The notes beneath the pieces are model-generated. The model ran no database searches and was not told the origin of the DNA. It was given only the letters and a program-made list of their open reading frames with translations. Positions 1 to 62,858 of a stretch of 62,858 bases of DNA are shown in pieces. The DNA comes from a virus (lineage: Duplodnaviria; Caudoviricetes): positions 1 to 62,858 of IMG/VR virus record IMGVR_UViG_3300025131_005047; one strand, given 5' to 3'. The translations under genes and the position numbers were made by a program. How positions within the stretch are numbered: position 1 is the first letter of the stretch; each line of letters begins with the position of its first letter.

Positions 1-3000
1 TACAAGTTGTTTGTATGTTTCTCCAGCCACCCCATTTAATGGTGATGGGATATGTTTTGGCCATGCGACGATTCCTTGTGGTCCCATTATTGTTAATTGT
101 ATAACTGCAGGTGATACACTATCATCTTTTGTTATTCTAAATATTCCTAACTTAAACAATTGAAAGATAATAAATCTTTCTAGAGATGAGTTTTGGGCTG
201 CTGTTGAAAGTTCGCCTGATGTTGAACCATATGGTTTATCACTACTACAGTTAGATATAAGGGCTATACTTAAAGTATTGCTATTTACATCTAAAACATG
301 TGCTCCTTGGTATGTGTCTGGTCTTGCGGTTAAAATTGTACCACTCCTATCTCTATTTACCAAATAATGAAAAGCTATACCAGCAAAACCTAAATCCTTA
401 TGGGTCACATTTAAAGTTCCTACTGGGTCATTACCTAATTCCACATTCCCTGTAGAATGAAGAATTATCATAGTTATCTTTCCTGTCATTGGTAAAGCTG
501 GTGGGTTAGGTCCTGTATCTTTTTCTACTCCCTCTGGTCCAAATCCGCTAACTTGAACATCTGTCACCACTTTTCCTTTTACCCTTTCAATAAATGATTT
601 ATTAACTTTTGAAACTATGTCTTCAATATTTGGTAAGTCAAAAAATGGTGACCTAATACCAGTAAAAGATGTTTCCATATTATTAGGGCTGATATTATGT
701 TCTACATCTGTAATTAAGTATGGTCCCGTAAACATAGGCACATAACGTAAATTAAAATACATTGTAGGTTGTATGCATGCATTTCCCATCGCATTAATTT
801 TTGCAGTGTAAGACCTACTTCTATAAATGTTAAATAAATTTAATCCTTGTGTAGAAATTGTTTTGTCGTTAGAAGAGTCTGCTAATTGTTGTGTTAGTCT
901 AAATGATTCAGCTGTATTTCTAAATTCGTTCTGGTCTAAAGTAACCCCTTTAAATACACCTTGATTTTGTATTCCAAAATCTACATTAAAAGCTACAACC
1001 TTGTTGCACTTTGTTGGGTCTGTGCAATTAGAAAATAAAGGATTGTCAGAAGTTCTACCTAATAGGAAAGAATCAGTATCATAACGATATATGTCCGATT
1101 GTACATTTATGTGTTGTGAAGGTTCTCCAACATACATACATAAAAATTTAGGTGAAGAATCTATATAATCTACCTCCATATGTGTACCAAATAAGGCATT
1201 AGCTTCATCACTAGTATTATATTTAGATATTTGTTCTCCATTTATATTGGTTACCCCATAAAAATTAATATAACTAGGTAATGGTAAGAAATGAAAATTA
1301 TTCTCCTTTAATACTGCTCCAATAAAACCTAATAATGTTGTATTTGCATTACTTTCCATTGCTAATAATTTAAATGGTTCAACATCTATAATAGCTTTAT
1401 CTCCTATATCTCTATTCGCTCTATCAAAGAATAAAAAATCCTCAAATAAAGTTTTATCACTAAATTCTTCACCCGCAACCCATTTATCATTTAATGTTTT
1501 AAAGGTTTGATATATTTCTAATTTTTGTACATCAGTTTTAAATATAGGGTCTATATCGTCTATTTGTGTTCTAACAGGTATTTTATCAAATATTGTTTTA
1601 CTCTGTAGAAACACTTCATTTAGATGCACAGCCTGAGAATCGTCTAATCCACTAATTAATTGACTTATTTTTTCTTTAAACTGAGTTACAAACCCTGTAG
1701 GTTCTGGATAAGGTGTTACTGTATTTGTATTTACTACTGCACTAGATACTCTAGTAGAAGATATAGGTTCTTGCCTTATTCTTTCTGTTACATACATTCT
1801 AATTACCTTCCTAAGTAATTTAATATTTGTTTGTGTGAAATCTATATCTAAAGACACAAAAAAATCTGTTATCTCTGACCCTAAATCATTATAGTGAAGG
1901 GTTGGTAATTCTGGGTCATCAAAGAATCCAACGTGTAGGGCTAAACTAACCCATTCTGCTGGATAAGTTGCTTGAGATACTGCTACAGTAACATCAGGTG
2001 GGAGATTATTTTGGTAGGACCCAAAATTATAATAATCTTTCTCCCCACTTATGGTACGAAGTACTTTTAAATCAATATCATTTTGATTATAAAACTTAAA
2101 AGAAAGTTTTTTATTTAATAATGTTCGTAATGTAGATGAAATCTTACTATTTTGAGCTTTGGCCATATTAACACCAAAATCACTATTATTGTTAGCGGGA
2201 GTAACTGAATATTGTGGTACTACTAATAATTCTCTAACAACAGACTGAAATGTCATTCCATTAGTTGTTGTAAGATTAGACGAATTTAAACTATTGGTAC
2301 TATTATCACCATTAAAATATTCTAATCCATCTAATGTATTATCAAAATTAGTTTCATTCTCACAGAAATTTAAAAAGTATTCTTCAAATTTATCTAAAAT
2401 ATCTGGTGAAAATATATCAAATAATTCTTCAATACTATTATAAGTTCCATTATTTAATATGGTAAAAGGACTCTGGGATAAATTATTTGGGTCTACTTTA
2501 TCGATGTATTGCCATGGTTTAGGTTGTGAACGATTATCGTGTTCAAAATACCCATATTGTGACATAGGCCACAAAAATCTTACATTTCCATTATGTGTAC
2601 TTTTTTTACCTAAATAATCCCCTTCTAGTTCGAATTTAAGTTGGGTTCTTTTTAATCCCCCACTAGATGGGTAAATTATGTAGTTTGGTTCCGTATACCC
2701 AGAGGTTGCGGCGTCTGCTGTTGTATCATAAAATACATTCCAAAATTCAACACTTAAGTCTTGACCACCAGTTACTGGTGGTGTTAATGTGATATCAGTA
2801 TTTTTTTGTACATTTAATGCTCCTCCCACTATATATTGATTTATTTCTAGACTGGTAACTGGAAAACCGGTAATTGTAGTATTGTTGTATAATAAATCTC
2901 CAGTTACAAAATAATGTGTTAAATTAACTAATTCAGGATAAAAACCTAAATTTATTTTTGTAAATCCTCCACCTACTGGTTGTTCTGCTCCTAATGTAAT

Positions 3001-6000
3001 ACTATTATTATTGTCCCCAATATTAAGATTATATAAATAAGCTAAACTATTAGTACTAGGGTTAAACCCTTGGCCTGCATTATAATCATTCCATACATTA
3101 GCTAATGTGTCAGTTCCTGTTTGGATGTGGGTTTTATATCTATTCCATATGCTACCATATTTTAGAATCCACGCGTATGGTAACGGGTGTATGGCCGACA
3201 CCTGGTTTAATGTGGCAAATATGTAATCTCCATATACACTACTCCCGTTCTCCACCTCTAATAATGCTTTGTCTCTTAAAGAGGCAAGAGGTAAAGAATT
3301 GAGGAATAAATATGCTGCATTTATATAAGGATTAGAAACATTATTAAAATCATTTAATACCCCTTCTCTAAAAGCGTTAACAAAATAAGGAGTGTTTAAC
3401 ATAGATACAATTTGTTTATTGTCGGGTGTTAAATTACTTTTTTCACCACCATAAGATATACTACTCTCAGTTAAAAATAATTGGTTATTGTTCAGTATTT
3501 GAGATTGTGGTTGTGAGGCATCTTCATAAAATCCTTTCCATGATGGTTTATTGTCTATTATGGTCTCATATCTAGTTACCAACATATTATCGTATGTTGT
3601 AACAAAATTAGGTAATAGTACTTTGGGGTCCGAATAAAATGGTCCAGCACCAAAACTTGCTAATTCTCCTTCTGTTTTTATTTGGGATGTGAATGTTCTT
3701 AGATTGTCTGAAACAGTTAAGCTTTTGGAGATATTATATAAGTCTTGAAAGGAACCGATAGATGCTCCACCCGCTAAATTTCTCTTTACCCAAGGTATTG
3801 AATTTCCGTTTATTCCTTCACTAGAATTAAAATCTCTAAAGGGAAATGTGTCTACTATTAAATTATCTGTATCATTCTTAGGATAATTTAAATATTCTTT
3901 TAGTCTAAGAATTGCTTTATCTGTAGCTGTGTCCTCATTACCATAATTAGTACTTATTAAATCGATAAAAGGATAAAAAGATGCTCGTGCATCATTAATC
4001 ATCGTTCGAATATAGGGTGTATTTATCTCATCTCTAAGAAGTAATTGCCATTTAGTAAGAGGGGCAAGACTTTGTAAGAAACTCTGGTTATTACCTTCAT
4101 AACCAGTAGTGGAAAAACTATTATATTCTAATGTTTGGTTTTTTAATTGTTCTTGTAAATCAAATGACCCTGATGTTTTAGTTTTCATATCCACACACTC
4201 AATAGTAGCCATAGCTTGAAGGGTTGGGTAACTGGTATTATCCATGAATCTTGTATAAATTCCAGAATAAAAGGTGTGGAGTACCGACCTATCCCATAGT
4301 TCGTAATAAAAAGGAACATAGCTAGTATCAGCATAAAGTGAATTTTCTTGAAAATCTGCAGCACTTACTGGTGACCATTCTTCTCCAATAGCGGAGTTTT
4401 CCCCACTTATTTGAGGGAATCTTTCTCTTATAGTCATAGAACGAAGATATTCTTCCACAAACTCTACTTCAGGCCACACATCTGGTATATAAGCTTTTGT
4501 TTTAGTGGTAACTGATGACGCTCCTGGGTAAGTAGAAACAAAAGTTTGTCCACCATGTTCATTATCTTCTCTAATATAATAAGCTGGCCAAGGATAAACA
4601 AATTGGTCTTCTTGTAGTTGTGCGTCGGGAGCGCCTGAACCTTTTAAAGCATTAAGTCTGTCATCGTTTTCTCTTAATGACATAGACTTTAAATGTGTTT
4701 CATTCATTAATCTTAAAAAGGTATCTGCACCTCCTAGAATAACAGCAAATAAATTTCTTATTGTTGGTCTAAATCCTAAACCTTCATTACCACTTACAAC
4801 TCTATTTATAATTCCTGATAGGTTTTTTTCTATTTTTATCTTCTTTTGATTAAATTTAGTTTGTATAGCCCCTATTTTTTCCTCGAACCCATTTCTAGGA
4901 CCTTTAAATATAAACCATTCCTCTGTAGTCGCAGGCATTCCTTCAACTTTCTCAGCAATAAAATACTCATATTTTATATCAACAGGAATAAATTCTTCCT
5001 TATCCTCCCCAAAGGTTTTGTTATTTAATAACCCCTCATTACCTTCTTTAATGTATTTCTTAAGGGAATCAATAGCTTCTTGTTTTTTATCTTCATTTTC
5101 TGCTACTGATTTTTTCCACGTGTAAAACATATAATCAGTACCACCTCTATCTACGTATACAGCATTTTGTGTGGTATCCATAAATCTATTTCTCCAGCCC
5201 CCAGCACCTAATATCCTTGTGGTGTATTGGTCTAAGTATTTTGAATAGGAGTCTATATCGTCTAAAGCATCTAAATTGTAATTTTGTAAAGCATTCTCTA
5301 TTGCTGTTTCTAAATTACTGATTTTTATTACCAATTCTCTAACGGTCATATCTTTGAAGTTTTCGTCTATTAATCCTTTTCGTCTATAGATGTTGAATAC
5401 TTCATGTTGTATTTGAGCTCCTCGTGTGGTGGTAATTTTTGTAATTCCCTCATCTTCACTATTACTTTCATATTGTCTTGGGTACATATATGGTGCATTC
5501 ATAATTTCTTGAATGGTGATATCCGCTAATAATGCAGAAACCCTACCTATAAAATTACAACTAACATTGTAATTACCTGAAGCAGGGTCAAAGTTTGCAT
5601 TAAACTTATGCATCATTAATTGATATCGTACAGCTTTTCCATAAAATCCTTTAACGGTTAACATAAAGAGAGGATATGGTAGTTGAAAGAAGGCTGCGTA
5701 GGGTGAATTTTGTCCTTGTTCAAATAAAGTCTTCCCTCTTACGTCTACAAAATTAATGGTAACTGTAGGTATATAAGCAGAGTTTAAACTTATTTGTATG
5801 TTTTCAATTCCAAAAGATTCTGGGTCTCTTTTATTAATTATTGTTTCTTGTGGGTAGTCTTTACCTGTTAATGCGTCGGTTTTAGTGGAATTTACTTTTT
5901 GGTTGAATGGTCCTTCTTCGTCTCCCCCACCAGTCATTGTATCAGTCCAATCCGTGGTTAAATAATCTTTACCCCCTGGTTTCATAAAATTAATATCACC

Positions 6001-6228
6001 TTCAAAAATATCAACAAGAGCTTCAGTTTCTACACCAGCTCCACTAATTACCTTACTTCTAGGCACAACCCTTGCTTGTAAGTTAACATACATAGTAAGG
6101 TTTTCGTGTTTTACTAGTCGTTCTTGTGGTTCGTCATTAACTAATATTTTATTTGGGTCTACTAATACTACATTTTGTTCTGCAAACTCTACTAAAATAT
6201 TTTCTGTTCCGGTTATCTCATTTGCCAT
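1..6228 (-). CDS. Very large baseplate hub-like virion protein (>2076 aa, runs off the left edge) with a C-terminal Amidase_2/PGRP-like domain
   Basis: Absent from the ORF track because no stop lies in the window. ATG at 6228 gives MANEITGTENILVEFAEQNVVLVDPNK; spot-checked stretches are open. Hub-like segment RSYTAKINAMGNACIQPTMYFNLRYVPMFTGPYLITDVEHNI (about 680-820). Amidase-like IILHST...HKDLGFAGIAFHYLV...ARPDTYQGAHVLDVNSNTLSIAL (about 260-480). Confidence 0.8.
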   Translation of the reverse strand, partial: MANEITGTENILVEFAEQNVVLVDPNKILVNDEPQERLVKHENLTMYVNLQARVVPRSKVISGAGVETEALVDIFEGDINFMKPGGKDYLTTDWTDTMTGGGDEEGPFNQKVNSTKTDALTGKDYPQETIINKRDPESFGIENIQISLNSAYIPTVTINFVDVRGKTLFEQGQNSPYAAFFQLPYPLFMLTVKGFYGKAVRYQLMMHKFNANFDPASGNYNVSCNFIGRVSALLADITIQEIMNAPYMYPRQYESNSEDEGITKITTTRGAQIQHEVFNIYRRKGLIDENFKDMTVRELVIKISNLETAIENALQNYNLDALDDIDSYSKYLDQYTTRILGAGGWRNRFMDTTQNAVYVDRGGTDYMFYTWKKSVAENEDKKQEAIDSLKKYIKEGNEGLLNNKTFGEDKEEFIPVDIKYEYFIAEKVEGMPATTEEWFIFKGPRNGFEEKIGAIQTKFNQKKIKIEKNLSGIINRVVSGNEGLGFRPTIRNLFAVILGGADTFLRLMNETHLKSMSLRENDDRLNALKGSGAPDAQLQEDQFVYPWPAYYIREDNEHGGQTFVSTYPGASSVTTKTKAYIPDVWPEVEFVEEYLRSMTIRERFPQISGENSAIGEEWSPVSAADFQENSLYADTSYVPFYYELWDRSVLHTFYSGIYTRFMDNTSYPTLQAMATIECVDMKTKTSGSFDLQEQLKNQTLEYNSFSTTGYEGNNQSFLQSLAPLTKWQLLLRDEINTPYIRTMINDARASFYPFIDLISTNYGNEDTATDKAILRLKEYLNYPKNDTDNLIVDTFPFRDFNSSEGINGNSIPWVKRNLAGGASIGSFQDLYNISKSLTVSDNLRTFTSQIKTEGELASFGAGPFYSDPKVLLPNFVTTYDNMLVTRYETIIDNKPSWKGFYEDASQPQSQILNNNQLFLTESSISYGGEKSNLTPDNKQIVSMLNTPYFVNAFREGVLNDFNNVSNPYINAAYLFLNSLPLASLRDKALLEVENGSSVYGDYIFATLNQVSAIHPLPYAWILKYGSIWNRYKTHIQTGTDTLANVWNDYNAGQGFNPSTNSLAYLYNLNIGDNNNSITLGAEQPVGGGFTKINLGFYPELVNLTHYFVTGDLLYNNTTITGFPVTSLEINQYIVGGALNVQKNTDITLTPPVTGGQDLSVEFWNVFYDTTADAATSGYTEPNYIIYPSSGGLKRTQLKFELEGDYLGKKSTHNGNVRFLWPMSQYGYFEHDNRSQPKPWQYIDKVDPNNLSQSPFTILNNGTYNSIEELFDIFSPDILDKFEEYFLNFCENETNFDNTLDGLEYFNGDNSTNSLNSSNLTTTNGMTFQSVVRELLVVPQYSVTPANNNSDFGVNMAKAQNSKISSTLRTLLNKKLSFKFYNQNDIDLKVLRTISGEKDYYNFGSYQNNLPPDVTVAVSQATYPAEWVSLALHVGFFDDPELPTLHYNDLGSEITDFFVSLDIDFTQTNIKLLRKVIRMYVTERIRQEPISSTRVSSAVVNTNTVTPYPEPTGFVTQFKEKISQLISGLDDSQAVHLNEVFLQSKTIFDKIPVRTQIDDIDPIFKTDVQKLEIYQTFKTLNDKWVAGEEFSDKTLFEDFLFFDRANRDIGDKAIIDVEPFKLLAMESNANTTLLGFIGAVLKENNFHFLPLPSYINFYGVTNINGEQISKYNTSDEANALFGTHMEVDYIDSSPKFLCMYVGEPSQHINVQSDIYRYDTDSFLLGRTSDNPLFSNCTDPTKCNKVVAFNVDFGIQNQGVFKGVTLDQNEFRNTAESFRLTQQLADSSNDKTISTQGLNLFNIYRSRSYTAKINAMGNACIQPTMYFNLRYVPMFTGPYLITDVEHNISPNNMETSFTGIRSPFFDLPNIEDIVSKVNKSFIERVKGKVVTDVQVSGFGPEGVEKDTGPNPPALPMTGKITMIILHSTGNVELGNDPVGTLNVTHKDLGFAGIAFHYLVNRDRSGTILTARPDTYQGAHVLDVNSNTLSIALISNCSSDKPYGSTSGELSTAAQNSSLERFIIFQLFKLGIFRITKDDSVSPAVIQLTIMGPQGIVAWPKHIPSPLNGVAGETYKQLV

Positions 6229-6538
6229 AATAGAAGAAATAATTATCTGCCCTTTGTTTATAATCTTGTAGTGAAGCTATTAAAGGATAGGGCACAGTCA
6301 ATAGTCTACCATCTGGAATGTCCCATTCTATACTCCCAATACCAGGATTAGCTTCCATTATTAACCAACCAAAATAGGGTGAATTATAATAAAGTTGGCT
6401 AAGTTTGTCCAATCTAGATTTACCTACTTTATAAATTACTTTTTTATCGCTAGGCTTAGAAGGTAATCCTAAAAATGGTACTGTTATGTTTTCTCCATTA
6501 ATAGTAAACTGTTTATATCTATTATAATACTGTGACAT
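6218..6538 (-). CDS. Baseplate wedge protein, LysM-like (T4 gp53 / P2 gpX-like)
   Basis: RLDKLSQLYYNSPYFGWLIMEANP...IPDGRLLTVP is the LysM-like baseplate pattern; sits between tube initiator and hub. Confidence 0.75.
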   Translation of the reverse strand: MSQYYNRYKQFTINGENITVPFLGLPSKPSDKKVIYKVGKSRLDKLSQLYYNSPYFGWLIMEANPGIGSIEWDIPDGRLLTVPYPLIASLQDYKQRADNYFFYYGK

Positions 6539-6540
6539 AT

Positions 6541-9500
6541 CTATTCTCTATTAAATTTCCAATTAAAATTATTATCTGGATTATTACTTTTATAACTTAA
6601 CGCTAGTAAATTAGTTTCACACGCAGCAACAAATGGACCTACTGTTTTTTCATAATACACCTTTCTTTCTTTATCTAGTGATATGAACTCTGTTGTTAAG
6701 TTATCTCCAACTGTAGTTAATCCTTCAGTTATTGTTCCCTCTTCGGAAACAAATCTATCTTTTACTTGTTTAGTTATTGCTTGAAGATTTTTAAGATAGT
6801 AATCTTCGTTTTTAACAAAAGCAATACTTAAATTTTTTCTTGCGTTGACCCACCAGATTTCGTCCATCTCCATATTTAATTTTTCGTATATTTCAGTCCA
6901 TAAGGTGCCTGTAGTGTTATTTAAATTAAAGACATCTTGATAATAATAGAAATTCTCAGTAGATTCCATATCTACAACATCTTTATCTATTATCTCTTGA
7001 TTGAATATAAGGTATTCTACAGCCATCGTTGTAGGGTCTAGGGTTCCTCCGGGTGCGACCTCAAAGGAGTTTGGTGAAATATATTTTCCTATCTTACTTA
7101 AACTACCGGATTCACTAGGATTTAAACTACTAGATGCGTTTTCACATGGTAACTCATTTATTGTACAAGCTACACCCGCATCTCCATTTAATGTGTCAAC
7201 ATAATAATTTAATGTATTAATCATATAGGAATAATCATTACCTAGTTCTTGTAATGTGTCGGTAGGTGGTGTAGTTTGTTGAGCAGAAGAAGTATGTATT
7301 TCAGTTAATCCAGTAAGAGCAAATGAAACTGGTTTTGCAGTTGATACATATCCATCACATGAGAATGCTACAGTATTAAGTCTCTCAATAAAAGGACTTA
7401 ATTCCACAACTTTTTCACCTAAATTAGTTGCTACTTCTTCTAATTCATTAGTTATTGCATCTCTAGATTCTTCTAATTTTTGTTTTAAAAATCTTCTTAA
7501 TTTTCTTTTTCTTGCATTAGTTGGGAATGCCTCTATAATATGTTTTTGCTGAATGTACGTATTGTCATTTTTTATCTCGTTTTCACACCAATCATATAAC
7601 GCATTAATTCTAGTAGAAACGTCTACGGGTTGACCTAACAATTTACCTGGTACATTTGCAAATGAGTTTGGTGTGGTCGGATAATAATATTGGCCTTCTG
7701 TCCATTGTCTTTCAGCCATCACTAACTGAAGTAGCCCATAATTTCTACTTGTCAATAATAACTCTAATTCAGATAATGTGCCGGTTATATATACACCATT
7801 TTGTTGAAGATAATCATTAAATACTGTTTTATATGTAATAAATCCAGTTTCACCAGATGCCGTCGTCTGGGCAGTCGTTCTATCTCCAATGGTCTGACCA
7901 TCATTTGCTGAAGTGTCTAAATCATCTGTTTTTGCTGCCTCATCTTCTAAATCTGCTCCTACTTGATTTATAAGGTCTTGATTTTCTTGTAACCATTTTT
8001 GTTCGTCAGGGTCATCATCAGTAACCGTATATACTGCTCTAGAATCATACATTTCAGTATTACCATAAAAGTTAAAGGATAATGCATTTTGTAATCTTTC
8101 TACTGGACCTTTAAGTCCTTGACCTCCAACATAATTAAAAACAATATTTATAGATGCTATCATTGGTTGTACTCCAATACCTTCTGGATTAAAATCTAAT
8201 AAATTATCATCATAACTGATAGAAAGATTTTGTATTATAATTTTTGTATGATAAAAGTCACCAATTCTTAACACACATACTGGAGGTGCTCCAAATGATG
8301 TGTTTTTTGCATCTGTTTCATAATCTAATTCCCCTGTTCCCTTCTTTGTAGGAATAGTCGAACCGGGTCTTACACATTGATTTAAAAATGTAAGTCTACT
8401 ATTTAAACCTTCTGGTGTTATTGCGTGAAAAGCTGGGTGAAAATACTTAAACTTATCTTTAAGACTATCATAAATAAATGGGTCTTCTTCTTTTAACATA
8501 TCAAAGTAATCACATTCTGTTACCATTTCCCTTAGTACTTTATTTGCGATTTCTCTTCGGGTGTTCATTTGTTTTTCAGTTTTCTTCTTTACAATAGGTG
8601 GGGTTGGGCTTGGCCTATCGTATCTCCATGTTGTTGTTGTGGGTGGTGTTGTGTAGGTCTCGGGTATATCATCACCAGGAATTGCTTCAACATCAATACC
8701 TACTATAGATACAAACCTACAATTAGCAGCAGCAGCATTATAAACTGACGCAGCTCTGTCTCCAGCGTCATCTGAAACGGTAGAAACACATTGACTTTCT
8801 CCTAATGCGGAACCTTCTGGGAATATTAAAAATCCTTTTTCTAAATAAGTTTTAAATGGTTGTTCTCCCGCTAAAGAGTAGTCTCTCATCATTTGGTAAA
8901 CAGAATCTAGTCGTCTTTGGGATAGGTCAACATTATAGTCACTTGGTGCTAAATTACTAGCCCCTCCAACAAAAGTTAATGTAACTCTATTTTTTTTATC
9001 TTTTAAAGCGTTATCTACTTCAACCATAAATTTATGGAACCGGTCAGCTTCTTCACAGCATTGGGATGTGGCCTCATTAAAAAATGAAACTAATCCTTGT
9101 TTTAATGAGGAGTTAGGTTGTTGAGTTTGATAAGTATCTTGATTTGCAGTTGAATAATATACATCCGCTAAAGCGTTATATGGTGATGTAGATTTTACTA
9201 ATCTAGTATTAGGGTCTGGATAATCATTTTCAAAATAAAAACTTAATGCTGGGGAAGCAAATGCAATTAAGGGTCCAGAATCGTATGGGTCTTCAATTAT
9301 TTGGGGGTCAGTAGTATTAGTACCATCTGCAATTTCCGATATGGTTTCTTGGTCTACATCTACAGTATTAATAATTGTCTCAATTTCTTGTATTGTACTA
9401 ACCCCTAAATTCCATTTTCTTGCTAAGTCATATATATCATATGTTTTACATCCTGCATGAAAAGAATCTATAATTCCATTAACTTCCTCATCCGTAAGTT

Positions 9501-11562
9501 TGTTTAATTCTCTTCTTACTAACATATTTAAAACACTAGCATGGTCAACAACTATCTTAAATCTTAAAGTACCTGTTCTATCAGTATTATTATAACTAAA
9601 TATTGGTTCTGGTCTTCCTAAAAAATTATTTTGTGTCCAATTTGCTGTACTTGCTTCATCTACTTGTAAATCGTAAGGTGGAAACCACATTACTCTTCCT
9701 CCGTTTGCTCCTTTCTCACACGCAGGTAGGTCATCATAGGTAAAGCCTTTTTCTCTACTTGTTCTCCAAGCTAAGTTCTCAAGAGAGAACATATATTTTT
9801 TAGCTTTTCCATTAACTATATTACTAGACCCACTACCACCTTCATTGGTTCTCCATGGTGCAATATTTAAATTGAAAGGACTGTCTAAGACGGAATAAGT
9901 TTCTTTTCTATGATTCATTTGGGTCTTTTGTAGTCTTCCATATGTCCAATAAGGAATATCTTTAGTCCATAATCTACAATACTCTTTAGCTATTTCTACA
10001 CCTTTTCCGGATGTTGGGTCTGTATTTTCATATTTTCTAACCCTAGAACCTTTAGTTAATTCTTTATAACCATCATTAAAAACTTTACTTGCTTGATTTA
10101 TTGCATGACCTACATGTTTTAACCTTTTTCCTCCAACATTAGGAACTGACTCTATCATTTGTTGAGTAACGTCCATTATGCTATTATCTACATAATCGTA
10201 GTTGGTTGATTTGGTATCGTTATATTGTGGTGGTATTTCTTTATCTCCGTATACTTTAGTACCGTCTGTACTACCTTCTGGACCTTTTGTAGTCCCAGGT
10301 ACAATACCTTCTTTACTTCCGTACCATGTAAACCCACCAGGAACTGTGCCTTTATTTATTATAGCTTTTCCTTTTAATCCAAACCTATAATCATTACCAT
10401 CAAAATCTTTTGCAATTTCATCTGGTCCATAAACTGGTGCATAATTCTCTCCCGCATAGGTATTGTCTGGTGGACTAATCATATCACTCACCTTATTTCT
10501 ATTACTTCCTACATACTGTGGTGGATTAGGGGGATAGTTACCCACTCCTAAGATTCCACCACCAACAAAATCTATAATTTCTCCAAATACCGCACCAACA
10601 GCCGTCTGTGCTTGTGCACCTTCTCCATATTGGGGTCCGTATGTATTATATCTAATATGTTTAAATAATTGAGATTTTTGTCCTCCTCCTGTATATTCTA
10701 AAAATCTTTGTGACGGTGATTGTCTTCTTCGAGGGATGCCTATTAAACTCCCTAATATACCAGTAATGTCTGATATAATTTTTCCTCCCATAGATAGTCC
10801 TCTTGGTTCCTCTAACTCAAAATAATCCCCTGGTATATAAGAAAATGGTAATCCTATTCCCGTTAAACGAGAAATAAAATCTAATCCTTTACCTACAAGT
10901 GATTTAGGTACTGTTATTTGCCAATCTCTCTCTATAATGGATTCATCCCCTCTAATAATGTCTATCGCTGTATATGGGTCTTTAAATCCTTCTAATAAGT
11001 TAACTCTACCTATTGTTTGTTGTTCTAATTCTTGTCCTATTCTATACTGAAATTCTTTTTTTAGTTGTATTGCTCCTAACTGTTGTAGAGTACTATCATC
11101 TATTAAATCAGAGTCTGTTAATAGTCCTTCTGCGGTTACCCCTAATAATATTTGACCAGGAGAATAAAGTTGTCCGATACTATTATGACTTGTAATACCA
11201 CCACCTTCTGGTGCTAAAAAACTAGTTGTATAAACACCGGCATTAGTAGTATCTAAAATAATGGTGTTAATCTCGGTCATATCATCATAACCACCTACAG
11301 GCCCATATTTGTTTGCAAGGAATATTTGGTCAATAAAAAATTCGTTCATAAATTGAGTAGATGGTTGGTCTACAACCGCCATATCTCTCATTTGACTTAT
11401 AACAACCGACCCTGCTTTTTCTACACCACCTGTATTAATTAATAATGTTCCTGTTGGTGTTAGTTCTTGAGCTACCCCACCTAATGGGATACTCTCAAGA
11501 TTTTTGGCTAAAATCTGTTTTCTTAGATATTCCGTTGCGGAAAAACTTAATTCACTTGCCAT
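6541..11562 (-). CDS. Large tail tube initiator/baseplate protein (gp48/gp54-like) with inserted OmpA-like domain
   Basis: Tube-like segments MWFPPYDL...NFLGRPEPIFSYNNTDRTGTLRF and APPVCVLRIGDFYHTKIIIQNLSISY flank an OmpA-like FYFEND...GGASNLAPSDYNVDLSQRRLDSV...ALGE; follows the tape measure gene. Confidence 0.65.
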   Translation of the reverse strand: MASELSFSATEYLRKQILAKNLESIPLGGVAQELTPTGTLLINTGGVEKAGSVVISQMRDMAVVDQPSTQFMNEFFIDQIFLANKYGPVGGYDDMTEINTIILDTTNAGVYTTSFLAPEGGGITSHNSIGQLYSPGQILLGVTAEGLLTDSDLIDDSTLQQLGAIQLKKEFQYRIGQELEQQTIGRVNLLEGFKDPYTAIDIIRGDESIIERDWQITVPKSLVGKGLDFISRLTGIGLPFSYIPGDYFELEEPRGLSMGGKIISDITGILGSLIGIPRRRQSPSQRFLEYTGGGQKSQLFKHIRYNTYGPQYGEGAQAQTAVGAVFGEIIDFVGGGILGVGNYPPNPPQYVGSNRNKVSDMISPPDNTYAGENYAPVYGPDEIAKDFDGNDYRFGLKGKAIINKGTVPGGFTWYGSKEGIVPGTTKGPEGSTDGTKVYGDKEIPPQYNDTKSTNYDYVDNSIMDVTQQMIESVPNVGGKRLKHVGHAINQASKVFNDGYKELTKGSRVRKYENTDPTSGKGVEIAKEYCRLWTKDIPYWTYGRLQKTQMNHRKETYSVLDSPFNLNIAPWRTNEGGSGSSNIVNGKAKKYMFSLENLAWRTSREKGFTYDDLPACEKGANGGRVMWFPPYDLQVDEASTANWTQNNFLGRPEPIFSYNNTDRTGTLRFKIVVDHASVLNMLVRRELNKLTDEEVNGIIDSFHAGCKTYDIYDLARKWNLGVSTIQEIETIINTVDVDQETISEIADGTNTTDPQIIEDPYDSGPLIAFASPALSFYFENDYPDPNTRLVKSTSPYNALADVYYSTANQDTYQTQQPNSSLKQGLVSFFNEATSQCCEEADRFHKFMVEVDNALKDKKNRVTLTFVGGASNLAPSDYNVDLSQRRLDSVYQMMRDYSLAGEQPFKTYLEKGFLIFPEGSALGESQCVSTVSDDAGDRAASVYNAAAANCRFVSIVGIDVEAIPGDDIPETYTTPPTTTTWRYDRPSPTPPIVKKKTEKQMNTRREIANKVLREMVTECDYFDMLKEEDPFIYDSLKDKFKYFHPAFHAITPEGLNSRLTFLNQCVRPGSTIPTKKGTGELDYETDAKNTSFGAPPVCVLRIGDFYHTKIIIQNLSISYDDNLLDFNPEGIGVQPMIASINIVFNYVGGQGLKGPVERLQNALSFNFYGNTEMYDSRAVYTVTDDDPDEQKWLQENQDLINQVGADLEDEAAKTDDLDTSANDGQTIGDRTTAQTTASGETGFITYKTVFNDYLQQNGVYITGTLSELELLLTSRNYGLLQLVMAERQWTEGQYYYPTTPNSFANVPGKLLGQPVDVSTRINALYDWCENEIKNDNTYIQQKHIIEAFPTNARKRKLRRFLKQKLEESRDAITNELEEVATNLGEKVVELSPFIERLNTVAFSCDGYVSTAKPVSFALTGLTEIHTSSAQQTTPPTDTLQELGNDYSYMINTLNYYVDTLNGDAGVACTINELPCENASSSLNPSESGSLSKIGKYISPNSFEVAPGGTLDPTTMAVEYLIFNQEIIDKDVVDMESTENFYYYQDVFNLNNTTGTLWTEIYEKLNMEMDEIWWVNARKNLSIAFVKNEDYYLKNLQAITKQVKDRFVSEEGTITEGLTTVGDNLTTEFISLDKERKVYYEKTVGPFVAACETNLLALSYKSNNPDNNFNWKFNRE

Positions 11563-11601
11563 AGGTTATATTTTATATGTAAATATTCTTATTTATCATT
11601 A

Positions 11602-13929
11602 TTATGCCATTAGTGCACCTACACCACCACCTTTTTGTAATTCTTTATATCCTGGTTTACCATCTAACGAAGTTTCTACTAATTTATCTTTTAGCCACAT
11701 TAATACTAAATTCTTATCTAATAGTTCTTTTGCATCAATATTCATATTAAGTCCTGCAGCATTTAATGTAGCGGAACCACCTAAATTAACATCCACTTTG
11801 AGTTTATTATCTCCTCTCGCTTGAGCTCCTTGTCCTCGTATTTGGCTTCTAAAATCATCAATGTCTGAAGCCCCAATCGTTCCTGCGGGTAATGCACTAT
11901 TCATTTTAGTACTATCAAATGCGGCAATTATATCTGTAGATTTAGTTCTAACCCGTCCACTTGAGTTGGATATCTCCGTAACTCCTTGTGTTAGATAGTC
12001 CTCTGTGTCTGCAGTGTCAACGCCGAAATAACCTATAGCTAAGTCTATATATTGCTCCCATTTAGTTCCAAACGCTTGTTTAAATCCCTGTTCAAAACTA
12101 GTAAAGGATTCTGCCCAAGCTGCGTCCACTGCAGCCTCACTTCCTGCAGTGGGTGTTAGTGCATCTTGTAACACTTCTCTAAGTGTAACAGCAGATGCTT
12201 TCATCCCCTCCTGTATTCCCTCCATAATTGGGTGTTGTAACTTCTCTATTGTATTTTCTGCTAATGCTCCTCCCGCTGCACCTAATTCCATTTCGAACCC
12301 TAACTGACCTTTCGTAAATTGTGCTTGAATGGCCTCCAATGCGGTCATCGACCTAAACATTATTTCTTTTTCAGATTGAGCGTCCAATTCTTTTGCTCTC
12401 TCTTCGTCCCCTTTCATAGAGTCTCTTAAATCTGTAATCATGTCACCAGTTAAATCTTCTAAAGCCACAAAATCTTCTCCCGCTTCTAATTGTATCTTAT
12501 ATTTTCCGTCTCTGAATTCTGCCATACTTGCGGCAAACTGTTGTAGTTGTTCTGCATCTTCTGTGCCCGCGAATGCCCCTAAATTCATCTGGGACATAGC
12601 TATTGTTTCTTTTTTAGCCATTTTAACTGAGTTAACATATTCCTCGTAACCCATACCCAATTGTTCTGCCATTGCTCTCATTCTCCTCATTTCTGTAGGA
12701 GAAATTCCCATTTCACCAGTTTCTTCATTAAATGTTATGGCTGCCTCACCCGCTTCGATTATAGCGTTTTGTAAACCTTCTAAATCAGAAGTAGCCATAA
12801 ACATTAATTTAAATGGGTCCGCTAAATCACCGACTGCACCACCAATAACTTGTAAATTTGCGGCTAACTCTATGGCCCCTTCAGGGTCAATTACTTTATC
12901 CATCAAAGTTTTAACACTCTGCATACTCAGACCTAGCCTTTGTGCTTGTGCTGCCATTCGGGTAAATCCTTGTACTCCGTCTTTGAAATTATAGGCATTA
13001 ACCATAGACATATTGTCTGCGACAGTCCTCATGAATTTCCCAACATTGAGTCCCATACTGACCGCGACATCTCTCATTTCCATACCTTTGTCTAATGCTG
13101 CATCAACACCAACTCCCATTTTGTCAAATCCTTGGACTAATCTTGCAGTAGCATCCGCACCTAATTCTGTTGCATCAGCAAAAATAGCAAGTCTCGCTAT
13201 TGTCTCATCATCTATAGATAAATTTCTTCCGATAACCTCACTTAGTGTAGATACTGCTCTTAATGTTTCCTCAAATTCTATACCGTATTCAGAAGCTATT
13301 ATTGTTGCCTCGGCAATATTTTTTTGGTAGGTGGTCTGCATTGTACCTTGCATTCCCATACTCTTAACAACTGATTTTCTAATTGCCCCTTCTTTCTCTA
13401 ACGCACCATTTGCTAATCGTAATAAAGCATTCAGTCGTTGTTGTCCATCTGCACCTCCGGTAACGAGATTACCTATGTCCTCGTAAAATGCTTTACTCTT
13501 TCCTAATAATAAACTTTTTGCTGTTTGTAACTCAACTTCGTGTTCTGTTCCTTTATTAAGTTTGTCTTGTAACGCAATTTGTTCCTTTAGTATCTTTTTG
13601 TTGGCTGTGTTTAGTACGTTGATTTCACTTTGTAAAATTTTACGATGTTTACTATCTTTTATCAGCTTAGCCAAAAGCTCTGCTTCTTCAGCAGCGTCTA
13701 GATAGGATGGTAACGGCATCTCAATACCAAAAAGCTTAGCTAATTTAAGGGAATATGGGTTACCTTGGTTTCCGTATTTTAAAATGGAGTTTACTCTGGC
13801 CTGATGATTAGGTTCATCTTTTCTATTAAATATCCCTAATGGGACACCTAACTCTGGATGGGATGCGAAGTAGGGTTGTCCTCCAGACAATAACTTCTCA
13901 ATATATAATTGTATTAATAGCCTCAACAT
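11602..13929 (-). CDS. Tape measure protein
   Basis: 775 aa, Ala/Met/Gln-rich and helical (GAIELAANLQVIGG...DPFKLMF); canonical position after tube and chaperones. Confidence 0.75.
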   Translation of the reverse strand: MLRLLIQLYIEKLLSGGQPYFASHPELGVPLGIFNRKDEPNHQARVNSILKYGNQGNPYSLKLAKLFGIEMPLPSYLDAAEEAELLAKLIKDSKHRKILQSEINVLNTANKKILKEQIALQDKLNKGTEHEVELQTAKSLLLGKSKAFYEDIGNLVTGGADGQQRLNALLRLANGALEKEGAIRKSVVKSMGMQGTMQTTYQKNIAEATIIASEYGIEFEETLRAVSTLSEVIGRNLSIDDETIARLAIFADATELGADATARLVQGFDKMGVGVDAALDKGMEMRDVAVSMGLNVGKFMRTVADNMSMVNAYNFKDGVQGFTRMAAQAQRLGLSMQSVKTLMDKVIDPEGAIELAANLQVIGGAVGDLADPFKLMFMATSDLEGLQNAIIEAGEAAITFNEETGEMGISPTEMRRMRAMAEQLGMGYEEYVNSVKMAKKETIAMSQMNLGAFAGTEDAEQLQQFAASMAEFRDGKYKIQLEAGEDFVALEDLTGDMITDLRDSMKGDEERAKELDAQSEKEIMFRSMTALEAIQAQFTKGQLGFEMELGAAGGALAENTIEKLQHPIMEGIQEGMKASAVTLREVLQDALTPTAGSEAAVDAAWAESFTSFEQGFKQAFGTKWEQYIDLAIGYFGVDTADTEDYLTQGVTEISNSSGRVRTKSTDIIAAFDSTKMNSALPAGTIGASDIDDFRSQIRGQGAQARGDNKLKVDVNLGGSATLNAAGLNMNIDAKELLDKNLVLMWLKDKLVETSLDGKPGYKELQKGGGVGALMA

Positions 13930-13956
13930 ATCTTTCGTTTAAATATAAATATCTAA

Positions 13957-14166
13957 CTACAGATTTCTTTTGTTTCTGGCTTTTTCGATGTTCTCTTGTT
14001 TTTGTTGAGCTTCTTGTACCATTTTATCTATAAAAAATCTACGTTCATAGACTGGCATAATTAAACAATCCTGGTAGGAAAAGTTTGCATGCTTTACTAA
14101 ATAATAAATTTCCTCGAGTAGTGAAAGCCTATACTCCGAAGAAAGGGCGAAAAAAGGCGACCCCAA
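13957..14166 (-). CDS. Second tail assembly chaperone ORF, probably expressed as a frameshift fusion
   Basis: EEIYYLVKHANFSYQDCLIMPVYERRFFI resembles the small chaperone found before tape measure genes; only a TTG start, inside the upstream gene. Confidence 0.65.
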   Translation of the reverse strand: MGSPFFALSSEYRLSLLEEIYYLVKHANFSYQDCLIMPVYERRFFIDKMVQEAQQKQENIEKARNKRNL

Positions 14167-14896
14167 ATGAAATTCTTGTGCTCACTTGGTTGCCGGAAGG
14201 CGCTGTAACGGTTCTTTCTAAATCTAAACCTGGTTTATTTTCTACAATGTATCTTCTTAGAGCTTGAGAATCCTTTATTGGCATTGCTTGTATACGAGTC
14301 GCTATAACTCCTAAGTCTTTTTCTCCTTCTATTTCTACTATATGTTTTTCTAGTCTTTTGGTAACTGTAGGTACTATTTGTACTCCACTATAATGTTCTT
14401 TTAGGTCTTGTAGTTCATTCTCTTCTTTACCAGTTAGAAATCTAAATTTTATTTTTTTCTTAGATGATGGTAGGGTAAAGTCAAAATTGTTGTCACTATC
14501 TGGTTTTAATTTAAACTCCTTAGTTCCAACAGTAGATAAATCGACGGTATGTGTAAAGTTAGTATTATCTTTAGAATCTACTAAGGTAATTTCATACTTT
14601 GCCCCATAAGCTGTATTTCTAAGAAATAAAAGAATAGCTTCTTTATCACATTCTAATAGTTCGTCCATTTGAAAGTCTGGTTCTAATATCTTTCTTCTTA
14701 AAAGTACGTCCACCATTTCACCGGATTGTACTAAATTCTGAGACATAATAATATTTTCGTCTGCTGCTGTTAGGTATGAAACTTTAATACTAGATTTTTT
14801 ATTTTTAGAGAACATTCCTTTTGATGGTAACTCAATAACATCATAAGGTACATTACTTTGAAGGTCTTCTTGTGCGTGTACGTTTGTTGGGTTCAT
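14129..14896 (-). CDS. Tail/baseplate assembly chaperone (T4 gp26-like)
   Basis: VIELPSKG...LTAADENI...DKEAILLFLRNTAYG...FTLPSSK...FRFLTGKEE and C-terminal FFRP; lies between tube and tape measure. Confidence 0.75.
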   Translation of the reverse strand: MNPTNVHAQEDLQSNVPYDVIELPSKGMFSKNKKSSIKVSYLTAADENIIMSQNLVQSGEMVDVLLRRKILEPDFQMDELLECDKEAILLFLRNTAYGAKYEITLVDSKDNTNFTHTVDLSTVGTKEFKLKPDSDNNFDFTLPSSKKKIKFRFLTGKEENELQDLKEHYSGVQIVPTVTKRLEKHIVEIEGEKDLGVIATRIQAMPIKDSQALRRYIVENKPGLDLERTVTAPSGNQVSTRISFGVAFFRPFFGV

Positions 14897-15052
14897 TTTG
14901 ATTTATATTTTATACAAAGGTTCTTTATATTTTATTATATGTAAACATTTATTACTAGCATAAGTATACTTAGTAAAGAAATTTTTATGGTTATTATATA
15001 CCTTGTCTGTATAAAGATAATAAGTAAGTTGGAAAAGAAAATAATAGCATAT

Positions 15053-15080
15053 AAAAAATCCATACCTTAGATATGGATTT
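15053..15080 (-). terminator. Intrinsic terminator after the tail tube gene
   Basis: Minus strand AAATCCATA-TCTAAGG-TATGGATTT running into a T tract, about 28 nt after the tube stop. Confidence 0.6.
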
Positions 15081-15107
15081 AATATTATATATGTAGTAAT
15101 GCCTAGT

Positions 15108-15596
15108 TTAGTAAACTAATATACATCTATCTGGTCTTAAGGTTGCTGCGATATTTGCAATACCTTCATCACCATAAGATAAATCATTAAAGTTAACATC
15201 AGTTAAGAATGTTCCTTGTAGAATCCATTTTTCCACTACAACTCCTGTAGGGTCTAGCATCTCTAAGTCGATATCTTTTTTATAACCTGCAGCGTATCCC
15301 ATTCTTCCTGTAACTGACTCTGCGTGTAATCTTGCCCATTCCATTAATGCTTGTGCTGCGGAAGGACCGATAGGGTCTCTAAATGTTACGTTAATTGTAT
15401 TCCACACAAATCTACCAGCTACATATGTAGAGGTATTTAAAAAAGGAATTTCTACAGAACCAATACTAATATTAGGTCTAGATGTACTTTCCACATACCA
15501 TTCATTAATTCCTAACGATGAAGGAAATCTTAATATAAACCTATTCTTTTTCTTAGGTTCGTACGGTATGGGCATTTTCATTAATAAGTCAGCCAT
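15108..15596 (-). CDS. Tail tube protein (T4 gp19-like)
   Basis: YEPKKKNRF...SRP...YVAGRFVWNTINVTFRDPI...YKKDIDLEMLDPTGVVVEKWILQG; 162 aa. Confidence 0.9.
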   Translation of the reverse strand: MADLLMKMPIPYEPKKKNRFILRFPSSLGINEWYVESTSRPNISIGSVEIPFLNTSTYVAGRFVWNTINVTFRDPIGPSAAQALMEWARLHAESVTGRMGYAAGYKKDIDLEMLDPTGVVVEKWILQGTFLTDVNFNDLSYGDEGIANIAATLRPDRCILVY

Positions 15597-15714
15597 AATT
15601 TTTTATTCTTTTTTGTAATTCTTATTCATCAATAAATATAAACAACTTTGAAAATTTCTCATTTTTTGTCTTTACTTGCTTTAATAGTTTCTATTATATA
15701 TAATATAGCCGCTT

Positions 15715-16365
15715 TTAAATCTTAGCTTTCATAACAAATAGCTTATTAGCTTTAGTACTATCTAATGTGCTCTTTAATCTCTTTACTGCTTTTAAGTTCT
15801 TTATATCATCATCTAAAAATACAATTTCATCATAGTCATCTAATAGTCCATTTATAATTTCTGCTTTTTTATCAAAGTCCGCCACTGCGGTTAGTTTTGA
15901 TGAAGTGACTGCATCATTAATAGCATAAACTAAATTTCTGTCTAATCTGTCTCCTATTGGGACTAATCTTCCTTCTTTATCTCTATACATTAACCACTCC
16001 CTTAAAGTGTCGTAGACAGCGTCCTCGTGACCTCTGGCAGTCAATATACCAATGTTATACCCTCTATTTATAAATTCATCCATCACATTAAGATTTGCAA
16101 TAATAGGTTCTCCACCCATAATTGAATCTGTAATAGATTTAGGGTCTGCAAAATCTCTATAATCGTAATATTTTTTGGTTTCGTCCGTAACTTTTTCATT
16201 ACGATATTCTGCTGGGGTTAATGCAACTTCCTCTTCACCAGGAAATTGTCTATAGATGTATATGTCTTCAGGTTCAACTACTGTGTCGTCTAAATCTAAC
16301 AATACAAGTCTATTTAAGTTTGCAAGTTCTTTTAAAATAAATCTATTACTTATATTTTTAATCAC
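15715..16365 (-). CDS. HAD-superfamily phosphatase-like protein
   Basis: Motif I LLDLDDT, motif II ILTARG, conserved Lys (DKK), motif IV FLDDDIKNL; GTG start. Confidence 0.7.
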   Translation of the reverse strand: MIKNISNRFILKELANLNRLVLLDLDDTVVEPEDIYIYRQFPGEEEVALTPAEYRNEKVTDETKKYYDYRDFADPKSITDSIMGGEPIIANLNVMDEFINRGYNIGILTARGHEDAVYDTLREWLMYRDKEGRLVPIGDRLDRNLVYAINDAVTSSKLTAVADFDKKAEIINGLLDDYDEIVFLDDDIKNLKAVKRLKSTLDSTKANKLFVMKAKI

Positions 16366-16372
16366 TAATTTT

Positions 16373-17344
16373 TTATTTAAAATTTTCTAAGAAAGGCCAT
16401 AATTCATCATCGACTAAAATTTTGGTAATGGAAGGCATCATCCATGGGGATATATTTGATAGTTTCATTCCGTTAGTTAACCAGATAATAATTTGTGAAT
16501 TTTTTAATGCACTAATTTGAGCCTCTCCGAATGTACCCGCTCCCGCAGTACCATCAAAATTTATTAAATTAGTGTCACATATTTTTAACATATACAAATC
16601 TTGTACTACTATTTTGTCTCTTATTTTCTCTCTAAATACTTTAAAAGACTCATTATCTAATTCATTTGATTTCCAAGTTTTAAATAGTTTTTGGAACTCT
16701 TCGTCTTCATCTCTTACGGTTTCTGCTCTCATAGGATTAAGTATGATTGGTATTTCCAATCCTTTAAAATCCATTGTACCATTTGTAACTAATTCTAAAA
16801 GTCTATTACCTTTAACAACATGGTCTGGTCCAAAAAAGTCTTCTACTTTAGTTCTCCATGAAAGTGCATCATCCGCAAAATCTATTCCACCACCCAAATA
16901 AATTGCTCTAGGTTTAAACACTCCATCCATATCCATAGGGTCCAACACATCTATTAAATGAATAGTATCTTTCATTTCATCTGCACTTGCATTAATAAGA
17001 AAGTCAGAAGCTTTATCAGTTAGATATCTTTTTAACCATTTTTTCATTTTAGAAAAGAAACCGTCAGCTTTAAGTTCTGGTATTCCCCCATATGAAATCT
17101 CATTTAAATCATCAGATACATCCTCATCATCCCTCATTTTTCTAAATTCATCATCATAAAAATAATCTGGATTCGTCCCAGGATATTCCCTCCAATTATC
17201 TGGCCTATCATCTTCAGTAGTATTAACTAAATCATTTAAAACTTTTTTTACTTCTTCTCTTTTCTCTGGAGATAGTGATACTAGTTCATCATAAAGATTT
17301 GTTTTATCTTCTACAAATTCTCTTATAATTCTTTTGGTGTTCAT
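16373..17344 (-). CDS. Nucleoside 2-deoxyribosyltransferase / dNMP N-glycosidase (NDT/Rcl-fold) protein with N-terminal extension
   Basis: IYLGGG...WR...ILNP...QDLYMLKICD...GAGTFGE; the family Tyr, Asp and nucleophile Glu appear present. Confidence 0.65.
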   Translation of the reverse strand: MNTKRIIREFVEDKTNLYDELVSLSPEKREEVKKVLNDLVNTTEDDRPDNWREYPGTNPDYFYDDEFRKMRDDEDVSDDLNEISYGGIPELKADGFFSKMKKWLKRYLTDKASDFLINASADEMKDTIHLIDVLDPMDMDGVFKPRAIYLGGGIDFADDALSWRTKVEDFFGPDHVVKGNRLLELVTNGTMDFKGLEIPIILNPMRAETVRDEDEEFQKLFKTWKSNELDNESFKVFREKIRDKIVVQDLYMLKICDTNLINFDGTAGAGTFGEAQISALKNSQIIIWLTNGMKLSNISPWMMPSITKILVDDELWPFLENFK

Positions 17345-18151
17345 TTAATAATTTGTTTTTTCTATTTTATTACCTTTTATAATATCTTTTGCAGCAGACG
17401 TTCCTAATCTAGTAGCCCCTGCGTCCATCATTCTTTCTGCATCTTCTTTACTATAAATACCACCAGAAGCCTTAACTTGCAGGGGTCCTGCGTTGGACTT
17501 CATAATACTTACAGCGTCTGTTGTTGCACCACCATGTCCACTACCTTCTGGATTAAAGAATCCTGTAGAAGTTTTAACAAAAACATTACGAGCTTTTTCA
17601 GGACCAACAGTTTCTATAACTATTTTACTAATTAATGTTGTAAGTTCAGCAATTGCTTGAGGACCTAAAGCTCCTGATTCTATAATCCACTTAACCGTTT
17701 TTCCTTCACTTATCCCTATAGCTGTTCCTTCACTCACTTCCTTCATAACCTTATCTAGGTCACCACTCAAAAAAGCTTTATAATCTACCACAAAATCCAA
17801 TTCATCAACCCCGTTTTCAATTGCTTCCAAAGCTTCATCCATTTTATCACCATGTTCATTATCCCCATAAGGGAACCCTATAACGGTACCAACTAAAACA
17901 TTAGCCCCTTTATTATCTATAAATTCACGTGCTGTTTTAACATATTCAGGCCTTATCATAACTAATTTCATGTCATGTTCTATTGCATCTTTAATTGTGT
18001 CGAAAACTATTCTATCAGTTTCAAACTCATTTACCCCCGCTTGTTCTGGTGTTTTTAAATATGTAGAATCTAGATAACGGGATAAATCAACGTCATCTTG
18101 TTCTTTTATCAACATTAAATCTTTTATTCTTTTTATTTGTTCATTTAACAT
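17345..18151 (-). CDS. deoC: Deoxyribose-phosphate aldolase
   Basis: LDSTYLK, TVIGFPYG, ELDFV, IIESG, FVKTSTGF (Schiff-base Lys), VKASGGI and RLGTS are all intact. Confidence 0.93.
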   Translation of the reverse strand: MLNEQIKRIKDLMLIKEQDDVDLSRYLDSTYLKTPEQAGVNEFETDRIVFDTIKDAIEHDMKLVMIRPEYVKTAREFIDNKGANVLVGTVIGFPYGDNEHGDKMDEALEAIENGVDELDFVVDYKAFLSGDLDKVMKEVSEGTAIGISEGKTVKWIIESGALGPQAIAELTTLISKIVIETVGPEKARNVFVKTSTGFFNPEGSGHGGATTDAVSIMKSNAGPLQVKASGGIYSKEDAERMMDAGATRLGTSAAKDIIKGNKIEKTNY

Positions 18152-18166
18152 CTAGTAATTGTTTAT

Positions 18167-18184
18167 TTATAAATATATTTATAA
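18167..18184. promoter_or_regulatory. Back-to-back TATTTATA motifs forming an 18-bp perfect palindrome; candidate divergent late promoters
   Basis: TTATAAATATATTTATAA lies in the 36-nt gap between divergent deoC and kinase genes. Confidence 0.55.
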
Positions 18185-18187
18185 TAT

Positions 18188-18841
18188 ATGAAAAATTTGA
18201 TTAGAAATGCACTAAGAGAAGAACTACTACTGGAAGAGAAGGTAATTGGGTTTGATTCCCCAACCAACAACTTTGTGGTGGTAGCAGGAGGTCCTGGTGC
18301 AGGAAAAAGCTTTATAACACGAAATTTAATTAATCTAGACAATGTTAAAGAATTTAATGTCGACCAAGTAAGAGTTATGACAGCAAAAAAACTATGGGGA
18401 GACGATTGGGAAGAAATGATATCTACAGAAGAAGGGTACCAAGAAATATTAAATAGAACTTATACTACATCTGACCCTAGAAACTTAACTGTAAGATTTC
18501 TTAAACAATTTTTACAACAAGAAAGAAATCAGGGAGTTAATGTTATTTATGATGCAGGTGGAGGACAACAACAAGTAATGAAAGATGTATGGAGTCTTGC
18601 AAAAGATTCGGGATTTAATACCACTTTAGTTTATGTGAGGACCCCTTTAGAATTAGCCCAAATAAGAAATGATGAACGACCTAGAAGTTTACCGGATGAT
18701 ATGGTAGCCCAATATCATCAAAAAGTTAAAGACAATATGAGAAATATAATACCATTATTTGATAATGTTTGGATTATAGATAACAAGGAGTTAATAAACT
18801 TGGGGGATAGACCTTCTGAGAATATAGAAAAGATAAAATAA
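18188..18841 (+). CDS. P-loop kinase (zeta toxin / AAA_33 / PNK-like)
   Basis: AGGPGAGKS Walker A, NVD, VIYD, lid VRTPLELAQIRNDERPR. Confidence 0.75.
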   Translation: MKNLIRNALREELLLEEKVIGFDSPTNNFVVVAGGPGAGKSFITRNLINLDNVKEFNVDQVRVMTAKKLWGDDWEEMISTEEGYQEILNRTYTTSDPRNLTVRFLKQFLQQERNQGVNVIYDAGGGQQQVMKDVWSLAKDSGFNTTLVYVRTPLELAQIRNDERPRSLPDDMVAQYHQKVKDNMRNIIPLFDNVWIIDNKELINLGDRPSENIEKIK

Positions 18842-18842
18842 C

Positions 18843-19277
18843 TTAAATAGTCTTTATAATTTCCAATTTTATATTGGGATAATTTTTCATAGCTTTAGTT
18901 ACCGACGTGATATGTTTATCTTTATCTTCCCAGTATTTAACATGAACACATCCTGGATATTTCTTCAGAATTTTTTTTACTCTATTTCCTTTATCACGGT
19001 CCTCATTGTCAATTAAGTAATAATCATCAAAGATATAACCAAATCTATTAAGTAGATTTATTAACGGTTCTTTAACTTCCATTCTTCTATTAGATAGTAA
19101 AATAAATACACCTTCTGGGTCATAATTTAAAGATGTTGTATAATCCTTTTTAGTTTTTACTATAGCGGTAAAATTAAGGGCGGGGTCGAGACTTTCTTTT
19201 TGGTCGAGATATTCTATCGTCTCTTCGTAGGGTAAGCCGACAATTGTGTTGTCAAAATCAAATAGGTATATGGTCAT
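18843..19277 (-). CDS. Small capless HAD phosphatase (RNA-repair-type HAD-like)
   Basis: YLFDFDNT, LLSNR, DKG, YWEDKDKHI. Confidence 0.65.
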   Translation of the reverse strand: MTIYLFDFDNTIVGLPYEETIEYLDQKESLDPALNFTAIVKTKKDYTTSLNYDPEGVFILLSNRRMEVKEPLINLLNRFGYIFDDYYLIDNEDRDKGNRVKKILKKYPGCVHVKYWEDKDKHITSVTKAMKNYPNIKLEIIKTI

Positions 19278-19299
19278 ATAATATATTTTATTGTTAGTA

Positions 19300-19383
19300 C
19301 AAAGATACTAAAAAAATCTCAAATAACCATAACAAACTTCAATATAATTTATTTGGATTATATGAAACCTTTTATTATCTTTA
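19300..19383. promoter_or_regulatory. Divergent Bacteroidota-type promoters
   Basis: Minus strand TATCTTTG at 19307-19300 matches the TAnnTTTG -7 box. Plus strand TTTG (19352-19355), 20-nt spacer, TATCTTTA (19376-19383). Confidence 0.5.
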
Positions 19384-19432
19384 GAGTATAATATAATAGA
19401 AAACTAATGTATAATTATAAAATAAAGAAAAT

Positions 19433-19663
19433 ATGACTTACCTACTAATTTATTTACTTGTCTCAACTGTCGTAATGGCAGGTTTTGTTTTGTTGAACGA
19501 AAAACAATTACAGGAGAACTATCTTAAAATTGAAGAAGAGCGTAATGGTACACCATCTAATTTATGGTATAATTTTTATATATTAACCCATTTTTTAAAA
19601 GCTCCACTTTTATTTCCTTTAATATTTGTATTAATATTACGTAATGGTGGAAAGATTATATAA
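19433..19663 (+). CDS. Small membrane protein, two predicted TM helices
   Basis: Hydrophobic N- and C-terminal segments; has its own candidate promoter and terminator. Confidence 0.6.
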   Translation: MTYLLIYLLVSTVVMAGFVLLNEKQLQENYLKIEEERNGTPSNLWYNFYILTHFLKAPLLFPLIFVLILRNGGKII

Positions 19664-19664
19664 T

Positions 19665-19691
19665 AAAAAAAGGTCCGAAAGGACCTTTTTT
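19665..19691. terminator. Bidirectional intrinsic terminator
   Basis: AAAAAAAGGTCC-GAAA-GGACCTTTTTT between convergent genes. Confidence 0.85.
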
Positions 19692-19700
19692 AATTTATAT

Positions 19701-20954
19701 TTATTCAAGTTCTATCTCAGCGTATTCCTCACCAAGAGAAATCTCATCATCAATATCTTCAAGCGCTTCATCCTCTTCTACCTCTGGATAAGGTATTGGG
19801 TTACTTACCGCATCATAACTTCTAGGAGCTGTTCCTCCTGGTTTACCTGATGCCATTAATTCTGCGGTGTACGTCATAAAATTATTTAATTTAGTTAATG
19901 TGTTCATTATCTGATGTCTTGTTTTCTTATCTTTAATGAAGGTCCATGCCTTTTTAAGATTTGATACAATATTTTCTATCCCGCTAGCGGCTGAAACCCC
20001 AGGATTACGACCACCACTCCATTCTGACTGTTCTACCAGTAAATAATTTTTTCTAGCCAATCCTCTAATTCTTTCTTTAACAATAGACTTTCTTATTTCT
20101 GTAAAAGTCTCCTCAATCATTAAATCTAATTGCTCTAATTGACTTTTGTGGTATAAATCATCTACTGATTCAAAATGAGTACCATATTCGCCTCTATCTT
20201 CATGGTCTTCATCATAAGACATATCTTTTTTAAGAGCACTTCTATGACTTCTACTCATATCGTCATGTTTTAATCTGTACTCATCATGTCCTTCATCTGC
20301 ACCATAATTATAAGTTTCTTCACCCTCACTATCTTCTTCAAGAGCCACACTATTAAACTTCTCTAAAGCGTCCATCGCCTTCTTTGTTTGACGTACTTTT
20401 TCTCGATTTTCTTCATTATCCTCAGCATCTCCTTCTTCTTCTATTCTTTGTTGCTTTATATTAGAATCAACACCTACAACTCTAGATTTTCTACCATCAA
20501 ACTCACTTCTATCTGAATGGTCAATATCTTCATAACCTTCACCCATTTCATAATCTCTTAACTTATCCATATTTAAATAAGCCCCAATTTCATCTTCATC
20601 AAAACCTTCTGCACTTTGGTCTGCCGTATATCCTGGAGTAAACTCACCTTCTTCATAACTAGGTCGATGACCACCCCCACCTTTATCATGACTAGGTCGT
20701 CTTTCATGTCTATAATCATCAAAAATTTCCTCTTCATTGGTTACGGTCATATCAGTATAGAAATCTTCAGAATCTGCTATAGCTAGGTCTACCGGGGGAG
20801 TTAACTGTTCGTTATATTGTTTTTCCATTAATCGAGTTAATTGTTCCTCACTAACCACTATTTCTTGAGGCTGTGACCCATAAGTTTCATGAATCTTCTT
20901 GGTTTTACCTAAACCTTCTAATATATTAGACTTTTTTAAATTGATTTTCTTCAT
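19701..20954 (-). CDS. Highly acidic low-complexity protein, candidate internal head protein
   Basis: 417 aa, Glu/Asp-rich, starts 2 nt after the sheath stop; many hydrophobic-x-E sites (ILE, IHE, VSEEQL, LME, LVE). Confidence 0.5.
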   Translation of the reverse strand: MKKINLKKSNILEGLGKTKKIHETYGSQPQEIVVSEEQLTRLMEKQYNEQLTPPVDLAIADSEDFYTDMTVTNEEEIFDDYRHERRPSHDKGGGGHRPSYEEGEFTPGYTADQSAEGFDEDEIGAYLNMDKLRDYEMGEGYEDIDHSDRSEFDGRKSRVVGVDSNIKQQRIEEEGDAEDNEENREKVRQTKKAMDALEKFNSVALEEDSEGEETYNYGADEGHDEYRLKHDDMSRSHRSALKKDMSYDEDHEDRGEYGTHFESVDDLYHKSQLEQLDLMIEETFTEIRKSIVKERIRGLARKNYLLVEQSEWSGGRNPGVSAASGIENIVSNLKKAWTFIKDKKTRHQIMNTLTKLNNFMTYTAELMASGKPGGTAPRSYDAVSNPIPYPEVEEDEALEDIDDEISLGEEYAEIELE

Positions 20955-20956
20955 TT

Positions 20957-23900
20957 TTATACGTTCTCAAAAGATGCTCCTGTTGGAGTTATTAGGAATT
21001 CAACACTAATGAATTCAAGTGACCTTGTTGGTTTGATATAAATCTTACCTTCCAAGGTATTTTGGTCTATTAATTGTGGGTCATCAGATAGTACCACTCT
21101 AAAGTCTGTTAATCCTCTTTCTCTTCTAATAGAATCTAGAATTGGGTTTACTAAGTCTAAGAACTCATTTCTAACCTGTTCATCATTTTGTTCAAACAAT
21201 AATCTAACAGCAACTGCCGATATAAGTTTTCTAGCCTGTAGTAATAATCTTCTAACATTAATTCTATCTAACGCGGATTCTCTAATTTGTAAAGTTTTAT
21301 TACCCCAGATTACCGTACCTACATCAGAGTAGGTTGCAATTGGATTGATTCTACCTTGATAAAGGGTGTCTCTCTCATCTAGTGTAAGTTTCTTTCTTGC
21401 TTTAACAGCGTTTACAATACCCCGAGTATAACCAGCCGATGCGAACCATGGGAATGATATGTTATCCGTCAATGCTATGTTTCTCATTACCTCGTATGTT
21501 GGTGGTATGTATATTCTTACATTATTTTCTGTGTCATTATTAAGTACCCAAGGATAGTAAGTAGCCGTATAGTTAGAATCTATTCCAGTATTCTCTAAAG
21601 CTTGAACCGCGTTTAGAGGTGAAACGATACTAGCAGCATCACTCGGTGTAGCAACAAACATATTATAATCTGGTGTAGTTGCCACGTAAAGTGAATCCGC
21701 TCTATCATCCTCAATCATTTCTATAGATTCTTCTACTAAGTTACTATTATTAACATAATCAATACCTGGAGTAGCGAATATATTAATATTAACAGCTTCA
21801 GGATTAGCAAATGTGTGAATACCATCTAAATATGGATAATAATCCGTACTTGCGTCTAATGTACCGATTGGTTTGAATGAACCGTCACCAGTTGCGTTAG
21901 GGTATTCTGTAGTTGGACATGCTCCAGCTAAGTAACCACTTTGTCCTCTTCTATACGCGTCAGAATTACTTCTAGTTTTTCTATAGATATCCCAACCATC
22001 GAATCCACCATATGGTAGTACAGTGAATTTTCTTGAGTTTAATCTATAATAAGGGTCAGTAACTAAGATAGGTTCTGCTTGGAATGTAGCCTCTCCAACC
22101 ACAAATTGGTTGGTTATTCCAGATGTACCACCTACAGGACAACCACAATTAATAACTGCACATAACTCACCTTGTGTATAAGTACAGGTAGCATCTTTAT
22201 CCAGGTGGAACCCTTGTGTTAAACAAGGCCAGTCATTACCTGTAGGGTCTGCACATTTATCATTTGGTGCTTGTTTTCCTTTATAGTGGAAGAAATCTGG
22301 GTCGATTCCAATTGTGTCAGATATACCCAAATAAACCTGTCTTGGTTTATCTCCAGCACTAATAACTTCATTGCTTCCTCCTGATGATGTTCCAAACGGA
22401 GGATTATAAATTATTTCTCCTGGAGAATCATATTTTCTTTTATAAAGAACTGTTGGGTTCTTTCTACTAGCGTATTTTCTAAATAAGTAACCTTCAAAAC
22501 CACAAGGTAACGCTGTCCAAAGAGTATCGTCCATTTCAATATCTGGATTCATTTCTAACATTGCGTATCTACTCATTAATTCATATGTACCATCTGAAGT
22601 TCCAACTTTTTTACCTATGTAACTATTCAAGGTTGGGTTCAAACTACATCTAGTGTATTTCTCTAAAACTATTGGGTTAGCGTCCGTATCATTAAAGTCT
22701 CTGATAACAAAATCAAACTCAGCTCTTTCAAAACTAAGATTAATAATTGAGAATTTAACTGCTCTATTTGCTGCATCTCCATCAGGAATTGTTATAAATC
22801 TAAATAATTGGTATACTTTGAAACCTCTTAATTCAGATACAATCCATGGTGTTACTGGTGTTTGCCATTTTTCTTGATAGAATGCGATAGTATCCGTGTT
22901 AGCTGCTTCTCTAAATGAAGGTAGTGCTTGTAAAGTACATCTTAATCCTCTTACATAACCTTTTTTCCAGAAATGAGTTAACATTTTAGGATAAGCCTCC
23001 TCAACAAAAATAGGTACTTGTGTAGTGTCCCTATCAAAGTTACCAACACCATAAACTCGTTTTATATAATTTGTAGAACTTTCATTCATTGAAACATCAA
23101 ACATTCTACTTGTTCCTAATTTATCTATTACTCTCATACCAAAATCAGCAAATGGGTTGTTTAATACTTGACTCCATGTTGCCCCTGTACATACAAAAGC
23201 TACATCGGTTGCCCCGGTTACATCATAAAGTGGACCACCCGAACTTAAAGTACTTAACCCTCTCGAACGGAAAGTTGCAACTACTTGGTCATGATATTCA
23301 CAAAAAGTGTCTCCACTTAGTCGACACATTGTTATTGTAGTAATACCACTATATTGTGATTGTTGAATACTTGTTCCTGTGGTTGAAATATCTATTGCTG
23401 ATGTATAGGTCCCTGTTCCTCCACTTCTCGCTCCTAAAGTAAATAAAACAGAATAACCATCATATTTGTTTGTTACGGCATTATAATCAAAGAAATTATA
23501 TGTCCAAGTATCGTTCTTGTCGTCACATCTATCTGAACAGTGACTACTTAATCTATCAAACACTCCCCATCCATGAGTGTGAGGGTCAGTTCCGGTAATT
23601 ACACCATAAGGTATTGGTGCATTCATTTCAGGATAATTAATTGAGTTACCTGAACATACGCCAGAGTACTCTGCAAACTGGTGACAACCATATGACCATC
23701 CTAGACCTGTTCCTGATACAGCTACATCTGCTGGTGAGCCGTCTAAAGCGACTGGATGTTGTCCATTTAATTTTCCTGCTGCATATGTATAAAATGATGT
23801 TAAATCTGCTCTTAATGTAGTTGTACTTCCATTATACAATTCTATTGTGTTATCCATTCTATCACCTAAAAAAGTTGAACCCGCGATAATACTATCTATT

Positions 23901-24424
23901 ACCGAACCACCACCTGCATTTTTTACTGTGTTAGTAGAAGCAGTAAATACTGTTGTAAATAAAGCTTCGGTTGAACAATCTTCTGTAAGGCCTGTTATGC
24001 CGTCACAACATTGTGTAACAGCACTCATTGATGGGTCTTTTACATGACATAAATGTTTTAATGTTGTACAATCTAAATCTCCTAAAGTTATTACCGACCA
24101 AGAAGGTCCTGCGTCATAACCAGAATATCCTAATACTCTTGTTACAAATAGTTGATTTGATTGTTGTAAATAAGCTTTAGCGATATACCCCAATTCGTAT
24201 TTAGGTATCTGAGAGCCTACGTACTTTTCAGCACTTACACCCCCAAAATATGTGGTAAAATCACCATATGAACTTATAAAAATCGGCTCAAAAGCCGGTC
24301 CTCTTAATGCTTCTCCTGAAAGTCCTAATGTAGTAACTCCTACACTTTGTGATACGAAACTAAGGTCTTTCTCCGAAGTATACACCCCGGGGGAAACAAA
24401 AACTCTGTTAGAATTGTTAGCCAT
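20957..24424 (-). CDS. Tail sheath protein (T4 gp18-like) with large Cys/Thr-rich insertions
   Basis: FVSPGVYTSEKD, PWFASAGYTRG, RDTLYQGRINPI, IWGNKTLQ, ALDRINVRRLL, LFEQND, IYIKPTRSLEFI. Confidence 0.95.
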   Translation of the reverse strand: MANNSNRVFVSPGVYTSEKDLSFVSQSVGVTTLGLSGEALRGPAFEPIFISSYGDFTTYFGGVSAEKYVGSQIPKYELGYIAKAYLQQSNQLFVTRVLGYSGYDAGPSWSVITLGDLDCTTLKHLCHVKDPSMSAVTQCCDGITGLTEDCSTEALFTTVFTASTNTVKNAGGGSVIDSIIAGSTFLGDRMDNTIELYNGSTTTLRADLTSFYTYAAGKLNGQHPVALDGSPADVAVSGTGLGWSYGCHQFAEYSGVCSGNSINYPEMNAPIPYGVITGTDPHTHGWGVFDRLSSHCSDRCDDKNDTWTYNFFDYNAVTNKYDGYSVLFTLGARSGGTGTYTSAIDISTTGTSIQQSQYSGITTITMCRLSGDTFCEYHDQVVATFRSRGLSTLSSGGPLYDVTGATDVAFVCTGATWSQVLNNPFADFGMRVIDKLGTSRMFDVSMNESSTNYIKRVYGVGNFDRDTTQVPIFVEEAYPKMLTHFWKKGYVRGLRCTLQALPSFREAANTDTIAFYQEKWQTPVTPWIVSELRGFKVYQLFRFITIPDGDAANRAVKFSIINLSFERAEFDFVIRDFNDTDANPIVLEKYTRCSLNPTLNSYIGKKVGTSDGTYELMSRYAMLEMNPDIEMDDTLWTALPCGFEGYLFRKYASRKNPTVLYKRKYDSPGEIIYNPPFGTSSGGSNEVISAGDKPRQVYLGISDTIGIDPDFFHYKGKQAPNDKCADPTGNDWPCLTQGFHLDKDATCTYTQGELCAVINCGCPVGGTSGITNQFVVGEATFQAEPILVTDPYYRLNSRKFTVLPYGGFDGWDIYRKTRSNSDAYRRGQSGYLAGACPTTEYPNATGDGSFKPIGTLDASTDYYPYLDGIHTFANPEAVNINIFATPGIDYVNNSNLVEESIEMIEDDRADSLYVATTPDYNMFVATPSDAASIVSPLNAVQALENTGIDSNYTATYYPWVLNNDTENNVRIYIPPTYEVMRNIALTDNISFPWFASAGYTRGIVNAVKARKKLTLDERDTLYQGRINPIATYSDVGTVIWGNKTLQIRESALDRINVRRLLLQARKLISAVAVRLLFEQNDEQVRNEFLDLVNPILDSIRRERGLTDFRVVLSDDPQLIDQNTLEGKIYIKPTRSLEFISVEFLITPTGASFENV

Positions 24425-24534
24425 CTGTTATTATTTTAATTTTTGTTTATTAGTTTTATTTCTTAATAAATATGAATCTCTTATCGAAAAGAATTACATA
24501 AAACTAGGTATTTATGATTAAGTAGGAATAAAGT

Positions 24535-24720
24535 ATGACTATTTTCTACCTTACGACTATGAATGATAAGAAACCCATAAAAAACCTTAAAATTAAACCT
24601 GAAATACACAAGGTGTTAAAAGACTATTGCAATAAGAATGGTTTAAAAATGTTTAAGTTTGTAGAAAAACTAATTTTAGATAAATGTATCCCTAAAAAAG
24701 ACATTTATGGGGACTCATAA
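24535..24720 (+). CDS. Small ribbon-helix-helix-like DNA-binding protein
   Basis: KNLKIKPEIHKVLKDYCNKNGLKMFKFVEKLI fits a beta-helix-helix pattern; true start may be a later Met. Confidence 0.55.
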   Translation: MTIFYLTTMNDKKPIKNLKIKPEIHKVLKDYCNKNGLKMFKFVEKLILDKCIPKKDIYGDS

Positions 24721-25884
24721 TATGTTTCCACAAAACTCTATAGAAGCTGGGTAATATGGATTGGTTGGTGTCACCATTAAACTTAATACATCTTCATTAC
24801 TAATTTCTATTATTTTGCCGTAATCTATCCCTAAGAATATTCCGTTTTGGTATACTGTGTAGGTTCCGACATTATGTTGAGCAGAAATTTGTAAATTAAT
24901 AGTATAGTTATAAGTTTTAGTAACTGAATGAGTTGTAGTAATAGTATATCCCGTACTAGAAATTCCTGTACTTCCGTTAGTGCAAGTATCACCACTTTGT
25001 CCGTTATAGGTGCATCCGCTATAAAAATCCCAGGACTCACAAACTTTATCTGGATTTTCATCGCTGATACTATGAGGTCTATTCTTTTTAGTTTTAGTGT
25101 CAGTTTCAAAAACTAATAAAGACCTAGAGATAGCAGGAGTAACCTCAAACTCCTCCTCATCAATCAAAAATCCTTGCATCTGAAAAGTATAATTTTGCAT
25201 ATAAAATTTTCTACTTTCTAAATCTGATATTTGACTTTCATCACTTATCGTCTCAAGGATGATTGGTATATAATGACCTTTTACAAATGTATAAGCCTGT
25301 CTAGAACTAAATTTCTGTAACACAACTCTATTAAATTGATTTAATTCTCTCATTCTATTACAAACTAATCTCACATCATAAGTTATATCTATAGGAACTG
25401 GTTGTGGTATCTTATATAAATCCATTCCTTTTCTTTGGCCATCCCAAGTAGGTACTTTCGCATAGTGAAAAGTTTTTCTATTAGGTATTGTATATTGTAG
25501 GGAAGGATTAGTTCCAAATTGTACATCAGGCCTCCTAACTACGCACACAAATGGTAGAGTTATGTTCTCATCTCCGTCTACAAATTTCCATGTATTAGTA
25601 AACTCACCCCATCTCTGTGTGGTTAAAATCTGTTTAATTAGCGGAACTTCTTTTCCTTGTAATGTTATAGGAAGCTCTGCCTTTACAAAATCTAACATTC
25701 CTAAATCTAAATCCGCATGTAAAACACTTTTAGGCAAATAAGTTCCGTCCTCTGTTATAAATTCTGCTAGTTGTCTTCTTCTCTCAGGAGTGGCATACCC
25801 ATTATAACCATGTGGATAATTCTGTTGGTTTCTCACCACAGGATAGATATCTAATGTTTTTTTTACTTTTTTAGGTATTGCCAT
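24715..25884 (-). CDS. Tail terminator / sheath stabiliser (T4 gp15-like) with Thr/Cys-rich C-terminal extension
   Basis: ITLPFVCVVR...IPQPVPIDITYDV...RELNQFN...YTFQMQGFL; adjacent to neck and sheath genes. Confidence 0.65.
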   Translation of the reverse strand: MAIPKKVKKTLDIYPVVRNQQNYPHGYNGYATPERRRQLAEFITEDGTYLPKSVLHADLDLGMLDFVKAELPITLQGKEVPLIKQILTTQRWGEFTNTWKFVDGDENITLPFVCVVRRPDVQFGTNPSLQYTIPNRKTFHYAKVPTWDGQRKGMDLYKIPQPVPIDITYDVRLVCNRMRELNQFNRVVLQKFSSRQAYTFVKGHYIPIILETISDESQISDLESRKFYMQNYTFQMQGFLIDEEEFEVTPAISRSLLVFETDTKTKKNRPHSISDENPDKVCESWDFYSGCTYNGQSGDTCTNGSTGISSTGYTITTTHSVTKTYNYTINLQISAQHNVGTYTVYQNGIFLGIDYGKIIEISNEDVLSLMVTPTNPYYPASIEFCGNIL

Positions 25885-25886
25885 TT

Positions 25887-26402
25887 TTATATTCCTTTAA
25901 ATTCATTAGGCTGTGTTGGTACACATACTAGGGTTCTATAAAATGATTTATAACCTAATATAGTGTGAGTATTATCTGAAGTTACTTTACCATCATTTGC
26001 AACTGTATAGTAATTAACTTTATCTTCGGACTCTGCATATCCAATATAATCCCCATACCTTATATCGATAGATAATTCTTCTAAATGTTTTTTATAAACA
26101 CTAACTCTAAGATTACCGGGCTCATTATATCTTGCAAGCCCTGATGCATATGAAGAATTTGCAGGTTCAGCAATTTGTACTAAAGCTTTAAACTCAACAG
26201 GAGGGAAATATCTTATTTCATCTGGTGACGCTTCCCCATACACATCATCCACATTTGTCTTCTGTCTATCAACACTATACAATACTAAGGTAAAATTTAA
26301 CCAACCATGTAGCCATTCCATGCCCATTCTTTCTTGAAGACGGAAATCTTCAGAGCCAAAAAATTTATTTACCCTAGTTATTGGTATTTTTTTATCACTC
26401 AT
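25887..26402 (-). CDS. Neck / head-closure protein (T4 gp14-like)
   Basis: DDVYGEA...FPPVEF...HLEELSIDIRYGDYI pattern; position next to gp15-like gene. Confidence 0.6.
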   Translation of the reverse strand: MSDKKIPITRVNKFFGSEDFRLQERMGMEWLHGWLNFTLVLYSVDRQKTNVDDVYGEASPDEIRYFPPVEFKALVQIAEPANSSYASGLARYNEPGNLRVSVYKKHLEELSIDIRYGDYIGYAESEDKVNYYTVANDGKVTSDNTHTILGYKSFYRTLVCVPTQPNEFKGI

Positions 26403-26466
26403 GTCCTCTTTTTATTTATAAATATCATATAAAGCCTTATATTTATGGTGTAAAAATTTATAAACT

Positions 26467-28203
26467 TTGGAAGTTAAGATACCTGAAAGAGAAGCGTCGG
26501 CAATCCTAGAATCATATTCTGGGGCAAATAACTATATTTTACTCATAAAAGATAAGTGTAAAAGCAAATACTATAAACTTAGTAGAAATCAAGCAGAATA
26601 TATAATAAAGCATAAAAATTCTGTACCTAAGATTGCAAGAAAGTGGGTAATGATTGACACTTATTATGGAATACAGTTACAAGAAAAAAAATTACTTACA
26701 ACTACACCTAAACAAATTTGGGTTGAGAAGATTTTAATAGAAAAAAACAAATCCTATCAAATATGGGGTAAGGTGGTAGAAAATGAGGAATTTTATGCTT
26801 TTTGGGTTCCAAAATCACAAATAGTCCCAACCACCAATAAAAAAATAGAAGTAGACTATTCTCCTTTTAGTCATCGTCCCCCACTACCACATCAAAAAAT
26901 AGCAATAGAAAGATTATTAACTAATGAAAAATATATTTTAGCTGATGATATGGGATTAGGTAAAACTACATGTGCTGTTATTTCGTCAATTGTTCAAAAA
27001 TCTAAAAAAACCTTAATTATATGCCCGGCATCACTTAAACTAAATTGGAAAAAAGAAATTGAAAATTATTTTAAAGGTACAATAGGTATTGTTGAGGGTA
27101 AAAATTGGGTTGATGATGATTATATAATTATAAATTATGATATACTAAAGAACTTCCATTCGTTAGACAATGATGAAAAAAGAGATATAATAAATAGTAA
27201 ATTTGATTTAGTGATTATAGATGAAGCTCATTACATATCTAATTCCAAAGCTCAGCGTACCAAAATAGTTAACCAAATTACCAATAAAATAAAAAGTGTA
27301 TGGTTGTTGTCCGGTACACCAATGACCTCTCGCCCTATTAATTATTATAATCTCTTAAAAATTGTGGGTAGTAGAGCTACTAATAATTGGGTGGGTTATG
27401 TTTTGAGATATTGTTCTGGAAGACAGTTTCGTGGACCTGGAGGGAGGAAAATATGGGATGTAAATGGAGCTTCTAATTTAGATGAACTTAGAGAACGTAC
27501 TCAAAATAAAGTACTAAGAAGATTAAAGGAAGAAGTTATTGATTTACCAGATAAAATAATAACCCCACTATATCAAGAATTAAAATCAAAAGAATATGAA
27601 AAAGAAGTTGGTGAATATATTGATTGGTCCGATGACAATCAAAACCAAGGTATTGCTATCCATCTAGCTAAACTTATGAAAGTAAGACAAATAATAGCAA
27701 ATGATAAGATAGATATTACATGTGAATTAATAAGCCAAGCTATTGAGCAAGAAAAGAAAGTTATTGTTTTTACTAATTTTACAGCTCCTTTAATGGCAAT
27801 GCATGAGAAATTTAAAAAGAATTCGGTTGTTCTTCACGGTAGTATGAAAAAAGAAGAAAGACAACAAAGTATTGACGATTTTCAAAATAACCCAGAAATT
27901 AAAGTTTTTATAGCTAATTTAAAAGCTGGAGGTGTGGGTATTACCCTAACTGCTGCTGAGGTAGTTATTATGAATGATTTAAGTTTTGTACCTTCGGACC
28001 ATTCACAAGCAGAAGATAGAGCGTTTAGAATAGGTCAGAAAAAAAACGTATCCATACTCTATCCTATATATGAAAATACCATAGAACAAATAATTTATAA
28101 CATATTACAAAAGAAAAAAAATATAATAGATACTGTTATGGGAGATAATATGTCTGACAATGATATATTTCAAGAAATATTAAGTGAATTGAAGACATTA
28201 TAA
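26467..28203 (+). CDS. SNF2-family helicase (SMARCAL1/HARP-like)
   Basis: LADDMGLGKT, ICPASLKLNW, IIDEAH, LSGTP, AGGVGITLT, QAEDRAFRIGQ; TTG start. Confidence 0.92.
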   Translation: MEVKIPEREASAILESYSGANNYILLIKDKCKSKYYKLSRNQAEYIIKHKNSVPKIARKWVMIDTYYGIQLQEKKLLTTTPKQIWVEKILIEKNKSYQIWGKVVENEEFYAFWVPKSQIVPTTNKKIEVDYSPFSHRPPLPHQKIAIERLLTNEKYILADDMGLGKTTCAVISSIVQKSKKTLIICPASLKLNWKKEIENYFKGTIGIVEGKNWVDDDYIIINYDILKNFHSLDNDEKRDIINSKFDLVIIDEAHYISNSKAQRTKIVNQITNKIKSVWLLSGTPMTSRPINYYNLLKIVGSRATNNWVGYVLRYCSGRQFRGPGGRKIWDVNGASNLDELRERTQNKVLRRLKEEVIDLPDKIITPLYQELKSKEYEKEVGEYIDWSDDNQNQGIAIHLAKLMKVRQIIANDKIDITCELISQAIEQEKKVIVFTNFTAPLMAMHEKFKKNSVVLHGSMKKEERQQSIDDFQNNPEIKVFIANLKAGGVGITLTAAEVVIMNDLSFVPSDHSQAEDRAFRIGQKKNVSILYPIYENTIEQIIYNILQKKKNIIDTVMGDNMSDNDIFQEILSELKTL

Positions 28204-28246
28204 GATATTTATCGTTATAGAAAAATAACTATTTATAAATAAAGAT

Positions 28247-29371
28247 ATGTCAACAATAATAACAACTACCGAAAGAACCAAGCTATATACCCAATTAAAA
28301 CATCAATTAGGAGCACCTATTATTGGTGTTGAGTTAGAAGACGAAATGTTGGATTCCTTATTAGAACTTTCAGTTTTAGATTACGGGATGTACGTACAAG
28401 ATTGGCTTATAGAAAATCAATGGTCATCACTTTATGATATTAGTATAGACGAAGCTGATTTAACTAGAGCGTTTATGACCAGAAGTTTAGATTGGGAAAC
28501 ATCGTTTACTTATGCATACTCAAAAATAGTAGGGTTACAAACTGCGGGGCCTTGGGAACTTAAAAAAGACTTTGTTTCTTTAAGTGCTAATACACAAATA
28601 TATCAAATTCCAGCAAATAGAGAAATTAATGAAATAATGTGGTATACTAGACCAGAATTAAATGAAATGTTAGTTGACCCATTTTTAGGTGGGTTTGGTG
28701 GTCTAGGTGGTATTGGTATGGGCGGTGGCCTTGGTGGTTGGGCTCAAATGGGAATTGTTGGTTCCTACTATATGATGCCAGCTAATGATTTATTATTAAG
28801 AATGGCAGATAGAAATATAAAAAATAGACTTATTGGTTCAGAATTAACATATAGAGTTACAGCTGGACCTAATGGTACTAAATTTCTTCATTTATATAAT
28901 GTTCCTGGTGGAACATTTGATTTCGGAAGTCAAGAAATACATGATTCTAGATGTTGGTACTGGTATTACGATACTAGTAAAGATGGTAGAGACGCTTGTT
29001 TAGAAGCAAATTCTGACGTTGTTTTACTACCATCCGATGTTCCCATAGAGGCGATTAAATATGTAGACCTTAATCCCCCAGCTAGAGCATGGATTAGGAG
29101 ATACTTTACTGCTTTAGCAAAAGAAACTTTAGGTAGGGTAAGAGGTAAATATAGTGGAGCTTTAAAAGTACCAGATAGTGAATTAACTATGGACTATTCT
29201 AGTTTACAAACTGAAGGTATAGATGAAAAAGCTAAACTTATAGAAGAATTAACTGGTAGACTGGAGAGACTTAGACAAGATACTATGATGGAAAGAAAAG
29301 CTAATGAAGCTGAGAATCTAAATAAGTCATTACAATATCGTCCTTTTCAGGACCCTTATAACGTAATTTAA
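28247..29371 (+). CDS. Neck protein / head-tail adaptor (T4 gp13-like)
   Basis: LGAPIIGVEL, WIRRYFTALAKETLGRVRGKY, EGIDEKAKLIEEL. Confidence 0.85.
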   Translation: MSTIITTTERTKLYTQLKHQLGAPIIGVELEDEMLDSLLELSVLDYGMYVQDWLIENQWSSLYDISIDEADLTRAFMTRSLDWETSFTYAYSKIVGLQTAGPWELKKDFVSLSANTQIYQIPANREINEIMWYTRPELNEMLVDPFLGGFGGLGGIGMGGGLGGWAQMGIVGSYYMMPANDLLLRMADRNIKNRLIGSELTYRVTAGPNGTKFLHLYNVPGGTFDFGSQEIHDSRCWYWYYDTSKDGRDACLEANSDVVLLPSDVPIEAIKYVDLNPPARAWIRRYFTALAKETLGRVRGKYSGALKVPDSELTMDYSSLQTEGIDEKAKLIEELTGRLERLRQDTMMERKANEAENLNKSLQYRPFQDPYNVI

Positions 29372-29372
29372 T

Positions 29373-30278
29373 ATGGGATATCCTTATGGTGGTACAGGTT
29401 TTTATACAAGAGCCGATTTAACTAGACAAATCTATCAACGATGCCAAACCGTTGCTACATTTTCAGGCTCTTCCAACTGGGGTGACAATTTACGAGTTAA
29501 CTATTTAAGTGCTGACACATATAACTTTACTGTTTCCGCTACTACAGGAACTACTGTAGTGGTAGGACTTAATCTCCAACCTAGACTTAATGGGTCATCA
29601 TTACAAATTAGCCCTTATACACTACATTCTGGTAGTGGTACCGATTTAGAAATAGACCTAACCAATGGGGATGTTTTTAGAAGTTCCTCTTCAAGAAGAT
29701 ATAAAGAAAATATACGAAATATGGAGTTAAGCCAACTCAAAAATTTTCTTAAACTTTCAGCAAAGAGATTTACATGGAAAGGTAACCAAAGAGAAGATGT
29801 AGGATTAATAGCTGAGGAACTTCATTATTTAGGGTTACAAGATTGGGTTATATATAATGGACCACCGGCCATAGAAACTGTAGAAAGTATTAAATATAAA
29901 CAACTTAGTGTAGGGTTATTAGAATTAGTTAAAGACCTATATAAGATTGTTGGCAGGGAACCTTTAGAACATATTAAAGAACCTTATGAAACTGTTAAAG
30001 ATAATTCAGAAAGTGTTAAAGTAATATCTCATAATTATACAACTAACGATATTAAATATATTATAACTAAAGAAAATGAAGTTACGATAACCTTGGACCC
30101 GTCACATACTAATAGATTCTATATTAAAGCGATGACACCGACAATCATTAAACCTCATTATGGCCTTATTGATGAAGAATGGGAAGAAATAGCTATGGGA
30201 ACACAAAGTAGTGTAGAATTACTGTGGGAAGGAACTTCTTGGTATATTTTATCTTCAGACGGTCTCAAGAACTCCTAA
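29373..30278 (+). CDS. Fibre-like protein with peptidase S74 intramolecular chaperone domain and an extra C-terminal domain
   Basis: SSSRRYKENI...F-x-W-K...VGLIAEEL...IKYKQL...LLELVKDL. Confidence 0.75.
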   Translation: MGYPYGGTGFYTRADLTRQIYQRCQTVATFSGSSNWGDNLRVNYLSADTYNFTVSATTGTTVVVGLNLQPRLNGSSLQISPYTLHSGSGTDLEIDLTNGDVFRSSSSRRYKENIRNMELSQLKNFLKLSAKRFTWKGNQREDVGLIAEELHYLGLQDWVIYNGPPAIETVESIKYKQLSVGLLELVKDLYKIVGREPLEHIKEPYETVKDNSESVKVISHNYTTNDIKYIITKENEVTITLDPSHTNRFYIKAMTPTIIKPHYGLIDEEWEEIAMGTQSSVELLWEGTSWYILSSDGLKNS

Positions 30279-32975
30279 GTCAGTTAAGAAATTTTGTGGG
30301 TCTTCTCCAACCCTATTCCAAAATACCATTTCTTCGTCACTTAAAGTAAGTATTTCTTCTAAAGTATCTTGGTCCCCTTCTCTTCTAGGTTGTCCATTTA
30401 TTAATTTACATTGTTTTTTAGTAAAAAATTGTATATCCTCTGGTTTCTTTACTAATAAACTATCTCTTACATCTGGTGAAAATACCACTAATAATGGTTC
30501 TATACGTTTATTGAAAACATTTACATATCTCGCGATATTATATTCCCCTTTTAATTCAGGATTATTTTGTATGTCTTCTTCTTTTACTCTATAGCACCTT
30601 AATAGGGTTTTAGACGTTCCGTCTTTTAATCTTTTATTCTGTACATCACCATGAGAAACTGCTGTTCCATTATTAACATAGTAAATAGTATCACCTAAAC
30701 TAACACTTAAATTTTCTTTTAATATTAATTCCATATGTGCCATTTTCGACATAGGGTGACCTGCTTTATTTTTCTTTTTAGAACGCACAATATACTCATC
30801 AACAGTTAATTTAACCCTAGATTTATTAGCTATTTTATAGAGTGGTATATCTCTATTATATATTTTATCTATATATTCATAATAATAGTCTACAAATTCT
30901 TTTCCTTGTCCTTTTAATAAAAGTGTTAACCCTTTATCTAGAAAATCTGCTATATATTCTGAAAGTGTTTTAGACTTAATAGTATTTCCTGTTAATTTAA
31001 TCTTTCCTTTATCAGTTAATAAAGCATAATTCTTTCTAGCCACATTAATACAAGCAGGCCATTGTCCATCGGTATCTAATCCCATTTCTCCTCTCATAAA
31101 TAAATCATTATATTCTGCTACATCTGCTTCAGAACCAAAATACCTTTTATCCTTTATTACTAATTCATTATTACCTAATCCTATATACTCTCTAGCCTCT
31201 ACATCTGTAGGACAAGAAAAATTTACCCCATCCGTATCCATTACTAAGGGGTCGTAACCTTTTTTAATAAAAAACTTAACCATTTGTCTTAAATACTGTC
31301 TAGCGGTACAGGTAACTTTTTCACCCATATCCATATCTCCCCACGGAAAAACGTGTGGTGCTGATAAAGAACCAAACATGGAATTAATAAAAATTTTAAT
31401 AGGTAATTGTTTTCTACCAAAAGAAGCTGATTTTTTCTTGTCTGTAATTGAGTATTTGGACGCTAAGTTTTTATATTTAATTCTCGTGTCCCTAAAATAC
31501 TTTAACATTCCTTTCATAGCGTGAGTTATATCACATTTTGGAAATACATCGTGAACTAATTGTATAGAAGGATAAAGTGAACTAAAATCCAACTTAAGAA
31601 CATTTTCAGAATATCCTGTTTTTACCAATTTAGATAATCCACCAACAAAAGGTCTTTTTTCTTCTTTTATAGGTATTGCTAACCCTTTATGATAAGACCA
31701 TGCACACATTAACATCTTCCATAATGTAGCGGTACCAATAGTTGACACTCTTTCGTATGTAGTAGGTACCATTGTAGACAATAAAAATGAAGCTTGATTA
31801 AATTGTTCATCTACTACCATTGTCTCGTCTAAGTCATCCCCCAAGTATCTATTTATAATTTCTTTACCTGTTATTTTTTTATATGTGTTTGGGTACCTAC
31901 TTAATAAATCTTTTAATCCGTCCTCACTACATAGTTTGTATTTACCTGTTCTAGGATTAAAATAATATTCTAAATCCTCTTCATATGTCTTATAAATTTT
32001 ATCTCCGGGCACATATACACGATTATTTTTATTTGCTCCTACAAATTCTGTTATGTACTTTAACCCCCAAGATTTAATATCTGAATTAATTGTTTGGGCT
32101 CTTCTAACTGCATGGGCAACATCTACGACATTATACCCCCACATTTGAGTGGAGGCATATTCTTCAATCTCTGCACCTAATTTTAATAGTGAGTCCCTCC
32201 TTCTTAATTTTACATTAGGGTTCAAAGTTTTAGACACATCTCTAATATTTAATCCCAATATTTCTGCTCTACGAATAATCCACTCCCAATCAAAAAATGA
32301 GGAGTTGTACCCCCCAATAATGGTGGGCCTTAGCTTATCGATATAATCAAAGAAATCTACAATCATTCTTCTTTCACTATCCTCATCATTAGCAAATAAT
32401 ACTTTCTTATTTCCTCTATTATCTGACATACCAATTAGAAAAATTGTTCCATCGTCTGGTCTAAGAGAAGTTGTCTCAATATCAAAAACAAATCTATGAA
32501 TCTCATCATATTCTAAAAATCCTTTGAAGAGCCTCTTACCTCTTTGTGTTAAATATTGTTCTACAGGTGTTAGAATTATAATAGAATCTCTACTATCTTT
32601 ATCCCAAGGATTTAAACCTCCTTGTGTAAAAAAAGATACAAGATTTTTATATGCTTTAGTAGTTTTTACTAAATATCTTAATCCGTTTTCTAATCTTTCA
32701 TTATCTCCTGTCTCCAAAGACTCAATAATAATTCCGTGTTGGGACATAGCTTCTTTTTGTAAAGATTTACTATTCTTATAAAAGTTTTTCTTTCGTAAAT
32801 CTCCCACCCAACAAAAAGGAATAAATTTATCTTTTTGTATGTATTTGCCTTTAACCGGGTCTTCTTTTATTTTATAAATGGAATTTGTTCTATAGTCGTA
32901 TTCTACAGCTACTATATATTTTTCAGGGTCTGTGCCTTCTAGGAAGTTTTGTATTTCTTTGGGTGTGAGTTTCAT
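30255..32975 (-). CDS. Family B DNA polymerase
   Basis: Exonuclease FDIETT and YNSSFFD; polymerase LDFSSLYPS, KIFINSMFG, MDTDG, KNYA. No intein evident. Confidence 0.95.
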   Translation of the reverse strand: MKLTPKEIQNFLEGTDPEKYIVAVEYDYRTNSIYKIKEDPVKGKYIQKDKFIPFCWVGDLRKKNFYKNSKSLQKEAMSQHGIIIESLETGDNERLENGLRYLVKTTKAYKNLVSFFTQGGLNPWDKDSRDSIIILTPVEQYLTQRGKRLFKGFLEYDEIHRFVFDIETTSLRPDDGTIFLIGMSDNRGNKKVLFANDEDSERRMIVDFFDYIDKLRPTIIGGYNSSFFDWEWIIRRAEILGLNIRDVSKTLNPNVKLRRRDSLLKLGAEIEEYASTQMWGYNVVDVAHAVRRAQTINSDIKSWGLKYITEFVGANKNNRVYVPGDKIYKTYEEDLEYYFNPRTGKYKLCSEDGLKDLLSRYPNTYKKITGKEIINRYLGDDLDETMVVDEQFNQASFLLSTMVPTTYERVSTIGTATLWKMLMCAWSYHKGLAIPIKEEKRPFVGGLSKLVKTGYSENVLKLDFSSLYPSIQLVHDVFPKCDITHAMKGMLKYFRDTRIKYKNLASKYSITDKKKSASFGRKQLPIKIFINSMFGSLSAPHVFPWGDMDMGEKVTCTARQYLRQMVKFFIKKGYDPLVMDTDGVNFSCPTDVEAREYIGLGNNELVIKDKRYFGSEADVAEYNDLFMRGEMGLDTDGQWPACINVARKNYALLTDKGKIKLTGNTIKSKTLSEYIADFLDKGLTLLLKGQGKEFVDYYYEYIDKIYNRDIPLYKIANKSRVKLTVDEYIVRSKKKNKAGHPMSKMAHMELILKENLSVSLGDTIYYVNNGTAVSHGDVQNKRLKDGTSKTLLRCYRVKEEDIQNNPELKGEYNIARYVNVFNKRIEPLLVVFSPDVRDSLLVKKPEDIQFFTKKQCKLINGQPRREGDQDTLEEILTLSDEEMVFWNRVGEDPQNFLTDLGVLETV

Positions 32976-33004
32976 CTTTTACTTTTAACGTTTGTACTAT
33001 TAGC

Positions 33005-33023
33005 TTCATGTTATTTACATGAA
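33005..33023 (-). promoter_or_regulatory. Hairpin in the DNA polymerase 5' leader
   Basis: TTCATGT-AAATA-ACATGAA on the minus strand, between the promoter and the ATG (29 nt upstream of it). Confidence 0.4.
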
Positions 33024-33042
33024 TTTTACTTAACACTACTAA

Positions 33043-33071
33043 AATATAAAAATAAAAAGTGTGATTGTCAA
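33043..33071 (-). promoter_or_regulatory. Sigma70-like promoter of the DNA polymerase gene
   Basis: TTGACA (33071-33066), 17-nt spacer, TATATT (33048-33043). Confidence 0.65.
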
Positions 33072-33458
33072 TTAACAATCACAAGAACTATTGACGAAAC
33101 TATCTGTTATATTAATATATAAATCTTCTCTAACAGGAACAATTAAATCACTACAATCATCTATTAATGATATATTAAATTGCCCTTGATATCTACCCAC
33201 TTCACTAACATCGCTAGGTTGCCATCTGTAATAGATATAATATTCTATTGGGGAAAGAGCGTCAACATTTGTTTTTGAAACTATGCCTGCAGCTTTATTT
33301 AAAATAACAAACACACCATTTTTTGTGTCCTTCATAGAAAAAGAAATAGCTGAGTTTACCAGCTTTTGATAAAAACTATCAAAATCACTTCTACCGTCCT
33401 GTATAAGTTGCATTTTCAGGATTGGTTCAGTTGAATTTTTTCTTATAAAGAACTCCAT
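33072..33458 (-). CDS. BppU N-terminal-like baseplate/fibre attachment protein
   Basis: FFIRKNSTEPIL...IYYRWQPSDVSEVGRYQGQF...LIVP...LYINI. Confidence 0.6.
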   Translation of the reverse strand: MEFFIRKNSTEPILKMQLIQDGRSDFDSFYQKLVNSAISFSMKDTKNGVFVILNKAAGIVSKTNVDALSPIEYYIYYRWQPSDVSEVGRYQGQFNISLIDDCSDLIVPVREDLYINITDSFVNSSCDC

Positions 33459-33462
33459 AATT

Positions 33463-34932
33463 TTAACTTGGGTTAATTATGAAAAATTGTATTTTTCCTT
33501 CGGCAGCTAAATCTACATCTCCGTCACCTGAATTGTCTATTCTCACATCGAAATACCCAATATAAGCACCCGTTAACGAAGCCGTTAAATTTGCGTCGGA
33601 TGGGGAATCATTTTGTATTACTGTTAAGAACACTAATGTGTCCGAACCTTTAACTTTATTATTCCTAACTCTAAAAATAGCTGATGATTGTGATGTAAGA
33701 ACAGAACCTCCTGCATCATATAACCTAATTGTTCCACTACTTGAGTTTAGGCTTACTTGTTCTGCAGTACTTGCTGATTGTGTTACTGTTCTTCCTGCAC
33801 CACCCGCGTGAATAAAGTCACCAGCCCAAGTGTCGCCACTTAGACCATCACCACCAAAAGACAAGTCTCTGTCAGTAGATATGTTACCTGAATCAATTGT
33901 TGTCCAAACTCCATCTTCATCACCCAAAGTTAGTGCTCCGTCGGCGATATAGGTGTTACCACTAATTACCGCTGAGCCATTTACATCAATTGAATTTAGA
34001 ATTGATAGTGTTCCTGTACACGCTGAGATATTATTAACACTTAAAGTATTGTATGTTGTAGATGTTACTGTTACAGCTGAAGTTGTTGCTGTATATCCTG
34101 TTATTACTGTTCCACCACTTATACATGTACTAGTCGATGCGGTAGATATAAAAGTACATCCACTGAGATAGGTTGTTGTGACTACTGTATCCGCCCCTCT
34201 ACATAAATTAAGGTCACCTATTATAGTTGTATTTCCTGTTATCACCGTAGGTGTGGCAATATGTAAGGTACCACTACATCCCGATATTTCGGAAACTGTA
34301 AGAGTTGTTGTAACTGCTGTAGTTCCTGTATTAGCTGAGGTAGCCCCTGTCCAATTCTCGTCGGTTTTAACACAACACAGATTTAAATTACCACATATAT
34401 CTACATTATTACTAATAGATAATGTTCCTGTACAAGCTGAAATTTTACTAACGTATAGTGTTGGTACTGTTGTAGCTGTAGTTCCTGTCATCCCTGAGGT
34501 AATAACTGGTGGACAACCACACATGTTTAAATCACCACACATTGTAGTGGTACCACTTAATGTCATTCCTCCGCTAACTGTAATTCCTCCGTTAAATGTA
34601 ACAGGACAACTAAAAGTACTAGTTGCATTTACTAATAATGTGTTAACACATGTCGTCCCTAAAACAGTATTAGCAACTACTGTATGGTCTGTTCCTACCC
34701 ACACATTCCCACTAACATCTACACTTTGTTGGAAGTTATACCCTGTAGCTACGGTTAAGTTTTCTTCTAAATACGGTACTCTTAATAAGCTACCTGCTGC
34801 ATTTATAACACTTAAATGTTCATTAGTGAACGGTGCTGCAGTGTCCGCACCCGCAAATAATGAAATATACCCTGAAGGTGGGGTTGTGATTGTTGATTTA
34901 TTCTCTAAGTTAATTCTAAGTTTTGCCGACAT
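33463..34932 (-). CDS. Thr/Ser/Gly-rich tail fibre or appendage protein with internal repeats
   Basis: Three repeats of TL-x-V-x-x-IS[AG]C[TS]GTL and three of G[DN]LN[LM]C; C-terminal VTQSAS...VSLNSSSGTI beta domain. Confidence 0.65.
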   Translation of the reverse strand: MSAKLRINLENKSTITTPPSGYISLFAGADTAAPFTNEHLSVINAAGSLLRVPYLEENLTVATGYNFQQSVDVSGNVWVGTDHTVVANTVLGTTCVNTLLVNATSTFSCPVTFNGGITVSGGMTLSGTTTMCGDLNMCGCPPVITSGMTGTTATTVPTLYVSKISACTGTLSISNNVDICGNLNLCCVKTDENWTGATSANTGTTAVTTTLTVSEISGCSGTLHIATPTVITGNTTIIGDLNLCRGADTVVTTTYLSGCTFISTASTSTCISGGTVITGYTATTSAVTVTSTTYNTLSVNNISACTGTLSILNSIDVNGSAVISGNTYIADGALTLGDEDGVWTTIDSGNISTDRDLSFGGDGLSGDTWAGDFIHAGGAGRTVTQSASTAEQVSLNSSSGTIRLYDAGGSVLTSQSSAIFRVRNNKVKGSDTLVFLTVIQNDSPSDANLTASLTGAYIGYFDVRIDNSGDGDVDLAAEGKIQFFIINPS

Positions 34933-34979
34933 GTTTTTATTCTTTATTAGTTATTTTATTCATTTTATTATACTCTATA

Positions 34980-35297
34980 TTACGTAATGGAGACGACTAC
35001 CGCCTCACCATCCAAGTTTATCTGCCCATTTATAATCCATTCATCCGCATGTATAACTTGCATGTTCGTCTTAATGCAATAAATATCATTCCAATCAACA
35101 GGAGATGGGTGTGCACCCATGGTTAACATATCCTCTAGTCGTTTGAGTCCCCCTTGTACCTGACAGCTATTGTTAATGTTAATGTGAGTTGCAAAACTCG
35201 TTTCCCCACTAAAATTAACCCAACTAAAAAACGTGGTAGGTAATGGCACGTCACCACCCTTCCAATTTTCTATTATATTTTTACATTTACAACCCAT
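34980..35297 (-). CDS. Hypothetical protein, probably virion-associated
   Basis: Co-oriented in the fibre operon; contains SGET. Confidence 0.55.
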   Translation of the reverse strand: MGCKCKNIIENWKGGDVPLPTTFFSWVNFSGETSFATHININNSCQVQGGLKRLEDMLTMGAHPSPVDWNDIYCIKTNMQVIHADEWIINGQINLDGEAVVVSIT

Positions 35298-35303
35298 TAT
35301 CTT

Positions 35304-37874
35304 TTATTTATAATAATTTCCATATATGACCATTTTTGAATCTATTTCATCATTTATCTTACTAATAACTATTTTGATGACATCATTTGGCCCCGCACAA
35401 AACGGGAAAGTAACAGTTTTTTCTGCTCCATGACCCATTTCACCATATATATACATCGAATAGCTTGCAATATTGTCAATAAGTGCGTTTGTAAATTTAA
35501 CTCCTGACCAACCTCCTGCAGATAAATAATGGTCCAATCTATCAACAGCTAATGTAAGTACCTGATTCTCAGTATACCCTGAGGTTGGGACATTATTAAT
35601 CTTACAAAAGTCTTCTACGAGCCCTGTTTCTCTACACATAATGTCAAACTCTAAAGAAATGTCTAAAGAATCCCCTTCAGTTAAATATAATACCTGACCT
35701 GGTCTACACGCATTAAAATTACAACTACAATCTAGTAAATTATATCTATCTTTATCTACTAAATAATTGTGTATTATTTCATCATTAGTTAATGGTTCTA
35801 AATAATATCTCATTTGAGATATTCCTCCATCAAAAGTGCCTGCAAAATTCTTTTCTATTAATAACCCTAAATCTTTATTATCTTGGTGGTATGGGTAACA
35901 AGTATCTCCAGATATAAAAGTTAAGCTTTCTATGAGTCCTTGTGACCCTCCACCCCACGACATATTATATGGTACTCCCACCTGTAATTCTGGCTCCGTA
36001 TTTAATCTTCTAGGGATAATCTCTTCAAAGTCAGGAACCTCCAAAACTGGTCGTCCATTAACAAATAATGTTAAAGTTCCTCTTCTAAAATTAATTTCGT
36101 CTAACCATTTTTTATTAAAATTTATTACTGTTTTTTCTTTTATGTGTGCTGTTATAGCTGCAGTACTAGGTGTAACGATTTCTCTTAAATCATTGACACC
36201 ACCATAATTTTCTAAATCACAACCCTCATAACAATAGTCTCTTTGGAATCTTGCTGTGATTTCTAACCATGGTTCTTTAGCTATATGGGTACTTCCAGTT
36301 AATCCACAAATTGATTTAGAAGTGTATTTTTCACTAATTGTATATCCTGTAGTGTAGGTGTATCCTGTAATACACGTACCTGTCATTATACAACTTCCAG
36401 TGTAGTATATTGCTCTATAACCTAACTTATAATCTGGAGTTAATCGCAGGCCAAAAGCGTTACTCATTGAATCTATTATATTAGGATATGTCCATTTTTC
36501 ATAGAGTGTTTTCTTATTATTACATCCGTCTACTACTATTACTTTTTTACTTTTTTGTATCGGTAGGGTCCCACCAGAACAGGAATACTCCATATTATCA
36601 CATGTTGTTACACCCGATTCCCCAGAAAATACATTCCAAAACTTATTCTCTGCTCTAGTTCCCATATACCAGAAAAATCCAGCATTATTAGGGTATTTGG
36701 CGTTTAAAGTATTTTCATAACCAGGACATATTTCTGGATGCTGTCTTACTTTAAGTAAACAATCAACAGTCCATCCACACTCAGTTCTTGCTGGAAGAGC
36801 TTCATATTCATAATCATATAATTTAAAGAATCCTTGATAGAATCCGCCATCAAGTTCTTGGTATTGTCCTGCACATGACCCTGTCACACTCACTATATTA
36901 TAATTGTATGGGTTTTTAGTGTATCCTGTTACCGCATGCATTTTGAATCTTTTATCATAATGAAGCGGATTGTGTTTATATTGTGATGGCAAAGTTTCCC
37001 ATAATTTAAGTGATTCTATTCCACAAGGTGTCTTCCAATACCCTAGTTGTACCGAAGTAGAAGCTGTAAAAATAGCACCGAAAGGAGTTGAAGCTGAACT
37101 AGTTATCGAAGCGTTACTTAATGTAAATTTATACGCAGTCCCTCCAGTAAAGAAACAACAGGTAACATATTTCATATCCTCACAATTAAATCCACTAAGA
37201 TTATTATTAGTAGTTTTTGCTGTATATGAAACAGTTGGTACTCCATTAACTAAAGTGTTTGGGTATTCACATCCTGTATCACAGTTTGGTGGGTTGGTAA
37301 TATTAGGTGACCAGGTTACTGGCCAGAAATTAACCGTATTCTCGAGTGTTATTCCTGTAACAGTACCTACAAAGGTGGTGTTTGCGGTAAATGAAACTTT
37401 ACAAAAATCACAGATTGTAGGGTCGTCTTTCATATACCTCACCAATCCGTTATCGGTTCCTGTTAGCCCTATACCACACACAGCTTCTACAAATTTTGTA
37501 TAACCACTATAATCTCTAGTTTCACATTTTATACATCTACACAACGCATCATGTTCATTAGGTCTTGCCTTATCCCAATAAGATAAACTTAATAAAGTAT
37601 TTGCAGAATAATATTTATTACACGCAAGATTAAAAGATTGTGTACATCCTGTTCTATTCAAATCAAACCATGCTCCTAATCTATTAGAGGAAAAGGCTGT
37701 ACCTGTTTTTAGAGAACTTTCATTCCCCAGGACTCCTATAGGGGATTTTGAGTATATTACCTCCATATTATAGTCCTTTTCATCAGACGCTAAAAAGAAA
37801 TCATAGTATGAGCTATAATTAATATGTGCATCTAATTTATTAAAAAAATAGTTATTTAAATTTTGTGGTCCCAT
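35304..37874 (-). CDS. Large Cys/Thr-rich virion protein with concanavalin A/LamG-like core
   Basis: GWTVD...GFFWYMGTRAENKF...LTLFVNGR...FAGTFDGGISQMRYYLEPLTNDEIIHNY is LamG-like; TATTTATG just upstream. Confidence 0.6.
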   Translation of the reverse strand: MGPQNLNNYFFNKLDAHINYSSYYDFFLASDEKDYNMEVIYSKSPIGVLGNESSLKTGTAFSSNRLGAWFDLNRTGCTQSFNLACNKYYSANTLLSLSYWDKARPNEHDALCRCIKCETRDYSGYTKFVEAVCGIGLTGTDNGLVRYMKDDPTICDFCKVSFTANTTFVGTVTGITLENTVNFWPVTWSPNITNPPNCDTGCEYPNTLVNGVPTVSYTAKTTNNNLSGFNCEDMKYVTCCFFTGGTAYKFTLSNASITSSASTPFGAIFTASTSVQLGYWKTPCGIESLKLWETLPSQYKHNPLHYDKRFKMHAVTGYTKNPYNYNIVSVTGSCAGQYQELDGGFYQGFFKLYDYEYEALPARTECGWTVDCLLKVRQHPEICPGYENTLNAKYPNNAGFFWYMGTRAENKFWNVFSGESGVTTCDNMEYSCSGGTLPIQKSKKVIVVDGCNNKKTLYEKWTYPNIIDSMSNAFGLRLTPDYKLGYRAIYYTGSCIMTGTCITGYTYTTGYTISEKYTSKSICGLTGSTHIAKEPWLEITARFQRDYCYEGCDLENYGGVNDLREIVTPSTAAITAHIKEKTVINFNKKWLDEINFRRGTLTLFVNGRPVLEVPDFEEIIPRRLNTEPELQVGVPYNMSWGGGSQGLIESLTFISGDTCYPYHQDNKDLGLLIEKNFAGTFDGGISQMRYYLEPLTNDEIIHNYLVDKDRYNLLDCSCNFNACRPGQVLYLTEGDSLDISLEFDIMCRETGLVEDFCKINNVPTSGYTENQVLTLAVDRLDHYLSAGGWSGVKFTNALIDNIASYSMYIYGEMGHGAEKTVTFPFCAGPNDVIKIVISKINDEIDSKMVIYGNYYK

Positions 37875-37925
37875 TATACATAAATACTTCTTGAATTACT
37901 TAATATTTATAGTAAAACAACTATT

Positions 37926-38603
37926 ATGGTTAATGAAGAAACAAAATGTGATTGTAACAAAATACACCCAGATATGTCTCATGATGATTGGGTAGACCAA
38001 AATCCTGAAATGGTAGAGGCTGGAGAAGATGAGGAATTAGAAGAACTTGTAGACTATGATGGGTCTATACTAAGTTCCAAGGTCCCTAATAATTTTACTA
38101 AAGCAACTAAAGTTAGTAGAAGTACTAGTGATGATGTAGAGAAAGCTTCACATATGAAATCACGTAATTTTTACTATAAAAGATTTTGGGCTGAAGGATA
38201 TATGGGAGCTGGTCTTGGGGATAATGAGGAAACTGATACTTTAACTGGTGATGAAACTATAGAGATGTTTACCGATGAAGAAGAAGGTTATGGTCTTTCA
38301 TTATCTAAAGCAATTGAAAAAGCAGAGGAAAAAGGTAAGATTGTTAAGGGTTCTCAGAAACAACTAGACTCACCTAAAATGAGAATTACTGAAAAAGAAA
38401 AAATAAAAAAAATTGTAGAGAAATTATTAAGTAATAAAGATTCGGATATTAGTGTTTCTGATAAAGAACAAGAACTACATGATGGTGGTGAAATAGACCC
38501 AATCATAAAAAGAAAGTTCAAGAGTCTTATCAAATCAATTAACTCTACATCTAATCTGAGCGTAGATGAAGTTATAAAAAATTTATTAAGTAATGCCGGA
38601 TAA
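37926..38603 (+). CDS. Acidic hypothetical protein (late, possibly head-associated)
   Basis: Preceded by TATTTATA at 37904-37911; N-terminal CDC...HP...H cluster. Confidence 0.6.
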   Translation: MVNEETKCDCNKIHPDMSHDDWVDQNPEMVEAGEDEELEELVDYDGSILSSKVPNNFTKATKVSRSTSDDVEKASHMKSRNFYYKRFWAEGYMGAGLGDNEETDTLTGDETIEMFTDEEEGYGLSLSKAIEKAEEKGKIVKGSQKQLDSPKMRITEKEKIKKIVEKLLSNKDSDISVSDKEQELHDGGEIDPIIKRKFKSLIKSINSTSNLSVDEVIKNLLSNAG

Positions 38604-39045
38604 GTCTTTAAATGGGAAAACTTTCAAAGTCTCTGATAAAGTCATTGAAAAAATTAAACTGTCTTTAAATGCGTTTGATGGTCCTAGGACTACAGAAGGA
38701 TATGAGAGAGCAAAAAATATTATTAATGACCCTATTATTAGTCTAGCTTTATTAAAAAAAATAAACCATTTTTTTAGAAATGCAGATAAAGATAGTTGGT
38801 CTTATAAATTAACAGGTGGGGACTTAGGAAAAAAATTCTTTTCTATTCTTGAGGATAAGGTTAGAGACGGAGAAAATTCTAGTAAGAAAGCTAGGTCCAG
38901 AAGTGGAATGGAAAATATTTATAAAGATGAACACACTAAAGATGGTTTAGGGAACCCAACGTATGTTAATGTTCCAGGACCACCTAAAGTAGGTGAATTA
39001 AAAGAAGAAATAAAAAGAATAAAAAAATTAATAAACTTAAATTAA
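38593..39045 (+). CDS. Hypothetical protein with C-terminal LKEEIKRIKKLI motif
   Basis: Overlaps the upstream gene; motif shared with the DeoC N-terminus. Confidence 0.6.
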   Translation: MPDKSLNGKTFKVSDKVIEKIKLSLNAFDGPRTTEGYERAKNIINDPIISLALLKKINHFFRNADKDSWSYKLTGGDLGKKFFSILEDKVRDGENSSKKARSRSGMENIYKDEHTKDGLGNPTYVNVPGPPKVGELKEEIKRIKKLINLN

Positions 39046-39056
39046 ATTAAATTATT

Positions 39057-39386
39057 ATGGCAACTAACGAACCAAGTGCAGCTCAACGAATGAGCGAAAT
39101 GGCAGAAGCTGAAAGAAAAAAAGCTTTTGCTCGTAATGAATATAACCCTGTAAAAGAGGATGATGGGTACGATGTTAATCACCCAAACGCCAATTCTGAT
39201 GGGGACGATAAAGGTAGAGGCACAGCTTCTTATTTAGGAGTACATGGAGATGCTGGTACACAAACAGACCAAAAACTTAGAAAAGACTTAATTAAAGGTA
39301 ACCTTTACAACTCTAAAAATGAGTACTACTCTAATACTCCTGGTGATGAGGCAGGTAGTAGTGGAACTATAGAGTTAACTCCTTAA
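39057..39386 (+). CDS. Hypothetical protein
   Basis: 109 aa operon member; YDVNHPNANSDGDDKGRGT. Confidence 0.6.
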   Translation: MATNEPSAAQRMSEMAEAERKKAFARNEYNPVKEDDGYDVNHPNANSDGDDKGRGTASYLGVHGDAGTQTDQKLRKDLIKGNLYNSKNEYYSNTPGDEAGSSGTIELTP

Positions 39387-39398
39387 TTAAAAGAGAAA

Positions 39399-39809
39399 AT
39401 GAAGCTTTACAACTCATTAAAAGGTCTTATATTAGAAGCGGCAAACCGGGTGGAGATTGAAGAGGCCATTAAGGGTAGGAATGTTGTGTCAATATATTAT
39501 GCTGGAGATACTACGTTAAACCCTGGTTGGAGAACTATAGAACCAGTATGTGATGGAATGAGTAGAACAAAAGTAGGCACTGGTAATTTGGTGGTAAGAG
39601 CATGGCAACGAGAAGGAGCAACAGATAGACCTAGAACAATGCCGGGTTGGAGACTGTTTAGAGCTGACAGAATTACAACTTGGAATCCTACTCTGGATAC
39701 TTTTGAGGAACCTAGGCCACATTTTAATCCTGTAGGGGATAAAACATTAAGAAATAATGCGTGTTTTGTAATTGCAGACTTCAAAACCGCACCAGAAACA
39801 ATAGTATAG
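39399..39809 (+). CDS. Stand-alone WYL-domain protein
   Basis: AIKGRNVVSIYY...WRTIEPVCDG...VVRAW...GWRLFRADRI matches the WYL R-x-[IV]-EP...R-x-FR-x-DRI signature. Confidence 0.8.
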   Translation: MKLYNSLKGLILEAANRVEIEEAIKGRNVVSIYYAGDTTLNPGWRTIEPVCDGMSRTKVGTGNLVVRAWQREGATDRPRTMPGWRLFRADRITTWNPTLDTFEEPRPHFNPVGDKTLRNNACFVIADFKTAPETIV

Positions 39810-39812
39810 AAA

Positions 39813-40472
39813 ATGGCAGATTTAACATCTTTAGAAACATCTTTATTAGCAGCAAAACAATTCATGAATCATGAAAAAATGCAAGTAAATGGTAAAGGAA
39901 ATACAATGACTCAACCTACGAGACCACTACAAGAGGTTGCGAGTGCTCCGGTACAATTTCCACAAAATACACCAATGCCTAACACCCCTCCACCGAGTCC
40001 ATCACTTTCTAACTTAAAGCCTCATTCTACTATAACCGAAGAATCTATTAGACAATCTAATCTTCCTCCAGCCATAAAAGAAGCGATGATAAAACACCCT
40101 ATACCAGATATTCAAACAGGAGCTGATTTAAATCCCGACTTCATAGATAAAGTAGCCCAAAAAATGAATGATAGCGACTACACTATACAAGGCATGAGAA
40201 ATACAGCAAACTCAACACTACAACAACCATTGACGGAATCTACACCTCAAATTAAAAAATCTCCTATACCATCACCTACTAGAACTCTAGAGTCGAGCGA
40301 TTTAAAAAATGAAATCAAAACTCTTATATCTGAAAGTCTTGACGAATTAATAGAAAATAAAATTAATAAGGTATTGATGGAATCTAAAAATGTAAAAGAA
40401 AATATACATTTTAGAGTGGGTAACAAAATATTCACAGGAAAAATTTCAAAAGTTAAAACATTAAAAAGTTAA
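39813..40472 (+). CDS. Hypothetical Pro-rich protein
   Basis: SNLPPAIKEAMIKHPI and C-terminal FRVGNKIFTGKI; several L/I-x-E sites. Confidence 0.65.
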   Translation: MADLTSLETSLLAAKQFMNHEKMQVNGKGNTMTQPTRPLQEVASAPVQFPQNTPMPNTPPPSPSLSNLKPHSTITEESIRQSNLPPAIKEAMIKHPIPDIQTGADLNPDFIDKVAQKMNDSDYTIQGMRNTANSTLQQPLTESTPQIKKSPIPSPTRTLESSDLKNEIKTLISESLDELIENKINKVLMESKNVKENIHFRVGNKIFTGKISKVKTLKS

Positions 40473-40475
40473 AGG

Positions 40476-40504
40476 TTGACATACCAATCATTTTTAGGTA
40501 CAAT
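40476..40504 (+). promoter_or_regulatory. Sigma70-like promoter heading the glycan/metabolic locus
   Basis: TTGACA (40476-40481), 17-nt spacer, TACAAT (40499-40504); ATG follows 21 nt later. Confidence 0.7.
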
Positions 40505-40525
40505 TTACTTAAATAAAAACTTAAT

Positions 40526-41758
40526 ATGTCAAAAATTAATGTACTAGTAATCCCGAGTGATAGGACTGGGGTTTCAAAATTCCGTTCCGTAGACCCACAT
40601 CTATATCTTCAAAAAATGTATCCTGATGACTTTTGGGTTGATATCGATTATGAACCAAAACTTGACGATGAAAACTTTCTTAAAAAATATCAAATAATCC
40701 ATTATCATAGAAGTTTATCGCCAGATTATAATAAGTCTTTGGACTCTCTTCCCCTAATTCAAAAATTAGGTATTATAGATATAATGGATTTAGACGATTA
40801 TTGGTTACCTAATAGAGAACATCCCGCCTATATGTTAATTAAACAAAATGGTATGGATAAAATGATATTAAAAAATTTACAAGCTGCGGGCCATGTAGTT
40901 ACCACCACACCTATTTTTGCAGCAGAAATTAAACCTCATTGTGATAAAGTATTTGTTTTACCTAACGCGGTAGACCCCACTGAAAAACAGTTTACTCCTA
41001 ATTATGAAAAGTCTGATAAAGTTCGTGTAGGGTGGCTAGGAGGTTCTTCTCACATGGCAGACTTAGAGCTACTTAATGGTATAATTGGTAAATTAGGTCC
41101 TACCGCATCTAAATCACAATTTGTTTTATGTGGTTTTGATACTAGAGGTAGTGTTACCATGATTAACCAAGAAACCAAAGAACAAACAAATAGAGCTATC
41201 ACCCCTAAAGAATCTGTTTGGTTTAAGTATGAACAGATTTTTACGGATGGGTACAACACAGTGGACGAAAATTACAAAAAGTATTTAATGGAATTCAAAA
41301 GAGATGAATATACTGAGGACTTTAACGATTTAAATTATAGAAGAGTGTGGACAAGACCTATTACAACCTACGCTGAAAATTATAATCGTTTTGATATTAG
41401 TTTAGCTCCACTAAAACATCATACATTTAACAGAGTAAAATCACAGTTAAAGGTGATAGAAGCTGGGTTCCATAAAAAAGCATTAATTGCTCAAAATTAC
41501 GGGCCTTATCAAATAGACTGTGTTAATGCTAGGGAACGTGGTGGAACTATTAATGATAAAGGAAATGCCTTGTTAGTAGATAAAGTTAAAAATCATAAGT
41601 TGTGGGGGAAATACACTAAATTATTAATTAATAACCCAGATTTAAGGAAACAGTTAGGTGAAAATTTATATAGGGATGTACAACCTTATCACATTAAAAA
41701 TGTAACAGCTAAAAGAGCTGAGATTTACAAAGAATTAGTTAGACAAAAAAATAAATAA
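40526..41758 (+). CDS. GT-B fold glycosyltransferase (GT4-like)
   Basis: MDLDDYW, VLPNA, VGWLGGSSH, DISLAPL...FNRVKSQLKVIEAG. Confidence 0.8.
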   Translation: MSKINVLVIPSDRTGVSKFRSVDPHLYLQKMYPDDFWVDIDYEPKLDDENFLKKYQIIHYHRSLSPDYNKSLDSLPLIQKLGIIDIMDLDDYWLPNREHPAYMLIKQNGMDKMILKNLQAAGHVVTTTPIFAAEIKPHCDKVFVLPNAVDPTEKQFTPNYEKSDKVRVGWLGGSSHMADLELLNGIIGKLGPTASKSQFVLCGFDTRGSVTMINQETKEQTNRAITPKESVWFKYEQIFTDGYNTVDENYKKYLMEFKRDEYTEDFNDLNYRRVWTRPITTYAENYNRFDISLAPLKHHTFNRVKSQLKVIEAGFHKKALIAQNYGPYQIDCVNARERGGTINDKGNALLVDKVKNHKLWGKYTKLLINNPDLRKQLGENLYRDVQPYHIKNVTAKRAEIYKELVRQKNK

Positions 41759-41760
41759 TT

Positions 41761-42018
41761 ATGTCTCAAGATAATAAATTACCAGAATGGTTCGATGGTG
41801 AACTTTATGAAAAAGGAGATGTGGTTACTAATCGATTCTCAGGTGAAGAATACACCTTAACCTCCGAAGAATTATCTATGTATGATTTTATAATGGGAGC
41901 ACAAATAATTTTAGAAATGGGTATGAACAACCAATCCCAAACTATTTTAGATATGAGAAAAGGATTAGAATGGTTCAGAGAAAATAATAACGAGGCCTAT
42001 ATGGTCTTACTAGATTAA
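41761..42018 (+). CDS. Hypothetical protein
   Basis: 85 aa operon member; VTNRFSGE...LS-x-YD...AYMVLLD. Confidence 0.7.
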   Translation: MSQDNKLPEWFDGELYEKGDVVTNRFSGEEYTLTSEELSMYDFIMGAQIILEMGMNNQSQTILDMRKGLEWFRENNNEAYMVLLD

Positions 42019-42030
42019 AAATTTAAAAAA

Positions 42031-42210
42031 ATGACAGTAGAAATTAATATAATAGAAAATGGACCTATATTGGTCAAAGGAAAAACTACCGTAACAAAAG
42101 GTGGTGAAAAAGTAGTAGTTAGTGAAAATTATGCATTATGTAGATGTGGGCAATCCCACAATCAACCAATGTGTGATGGAACACATAAATCATGTAATTT
42201 TAAAGGATAA
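42031..42210 (+). CDS. CDGSH-type 2Fe-2S domain protein (59 aa, below the ORF-track cut-off)
   Basis: Read by hand: MTVEINIIENGPILVKGKTTVTKGGEKVVVSENYALCRCGQSHNQPMCDGTHKSCNFKG*, with the C-x-C-x2-S-x3-P-x-C-D-G-T-H signature. Confidence 0.9.
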   Translation: MTVEINIIENGPILVKGKTTVTKGGEKVVVSENYALCRCGQSHNQPMCDGTHKSCNFKG

Positions 42211-42214
42211 AAAT

Positions 42215-42448
42215 ATGTACTATCAAGCAATCGTAGCATTTGAAACAGGAGTTATCGACGGTAACGGTAATCCAAAGATTAAAAAATTTAAATATGTTGT
42301 AGAGTCTGAATCGGTTTTTGAAGCAAATAAAAGACTTGCACATTATCTATCTGAAGACACTAGAGATTCAGAAATCATATCGGTGGTTAAAGCCCCGTAT
42401 GAAGATATTTTACACCCAGAACTAACACCAAATTATTATAAACAATGA
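42215..42448 (+). CDS. DUF4494-like small protein
   Basis: Likely start ATG 42215 (MYYQAIV...KYVVESESVFEA...EIISV); recalled resemblance to the Bacteroidota DUF4494 family. Confidence 0.55.
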   Translation: MYYQAIVAFETGVIDGNGNPKIKKFKYVVESESVFEANKRLAHYLSEDTRDSEIISVVKAPYEDILHPELTPNYYKQ

Positions 42449-43134
42449 TTGACAATATAAACAAATTATTATTTTTAGATATAGAAACTGTTGGTGCTTA
42501 TAAAGACCTAGATGAATTATATCGTGAAGACAAACAACTTAGCAAAGTATGGGATGATAGTGGTTATGAGTATTTTAAAAGACACTACCCTGAAGATTCG
42601 GAATTATCAAGTACTGATGTGTTTAGTAAACGTGCAGGTCTATTATCTGAGTTTGGAAAAATAGTTTGTATATCTGTTGGATTTGTTTTGGAAGATGGAG
42701 AAATTAAGTTGGATAGTTTTACTGGTGGTGAAGAAGAGATTCTAACAAAATGTTCTAGTCTTTTAAATAGAGTGGACAAATTAGGATTTCTTATTTGTGG
42801 TCATAATGTAAAAAACTTTGACCTGCCATATATTGGAAAAAGAATGTTAATAAATAATATTACAGTTCCTAATATTATACCTAACTATAAAATAAAACCT
42901 TGGGAATCTAGAGTTCTAGATACTAAAGAGGTTTGGAACTTTAATTCCTATAGGGGACTGTCCTCTCTAGAATTAGTGTGTGCATCTCTAGGGATACCAA
43001 ACCCTAAAGATAATGAAGTAACGGGGGCAAATCTCCACTCTTTTTACTACACTGAAGGAGATATAGAAAAGATTAAAGACTATTGTGAGAAAGATGTTAA
43101 ATCTTTAATAAATTTTGTACAAAAAATAAAATAA
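42445..43134 (+). CDS. PolB-like 3'-5' exonuclease (DnaQ/RNase H fold)
   Basis: FLDIETV, EFGKIVCISVG, GHNVKNFDLPY, LDT, YCEKDV. Confidence 0.88.
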   Translation: MIDNINKLLFLDIETVGAYKDLDELYREDKQLSKVWDDSGYEYFKRHYPEDSELSSTDVFSKRAGLLSEFGKIVCISVGFVLEDGEIKLDSFTGGEEEILTKCSSLLNRVDKLGFLICGHNVKNFDLPYIGKRMLINNITVPNIIPNYKIKPWESRVLDTKEVWNFNSYRGLSSLELVCASLGIPNPKDNEVTGANLHSFYYTEGDIEKIKDYCEKDVKSLINFVQKIK

Positions 43135-43135
43135 T

Positions 43136-43744
43136 ATGATAGAAGGATTAATGGGTAAAATAAAAAAACTACAAACATTGGCTAGTGTAAGTCCTGATAG
43201 CATGATGAAAGAAGTAATGGATATTCAAAACGATGCAAACCTTTTAAAGGATTTAGAAAAATTACAAATGGAGGACCTTGCCCCAGAACCGCAAAAAATA
43301 CCAGTTAAATTTATAAATAAAAGCAATCATCCAGACCCAGCCTTTCAACATAAAGATGATAGTGGTTTTGACTTTAGAGCAAATATACCAAGAGACACAT
43401 TAACATTAAAACCTATGGCGCGACTAGCGGTTCCTACCGGCCTATACTTTGAGTTACCCGAGCATTATGAATTACAAGTAAGACCAAGAAGTGGTTTAGC
43501 TTATAATCACGGTATAACAGTACTTAATACTCCAGGTACTGTAGATAGAGGATATAGAGGAGAGATTAAAATCATTTTAATTAATTTAGGTCAAGAAAAT
43601 TTTGTCATCAATGATGGCGATAGAATAGCACAAGGAGTAATAAACGGCATATTATCACAATATTGGTCTGATTTCATTAAAGTTAATGAGATTTCTGAAA
43701 CTGAACGTTCTGATAATGGTTTTGGTAGTACAGGTAAAAAATAA
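43136..43744 (+). CDS. dut: Trimeric dUTPase with N-terminal extension
   Basis: SGFDF, RPRSGLA, GTVDRGYRGEI, RIAQ, R-x-x-x-GFGSTG. Confidence 0.95.
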   Translation: MIEGLMGKIKKLQTLASVSPDSMMKEVMDIQNDANLLKDLEKLQMEDLAPEPQKIPVKFINKSNHPDPAFQHKDDSGFDFRANIPRDTLTLKPMARLAVPTGLYFELPEHYELQVRPRSGLAYNHGITVLNTPGTVDRGYRGEIKIILINLGQENFVINDGDRIAQGVINGILSQYWSDFIKVNEISETERSDNGFGSTGKK

Positions 43745-44724
43745 TGAAAAACATATTAATAACTGGTGGACTAGGTTTTATTGGGGCGGCCTTAACAAAA
43801 AGATTACATAATAAGTACCCTGAGTATAAATTAATTATTGTTGATAATAATAAAGACCAACATAGATTAGATGAAATAAAAAAAAGTATAAAACTTTATT
43901 CATATGATATATGTGACCAAAGACTTATAGATAAATTATTTGACCTATATGCTTTTGATGGTGTTTTTCATTTGGCTTCAAGAAAACCTAAAGTAAATGA
44001 AGAATATAAAGAAACTCAATTTATAAAAACTAATATTGTAGGAACTTCAATTATACTAAATAATTGTGTTAAACATAAAAGTAGAATATTATATACATCT
44101 AATACTGAAGTATATGGTAGTTTAGATATGGATAAACGTACCCATTTATATGAAACCAATTGTTATCATCCATCAACTCCTTATGCTGCATCTAAAGCTG
44201 CTGCAGACCACCTTATAACATCTTATCATGAAAAATACGGTTTAGATACTTTAATAACTAATATATCTAATACCTATGGTCCAGACCAAGACAATGAAGA
44301 TTTTGTTTATATTATTATAAATTGTTTATTAAATAATAAATCTGTTCCTGTTTATGGAACCGGTGAAAATGTAAGAGATTGGGTTTATGTTGATGATGTG
44401 ATTGATATGTTAGATTTAGCTTATCATAAAGGAATATCTGGAGAAAATTATAATGCGGGAGGTGGAGAGCTTAACGAATTTACTAATATTGAATTAATAA
44501 ATCAAATTAGTAGAGGTATAACTAATATTTTAAATGGTGAGCCTTCTCAGCATAGATTAATTAATCACCTTTCAGATATTGGTGGTCATGATTTAAGACA
44601 TTCGGTTAATTACGATAAAAGTATTCTTAGGTTACGTTGGAAACCTAAAACCCATATCGAAATGGGTATAAATGAAACTATAAAATGGCATATGAATAAA
44701 GATGGGATTAACAATAGCATTTAG
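43744..44724 (+). CDS. RmlB-like NAD-dependent epimerase/dehydratase with altered active site
   Basis: ITGGLGFIG, PYAASKAAADHL, SNTYGP, VYGTGENVRDW, GHDLRH; has SNTEVYG where RmlB has STDEVYG. Confidence 0.8.
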   Translation: MKNILITGGLGFIGAALTKRLHNKYPEYKLIIVDNNKDQHRLDEIKKSIKLYSYDICDQRLIDKLFDLYAFDGVFHLASRKPKVNEEYKETQFIKTNIVGTSIILNNCVKHKSRILYTSNTEVYGSLDMDKRTHLYETNCYHPSTPYAASKAAADHLITSYHEKYGLDTLITNISNTYGPDQDNEDFVYIIINCLLNNKSVPVYGTGENVRDWVYVDDVIDMLDLAYHKGISGENYNAGGGELNEFTNIELINQISRGITNILNGEPSQHRLINHLSDIGGHDLRHSVNYDKSILRLRWKPKTHIEMGINETIKWHMNKDGINNSI

Positions 44725-46216
44725 CACAAAAGAAATAGATAATAAATTTATATCTCATCTAAAAGAAAGTTGTGGTGTAAAGGATGTTCAAATTTTACCG
44801 TATGAGAATAAAGGAACTATGTCTCTCACTCAGGTTTATAATAAAGCCTTGGAAGACTCTACCTCTGATATTATTGTGTTTACCCATGACGATGTAATAT
44901 TAGGTAAAAATAATTGGGGCAAAAAACTAATCAAACAATACACTAATTCTGATTTTGGTTTGTTAGGTGTAGCTGGTACCACTAATATGGCATCTACAGG
45001 AAGATGGTGGGAGGACACCTCTAAAATGATTGGTAGGGTAAGTCATTCCCATGAAGGTAATACATGGACAAACAACTATAGTAATACTTTTCCTGGTAAA
45101 ATTTTAGAAGTGTGTTGTTTAGATGGTGTATTTTTTTCATGCCATAAAAAAAGAATAAAAAATAGTTTCGATGAGAATATTAATGGTTTTCACTTTTATG
45201 ATGTAGATTTTAGTTTTGGCAACCACCTACATGATGTAAAATGTGGTGTTATTTTCGATGTTAAACTAACACATAAATCTATTGGTCAAACCAACGATGA
45301 ATGGGAAAGTCATAGAATAGACTTTGTTGAGAAGTACTCTTTTATGCCTAATACTGACAAACCTTGTTTACCGTACAGTATCCAACCTACTATAATTTAT
45401 AGGGATAAACTAATAAAGATAAAAAACCCACCAAAGGTTAGCATAATAATTCCTACTATTGATAATATAGATATGTTGTTTAGATGTGTGGATTCACTGT
45501 TAGAAAAAAGTAATTACAAGAATATTGAAATATTAATTGCGGATACTGGGAGTAGCGAGGAAAATCTAGAGGAGATGAAAAATAGATACCCTCAAGATTT
45601 TATTAAGATACTTGAGTACGATTATTATCATTTTGCAGAGATTAATAATGACGTAGTCAATAACCATGTTAGTCCTGACACTGAACTTCTACTATTCTCC
45701 AATAATGATATTGAGTTAATAAATGATGCTATAAGTGAAATGGTTAGTCTCTGGAGTAAAAATAAAAGACGTTGTGGGACTGTAGGTGCAAGACTACACT
45801 TTGAAGATAATACTCTACAACATGCTGGAATGTTTCTTTTTGGTAGAAGAGAGGGTGAAAATATAAATTTAGGTCTTACACATCATGGTCATCGGTCACC
45901 CTACACTTATCCTTTTGATAATGTGACAGGAACAATAGGCAATACTGCCGCTTTTGTTCTAATAAGTAAATCTCTGTTTAAGGATGTAGGAATGTTTAAT
46001 GAAGAGTATATGGAATGTTTAGAAGATGTAGAATTAAACCTAGCTTGTGCAGCTAAAGGAAGATTGAATTGTTTTGCGGGTAACGCTGTAGGATATCATT
46101 ATGAAAGTATAACAAGAAAGACGGATGGTAAATTAAACCCCCAAGACTGGCAAAAATTGGTGGCTTACATTAGAAGTAATCCCAAATTAACTAACTTAAT
46201 AAAAATAATAAACTAA
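44702..46216 (+). CDS. Two-domain GT-A glycosyltransferase (GT2-like + GT2)
   Basis: VFTHDDV...LDGVF...FHFYDVD, then VSIIIPT...ADTGS...SNNDIE...EDVELNL...HYES. Confidence 0.85.
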   Translation: MGLTIAFSTKEIDNKFISHLKESCGVKDVQILPYENKGTMSLTQVYNKALEDSTSDIIVFTHDDVILGKNNWGKKLIKQYTNSDFGLLGVAGTTNMASTGRWWEDTSKMIGRVSHSHEGNTWTNNYSNTFPGKILEVCCLDGVFFSCHKKRIKNSFDENINGFHFYDVDFSFGNHLHDVKCGVIFDVKLTHKSIGQTNDEWESHRIDFVEKYSFMPNTDKPCLPYSIQPTIIYRDKLIKIKNPPKVSIIIPTIDNIDMLFRCVDSLLEKSNYKNIEILIADTGSSEENLEEMKNRYPQDFIKILEYDYYHFAEINNDVVNNHVSPDTELLLFSNNDIELINDAISEMVSLWSKNKRRCGTVGARLHFEDNTLQHAGMFLFGRREGENINLGLTHHGHRSPYTYPFDNVTGTIGNTAAFVLISKSLFKDVGMFNEEYMECLEDVELNLACAAKGRLNCFAGNAVGYHYESITRKTDGKLNPQDWQKLVAYIRSNPKLTNLIKIIN

Positions 46217-46217
46217 T

Positions 46218-46994
46218 ATGAAAATAGGAATATCTTATAATTTATTTGATGGTGAAGAACTACTAGAAAGTTCTATTAAAAGTATTCGAGATAATGTAGA
46301 ATATATAAGTGTGGTATACCAAACCACATCTAACTTCGGTAATCAATGTGGTAAAGAACTAGTACCTCTTTTAACTACATTAAAAGAAAAAGGATTAATA
46401 GACGAATTGTATTTCTATAAACCTATCTTACGAGGTGGGGGACATTTTAACGAAATAACAAAAAGAAATATCGGATTATCTTTATCTGAACGTAATGGAT
46501 GTACTCATCATATGGCAATGGATTCCGACGAATTTTACACTTCAACACAATTTTTCAATATGAAAAACATATTGAAAGAAGGTAACTATGATTCAAGTGC
46601 ATGTCAAATGGTAACCTACTATAAGGAACCAATTTATAGATTAGAACCTAAAGAAGAATATTACGTGTCCTTACTTTTTAAAATTAACCCAGGGAGGGCT
46701 TATAAAATTAATTGCCCATTTCCTGTTTTAGTAGACCCGACTAGGAGAATGGAGGGTGGTACTTGTAAGATTTTTAAAAGAGAAGAAATTGAAATGCACC
46801 ATATGAGTTATGTTAGAAAAAATATTAAAACTAAATTAACCAATTCCTCTGCCTCCCCAAACTTTAGAGATATTGATAGGATAGTTAATTATTATAATTC
46901 CTGGAAATACCCAAAACAAGGTTTAATGGGTGGTTCTCCAGATAAATTTTACGATATAGTAAAAGAAGAAAAACTATTTGACTCATGGGAATAA
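46218..46994 (+). CDS. GT-A fold glycosyltransferase-like protein
   Basis: KRNIGL...MDSDEFY (DxD)...VDPTRR...MHHMSYVR. Confidence 0.65.
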   Translation: MKIGISYNLFDGEELLESSIKSIRDNVEYISVVYQTTSNFGNQCGKELVPLLTTLKEKGLIDELYFYKPILRGGGHFNEITKRNIGLSLSERNGCTHHMAMDSDEFYTSTQFFNMKNILKEGNYDSSACQMVTYYKEPIYRLEPKEEYYVSLLFKINPGRAYKINCPFPVLVDPTRRMEGGTCKIFKREEIEMHHMSYVRKNIKTKLTNSSASPNFRDIDRIVNYYNSWKYPKQGLMGGSPDKFYDIVKEEKLFDSWE

Positions 46995-47617
46995 TAAATG
47001 ATTTTTTTGATAAAATTTATTGTGTTAATCTAGATGAACGGGTTGACCGATGGGAACAAGCCCAAAAAGAATTTACCAAACTAGGAATAAATGATGTTAC
47101 TAGGTTTTCTGCTGTTAAACATGAAAATGGTGCTATAGGATGTAGAGAGAGTCATCTAGGGATTATTAGAGAGGCAAAAGAGTTAGGATTAGACAATGTA
47201 TTAATCTTTGAAGACGATTTATTAGTTTTAGATGAACATGTAGATAAAATACATTTAGCCTTAAAAGATTTAGAGACTGTAGACTGGGATTTATTTTATT
47301 TTGGTGCAACAGTAGACCCTAATGTTGGGCAACTTCAAAGAGTTACGGAGTACTTAGTAAGAACCAACTGGGCATATACAACACATGCTTACGCAGTTCC
47401 ATCCAGACTATTTGATTATATTTTAAGTGAAGGACCTAACCATGGAATAATTGATGTATTTTTATGTACAACAATTGTACCTAGAGGAAAAACTTTTATT
47501 ATGAATCCACTTTTATGTATACAACAAGAGAGTTATAGTGACATAGAAAAGCATGACGCGGATTACTGGTGGATGATTAAGTTTTTCAATAACGTATTAA
47601 ATAAAGAAAAAAAATAA
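46985..47617 (+). CDS. GT25 family glycosyltransferase
   Basis: YCVNLDERVDRW, RFSAV, GCRESH, LIFEDD, TTHAY. Confidence 0.85.
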   Translation: MGIINDFFDKIYCVNLDERVDRWEQAQKEFTKLGINDVTRFSAVKHENGAIGCRESHLGIIREAKELGLDNVLIFEDDLLVLDEHVDKIHLALKDLETVDWDLFYFGATVDPNVGQLQRVTEYLVRTNWAYTTHAYAVPSRLFDYILSEGPNHGIIDVFLCTTIVPRGKTFIMNPLLCIQQESYSDIEKHDADYWWMIKFFNNVLNKEKK

Positions 47618-48300
47618 TGGCATATAATCACGAAAAAGGAACATGTTGGTACAATGAAAAGACTTGTTGTTATATTGGAATACCTAAAACCGCTTCCACA
47701 ACTATGAGAAGAGTTTTTAGTTTAGAGTCGGTGGACAACTATTATCAACCAGAAAACGTTAACATAAAAAAGTTGGATTTAATTACTATTTTTAGAAATC
47801 CTTTAGATAGGCTCGTATCAGCTTATAATGAAGTAGTTACGAGAGGTGGTCATCCTGTTGAAGGTGAAGGAATAAGAAAAGCTTCTTTTTGGAAGATGCC
47901 TGAGAGTAAAGAAAGATTTATTACATTTTTAGATGATATAGAAAAAGAATTTTTTGATTCTCATGTTGAAGAGCAGCTATTCTATATGACTAATGAAAAT
48001 GATGAACTGTTACCTTTTACTCACATATTGGATTTTAATAATTTAGATGACCAGTTCATCAATGTCCTAGGTTTACGGACCACTGAAAACCCAGACTATT
48101 TTTTAAAGCATGACGGGATGGTACAAATAAGAGTTCATCAACGAAGTAAAGACTCGGATAGAGAAAGAACTAATAATTATTTAGATGATACACTTATAGA
48201 GAGAATTAAAAAAATATACTATAGAGATTTTGAGTTCTTTAATCTTCTAACTAAGCCAAAACCAACACCTAAACTCTTTAATAGTAATTTAAAATGGTAA
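47617..48300 (+). CDS. Sulfotransferase (Sulfotransfer_2 type)
   Basis: 5'-PSB IPKTASTT, 3'-PB FRNPLDRLVSAY, C-terminal IYYRDF. Confidence 0.85.
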   Translation: MAYNHEKGTCWYNEKTCCYIGIPKTASTTMRRVFSLESVDNYYQPENVNIKKLDLITIFRNPLDRLVSAYNEVVTRGGHPVEGEGIRKASFWKMPESKERFITFLDDIEKEFFDSHVEEQLFYMTNENDELLPFTHILDFNNLDDQFINVLGLRTTENPDYFLKHDGMVQIRVHQRSKDSDRERTNNYLDDTLIERIKKIYYRDFEFFNLLTKPKPTPKLFNSNLKW

Positions 48301-49064
48301 CGTCTAATTTAATCGGTGGCCTAGGAAACTATCTATTTCAAATTGCAACTGCATATTCGTTAGCGGTGGATAATAATGATAGTATTGTTTATGACCCAGA
48401 AAAAACTGTTGTAGTGCATAACCATATTAGTACATATATGAATAATATACTTTATAATGTGCCTTTTGGTTCTGTTTTGGTGGAAAATGAATATCAGGAA
48501 CCACACTTTAACTATTCTCCGATTGAGTACAAGCCTAATCTCAACCTAAGTGGATACTACCAAAGTGAGAAATATTTTTTACATAATAGAGATAAGATAT
48601 TAGAATTATTTTCATTTGGTGAGTCAGTTAATAAATTGGTTAAGGACAAATATAATAACATTTTAAATATTAAAACTTGTGCTATCCATGTAAGAAGAGG
48701 CAATTATTTAATGTTACCTAATCATCATCCGGTATGTTCATTTGATTATTATCAACGTGCAATTACAGTAATGCCAAAAGATTGTGAATTTATAGTCTTT
48801 TCTGATGACTTAGAATGGTGTAAGAATAATTTTAGTAATATAGATAGAAAATTTCACTATATAGAAGATAATGTAGATTATGTAGATTTACTATTAATGT
48901 CTAAATGTGATAATAATATTATTGCAAATTCTAGTTTTTCGTGGTGGGGGGCTTGGTTAAACCAAAACCCAAACAAATTAATAATAAGTCCAAATAAATG
49001 GTTTGGTACTTCTATTAACCATAACACTGATAACTTAATACCAACAACATGGGTAAAACTATAA
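48294..49064 (+). CDS. GT11 alpha-1,2-fucosyl/colitosyltransferase
   Basis: GGLGNYLFQ, GYYQSEKYF, IHVRRG-x-Y, FSDD-x-x-WC, IIANSSFSWWGAWL. Confidence 0.92.
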   Translation: MVTSNLIGGLGNYLFQIATAYSLAVDNNDSIVYDPEKTVVVHNHISTYMNNILYNVPFGSVLVENEYQEPHFNYSPIEYKPNLNLSGYYQSEKYFLHNRDKILELFSFGESVNKLVKDKYNNILNIKTCAIHVRRGNYLMLPNHHPVCSFDYYQRAITVMPKDCEFIVFSDDLEWCKNNFSNIDRKFHYIEDNVDYVDLLLMSKCDNNIIANSSFSWWGAWLNQNPNKLIISPNKWFGTSINHNTDNLIPTTWVKL

Positions 49065-49798
49065 GAGCAAAAACATATGGATGTTTAGAACCAGAGTTAT
49101 ACTTTCATAAAAGTGTTAGTATCTCATCTGATACCACAGAACGCGACCCTACTGCAGAATTTAAAGTATTATTGCAATTAGAGCCCCCAAGTATTATAGA
49201 TTTAACAATACCAATAATTCAAAACCAATATCATTTTGATTTAATTTTAGCATGGAAGCAAGAAGTGTTAGATGGTTGTGAAAATAGTGCATTTCTACCT
49301 TTTGGTTCGTGTTGGATTGATGATAAAGACCATGGGGTTCATAAAAAAACTAAATTAGTTTCTATCATTGCGTCCCAAAAAAATATAACTATTGGGCATC
49401 AATTACGTCACGCTATTATAGCAAGAGATAAAACATTAGACTTATATGGTAGGGGCTATAATGCTATTGATAATAAAATAACCGCTTTAAAAGATTATAT
49501 GTTTTCTGTCATAATAGAGAATTCTACAACTAAAAATTACTTTAGTGAGAAAACAATAGATTGTTTAATTACCGGCACAGTTCCTGTTTTTTGGGGTTGT
49601 GAAAATATTTCGGATTTCTTTGATACAAGAGGTTTTATATTTTTTGATAGTGTAAAAGAGTATAAACAAATTAGAGACTCACTAACTAAAGAAAAATATC
49701 TTGAGATGTTACCTTATATTGAGAAGAACTATACTCTATCATTAAATTATATTAAATTTGCTAAACGAGTAGAAACAGAAATTGATAAAAGAATATGA
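49049..49798 (+). CDS. GT10-like alpha-1,3/4-fucosyltransferase domain protein
   Basis: YMFSVIIENS...YFSEK-x-IDC...TVPVFWG. Confidence 0.8.
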   Translation: MGKTIRAKTYGCLEPELYFHKSVSISSDTTERDPTAEFKVLLQLEPPSIIDLTIPIIQNQYHFDLILAWKQEVLDGCENSAFLPFGSCWIDDKDHGVHKKTKLVSIIASQKNITIGHQLRHAIIARDKTLDLYGRGYNAIDNKITALKDYMFSVIIENSTTKNYFSEKTIDCLITGTVPVFWGCENISDFFDTRGFIFFDSVKEYKQIRDSLTKEKYLEMLPYIEKNYTLSLNYIKFAKRVETEIDKRI

Positions 49799-51282
49799 AA
49801 GAAAAGGTATTAGTAATAATGGGACAACATAGAAGCGGTACCTCTGTTTTATCTGGATGCTTAAAAATATTAGGTAGTTATCTAGGTGTAGATTATCAAT
49901 CAGAAAAAGACCAGTATAACGAAAAAGGATATTTTGAAGGAAAATGGACAGACCACGTTAACAATACCATCTTAAATAAGATAGGCATGGAATGGAATAA
50001 TGCAATAGAGTTACCTAATAACTGGTACAATCACTCTAAGTTGGAGGAATTATATGGTGTGGTAAGAAACCATATACTTAAAGATTTAGAAAACAAACCA
50101 GAAGGAAGTTTCTATACGATAAAAGACCCTCGTATTTCATTAATTTTACCTTTTTATATTAGAGTGTTCACACAGTTAAATCTTGACCCTAAATTTATAT
50201 TTTCCGACAGAGAAAACGCTGAAATGACAGAATCGTTAGTTAAGAGAGACAATTTAAATCCTGATTCTCTTGATACTTTATTTAATTATCACAGACATTA
50301 TTGTAAGAAGTATATTGGTGATGAAGACATAATCTGGACTAATACCTTCAAAAATATATTATATAAACCCATTAATTTTTTAAAATATATTATAAATAAA
50401 TTTGACTTGCCTGATAATATAAATAAAACAACCAAAAAAGAGATATTAGAATTTATAGATAAAAAATTAAAACATAATCATAGTAAAAGTAATGTTAAGG
50501 TTATATGCACTTACTTCGGTCATAGAAGAACTAATATTGTTTACGGACATAGTGAAACTCATAGCGGAGAAATACCAAAACATTCAGGTGTAGAACACAC
50601 TATTAACTTTATTAAAGATTTAATAGAAAATGAAAGAGCTGTTGATTCCGGTGTCTTTATGGATACTATATTTGTTAACCATAATGTAAGTGAAATAACG
50701 AAAGATAAAGAAGCTAAAAAATTTTTAAAAGAAATAGATGGAACGCCGACTAGAAATGGCGTTATTAAAGTTCTAAATAGGCCATGGAATAATGGTATTG
50801 GTGGTGGTTTTGGCTCATTTAATTATGTTTATCAAAAACATAAAAAAGATTATGAATATTGGTTTTTTACCGAAGATAATGTAATTCAAACAAAAGATAA
50901 CTATTTTAAACAATCCATAACTCAACTAGATAATAATGATAGAGTAGGTTACATATGTGGATATAGACACACTAGCTTAAAACAAAACACCCACACAAAA
51001 GCACATTGTCACGGTGGTTGTGGTGCTACCCATATTACCCATTTAAATAAAGTAAATGGACATCATGGCTCCTTATCTTATTACCCAGAACCATATAGTG
51101 AGAAAATGTTAGAAAATATTAATGATATGGAGGCATTTGGTAGTCATGCTTGGGCATGGTACAGTGGTTTTGAGGACCAAGGTGAGGTAGGTTTCACCTA
51201 TTCATTTATTGAATCTGGTTTACTCCTACAAGATATACAGATGGAGGATAAATTTTGTTGTTACTATGGAGACTGTTACTAA
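49795..51282 (+). CDS. Sulfotransferase-family protein fused to a GT-A-like domain
   Basis: N-terminal VMGQHRSGTS...N-x-KGYFE...KDPR; C-terminal NRP...N-x-G...GSFNY...WFFTEDN. Confidence 0.75.
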   Translation: MKEKVLVIMGQHRSGTSVLSGCLKILGSYLGVDYQSEKDQYNEKGYFEGKWTDHVNNTILNKIGMEWNNAIELPNNWYNHSKLEELYGVVRNHILKDLENKPEGSFYTIKDPRISLILPFYIRVFTQLNLDPKFIFSDRENAEMTESLVKRDNLNPDSLDTLFNYHRHYCKKYIGDEDIIWTNTFKNILYKPINFLKYIINKFDLPDNINKTTKKEILEFIDKKLKHNHSKSNVKVICTYFGHRRTNIVYGHSETHSGEIPKHSGVEHTINFIKDLIENERAVDSGVFMDTIFVNHNVSEITKDKEAKKFLKEIDGTPTRNGVIKVLNRPWNNGIGGGFGSFNYVYQKHKKDYEYWFFTEDNVIQTKDNYFKQSITQLDNNDRVGYICGYRHTSLKQNTHTKAHCHGGCGATHITHLNKVNGHHGSLSYYPEPYSEKMLENINDMEAFGSHAWAWYSGFEDQGEVGFTYSFIESGLLLQDIQMEDKFCCYYGDCY

Positions 51283-52088
51283 TGATTTCAATTTGTATAC
51301 CAACATATAATCGTAAAGGAGATGAACATGATGAGACCTACAATAATCTCACTATGTTAGTTGATTTATTTAAAAGTATTGAGAGTCAAACGTATACTAA
51401 TTATGAAGTTATAGTTTCAGACCACTCTATAGATGGTAGTATTAAAGAGGTTTGTGATGTTTGGATTGATAAAATTAATATAAAATATTTCTTAAATAGT
51501 AAAAACCATGGTAGTTGTGAAGCCAATCTTAATTATGCAATAACTAAGTCCATTGGAGACTACATAAAACCTATGTTACAGGATGATTATTTTAGTTCAC
51601 CAGAGTCTCTAATGATTTTAGTTAACACATTAAAAAATAATAAGAATAAATGGATAGCTTGTGGTTGTTTACACATTAACGAAAATGACCCTACACCATT
51701 TAATCCCCACCCACCTAGATTAAATGACCCACGACAGTTATTAAATGGTATAAATCTTATTGGGAGTCCAGTGGTTGTGATGTATAAAAAAGAAATGGAT
51801 TTATTGTTTGACCATAACTTAATTTGGTTAATGGATGTTGAGTTTTATTATAGGGCTCTCAAAAACTATGGACCACCTATTCTTATAGATGATATGTTAT
51901 TAGTAACACGATTAAGAAAAGATGGAATAACCAATACAATGATAACCCAAGATATTATTGATGAAGAGACTAACTACTGTAACCGTAAAAATCTTGATGG
52001 GGTAAAGATTAACTTAGACGAATACCCATCGATGAACAATAGAATTAAAAAATTTAAGAGTAAAAACTTTATTTCGTCTAAAAAATAG
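51282..52088 (+). CDS. GT2 family glycosyltransferase
   Basis: Start at ATG 51282 (TAATG overlap); ISICIPTYNR, VIVSDHS, NLN-x-AI, QDD, WLMDVEFY. Confidence 0.88.
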   Translation: MISICIPTYNRKGDEHDETYNNLTMLVDLFKSIESQTYTNYEVIVSDHSIDGSIKEVCDVWIDKINIKYFLNSKNHGSCEANLNYAITKSIGDYIKPMLQDDYFSSPESLMILVNTLKNNKNKWIACGCLHINENDPTPFNPHPPRLNDPRQLLNGINLIGSPVVVMYKKEMDLLFDHNLIWLMDVEFYYRALKNYGPPILIDDMLLVTRLRKDGITNTMITQDIIDEETNYCNRKNLDGVKINLDEYPSMNNRIKKFKSKNFISSKK

Positions 52089-52120
52089 AGTATGATTATA
52101 ATGAAAAAAAGTAAGAATTC

Positions 52121-53314
52121 GTGAAAAGAGAACAAATTAATTTATTTAAAGTAAGGATGTCAAAAGAGGCTGCAATCGACGCTTCTAAAATTTTAAATTC
52201 TGGGTACATTGGACAAGGTCCTGTAGTCGACGAATTTGAAGAAAAATTAAAAGAAAGGTTTAAAACTGATTATGTTGTAACAACGAACGCTGCAACTTCT
52301 GCAGAACACTTAGCTATTCATATGTTGAAAACCCCTAACACTATAAGAAAAGATGTGCAGGAATATGGTTATGGTGTTCAATCATATTGGCCTGGTATTG
52401 AAGAAGGTGATGAAGTACTTGCAACCCCACTAACTTGTACCGCTACTAATTTTCCAATCTTAGCTAATGGTATGAAAATTAAATGGGTGGATGTAGATGA
52501 AAAAACCTTAAATATGGATTTAGATGATTTAGCAAGAAAAATCACACCAAAAACAAAAATTATTTTTGTTGTTCACTGGGGTGGATATCCTGTAGATTTA
52601 GATAGATTAAAAGAAATACAAGAACAGGCAAGAAAGGATTTTGGATTTAAACCAGCCATAATTGAGGATTGTGCTCATGCTTTTGGTAGTAAGTTCAAAA
52701 ACCAGCCTCTAGGAAGTCATGGTAATATTTGTACGTTTAGTTTTCAAGCTATTAAACATATGACCTCAGTTGATGGTGGATGCTTGGTGATTCCTCACCA
52801 AAAACTTTATAATAGAGCTAAATTATTAAGATGGTATGGTATAGATAGAGAAACTAACAGTAAAGATTTTAGATGTGAAGCAGATATTCCAGAGTGGGGA
52901 TTTAAATTTCATATGAATGATGTTAACGCCTCGGTTGGTTTAGCAAATTTAAAGGAGGTAGACAAAGAAGTGTTAGCTAAACATAAAGATAATGCAAAGT
53001 TTTATGATGAAAATCTTAAAAATGTTCCAGGCATAACGTTATTAGAAAGAGATAAAAGAATGGACTCAACATTCTGGGTATATTCTTTTTTAGTAGATAG
53101 AAAGAGTGACTTTATGGATTATATGAAAGAATGTAAAATAATGGTAAGTCAAGTACATGAAAGAAATGATATTCATTCGTGTGTTAGGGAATTTAAAACC
53201 CAATTACCTACATTAGATAAAATTCAGCCAAGACTTATTTCTATTCCTGTTGGTTGGTGGGTAACTACAGAAGAGAGAAAATATATTGTTGATTGTATAA
53301 AAAAAGGTTGGTAA
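52121..53314 (+). CDS. DegT/DnrJ/EryC1 PLP-dependent sugar aminotransferase (perosamine-synthase-like)
   Basis: VHWGGYP, IIEDCAHA, FSFQAIKH (PLP Lys retained), DGG. Confidence 0.9.
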   Translation: MKREQINLFKVRMSKEAAIDASKILNSGYIGQGPVVDEFEEKLKERFKTDYVVTTNAATSAEHLAIHMLKTPNTIRKDVQEYGYGVQSYWPGIEEGDEVLATPLTCTATNFPILANGMKIKWVDVDEKTLNMDLDDLARKITPKTKIIFVVHWGGYPVDLDRLKEIQEQARKDFGFKPAIIEDCAHAFGSKFKNQPLGSHGNICTFSFQAIKHMTSVDGGCLVIPHQKLYNRAKLLRWYGIDRETNSKDFRCEADIPEWGFKFHMNDVNASVGLANLKEVDKEVLAKHKDNAKFYDENLKNVPGITLLERDKRMDSTFWVYSFLVDRKSDFMDYMKECKIMVSQVHERNDIHSCVREFKTQLPTLDKIQPRLISIPVGWWVTTEERKYIVDCIKKGW

Positions 53315-53529
53315 TGGCAGTAGATTTAGAATCGTCAATAAAAGAACAAGGCCAATGGGTTACTAAAATAATTCATTTTGTACATGGAGAAAAAAGAACA
53401 ATAGAGGGGGTTCATACCCACACTGTTAGGCAGGGACAATTCACTAAATTTAAATTAAAAGATAATAGTTATCTTATGGTGAATGATAAAAACGTACTTA
53501 TGATAGAAGTATTTAGTGAAAAAATATAA
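53314..53529 (+). CDS. Hypothetical protein
   Basis: Likely start ATG 53314 (TAATG overlap): MAVDLESSIKEQG. Confidence 0.65.
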   Translation: MAVDLESSIKEQGQWVTKIIHFVHGEKRTIEGVHTHTVRQGQFTKFKLKDNSYLMVNDKNVLMIEVFSEKI

Positions 53530-53531
53530 AA

Positions 53532-54119
53532 ATGTACTCAACAGAAATGTATTCAGAACCAAAACACATTGTATCTTCATATAATGTAAATGATATAGGT
53601 AAAAGCTTATATGATTTAGTAATCCAACACAAACCATTAAAAATAATAGATTTTGGAGTCCTTTATGGGTACTCCACGGTATGTCTTGCACAAGCTGTAC
53701 ACGATAATGGTTTTGGTGAAATAATTGCGTATGACCTTTTTGAAGATTATGAATATAAGAATGGGGTTAAAGATGTGGTAAAACACAACCTAGATTTTTA
53801 TAAATGTAAACATCTAGTAAAACTAGAACAAAATGATTTCTATAAATGGTTAGATAATCCAACACCGTTTGATTTATTACATGTTGATATTTCTAATACT
53901 GGAGACATTCTAATTGATATAAAAAATAAATTAGGTAAATTCATAGACAATGGTTCTATCGTAGTTTTTGAGGGTGGTGGTGAAATACGGGACAATATTG
54001 CTTGGATGGAAAAATATAACTCTACAAAAATGTTTCCTCTTAAAGAAACACTAAACTATAAAATTATCCGAGAAGAGTATCCTACTCTTTCGGTTTTTAA
54101 AAATAATAAAATACTATAA
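53532..54119 (+). CDS. Class I SAM-dependent methyltransferase
   Basis: IIDFGVLYGYST, AYDLF, FDLLHVDI. Confidence 0.75.
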   Translation: MYSTEMYSEPKHIVSSYNVNDIGKSLYDLVIQHKPLKIIDFGVLYGYSTVCLAQAVHDNGFGEIIAYDLFEDYEYKNGVKDVVKHNLDFYKCKHLVKLEQNDFYKWLDNPTPFDLLHVDISNTGDILIDIKNKLGKFIDNGSIVVFEGGGEIRDNIAWMEKYNSTKMFPLKETLNYKIIREEYPTLSVFKNNKIL

Positions 54120-54120
54120 T

Positions 54121-54666
54121 ATGGCACCAATATCCCAACTAGGCCAAGAGGTCTTTGTCCTTAATCAAACTAATCATAAAAAATATGGAACTTTTGTAGA
54201 TGTGGGTGGCGGACATCCCAAACTAATAAATAATACTTTTACATTAGAAAAAGATTATTTATGGTGGGGAATATCTCTAGACATTGGTCCACCATATACT
54301 CATGAATGTGACAAAATGACAATGCAAGAATATATTGATTTTTGGAACTCTGAACGAACTACTCCTATAGTGATTGGTGACGCATTAAAAATAGATTTTG
54401 TAAAACTTTTTGAGGATAATTCTTTGCCTACCACTATTGATTATTTATCTTTAGATTTAGACCCTCCGGTAGTAACTTATGAGTGTCTTAAACTTATTCC
54501 TTTTGATAAATATAAATTTAATATTATAACATTTGAAACAGATTATTATAGAGAAAAAACTACTAGAGAGCCTTCTAGAAAATTATTGGCAAGTCATGGT
54601 TATACACTTGCGACAACCCAAGGTGGTCAATTAGAGCAAGAGGATTGGTATATTAGAAAAGATTAA
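54121..54666 (+). CDS. FkbM-family methyltransferase-like protein
   Basis: SQLGQE, GTFVDVG...NNT-x-x-LE, IDYLSLDLD, ITFE, EDWY. Confidence 0.75.
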   Translation: MAPISQLGQEVFVLNQTNHKKYGTFVDVGGGHPKLINNTFTLEKDYLWWGISLDIGPPYTHECDKMTMQEYIDFWNSERTTPIVIGDALKIDFVKLFEDNSLPTTIDYLSLDLDPPVVTYECLKLIPFDKYKFNIITFETDYYREKTTREPSRKLLASHGYTLATTQGGQLEQEDWYIRKD

Positions 54667-54668
54667 TT

Positions 54669-55808
54669 ATGATAAAACTAGTAAATGACACTATAAACGA
54701 AAAAGATATAGATAAACTAATTGAATGGTTAAGCACTTATCCTAGACTAACCAAAGGCCCTTTAACTCTAGAATTTGAGAAGAAGTGGTCGAAATGGCTC
54801 GGAGTTGACTTTACTATATTCTGTAACTCCGGCTCATCCGCTAATCTTTTAATGTTGTGGGCACTTATAGAATGTGAAAGAATTAATAGAGATGCAAAAA
54901 TAGTAGTTCCTTCAGCTTCTTGGTCAACAGACCTATCCCCAGTAATACAGTTGGGCATGACACCAATTTTATGTGATGCAAATCTGGAAGACTTGTCAGT
55001 AGATTTAGACCATTTAGAAAGAATATTTAAAGAAACTAATCCAGATGTTTTACTATTAGTCTCTGTTCTAGGGATTGTTCCAAAAATGGATAGAATAATA
55101 GAATTATGTGAAGAACACGATGTAATTCTTTTGGAGGACACTTGTGAAAGTATGGGGTCAAAATACAAAAATAAAAAATTAGGCACATTCGGTATTATGT
55201 CTAGTTTCTCTACCTATTTTGGACACCATATGTCAACTATAGAAGGTGGTTTAATATCTACTAATGATGAAGAATTATATGAAGTCTTAAAATGCATTAG
55301 AAGTCATGGTTGGGATAGAGATTCTAGTAAAGAATATAGTGCACATTTAAGAAGTTCTTGGGATACCTCAGATTTTGATGCATTATACACTTTCTATCAT
55401 GCAGGATTTAATCTAAGGTCTACTGACTTACAATCCTTTATAGGTTTGGGGCAGATTGATAAACTGGATAAAATCTGTTTAAAGCGAAATAAAAATTTTA
55501 AAATTTATAATGAGTTACTATCAGACTTTTTACCTTATATTAAAGATAATGGGTTTATATCTAATTTTGCTTATCCGGTAATAACTAAAGACAGAGATAA
55601 AATTATTAAAAAGCTACAAGATGTTAATATAGAAGTTAGACCTATGATTTGTGGTTCCATGGGTACACAACCCTTCTATGTAAAAAGATTTGGAAAAAAA
55701 GAATTACCTAATGTTTCAATGATTGATAGGTATGGTTTCTACATACCTAACCATCCAGAACTCACTAGGAAACAAATAAATAAAATAGTTAACATAATAA
55801 AAGAATAA
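54669..55808 (+). CDS. colD: GDP-4-keto-6-deoxy-D-mannose 3-dehydratase (ColD-like)
   Basis: DegT fold with His in place of the PLP Lys (FSTYFGHHMSTIEGG); NSGSSANL, LLEDTCES, RSHGWDR. Lacks the Cys motif of the CDP-sugar E1 enzyme; adjacent to gmd. Confidence 0.8.
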   Translation: MIKLVNDTINEKDIDKLIEWLSTYPRLTKGPLTLEFEKKWSKWLGVDFTIFCNSGSSANLLMLWALIECERINRDAKIVVPSASWSTDLSPVIQLGMTPILCDANLEDLSVDLDHLERIFKETNPDVLLLVSVLGIVPKMDRIIELCEEHDVILLEDTCESMGSKYKNKKLGTFGIMSSFSTYFGHHMSTIEGGLISTNDEELYEVLKCIRSHGWDRDSSKEYSAHLRSSWDTSDFDALYTFYHAGFNLRSTDLQSFIGLGQIDKLDKICLKRNKNFKIYNELLSDFLPYIKDNGFISNFAYPVITKDRDKIIKKLQDVNIEVRPMICGSMGTQPFYVKRFGKKELPNVSMIDRYGFYIPNHPELTRKQINKIVNIIKE

Positions 55809-55811
55809 TAA

Positions 55812-56813
55812 ATGTATATGTTGGGAGACGGTAACAAGAAGAAAGTTGCTTTAATAACAGGAATAAACGGACAAGATGGTTCGTATCTTGCAGAATTATT
55901 ATTAGATAAAGATTACGAAGTATGGGGCATTCTTAAAAGGAATTCTGTTTCAGAAAATCAAACATCTAGAATTTCCGATGAAATATTTAATAGAATAAAT
56001 TTAGAGTATGGAGATATGTTGGATATGCCTTCTTTACTTAAGGTATTACAGAAATGTAATCCAGATGAAATTTATAATCTTGCAGCCCAATCCCATGTAA
56101 GAATAAGTTTTGACCAACCAGTATATACCACACATTCAATAGCAACTGGAACCCTAAATCTTCTTGAATCTATAAAAATTATTTGTCCTAAAACTAAAAT
56201 GTACCAGGCAAGTAGTTCAGAAATGTTTGGTAATAATATCGATGACGATGGGTATCAAAGAGAAACTACTCCTATGAACCCAGTATCTCCTTATGGTTGT
56301 GCAAAAGTTTACGCTTATAACTTATGTAGAAATTATAGAAACTCATATGGAATGTTTGTCTCTAATGGAATTTTATTTAATCATGAGTCCCCTAGAAGGG
56401 GTAGTAATTTTGTAACTGGTAAAGTAGCAAAAGAAGTCGCAAAAATAAAACTAGGGATAACTAATAAATTAAGTTTAGGAAATCTAGAAGCTAGTAGAGA
56501 TTGGGGCCATGCGAAAGATTATGTAAAAGCAATGTGGTTAATACTGCAACAAAATAATCCCGATGATTATGTATGTGCAACTGGAATATCTCATACTGTA
56601 AAAGATTTAGTTTTACATGTTTTTAATAGGGTTGGATTAGATTGGGAAACTTATGTAACTACAAATGAAAAATATTATAGACCTGAAGAATTAAAACATT
56701 TAAAAGGAGATTGTACAAAAATAAAGAATAACTTGAACTGGGCCCCCACGTATACTTTTGAGTCTATGATGGATGAAATGGTGGACTACTGGTTAGATAA
56801 ATTATCAAAATAA
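55812..56813 (+). CDS. gmd: GDP-mannose 4,6-dehydratase
   Basis: ITGINGQDGSYL, NLAAQSHV, QASSSEMFG, PYGCAK, FNHESPRRG, RDWGHA. Confidence 0.97.
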   Translation: MYMLGDGNKKKVALITGINGQDGSYLAELLLDKDYEVWGILKRNSVSENQTSRISDEIFNRINLEYGDMLDMPSLLKVLQKCNPDEIYNLAAQSHVRISFDQPVYTTHSIATGTLNLLESIKIICPKTKMYQASSSEMFGNNIDDDGYQRETTPMNPVSPYGCAKVYAYNLCRNYRNSYGMFVSNGILFNHESPRRGSNFVTGKVAKEVAKIKLGITNKLSLGNLEASRDWGHAKDYVKAMWLILQQNNPDDYVCATGISHTVKDLVLHVFNRVGLDWETYVTTNEKYYRPEELKHLKGDCTKIKNNLNWAPTYTFESMMDEMVDYWLDKLSK

Positions 56814-56814
56814 A

Positions 56815-57717
56815 ATGAAAAGATTAATTACTGGAGGAAGTGGACTTGTTGGTTCTACTATAGATGCAGAGATAAAATTAGGGTCTCGTGATGGTGATTT
56901 AAGAAAATGGTCACAAGTACAAAATATTTTTGAAACCCACAAACCAACTCACGTAATTCATTGCGCTGCTCGTGTTGGGGGAGTTGGTGGCAATATAAAA
57001 GCTAAAGGGGAATTCTTTTATGATAATATAATGATAAACACGAATGTTTTAGAAGCGTGTAGATTATATAATGTAAAAAAAGTTGTTTCTTTTTTATCTA
57101 CCTGTATATTTCCAGATTCTATTGATTATCCATTAACGGAGAAAAAGATTCATCTGGGTGCTCCTCATTGGTCTAATTATGGTTATGCTTATTCTAAAAG
57201 AATGTTAGACGTACAAACTGAAGTATATAGAGACCAATATAATGTAAATTTTGTAAGTGTTATACCCACCAACATTTATGGTCCAAATGATAATTTTAAT
57301 CTCGATAATGGACATGTTATTCCGTCACTTATTCACAAATGTTATTTAGCTAAAATAAATAACAGTGACTTTGAGGTGTGGGGTAGTGGTAATCCTTTAA
57401 GAGAATTTATATACTCTAAAGATATTGGTAAACTAACTAATTGGGCATTAGAAAATTATGACGAGTCTGAACCTATAATCTTCTCAACGTCTCAGGAAAT
57501 ATCTATTAAAAATTTGGTTGGGTTGATAGTAGATAATATGAAGTTTACTGGTAAAGTGGTATTTGATACGACCAAACCAGAAGGTCAATTTAGGAAACCT
57601 GCGGATAACTCCAAACTAAAAAGTTATTTGCCTGATTTTGAATTTACTTCAGTAGAAACTGGAATTAAAGAAACTGTTGAGTGGTTTATAACAAATTATG
57701 AAAATTGTAGAAAATAA
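56815..57717 (+). CDS. fcl: GDP-L-fucose synthase / GDP-L-colitose synthase (Fcl/ColC)
   Basis: GGSGLVG, AARVGG, LSTCIFP, YAYSK, PTNIYGP-x-DNF, HVIPSL, WGSG-x-PLREF. Confidence 0.92.
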   Translation: MKRLITGGSGLVGSTIDAEIKLGSRDGDLRKWSQVQNIFETHKPTHVIHCAARVGGVGGNIKAKGEFFYDNIMINTNVLEACRLYNVKKVVSFLSTCIFPDSIDYPLTEKKIHLGAPHWSNYGYAYSKRMLDVQTEVYRDQYNVNFVSVIPTNIYGPNDNFNLDNGHVIPSLIHKCYLAKINNSDFEVWGSGNPLREFIYSKDIGKLTNWALENYDESEPIIFSTSQEISIKNLVGLIVDNMKFTGKVVFDTTKPEGQFRKPADNSKLKSYLPDFEFTSVETGIKETVEWFITNYENCRK

Positions 57718-57722
57718 ATAAA

Positions 57723-58472
57723 TTGGGAAAACGGAATAAAAAATTAAGTAAAGAAGAAAAACAGGAGGTAGAAGCATGGATTTACCAAAATAATACAGAA
57801 GAAAGTAGAATGACTGACACTATGACAATAAATGTTAAGTGTAAAACAGTCAATCAAAAATCATTAGTAAATTCTATAAAAGAAAATGAAGTAACTATAT
57901 GTTCTGGACCAGCAGGTACTGGTAAAACATATTTAGCATGTGCAGAAGCATTAAAACTTATTAAACGTTATGCTAAATATAGAAAAATAATTATAGTGAA
58001 GTCTGTAACCACACTTAAAAATGAAGAGATAGGATTTCTAAAAGGTGGGTTACGTGAGAAAATGGAACCGTTTATGTTTTCTTTTGTTCATAATTTTGAA
58101 AAATTAATAGGACAAACTATAACCTCAAGACTACGAGAATTAAAAACTATAGAAGAAATGCCTATAGCATATATGAGAGGCATTAATTTAGATAGGTCTG
58201 TTATTATTATAGATGAAGCACAAAATATATCTCAAGACAATATAAGAACTATAATGACTAGGCTTGGAAAAGACTCTAAAATGATATTTTTAGGGGATGA
58301 GAGACAACAAGATTCTAAAGGAGGCAATGGCTTAACTTTTCTTATGGACCACTTTACTGATATAGAAGAAATAGGTTGTGTACAATTTAATAAATCAGAT
58401 GTTGTAAGAAATCCATTGATTGCTAAAATAGAAAGAGTTTTTGATTCTTTACAAAATAGAAAAAAACTTTAA
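57723..58472 (+). CDS. phoH: PhoH-family ATPase
   Basis: GPAGTGKT, IGFLKG, AYMRG, IIDEAQN, TRLG, GD-x-x-Q, DVVRN. Confidence 0.93.
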   Translation: MGKRNKKLSKEEKQEVEAWIYQNNTEESRMTDTMTINVKCKTVNQKSLVNSIKENEVTICSGPAGTGKTYLACAEALKLIKRYAKYRKIIIVKSVTTLKNEEIGFLKGGLREKMEPFMFSFVHNFEKLIGQTITSRLRELKTIEEMPIAYMRGINLDRSVIIIDEAQNISQDNIRTIMTRLGKDSKMIFLGDERQQDSKGGNGLTFLMDHFTDIEEIGCVQFNKSDVVRNPLIAKIERVFDSLQNRKKL

Positions 58473-58480
58473 CTTTAACT

Positions 58481-59065
58481 ATGCGAATTGGAATAACAAT
58501 AAACGGTGTTTTACGTGATACTTTACAAAAAGTAATATCAACCTACAATCGATATAATGAAACAGAATTAAAAGTAGAAGAATTAGAAAGCCTAAATCTT
58601 TTAGAATACCTTAACTTTGAAACTGAGGAAGAGTTATTAGAGTGGATGTATGTCGAATGTCCTATGGAGATATTTGGTAACGGTGTTGCTTTAAGTGATA
58701 ATATATTTAATACTCTTAATACTTTTTATAAAGATTTTAGAGACGAACATGAACTTGTTATATTGTCTGAAGAAATAGAAAAATCTAAATCCGCTACTCT
58801 ATTTTTCTTGGCAAAATATGGTTGTCTTATAGATAATATTAAATTTTTTGGTTTAAATTCATTCTATAATAAGGCATGGGAAGATATTGATGTGTTATTA
58901 ACCACTGATTCCCAATTACTGTTACAAAAACCAGATAATAAAAAAAGTATAAAAATAGAAAATAGATTTAATAAAGAAATTAATTCAGACTTTACAATAA
59001 GTGAATTAGAACAAATATTTGATTTAAGCATATTTAAAAATGAAAAGGAAGAAATTACAGAGTGA
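58481..59065 (+). CDS. 5'(3')-nucleotidase-like HAD-fold protein lacking the catalytic aspartates
   Basis: MRIGITINGVLRD aligns with the usual I-G-I-D-I-D-G-V-L motif I. Confidence 0.55.
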   Translation: MRIGITINGVLRDTLQKVISTYNRYNETELKVEELESLNLLEYLNFETEEELLEWMYVECPMEIFGNGVALSDNIFNTLNTFYKDFRDEHELVILSEEIEKSKSATLFFLAKYGCLIDNIKFFGLNSFYNKAWEDIDVLLTTDSQLLLQKPDNKKSIKIENRFNKEINSDFTISELEQIFDLSIFKNEKEEITE

Positions 59066-59354
59066 ACTAAGTAATCTACAATTAGATATCGTAGGTGTCC
59101 CAATGTATGTGGATGTCGATGAATTCATAAATTTAGTTACCACACATAGTACTAAAAAAGACGATGACGACTCTTTACAGATAAATGCACCTAAATATGA
59201 AATCTTAAGATTGCTGTTGGATGTTGTTTTGAGTGATAACGAAATAGTAGATGATACTCTAGGTATTAGAGCTTTACGAAACTCAACAATTCCTTTTAAA
59301 TTAACTCTTAATACACTAATAAACTATAATATAATAAAAGAAATTAAAAATTAA
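59040..59354 (+). CDS. Hypothetical protein
   Basis: KYE...D-x-x-LG...IPFK...NTL; operon member. Confidence 0.65.
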   Translation: MKRKKLQSELSNLQLDIVGVPMYVDVDEFINLVTTHSTKKDDDDSLQINAPKYEILRLLLDVVLSDNEIVDDTLGIRALRNSTIPFKLTLNTLINYNIIKEIKN

Positions 59355-60430
59355 TGGAAAATTCAAACGAAAAAAATCCAAAAGAACAATTAGAAAAAGC
59401 TTTGAACTCTTTAAATGCTAAGGAGAACAAATTTTATTTTTTGGTGCAGGACACCAAAGGAGTGCAGCGAGCGTCTGTAGCTACAACCTATGAATTTGTT
59501 AAAATTTTAACAGAAGATGGGTATAACGCTTTTATTTTACATGAGAAGAATGACTATCATAGTGTTGGTGAGTGGTTGGGTGAAGAATATCCTTCCTTGC
59601 CTCACGCATCTATAGAATCGCAGGAACTATCGGTAGGGCCTGCAGATTTCTTAATCATACCAGAAGTATTTGGGCATGTATTAGACCAAACAAAAGAAAT
59701 GCCTTGTACTAGAATAGTATTTTGTCAGTCATATGATTACGTATTTGAAATGTTGCCTCCAGGATTTACATGGGGCATGATGAATGTAAGTAATGTAATA
59801 ACTACTGGGGAGGCACCTACAAAATTCTTAAACGGAATATTTCCTAACCTAGATATACAACAAATAAATCTAGGAATTCCAGAATATTTTATTCCTAGTG
59901 AGAAACCAAAAATGCCAGTAGTAACTATCCATACTAGAGAACCTAGAGAAACTATGAAAATAGTTAAATCTTTTTATGTTAAATTTCCTCAATTTAAATG
60001 GATTACATTTAGAGATATGAGAGGTTTGTCAAGAAGTGAATTTGCAAAAGCTTTAAGTGAGTCATGTGTTAGTGTGTGGGTAGATGATATTAGTGGCTTT
60101 GGGACATTTCCATTAGAATCTATGAAATGTGGTTCTCCAGTTATAGGTAAGGTTCCGCATTTAAAACCTGATTGGTTAACTGAAGACAATGGATTCTGGA
60201 CATTTGACCCCAACCAAATAATTGATGTTTTATCTTCTTACCTTAAAAATTGGCTAGAGGATGCTATACCCGCTGAATTATACCAAAAAATGGCTGAAAC
60301 AATTAAACCGTACAATATGGAAGACCAAAAAAGAAAAGTTTTAGAAACCTTTGGAACTTATCAAGAAGAAAAAACAAAACAGTTAGAAGTACAACTGAAT
60401 AAACTACAACCAGTAGAAGAAACAAAATAA
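59354..60430 (+). CDS. GT-B fold glycosyltransferase-like protein
   Basis: DFLIIPE...VWVDDISGFGTFPLESMKCGSPVIG. Confidence 0.75.
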   Translation: MENSNEKNPKEQLEKALNSLNAKENKFYFLVQDTKGVQRASVATTYEFVKILTEDGYNAFILHEKNDYHSVGEWLGEEYPSLPHASIESQELSVGPADFLIIPEVFGHVLDQTKEMPCTRIVFCQSYDYVFEMLPPGFTWGMMNVSNVITTGEAPTKFLNGIFPNLDIQQINLGIPEYFIPSEKPKMPVVTIHTREPRETMKIVKSFYVKFPQFKWITFRDMRGLSRSEFAKALSESCVSVWVDDISGFGTFPLESMKCGSPVIGKVPHLKPDWLTEDNGFWTFDPNQIIDVLSSYLKNWLEDAIPAELYQKMAETIKPYNMEDQKRKVLETFGTYQEEKTKQLEVQLNKLQPVEETK

Positions 60431-60438
60431 ATATAAAA

Positions 60439-61239
60439 ATGAAAGATATTACAGTTATAATTCCAATTAACGATATTGCTCAAACAAACTTTTCACAGTT
60501 GTTTGATACCGCAATAAAAAGTTTAAATACCCAAGCAACACAAGCAGAAAAAATAATAGTTGTACATTGTGAGTGTCCTGGTGTTGGACAATGGTTAGAT
60601 AATTATGATTTTGGTGAATTAGATGTCACTATTATTAAAAATACAGGAGACACAGATTTTTGTAGTCAGATAAATTTTGCCGCTGAAAAGGTAGAGACTA
60701 AATGGTTCTCTATTTTAGAATTTGATGATGAATATTCTAATATTTGGTTTAAAAATGTCAAAGAATATATGGATTCTTATACTGAGATTGGTATATTCCT
60801 TCCTTTAGTTTTAGATGTAGATGTTGAAGGAAACTTCATTAATTTTACTAATGAAGCTTGTTGGGCTATGAATTTCACAGAAAAGTTAGGGTATCTAGAT
60901 AATGGAGCTTTATTAAATTACCAAAATTTCCAAACTAGTGGAGCGGTATTTAAAACTGAAGATTTTACAAGTATCGGAGGGTTTAAACCTGGCATAAAAT
61001 TAACTTTTGTTTATGAATTTTTACTAAGAGCTACATATAATGATGTAAAAGTAATGACAGTACCTAAGGTAGGATATAAACATACAAACATGAGAGCTGG
61101 GTCTTTATTTTGGGAATATAAAAATAATGACAGGACTCAAATAGGTTCTGATGAAGCTAAATTCTGGATTGATACGGCTAAGAAAGAATATTTCTTTAAA
61201 GACGATAGAAATATAATATACGAAGAAAGTGTAAATTAG
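60439..61239 (+). CDS. GT2-like (GT-A) glycosyltransferase
   Basis: ITVIIPI, QINFA, ILEFDD, IGGFK, YEFLLR, GYKH. Confidence 0.75.
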   Translation: MKDITVIIPINDIAQTNFSQLFDTAIKSLNTQATQAEKIIVVHCECPGVGQWLDNYDFGELDVTIIKNTGDTDFCSQINFAAEKVETKWFSILEFDDEYSNIWFKNVKEYMDSYTEIGIFLPLVLDVDVEGNFINFTNEACWAMNFTEKLGYLDNGALLNYQNFQTSGAVFKTEDFTSIGGFKPGIKLTFVYEFLLRATYNDVKVMTVPKVGYKHTNMRAGSLFWEYKNNDRTQIGSDEAKFWIDTAKKEYFFKDDRNIIYEESVN

Positions 61240-61245
61240 GATATT

Positions 61246-61944
61246 GTGCCTAGAAAACCCACAAAAAAAATGTATTTCGGGGAACCTCAAGAGGCAGCGG
61301 TTAGAATGTTTTTGACCGCTACTACTTTTACTGAACGTAATGAGGTATATAGAAATTATTTATACCATCCTTTAAATAAGATGATTGAAAGTATAATTAG
61401 AAGATATAAACTCTATAGAAAGGGTCTGGTATTTGAAGATATTCATGCTGACACACTATCTTTTCTTATTACTAAAGCTGATAAATTTAAACCGGCAAAA
61501 GGAAAAAAAGCGTATTCTTATTTTGGGACTATCTGTAAAAATTATTTAATGGGTCAAATCATAAAAGACCAGAAAGAACAAAATAGGTCAATAGCTTATG
61601 AGGACATATCAACAAGTATGGAGAATGATGAAAGGTATGCTTATGTGGACCACGTAGAAACCGTAGCAACAACTGAAATAATCAAAAAATTAATAGATGA
61701 GATTGAATCTTTTATGTTAATTACACCACTAAATGAAAATGAAACTAAAATAGGATTTGCTTTAATAGATATTTTTAGTAATTACGAACAGGTTTTTGTA
61801 CACGGCAAAAGTAATAAATTCAATAAAAACCTTGTATTACTTTCACTTAGAGAAATGACAAACCTAACAACTAAAGAGATTAGAGCGGCCTTAAAAAAGT
61901 ATAGAAACATATATTCAGAACTTTCCAGTAAAATGCGTAATTAA
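61246..61944 (+). CDS. Late-transcription sigma factor (T4 gp55-like)
   Basis: Region-2-like KADKFKPAKGKKAYSYFGTICKNYL; 232 aa; GTG start. Confidence 0.75.
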   Translation: MPRKPTKKMYFGEPQEAAVRMFLTATTFTERNEVYRNYLYHPLNKMIESIIRRYKLYRKGLVFEDIHADTLSFLITKADKFKPAKGKKAYSYFGTICKNYLMGQIIKDQKEQNRSIAYEDISTSMENDERYAYVDHVETVATTEIIKKLIDEIESFMLITPLNENETKIGFALIDIFSNYEQVFVHGKSNKFNKNLVLLSLREMTNLTTKEIRAALKKYRNIYSELSSKMRN

Positions 61945-61992
61945 ATACCCCTCAAGGTATTTATGGTAATAAACCAAATAAAATTTTTTATC

Positions 61993-62364
61993 ATGCCTAG
62001 ACCAAAGAAAAAACAAATAACATTTAAAAAAGAAAGTGTTCTTGCTTTAATGCAAGAAATTTATAATGAATGTGTAGAACAAAGAAATACAGCAATTAGA
62101 ATACAAAATAAAATGTTAAGTTTTATGCAAGGACCTGAAGACTTACACTTATTGGGCCCTGTAATAAAAGAACAACAAAAAATAATTGATTCTGCTATAG
62201 AGAAAAAAATACAACTATCTAAATTACAAAGTACATTATTAAGTAAAAGTTTTGCCACCAACAAAGATTCAGCGTCATTAAGTATTGATGATAAAGAAGC
62301 TCTAAACGCATTACTCCAAGAGAAGGATGACGGAGATTCTACAACCAACCAATACGAAATATAA
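61993..62364 (+). CDS. Hypothetical coiled-coil protein
   Basis: Likely start ATG 61993 (MPRPKKKQ); TATTTATG at 61958-61965. Confidence 0.65.
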   Translation: MPRPKKKQITFKKESVLALMQEIYNECVEQRNTAIRIQNKMLSFMQGPEDLHLLGPVIKEQQKIIDSAIEKKIQLSKLQSTLLSKSFATNKDSASLSIDDKEALNALLQEKDDGDSTTNQYEI

Positions 62365-62858
62365 TGGCTGAAGATTCACAAGAAGGTAAAAAGAAAATTT
62401 TTCGAAGAATAGAAACCTTAGGGAACGTAGGAAAAGCTATTGATGCAAGTAAAGAAAAGGTGGAACTACAAAATCTAATGGGGTCCTATGACTCTATTAA
62501 TAAGAAGGATAGTAATATGTTAGAATACTTTCTAGATTTAATTCAGCTAACCGGAGGTAAGGATGCGGTTAAAAGAGCCAAAAAGAAAGTTATAAATAAA
62601 GTTACTACAGAATTTCGAGATGGCGTAAAAGATATCTTATTTGAAGAATTTTTAAGATTTACTAATTGTGATTTAGGTTTTGTGATTCCGTCTAATGATG
62701 CGTTCGCTGGCCCTGACACCAACCAAATTAGAGTAGATGTAAAAACTATAGACCCTTTTGGTATGCTTAAAGTGGACCCTAATACTAAAGTTGGTAGTTT
62801 TATGTATGAGGGGGAACCTTTAGCTCCTGGTTTTCCTTACTCCGCTAATAGAGAATTA
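62364..62858 (+). CDS. Hypothetical protein, truncated by the right edge
   Basis: TAATG overlap; MAEDSQEGKKKIFRRIETLG... appears open for 165 codons; absent from the ORF track. Confidence 0.7.
   Translation, partial: MAEDSQEGKKKIFRRIETLGNVGKAIDASKEKVELQNLMGSYDSINKKDSNMLEYFLDLIQLTGGKDAVKRAKKKVINKVTTEFRDGVKDILFEEFLRFTNCDLGFVIPSNDAFAGPDTNQIRVDVKTIDPFGMLKVDPNTKVGSFMYEGEPLAPGFPYSANREL

What the first reader, a model, noticed from the sequence alone, without database searches (positions are those of the whole stretch)
20957..37874. [ST]-[GA]-x-T motif saturating structural proteins: candidate sequon for phage-encoded virion glycosylation
Seen (hand counts): about 20 copies in the 489 aa fibre (SGTT, SGMT, TGTT, SACT, TGAT, SANT, TGNT, SGCT, SGGT, TGYT, SGNT, SGDT...), more than 15 in the 856 aa LamG-like protein, about 8 in sheath insertions, 3 in the gp15-like extension (SGCT, SGDT, TGYT), 3 in the S74 protein (SADT, SATT, TGTT), plus SANT in gp13-like, SGET in 34980, SGET/TGLT in the tube initiator and SGYT in the hub. 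I saw about 1 in the 906 aa polymerase and none in the helicase. The motif spans unrelated folds and concentrates in insertions. Inference: a modification signal read by enzymes of the neighbouring glycan locus, distinct from the Bacteroidota D-(S/T)-(A/L/V/I/M/T) O-glycosylation sequon, giving a glycan-coated virion.
Basis: partly seen in the sequence, partly recalled or inferred. Interest (0 to 1): 0.88.

Follow-up and report, generated by a model that had tools for sequence, protein, structure and literature searches.

The report
Sequon-like Ser/Thr-Gly/Ala-x-Thr motif on phage tail
The outer tail and fibre proteins of this uncultured aquatic giant phage and its relatives carry the four-residue word Ser/Thr-Gly/Ala-x-Thr about five to ten times more often than chance, which behaves like an address tag for a chemical modification, most plausibly sugar attachment by the phage's own enzymes, although no chemistry has been done.

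Summary
[ST][GA]xT occurs 20 times in the 489-aa fibre (4.1 expected), 17 in the 856-aa lectin-like protein (1.6) and 9 in the sheath (2.7). These excesses survive local shuffles. Single copies in other proteins are chance. Tube, hub, the giant proteins and a relative's capsid are not enriched.

The motif is sharply defined:
- Position 1 is S or T, position 2 is G or A, and position 4 is T, then C.
- Position x can be anything except P, R, W and K.
- Reversed and re-spaced versions are near background.

All 120 examined homologues of the 856-aa protein are enriched. The three defining positions are kept better than the same residues elsewhere, while x varies freely. Two cultured control phages show no excess.

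Sites sit in mixed secondary structure, in proteins that mostly do not match one another by BLAST. This fits a selected short linear motif, most plausibly an O-glycosylation sequon.

The link to the glycan locus rests only on co-occurrence. The locus has at least nine glycosyltransferase-like genes and a GDP-mannose dehydratase/fucosyltransferase set. No initiating enzyme is identified. A structural role is the main rival.

The scan flagged the same motif on related DNA (e1-5812583, e1-5813865).

The parts
33463..34932 (-). 489-aa tail-fibre-like protein with the densest motif carrier: 20 [ST][GA]xT. These include tandem tracts (TSGMTGTTATT, TGATSANTGTTAVT) and three 'IS[AG]C[ST]GTL' repeats.
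   Evidence: Eleven relatives at 63-89% identity keep the tracts, and indels add or remove them. No Pfam or PHROG family, so the 'fibre' label rests on composition and position only. The AF2 model failed (pLDDT 39).
35304..37874 (-). 856-aa Cys-rich (33 Cys) protein with a concanavalin/LamG-like jelly-roll. It has 17 [ST][GA]xT, or 20 if Cys is allowed at position 4.
   Evidence: 1482 metagenomic homologues. 120 of 120 examined are enriched. AF2 pLDDT 74. Foldseek gives weak lectin-like hits, best E 6e-4. No Pfam or PHROG family.
20957..24424 (-). 1155-aa tail sheath with large insertions. It has 9 motifs, all at residues 134-771, outside the conserved sheath core.
   Evidence: phrog_23 E 9e-54 on residues 865-1153. 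Pfam Phage_sheath_1 and 1C below cut-off. Counts. The G005 homologue has 8 vs 2.35. The cultured Mel-JY01 sheath has 1 vs 1.39.
24715..25884 (-). It has 3 motifs within residues 289-314 of its C-terminal part.
   Evidence: Weak in the window alone (71-86 of 2000 local shuffles). 22 relatives pooled give 27 vs 6.2, but the G005 homologue has 0.
29373..30278 (+). 301-aa protein with a Peptidase_S74 intramolecular-chaperone domain. It has 3 motifs at residues 46-61.
   Evidence: Pfam PF13884 E 1e-8. Counts. 51 relatives pooled give 47 vs 11.4. The G005 homologue has 5 vs 0.61.
40526..41758 (+). 410-aa glycosyltransferase (GT-B/GT4-like). It is a core gene of the lineage, transcribed divergently from the 856-aa gene about 2.6 kb away.
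   Evidence: phrog_7162 E 7e-36. No Pfam or NCBIfam hit. Atlas clusters are named GT1/RfaG, a lead only. Present in 41 of 50 relatives' contigs and 3 of 3 that are at least 90% complete, at 51-91% identity. It carries 0 motifs in 66 relatives against 13.4 expected.
43744..57717 (+). Glycan locus:
- NAD-dependent epimerase/dehydratase (43744-44724)
- two-domain GT2 (44702-46216)
- GT25 (46985-47617)
- sulfotransferase (47617-48300)
- GT11 (48294-49064) and GT10 (49049-49798) fucosyltransferase-like genes
- GT2 (51255-52088)
- two DegT aminotransferases (52121-53314, 54669-55808)
- methyltransferase (53532-54119)
- GDP-mannose 4,6-dehydratase (55812-56813)
- epimerase/reductase (56815-57717)
   Evidence: Pfam hits; NCBIfam. 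The role of the last two genes in making GDP-fucose is inferred from the families, not tested.
59354..61239 (+). Two further glycosyltransferase-like genes (weak Glycos_transf_1, weak Glycos_transf_2). They are conserved at 57-61% identity in G005.
   Evidence: Pfam E 1e-3 and 3e-4, both below cut-off. G005 homologues.

Best explanation
[ST]-[GA]-x-[T>C] (x not P, R, W or K) is a short linear motif kept by selection on the outward-facing tail proteins of this phage lineage: fibres, the lectin-like protein, the sheath insertion domains and the S74 fibre. It most likely marks acceptor sites for a post-translational modification made in the host cytoplasm before or during tail assembly. The most plausible candidate is O-glycosylation of the Thr/Ser (possibly S-glycosylation where Cys replaces Thr) by one of the phage's own soluble glycosyltransferases. 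The other transferases of the locus would then extend the sugar using the nucleotide sugars the locus makes (GDP-fucose, amino sugars).

Shown: the motif, its sharp definition, its selective conservation, its restriction to a subset of tail proteins, its lineage specificity, and the presence of the enzymes.

Inferred: that the motif is modified at all, that the modification is a glycan, and which enzyme and which residue are involved.
For: 1. Strong excess over global and local composition.

2. Directional and spacing-specific, in the 120 homologues:
- Observed/expected 7.9 for the motif.
- 1.36 for the reversed word.
- 1.4-2.2 for shifted spacings.

3. Sharp residue rules:
- Position 1: S 8.8x, T 7.3x, all others 2.5x or less.
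- Position 2: G 7.9x, A 7.95x.
- Position 4: T 7.9x, C 5.0x, S 2.1x, but V 0.65x and I 0.53x. This is not a beta-propensity effect.
- Position x: P 0.41x, R 1.6x, W 1.9x, K 3.4x, all others 4.9-16x.
- Equal use of G and A argues against a positive-phi turn requirement (inference).

4. G-x-T without the preceding S/T is not enriched: 4 vs 6.2, 3 vs 5.2, 7 vs 7.1.

5. Flanks carry little information.

6. Selection acts on the word itself. In pairs at 40-90% identity:
- Position 1 stays S/T in 0.78, against a background of 0.59.
- Position 2 stays G/A in 0.75, against 0.66.
- Position 4 stays T in 0.69, against 0.49.
- Position x is identical in only 0.38, against 0.58.

7. Site turnover. In 12 full-length homologues the motif starts in 56 alignment columns. 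Six columns are held in at least 9 of 12 sequences, with S/T, G/A and x varying. Twenty-three are private to one sequence.

8. Mixed secondary structure in the AF2 model: strand interiors, loop-to-strand edges and loops.

9. Carrier proteins mostly do not match one another by BLAST. In G005, 15 of 260 ORFs carry the excess, while the other 245 sit at 91 vs 83.0.

10. T/S/G-rich neighbours can lack it entirely: G005 1977-aa protein, 1 vs 6.66.

11. Controls without the signal:
- Microcystis phage Mel-JY01 tail region, 18 vs 13.4.
- E. coli phage phAPEC8 whole genome, 45 vs 42.2.

12. Codon use inside the motif equals that outside, so the signal is at protein level.

13. Enzymes are present and conserved.
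Against: - No chemical evidence of any modification.
- No initiating protein glycosyltransferase can be named.
- The SgtA-type GT-A+TPR architecture suggested by earlier scan notes is absent: TPR_11 in 0 of 5 genomes, and no GT2 of that size.
- The core GT-B enzyme has distant homologues in phAPEC8-like phages that show no motif excess.
- Co-occurrence of motif and transferases has no negative control inside the lineage.
- Non-virion proteins are not generally depleted of the motif: G005 rest 91 vs 83; polymerase 32 vs 27.6.
- Some copies are clearly part of structural repeats: 'GGSGNTI' in G005 262154-265489, and 'IS[AG]C[ST]GTL' three times in the fibre.
- Solvent exposure could not be computed. 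The tools return no coordinates, and the fibre model failed.
- The locus could equally serve DNA hypermodification or host-surface remodelling. These alternatives are named in passages of PMC12619734.
Confidence: 0.45

Rival explanations
1. Structural signature. The word is a favoured building block of the Thr-, Gly- and Cys-rich beta-structures (beta-helix rungs, hairpins, strand caps) that make up the outer tail domains of this lineage. It is kept because it folds or packs well, not because it is modified.
For: - Some copies sit in obvious repeats: 'GGSGNTI' in a G005 fibre, and 'IS[AG]C[ST]GTL' three times in the window's fibre.
- Weak hydrophobic preference at -1 and +1: V 2.1x, L 1.5x, I 1.7x. 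This is compatible with a two-residue hairpin.
- Several sites lie at loop-to-strand edges.
- The carriers are all beta-rich and mostly Cys-rich.
Against: - Sites occur in strand interiors, edges and loops alike.
- Ala equals Gly at position 2, and V/I are disfavoured at position 4.
- Carrier proteins mostly do not match one another by BLAST.
- Tandem, indel-prone tracts look like linkers.
- Compositionally similar large proteins of the same phage lack the word.
- Tail proteins of two control phages lack it.
Confidence: 0.3
2. A different chemistry at the same sites. Possibilities are another post-translational modification (phosphorylation, acylation, methylation, sulfation directly on Ser/Thr) or an intramolecular cross-link using the hydroxyl/thiol at position 4. 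Such a change would stabilise tail proteins outside the cell.
For: - Position 4 accepts T, C and weakly S, that is, nucleophiles.
- Cys is enriched in and around the word: x = C 15.6x, position -3 3.2x.
- The locus also holds a sulfotransferase and a methyltransferase.
Against: - No kinase or cross-linking enzyme was seen among the ORFs scanned.
- Several strong carriers have almost no Cys: G005 626-aa protein with 1 Cys, 1808-aa protein with 9 Cys.
- Sulfo- and methyltransferases inside sugar loci usually act on sugars (established knowledge, not tested).
Confidence: 0.1
3. Binding motif. The repeated hydroxyl-bearing word forms part of the surface by which the outer tail proteins bind host polysaccharide, or each other, with no covalent modification.
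For: - Restricted to peripheral, host-facing tail proteins.
- One carrier has a lectin-like jelly-roll.
Against: - The word is rarest in the best-conserved lectin-like core: only 1 of 17 copies lies in residues 530-720.
- It occurs in many unrelated contexts.
- No known carbohydrate-binding family uses such a dispersed four-residue word (recalled, not tested).
Confidence: 0.1
4. Statistical or compositional artefact of a motif defined after the fact.
For: Three of the listed proteins have only 1-3 copies.
Against: - Local shuffles.
- Reversed and re-spaced controls.
- Unbiased word scans rank SGxT and TGxT at the top in the window and in G005.
- 120 of 120 homologues are enriched.
Confidence: 0.02

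Closest known systems
Virion O-glycosylation of mycobacteriophages by phage-encoded glycosyltransferases (Freeman et al. 2023). I saw it only as cited and summarised in a passage of PMC12619734; the paper itself is not held.
   Same: A tailed phage carries its own glycosyltransferases, and structural proteins would be modified in the cytoplasm, giving a glycan-shielded particle.
   Different: - There the glycans sit on the C-termini of the capsid and tail-tube subunits. Here the tube has 0 motifs and the capsid of a relative is not enriched.
- Here the candidates are fibres, a lectin-like protein and sheath insertions.
- A defined four-residue word is involved.
- The locus is far larger, with a GDP-mannose dehydratase/fucosyltransferase set plus amino-sugar, sulfo- and methyltransferase genes.
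- No chemistry exists for this lineage.
SgtA / BclA3 of Clostridioides difficile (PMC7157674; passages read)
   Same: A soluble transferase adds beta-O-GlcNAc to Thr (Ser also accepted) two residues after a Gly, in a surface fibre protein encoded nearby.
   Different: - SgtA is GT-A plus TPR. No TPR_11 was found in the window or four relatives, and the window's GT2 proteins have no TPR.
- The substrate there is a collagen-like GPT repeat. Here plain G-x-T is not enriched unless S/T precedes it, Ala replaces Gly freely, and Pro at x is avoided.
Serine-rich-repeat adhesin glycosylation (GtfA/GtfB and followers) of streptococci and staphylococci (recalled; only a weak hit of the two-domain GT2 to GalT1, PDB 5hea, E 0.006)
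   Same: Cytoplasmic, multi-enzyme O-glycosylation of a fibrillar adhesin, started by a GT-B (GT4) enzyme and extended by GT-A enzymes. Words such as SAST occur in both.
   Different: - No long Ser-dipeptide repeat region.
- No GtfB partner or accessory Sec system was looked for or seen.
- The motif here is dispersed through folded domains.
General O-glycosylation of Bacteroidota, sequon D-(S/T)-(A/I/L/V/M/T)
   Same: A short three- to four-residue O-glycosylation word in a possibly related host phylum. Bacteroidota is predicted as host for the similar 'moraphage' lineage in PMC12619734.
   Different: That word is at expectation in the three main carriers. That system works outside the cytoplasm (recalled).
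Autonomous glycosylation of giant algal viruses (chloroviruses) with non-canonical sequons. PMC4691112 and PMC7019647 were seen in a search listing only; details are recalled.
   Same: A virus-encoded glycosylation machinery acts on structural proteins at its own, non-host sequon.
   Different: Those are eukaryotic viruses with N-linked glycans on the capsid protein. Here it is a tailed phage, with candidate O-linkage, on tail proteins.

Membership tests
Mycobacteriophage-type virion glycosylation | Phage-encoded glycosyltransferases present | tested here: met
   At least nine glycosyltransferase-like ORFs in the window.
Mycobacteriophage-type virion glycosylation | Target sites on C-termini of the major capsid and tail-tube subunits | tested here: not met
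   The tube (15108-15596) has 0 motifs. The G005 capsid protein has 3 vs 1.21. The motif sits in fibres, the lectin-like protein and sheath insertions.
Mycobacteriophage-type virion glycosylation | Glycan demonstrated on virion proteins | not testable with these tools
   Uncultured phage; no proteomic data examined.
SgtA/BclA3-type collagen-like Thr O-GlcNAcylation | GT-A catalytic domain fused to TPR repeats | tested here: not met
   PF13414 TPR_11: 0 of 5 genomes (window plus 4 relatives; 0 of 3 that are at least 90% complete). GT2 open frames are 218-278, 407, 451-516 and 826 aa, with no TPR hit in the window's own. Other TPR models were not tried.
SgtA/BclA3-type collagen-like Thr O-GlcNAcylation | Substrate is a collagen-like G-x-T (GPT) triplet repeat | tested here: not met
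   [^ST]G[^P]T gives 4 vs 6.2, 3 vs 5.2 and 7 vs 7.1. Pro at x is 0.41x. No collagen family in Pfam.
Bacteroidota general O-glycosylation | Enrichment of D-[ST]-[ALIVMT] in the target proteins | tested here: not met
   3 vs 3.42, 2 vs 2.43 and 8 vs 5.09.
N-glycosylation (N-x-S/T) | Enrichment of N-{P}-[ST] | tested here: not met
   11 vs 9.1, 8 vs 9.8 and 12 vs 10.5.
Serine-rich-repeat adhesin glycosylation (GtfA/B) | GT-B (GT4) initiating enzyme with GtfB partner; long Ser-dipeptide repeat substrate | tested here: inconclusive
   A GT-B-like core enzyme exists but has no Pfam or NCBIfam assignment. No GtfB search was done. The substrates lack long Ser-dipeptide repeats.
Structural repeat (beta-helix/solenoid rung) | Motif at a fixed position of a periodic repeat unit | tested here: inconclusive
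   True for some copies: three 'IS[AG]C[ST]GTL' units in the fibre, and 'GGSGNTI' in a G005 fibre. Not true for the 856-aa protein, where sites are aperiodic and in mixed secondary structure.
'Moraphage' lineage of large aquatic phages (PMC12619734) | 200-307 kb aquatic contigs, T4-distant core genes, sigma factor, dUTPase, four core glycosyltransferase groups | tested here: inconclusive
   Relatives reach 292-298 kb at 93-99% estimated completeness. The window has dUTPase, a sigma-70 region 2 protein and several transferases. No sequence comparison with the published genomes was possible; their identifiers may be in supplements, which I could not see.

The most novel reading that the evidence does not exclude
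A whole lineage of aquatic giant T4-like phages runs its own cytoplasmic protein O- (and perhaps S-) glycosylation system. It would use a defined four-residue sequon, [ST]-[GA]-{P,R,K,W}-[T/C], written dozens of times into the outward-facing tail proteins. The tail and fibres would therefore leave the cell coated with phage-made fucose- and amino-sugar-containing, possibly sulfated or methylated, glycans. This would be the first sequon-directed glycoprotein system of a tailed phage.
Probability: 0.35. Interest if true: 0.85.

Novelty: new variant of a known kind. Interest (0 to 1): 0.6.

Why it matters
Virion glycosylation by phage-encoded enzymes is so far documented for mycobacteriophages. 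There it blunts antibody recognition (as summarised in PMC12619734).

If the word found here is a true sequon, it would show three things:
- Abundant aquatic giant phages also sugar-coat their host-recognition apparatus.
- Glycosylated phage proteins can be predicted from sequence.
- A new soluble protein glycosyltransferase with a compact four-residue recognition word exists. Such an enzyme would be useful for glyco-engineering.

It would also change how the many 'auxiliary' sugar genes of marine and freshwater phages are read.

If the word is structural instead, it is still a strong, lineage-wide sequence rule for a large family of unannotated tail proteins, with more than 1400 homologues.

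Tried and rejected
- **Fibre model.** AF2 of the fibre with its 11-sequence alignment gave mean pLDDT 39. Only the C-terminal ~90 residues were usable, so there is no structural reading of the densest carrier.
- **Surface mapping.** Not possible. The fold tool returns secondary structure but no coordinates.
- **856-aa protein in cultured phages.** tblastn against the cultured-phage collection found no match.
- **Family annotation of motif-rich G005 proteins.** Pfam and PHROGs on ten proteins gave 1 tail-fibre PHROG and 1 sub-threshold SprB repeat.
- **PDB sequence searches with two transferases.** The GT-B enzyme gave nothing useful. The two-domain GT2 gave only weak hits to chondroitin polymerase and GalT1.
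- **'Avoidance' of the motif in cytoplasmic proteins.** This looked promising in pooled relatives: GT-B enzyme 0 vs 13.4, two-domain GT2 4 vs 13.2, adaptor-like protein 2 vs 13.5. It is not general: polymerase 32 vs 27.6, helicase 17 vs 13.8, and the G005 non-enriched proteome 91 vs 83. The pooled sequences are also not independent. I do not use it as evidence.
- **Co-occurrence test.** The GT-B enzyme is present in 41 of 50 contigs, and the 9 misses are all fragments of 5-32% estimated completeness. This gives no discrimination.
- **SgtA lead from earlier scan notes.** Not met here.
- **DNA-level explanation.** Rejected, because codon use inside the motif equals that outside.
- **Literature.** Searches found no paper describing this word or glycosylated virions in this lineage. 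The Freeman 2023 paper is not held.

Full report
**What the window is**

The 62.9-kb record is a fragment of an uncultured T4-like myovirus with about 31-35% G+C. CheckV estimates it at 20% complete. It encodes:
- a sheath (phrog_23, E 9e-54), a tube, a baseplate-hub-like protein and an S74 fibre-chaperone protein;
- a family-B polymerase, a helicase, dUTPase and PhoH;
- a sigma-70-like protein.

From 40.5 to 61.2 kb it carries a large sugar locus:
- a GT-B transferase and a two-domain GT2;
- GT25, GT11 and GT10 (fucosyltransferase families) and two further GT2-like genes, plus one weak GT1-like gene;
- a sulfotransferase and a methyltransferase;
- two DegT aminotransferases;
- GDP-mannose 4,6-dehydratase and two further epimerase/dehydratase genes.

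Relatives in IMG/VR reach 292-298 kb at 93-99% estimated completeness. One of them, G005, is syntenic with the window and has the same locus. The lineage resembles the 'moraphages' of PMC12619734: 200-307 kb, aquatic, Flavobacteriia predicted as hosts, four core glycosyltransferase groups (abstract and passages read). I could not compare sequences with those genomes.

Yes for the main carriers. Counts of [ST][GA]xT against 1000 whole-protein shuffles:

| Protein | Observed | Expected |
|---|---|---|
| 489-aa fibre | 20 | 4.08 |
| 856-aa protein | 17 | 1.59 |
| Sheath | 9 | 2.70 |
| 389-aa protein | 3 | 0.50 |
| S74 protein | 3 | 0.48 |
| Polymerase | 1 | 0.57 |
| Helicase | 0 | – |

Shuffling within blocks of 10, 20 or 40 residues keeps local Thr/Gly richness. 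The excess remains:
- Fibre: 0 of 2000 shuffles reach the observed count.
- 856-aa protein: 0 of 2000.
- Sheath: 6-11 of 2000.
- 389-aa protein: 71-86 of 2000.
- S74 protein: 23-58 of 2000.

The last two are therefore weak in the window alone. Their families are enriched across relatives: 27 vs 6.2 in 22 sequences and 47 vs 11.4 in 51 sequences. The G005 homologue of the 389-aa protein, however, has none.

The labels 'gp15-like', 'gp13-like', 'tube initiator' and 'hub' were not confirmed by Pfam or PHROGs. The exceptions are a weak adaptor hit for 28247-29371 and a hub hit for 14129-14896.

**How sharply is the word defined?**

The 856-aa protein has 1482 metagenomic homologues. In all 120 that were listed the word is enriched (z > 3). 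Pooled, they hold 1654 copies against 208 expected.

An unbiased scan of all a-b-x-c words in these sequences puts TGxT, SGxT and SAxT first, second and third. The same scan on whole proteomes ranks SGxT 1st and TGxT 3rd of 3850 words in the window. In G005 it ranks SGxT 2nd, SAxT 4th and TGxT 7th of 7230, behind a poly-Thr word.

Position by position:
- Position 1: S 8.8x, T 7.3x.
- Position 2: G 7.9x, A 7.95x.
- Position 4: T 7.9x, C 5.0x, S 2.1x, V 0.65x, I 0.53x.
- Position x: anything except P (0.41x), R (1.6x), W (1.9x) and K (3.4x).

Controls:
- The reversed word is at 1.36x.
- Words with other spacings are at 1.4-2.2x.

Other checks:
- Flanking positions carry little information.
- G-x-T without a preceding Ser/Thr is not enriched.
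- The Bacteroidota word D-[ST]-[ALIVMT] and N-x-S/T are not enriched.
- Codon use inside the word matches that outside.

**Evolutionary behaviour**

In 12 full-length homologues the word starts in 56 alignment columns:
- Six columns are occupied in 9-12 of the 12 sequences. There S/T, G/A and x interchange while the word is kept.
- Twenty-three columns are private to one sequence. Alignment error may inflate this number.

In pairs at 40-90% identity among 24 homologues:

| Position | Kept in motif | Same residue class elsewhere |
|---|---|---|
| 1 (S/T) | 0.78 | 0.59 |
| 2 (G/A) | 0.75 | 0.66 |
| 4 (T) | 0.69 | 0.49 |
| x (identical) | 0.38 | 0.58 |

The pairs are not independent. Even so, the word lies in variable regions and is itself protected.

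In the fibre family, indels add or delete whole tandem tracts of the word.

**Where the word is and is not**

In G005 (260 ORFs of at least 80 aa), 15 ORFs carry the excess at Poisson p < 1e-3. The other 245 are at expectation, 91 vs 83.0.

The 15 are large proteins that sit in a few groups along the genome. They mostly do not match one another by BLAST and are almost blank in Pfam and PHROGs. One is a tail-fibre PHROG.

Not enriched:
- tube, hub, the two giant proteins (one with a C-terminal amidase), polymerase, and the capsid and head module;
- a 1977-aa T/S/G-rich protein, which has 1 copy against 6.66 expected.

In the sheath all 9 copies lie in residues 134-771, outside the conserved core. 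That such sheath insertions face outward is recalled knowledge of T4-type sheaths, not tested here.

Control phages show no excess:
- Microcystis phage Mel-JY01, tail and head region: 18 vs 13.4. Its sheath has 1 vs 1.39.
- E. coli phage phAPEC8, which has distant homologues of the GT-B enzyme and a rhamnose pathway: 45 vs 42.2 over 154 ORFs.
- The 484-kb metagenomic phage LR756508 has a weakly enriched sheath, 5 vs 1.0.

**Structure**

The AF2 model of the 856-aa protein has mean pLDDT 74. It has a beta-rich N-terminal part and a jelly-roll whose best Foldseek matches are lectin-like modules. These matches are weak, with best E 6e-4.

The 20 copies of [ST][GA]x[TC] fall in strand interiors, loop-to-strand edges and loops, including the eight copies in blocks with pLDDT above 80. 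So they do not form one structural element.

Exposure could not be computed. The fibre model failed.

**Interpretation**

The word has the properties of a selected short linear motif:
- It is compact, directional and context-free.
- Its variable position is tolerant but avoids Pro.
- It turns over in position.
- It is limited to peripheral tail proteins of one lineage.

Both defining ends carry nucleophilic side chains (S/T, and T/C/S). The phage invests about a third of this window in sugar-nucleotide and transferase genes, of which several are conserved in G005 and one, the GT-B transferase, across the lineage. I therefore put O-glycosylation by a phage-encoded soluble transferase first, at about 0.45.

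The steps from 'selected motif' to 'modified', 'glycan' and 'this locus' are inferences.

The main rival is a structural role, at about 0.3. Part of the signal in some fibres clearly comes from repeats. Other chemistry, or a binding role, share most of the rest.

**Relation to earlier scan notes**

The scan has flagged the same word on DNA of two related phages (e1-5812583, e1-5813865). It has flagged Gly-x-Thr words with an SgtA-like GT2-TPR enzyme in other phages.

My tests agree with the first two. They do not carry the SgtA reading over to this lineage:
- no TPR_11 in 5 genomes;
- no excess of plain G-x-T.

**Verdict**

- It would be a new variant of phage virion glycosylation, a phenomenon already known in mycobacteriophages.

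Noticed in passing
window 1-6228 (-), 6541-11562 (-): Two giant proteins (more than 2076 aa, open at the window edge; and 1673 aa). The first ends in an amidase/endolysin-like domain (phrog_822, E 1e-10). Both are conserved at about 42% identity in G005 and lack the motif. They are probably internal tail or tape-measure-like proteins.
   Followed up: partly
window 35304-37874 (-) and homologues: The motif carriers are unusually Cys-rich for cytoplasm-assembled proteins: 33 Cys in 856 aa, mostly 17-49 (13 in one short one) in the 60 homologues printed, and 215 Cys in a 4512-aa G005 protein. This suggests disulfide or metal stabilisation after release.
   Followed up: no
L100:2155-3687 (-) (G005 170155-171687) and other G005 proteins: There is a recurring Cys-containing unit of the form 'GCTD..A.NYNP'. 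GCxD, DGxC, GCT and CTD are among the most over-represented words of the G005 proteome. This is an unannotated small repeat domain in tail proteins.
   Followed up: no
G005 181607-187540 (-): A 1977-aa T/S/G-rich protein lies next to motif-rich giants but has only 1 motif against 6.66 expected. It is a possible example of avoidance, or of a different fold class.
   Followed up: no
relatives' homologues of window 40526-41758: In 12 of the 41 matching contigs the match to the GT-B enzyme contains one in-frame stop (9 TGA, 3 TAA). The open frames are nevertheless 311-435 aa. The alignment probably runs a few residues past the natural stop, but recoding was not excluded.
   Followed up: no
window 61246-61944 (+), 57723-58472 (+), 39399-39809 (+): A sigma-70 region-2 protein (sub-threshold), PhoH and a weak WYL-domain protein flank the sugar locus. 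The sigma factor and dUTPase match the core gene list given for 'moraphages' in PMC12619734.
   Followed up: partly
window 44702-46216 (+): A two-domain GT-A protein (Glyco_tranf_2_5 plus Glycos_transf_2) has a weak sequence hit to chondroitin polymerase K4CP (PDB 2z86/2z87, E 1.5e-5). It sits beside a sulfotransferase, so a polymerising, possibly sulfated glycan is conceivable.
   Followed up: no
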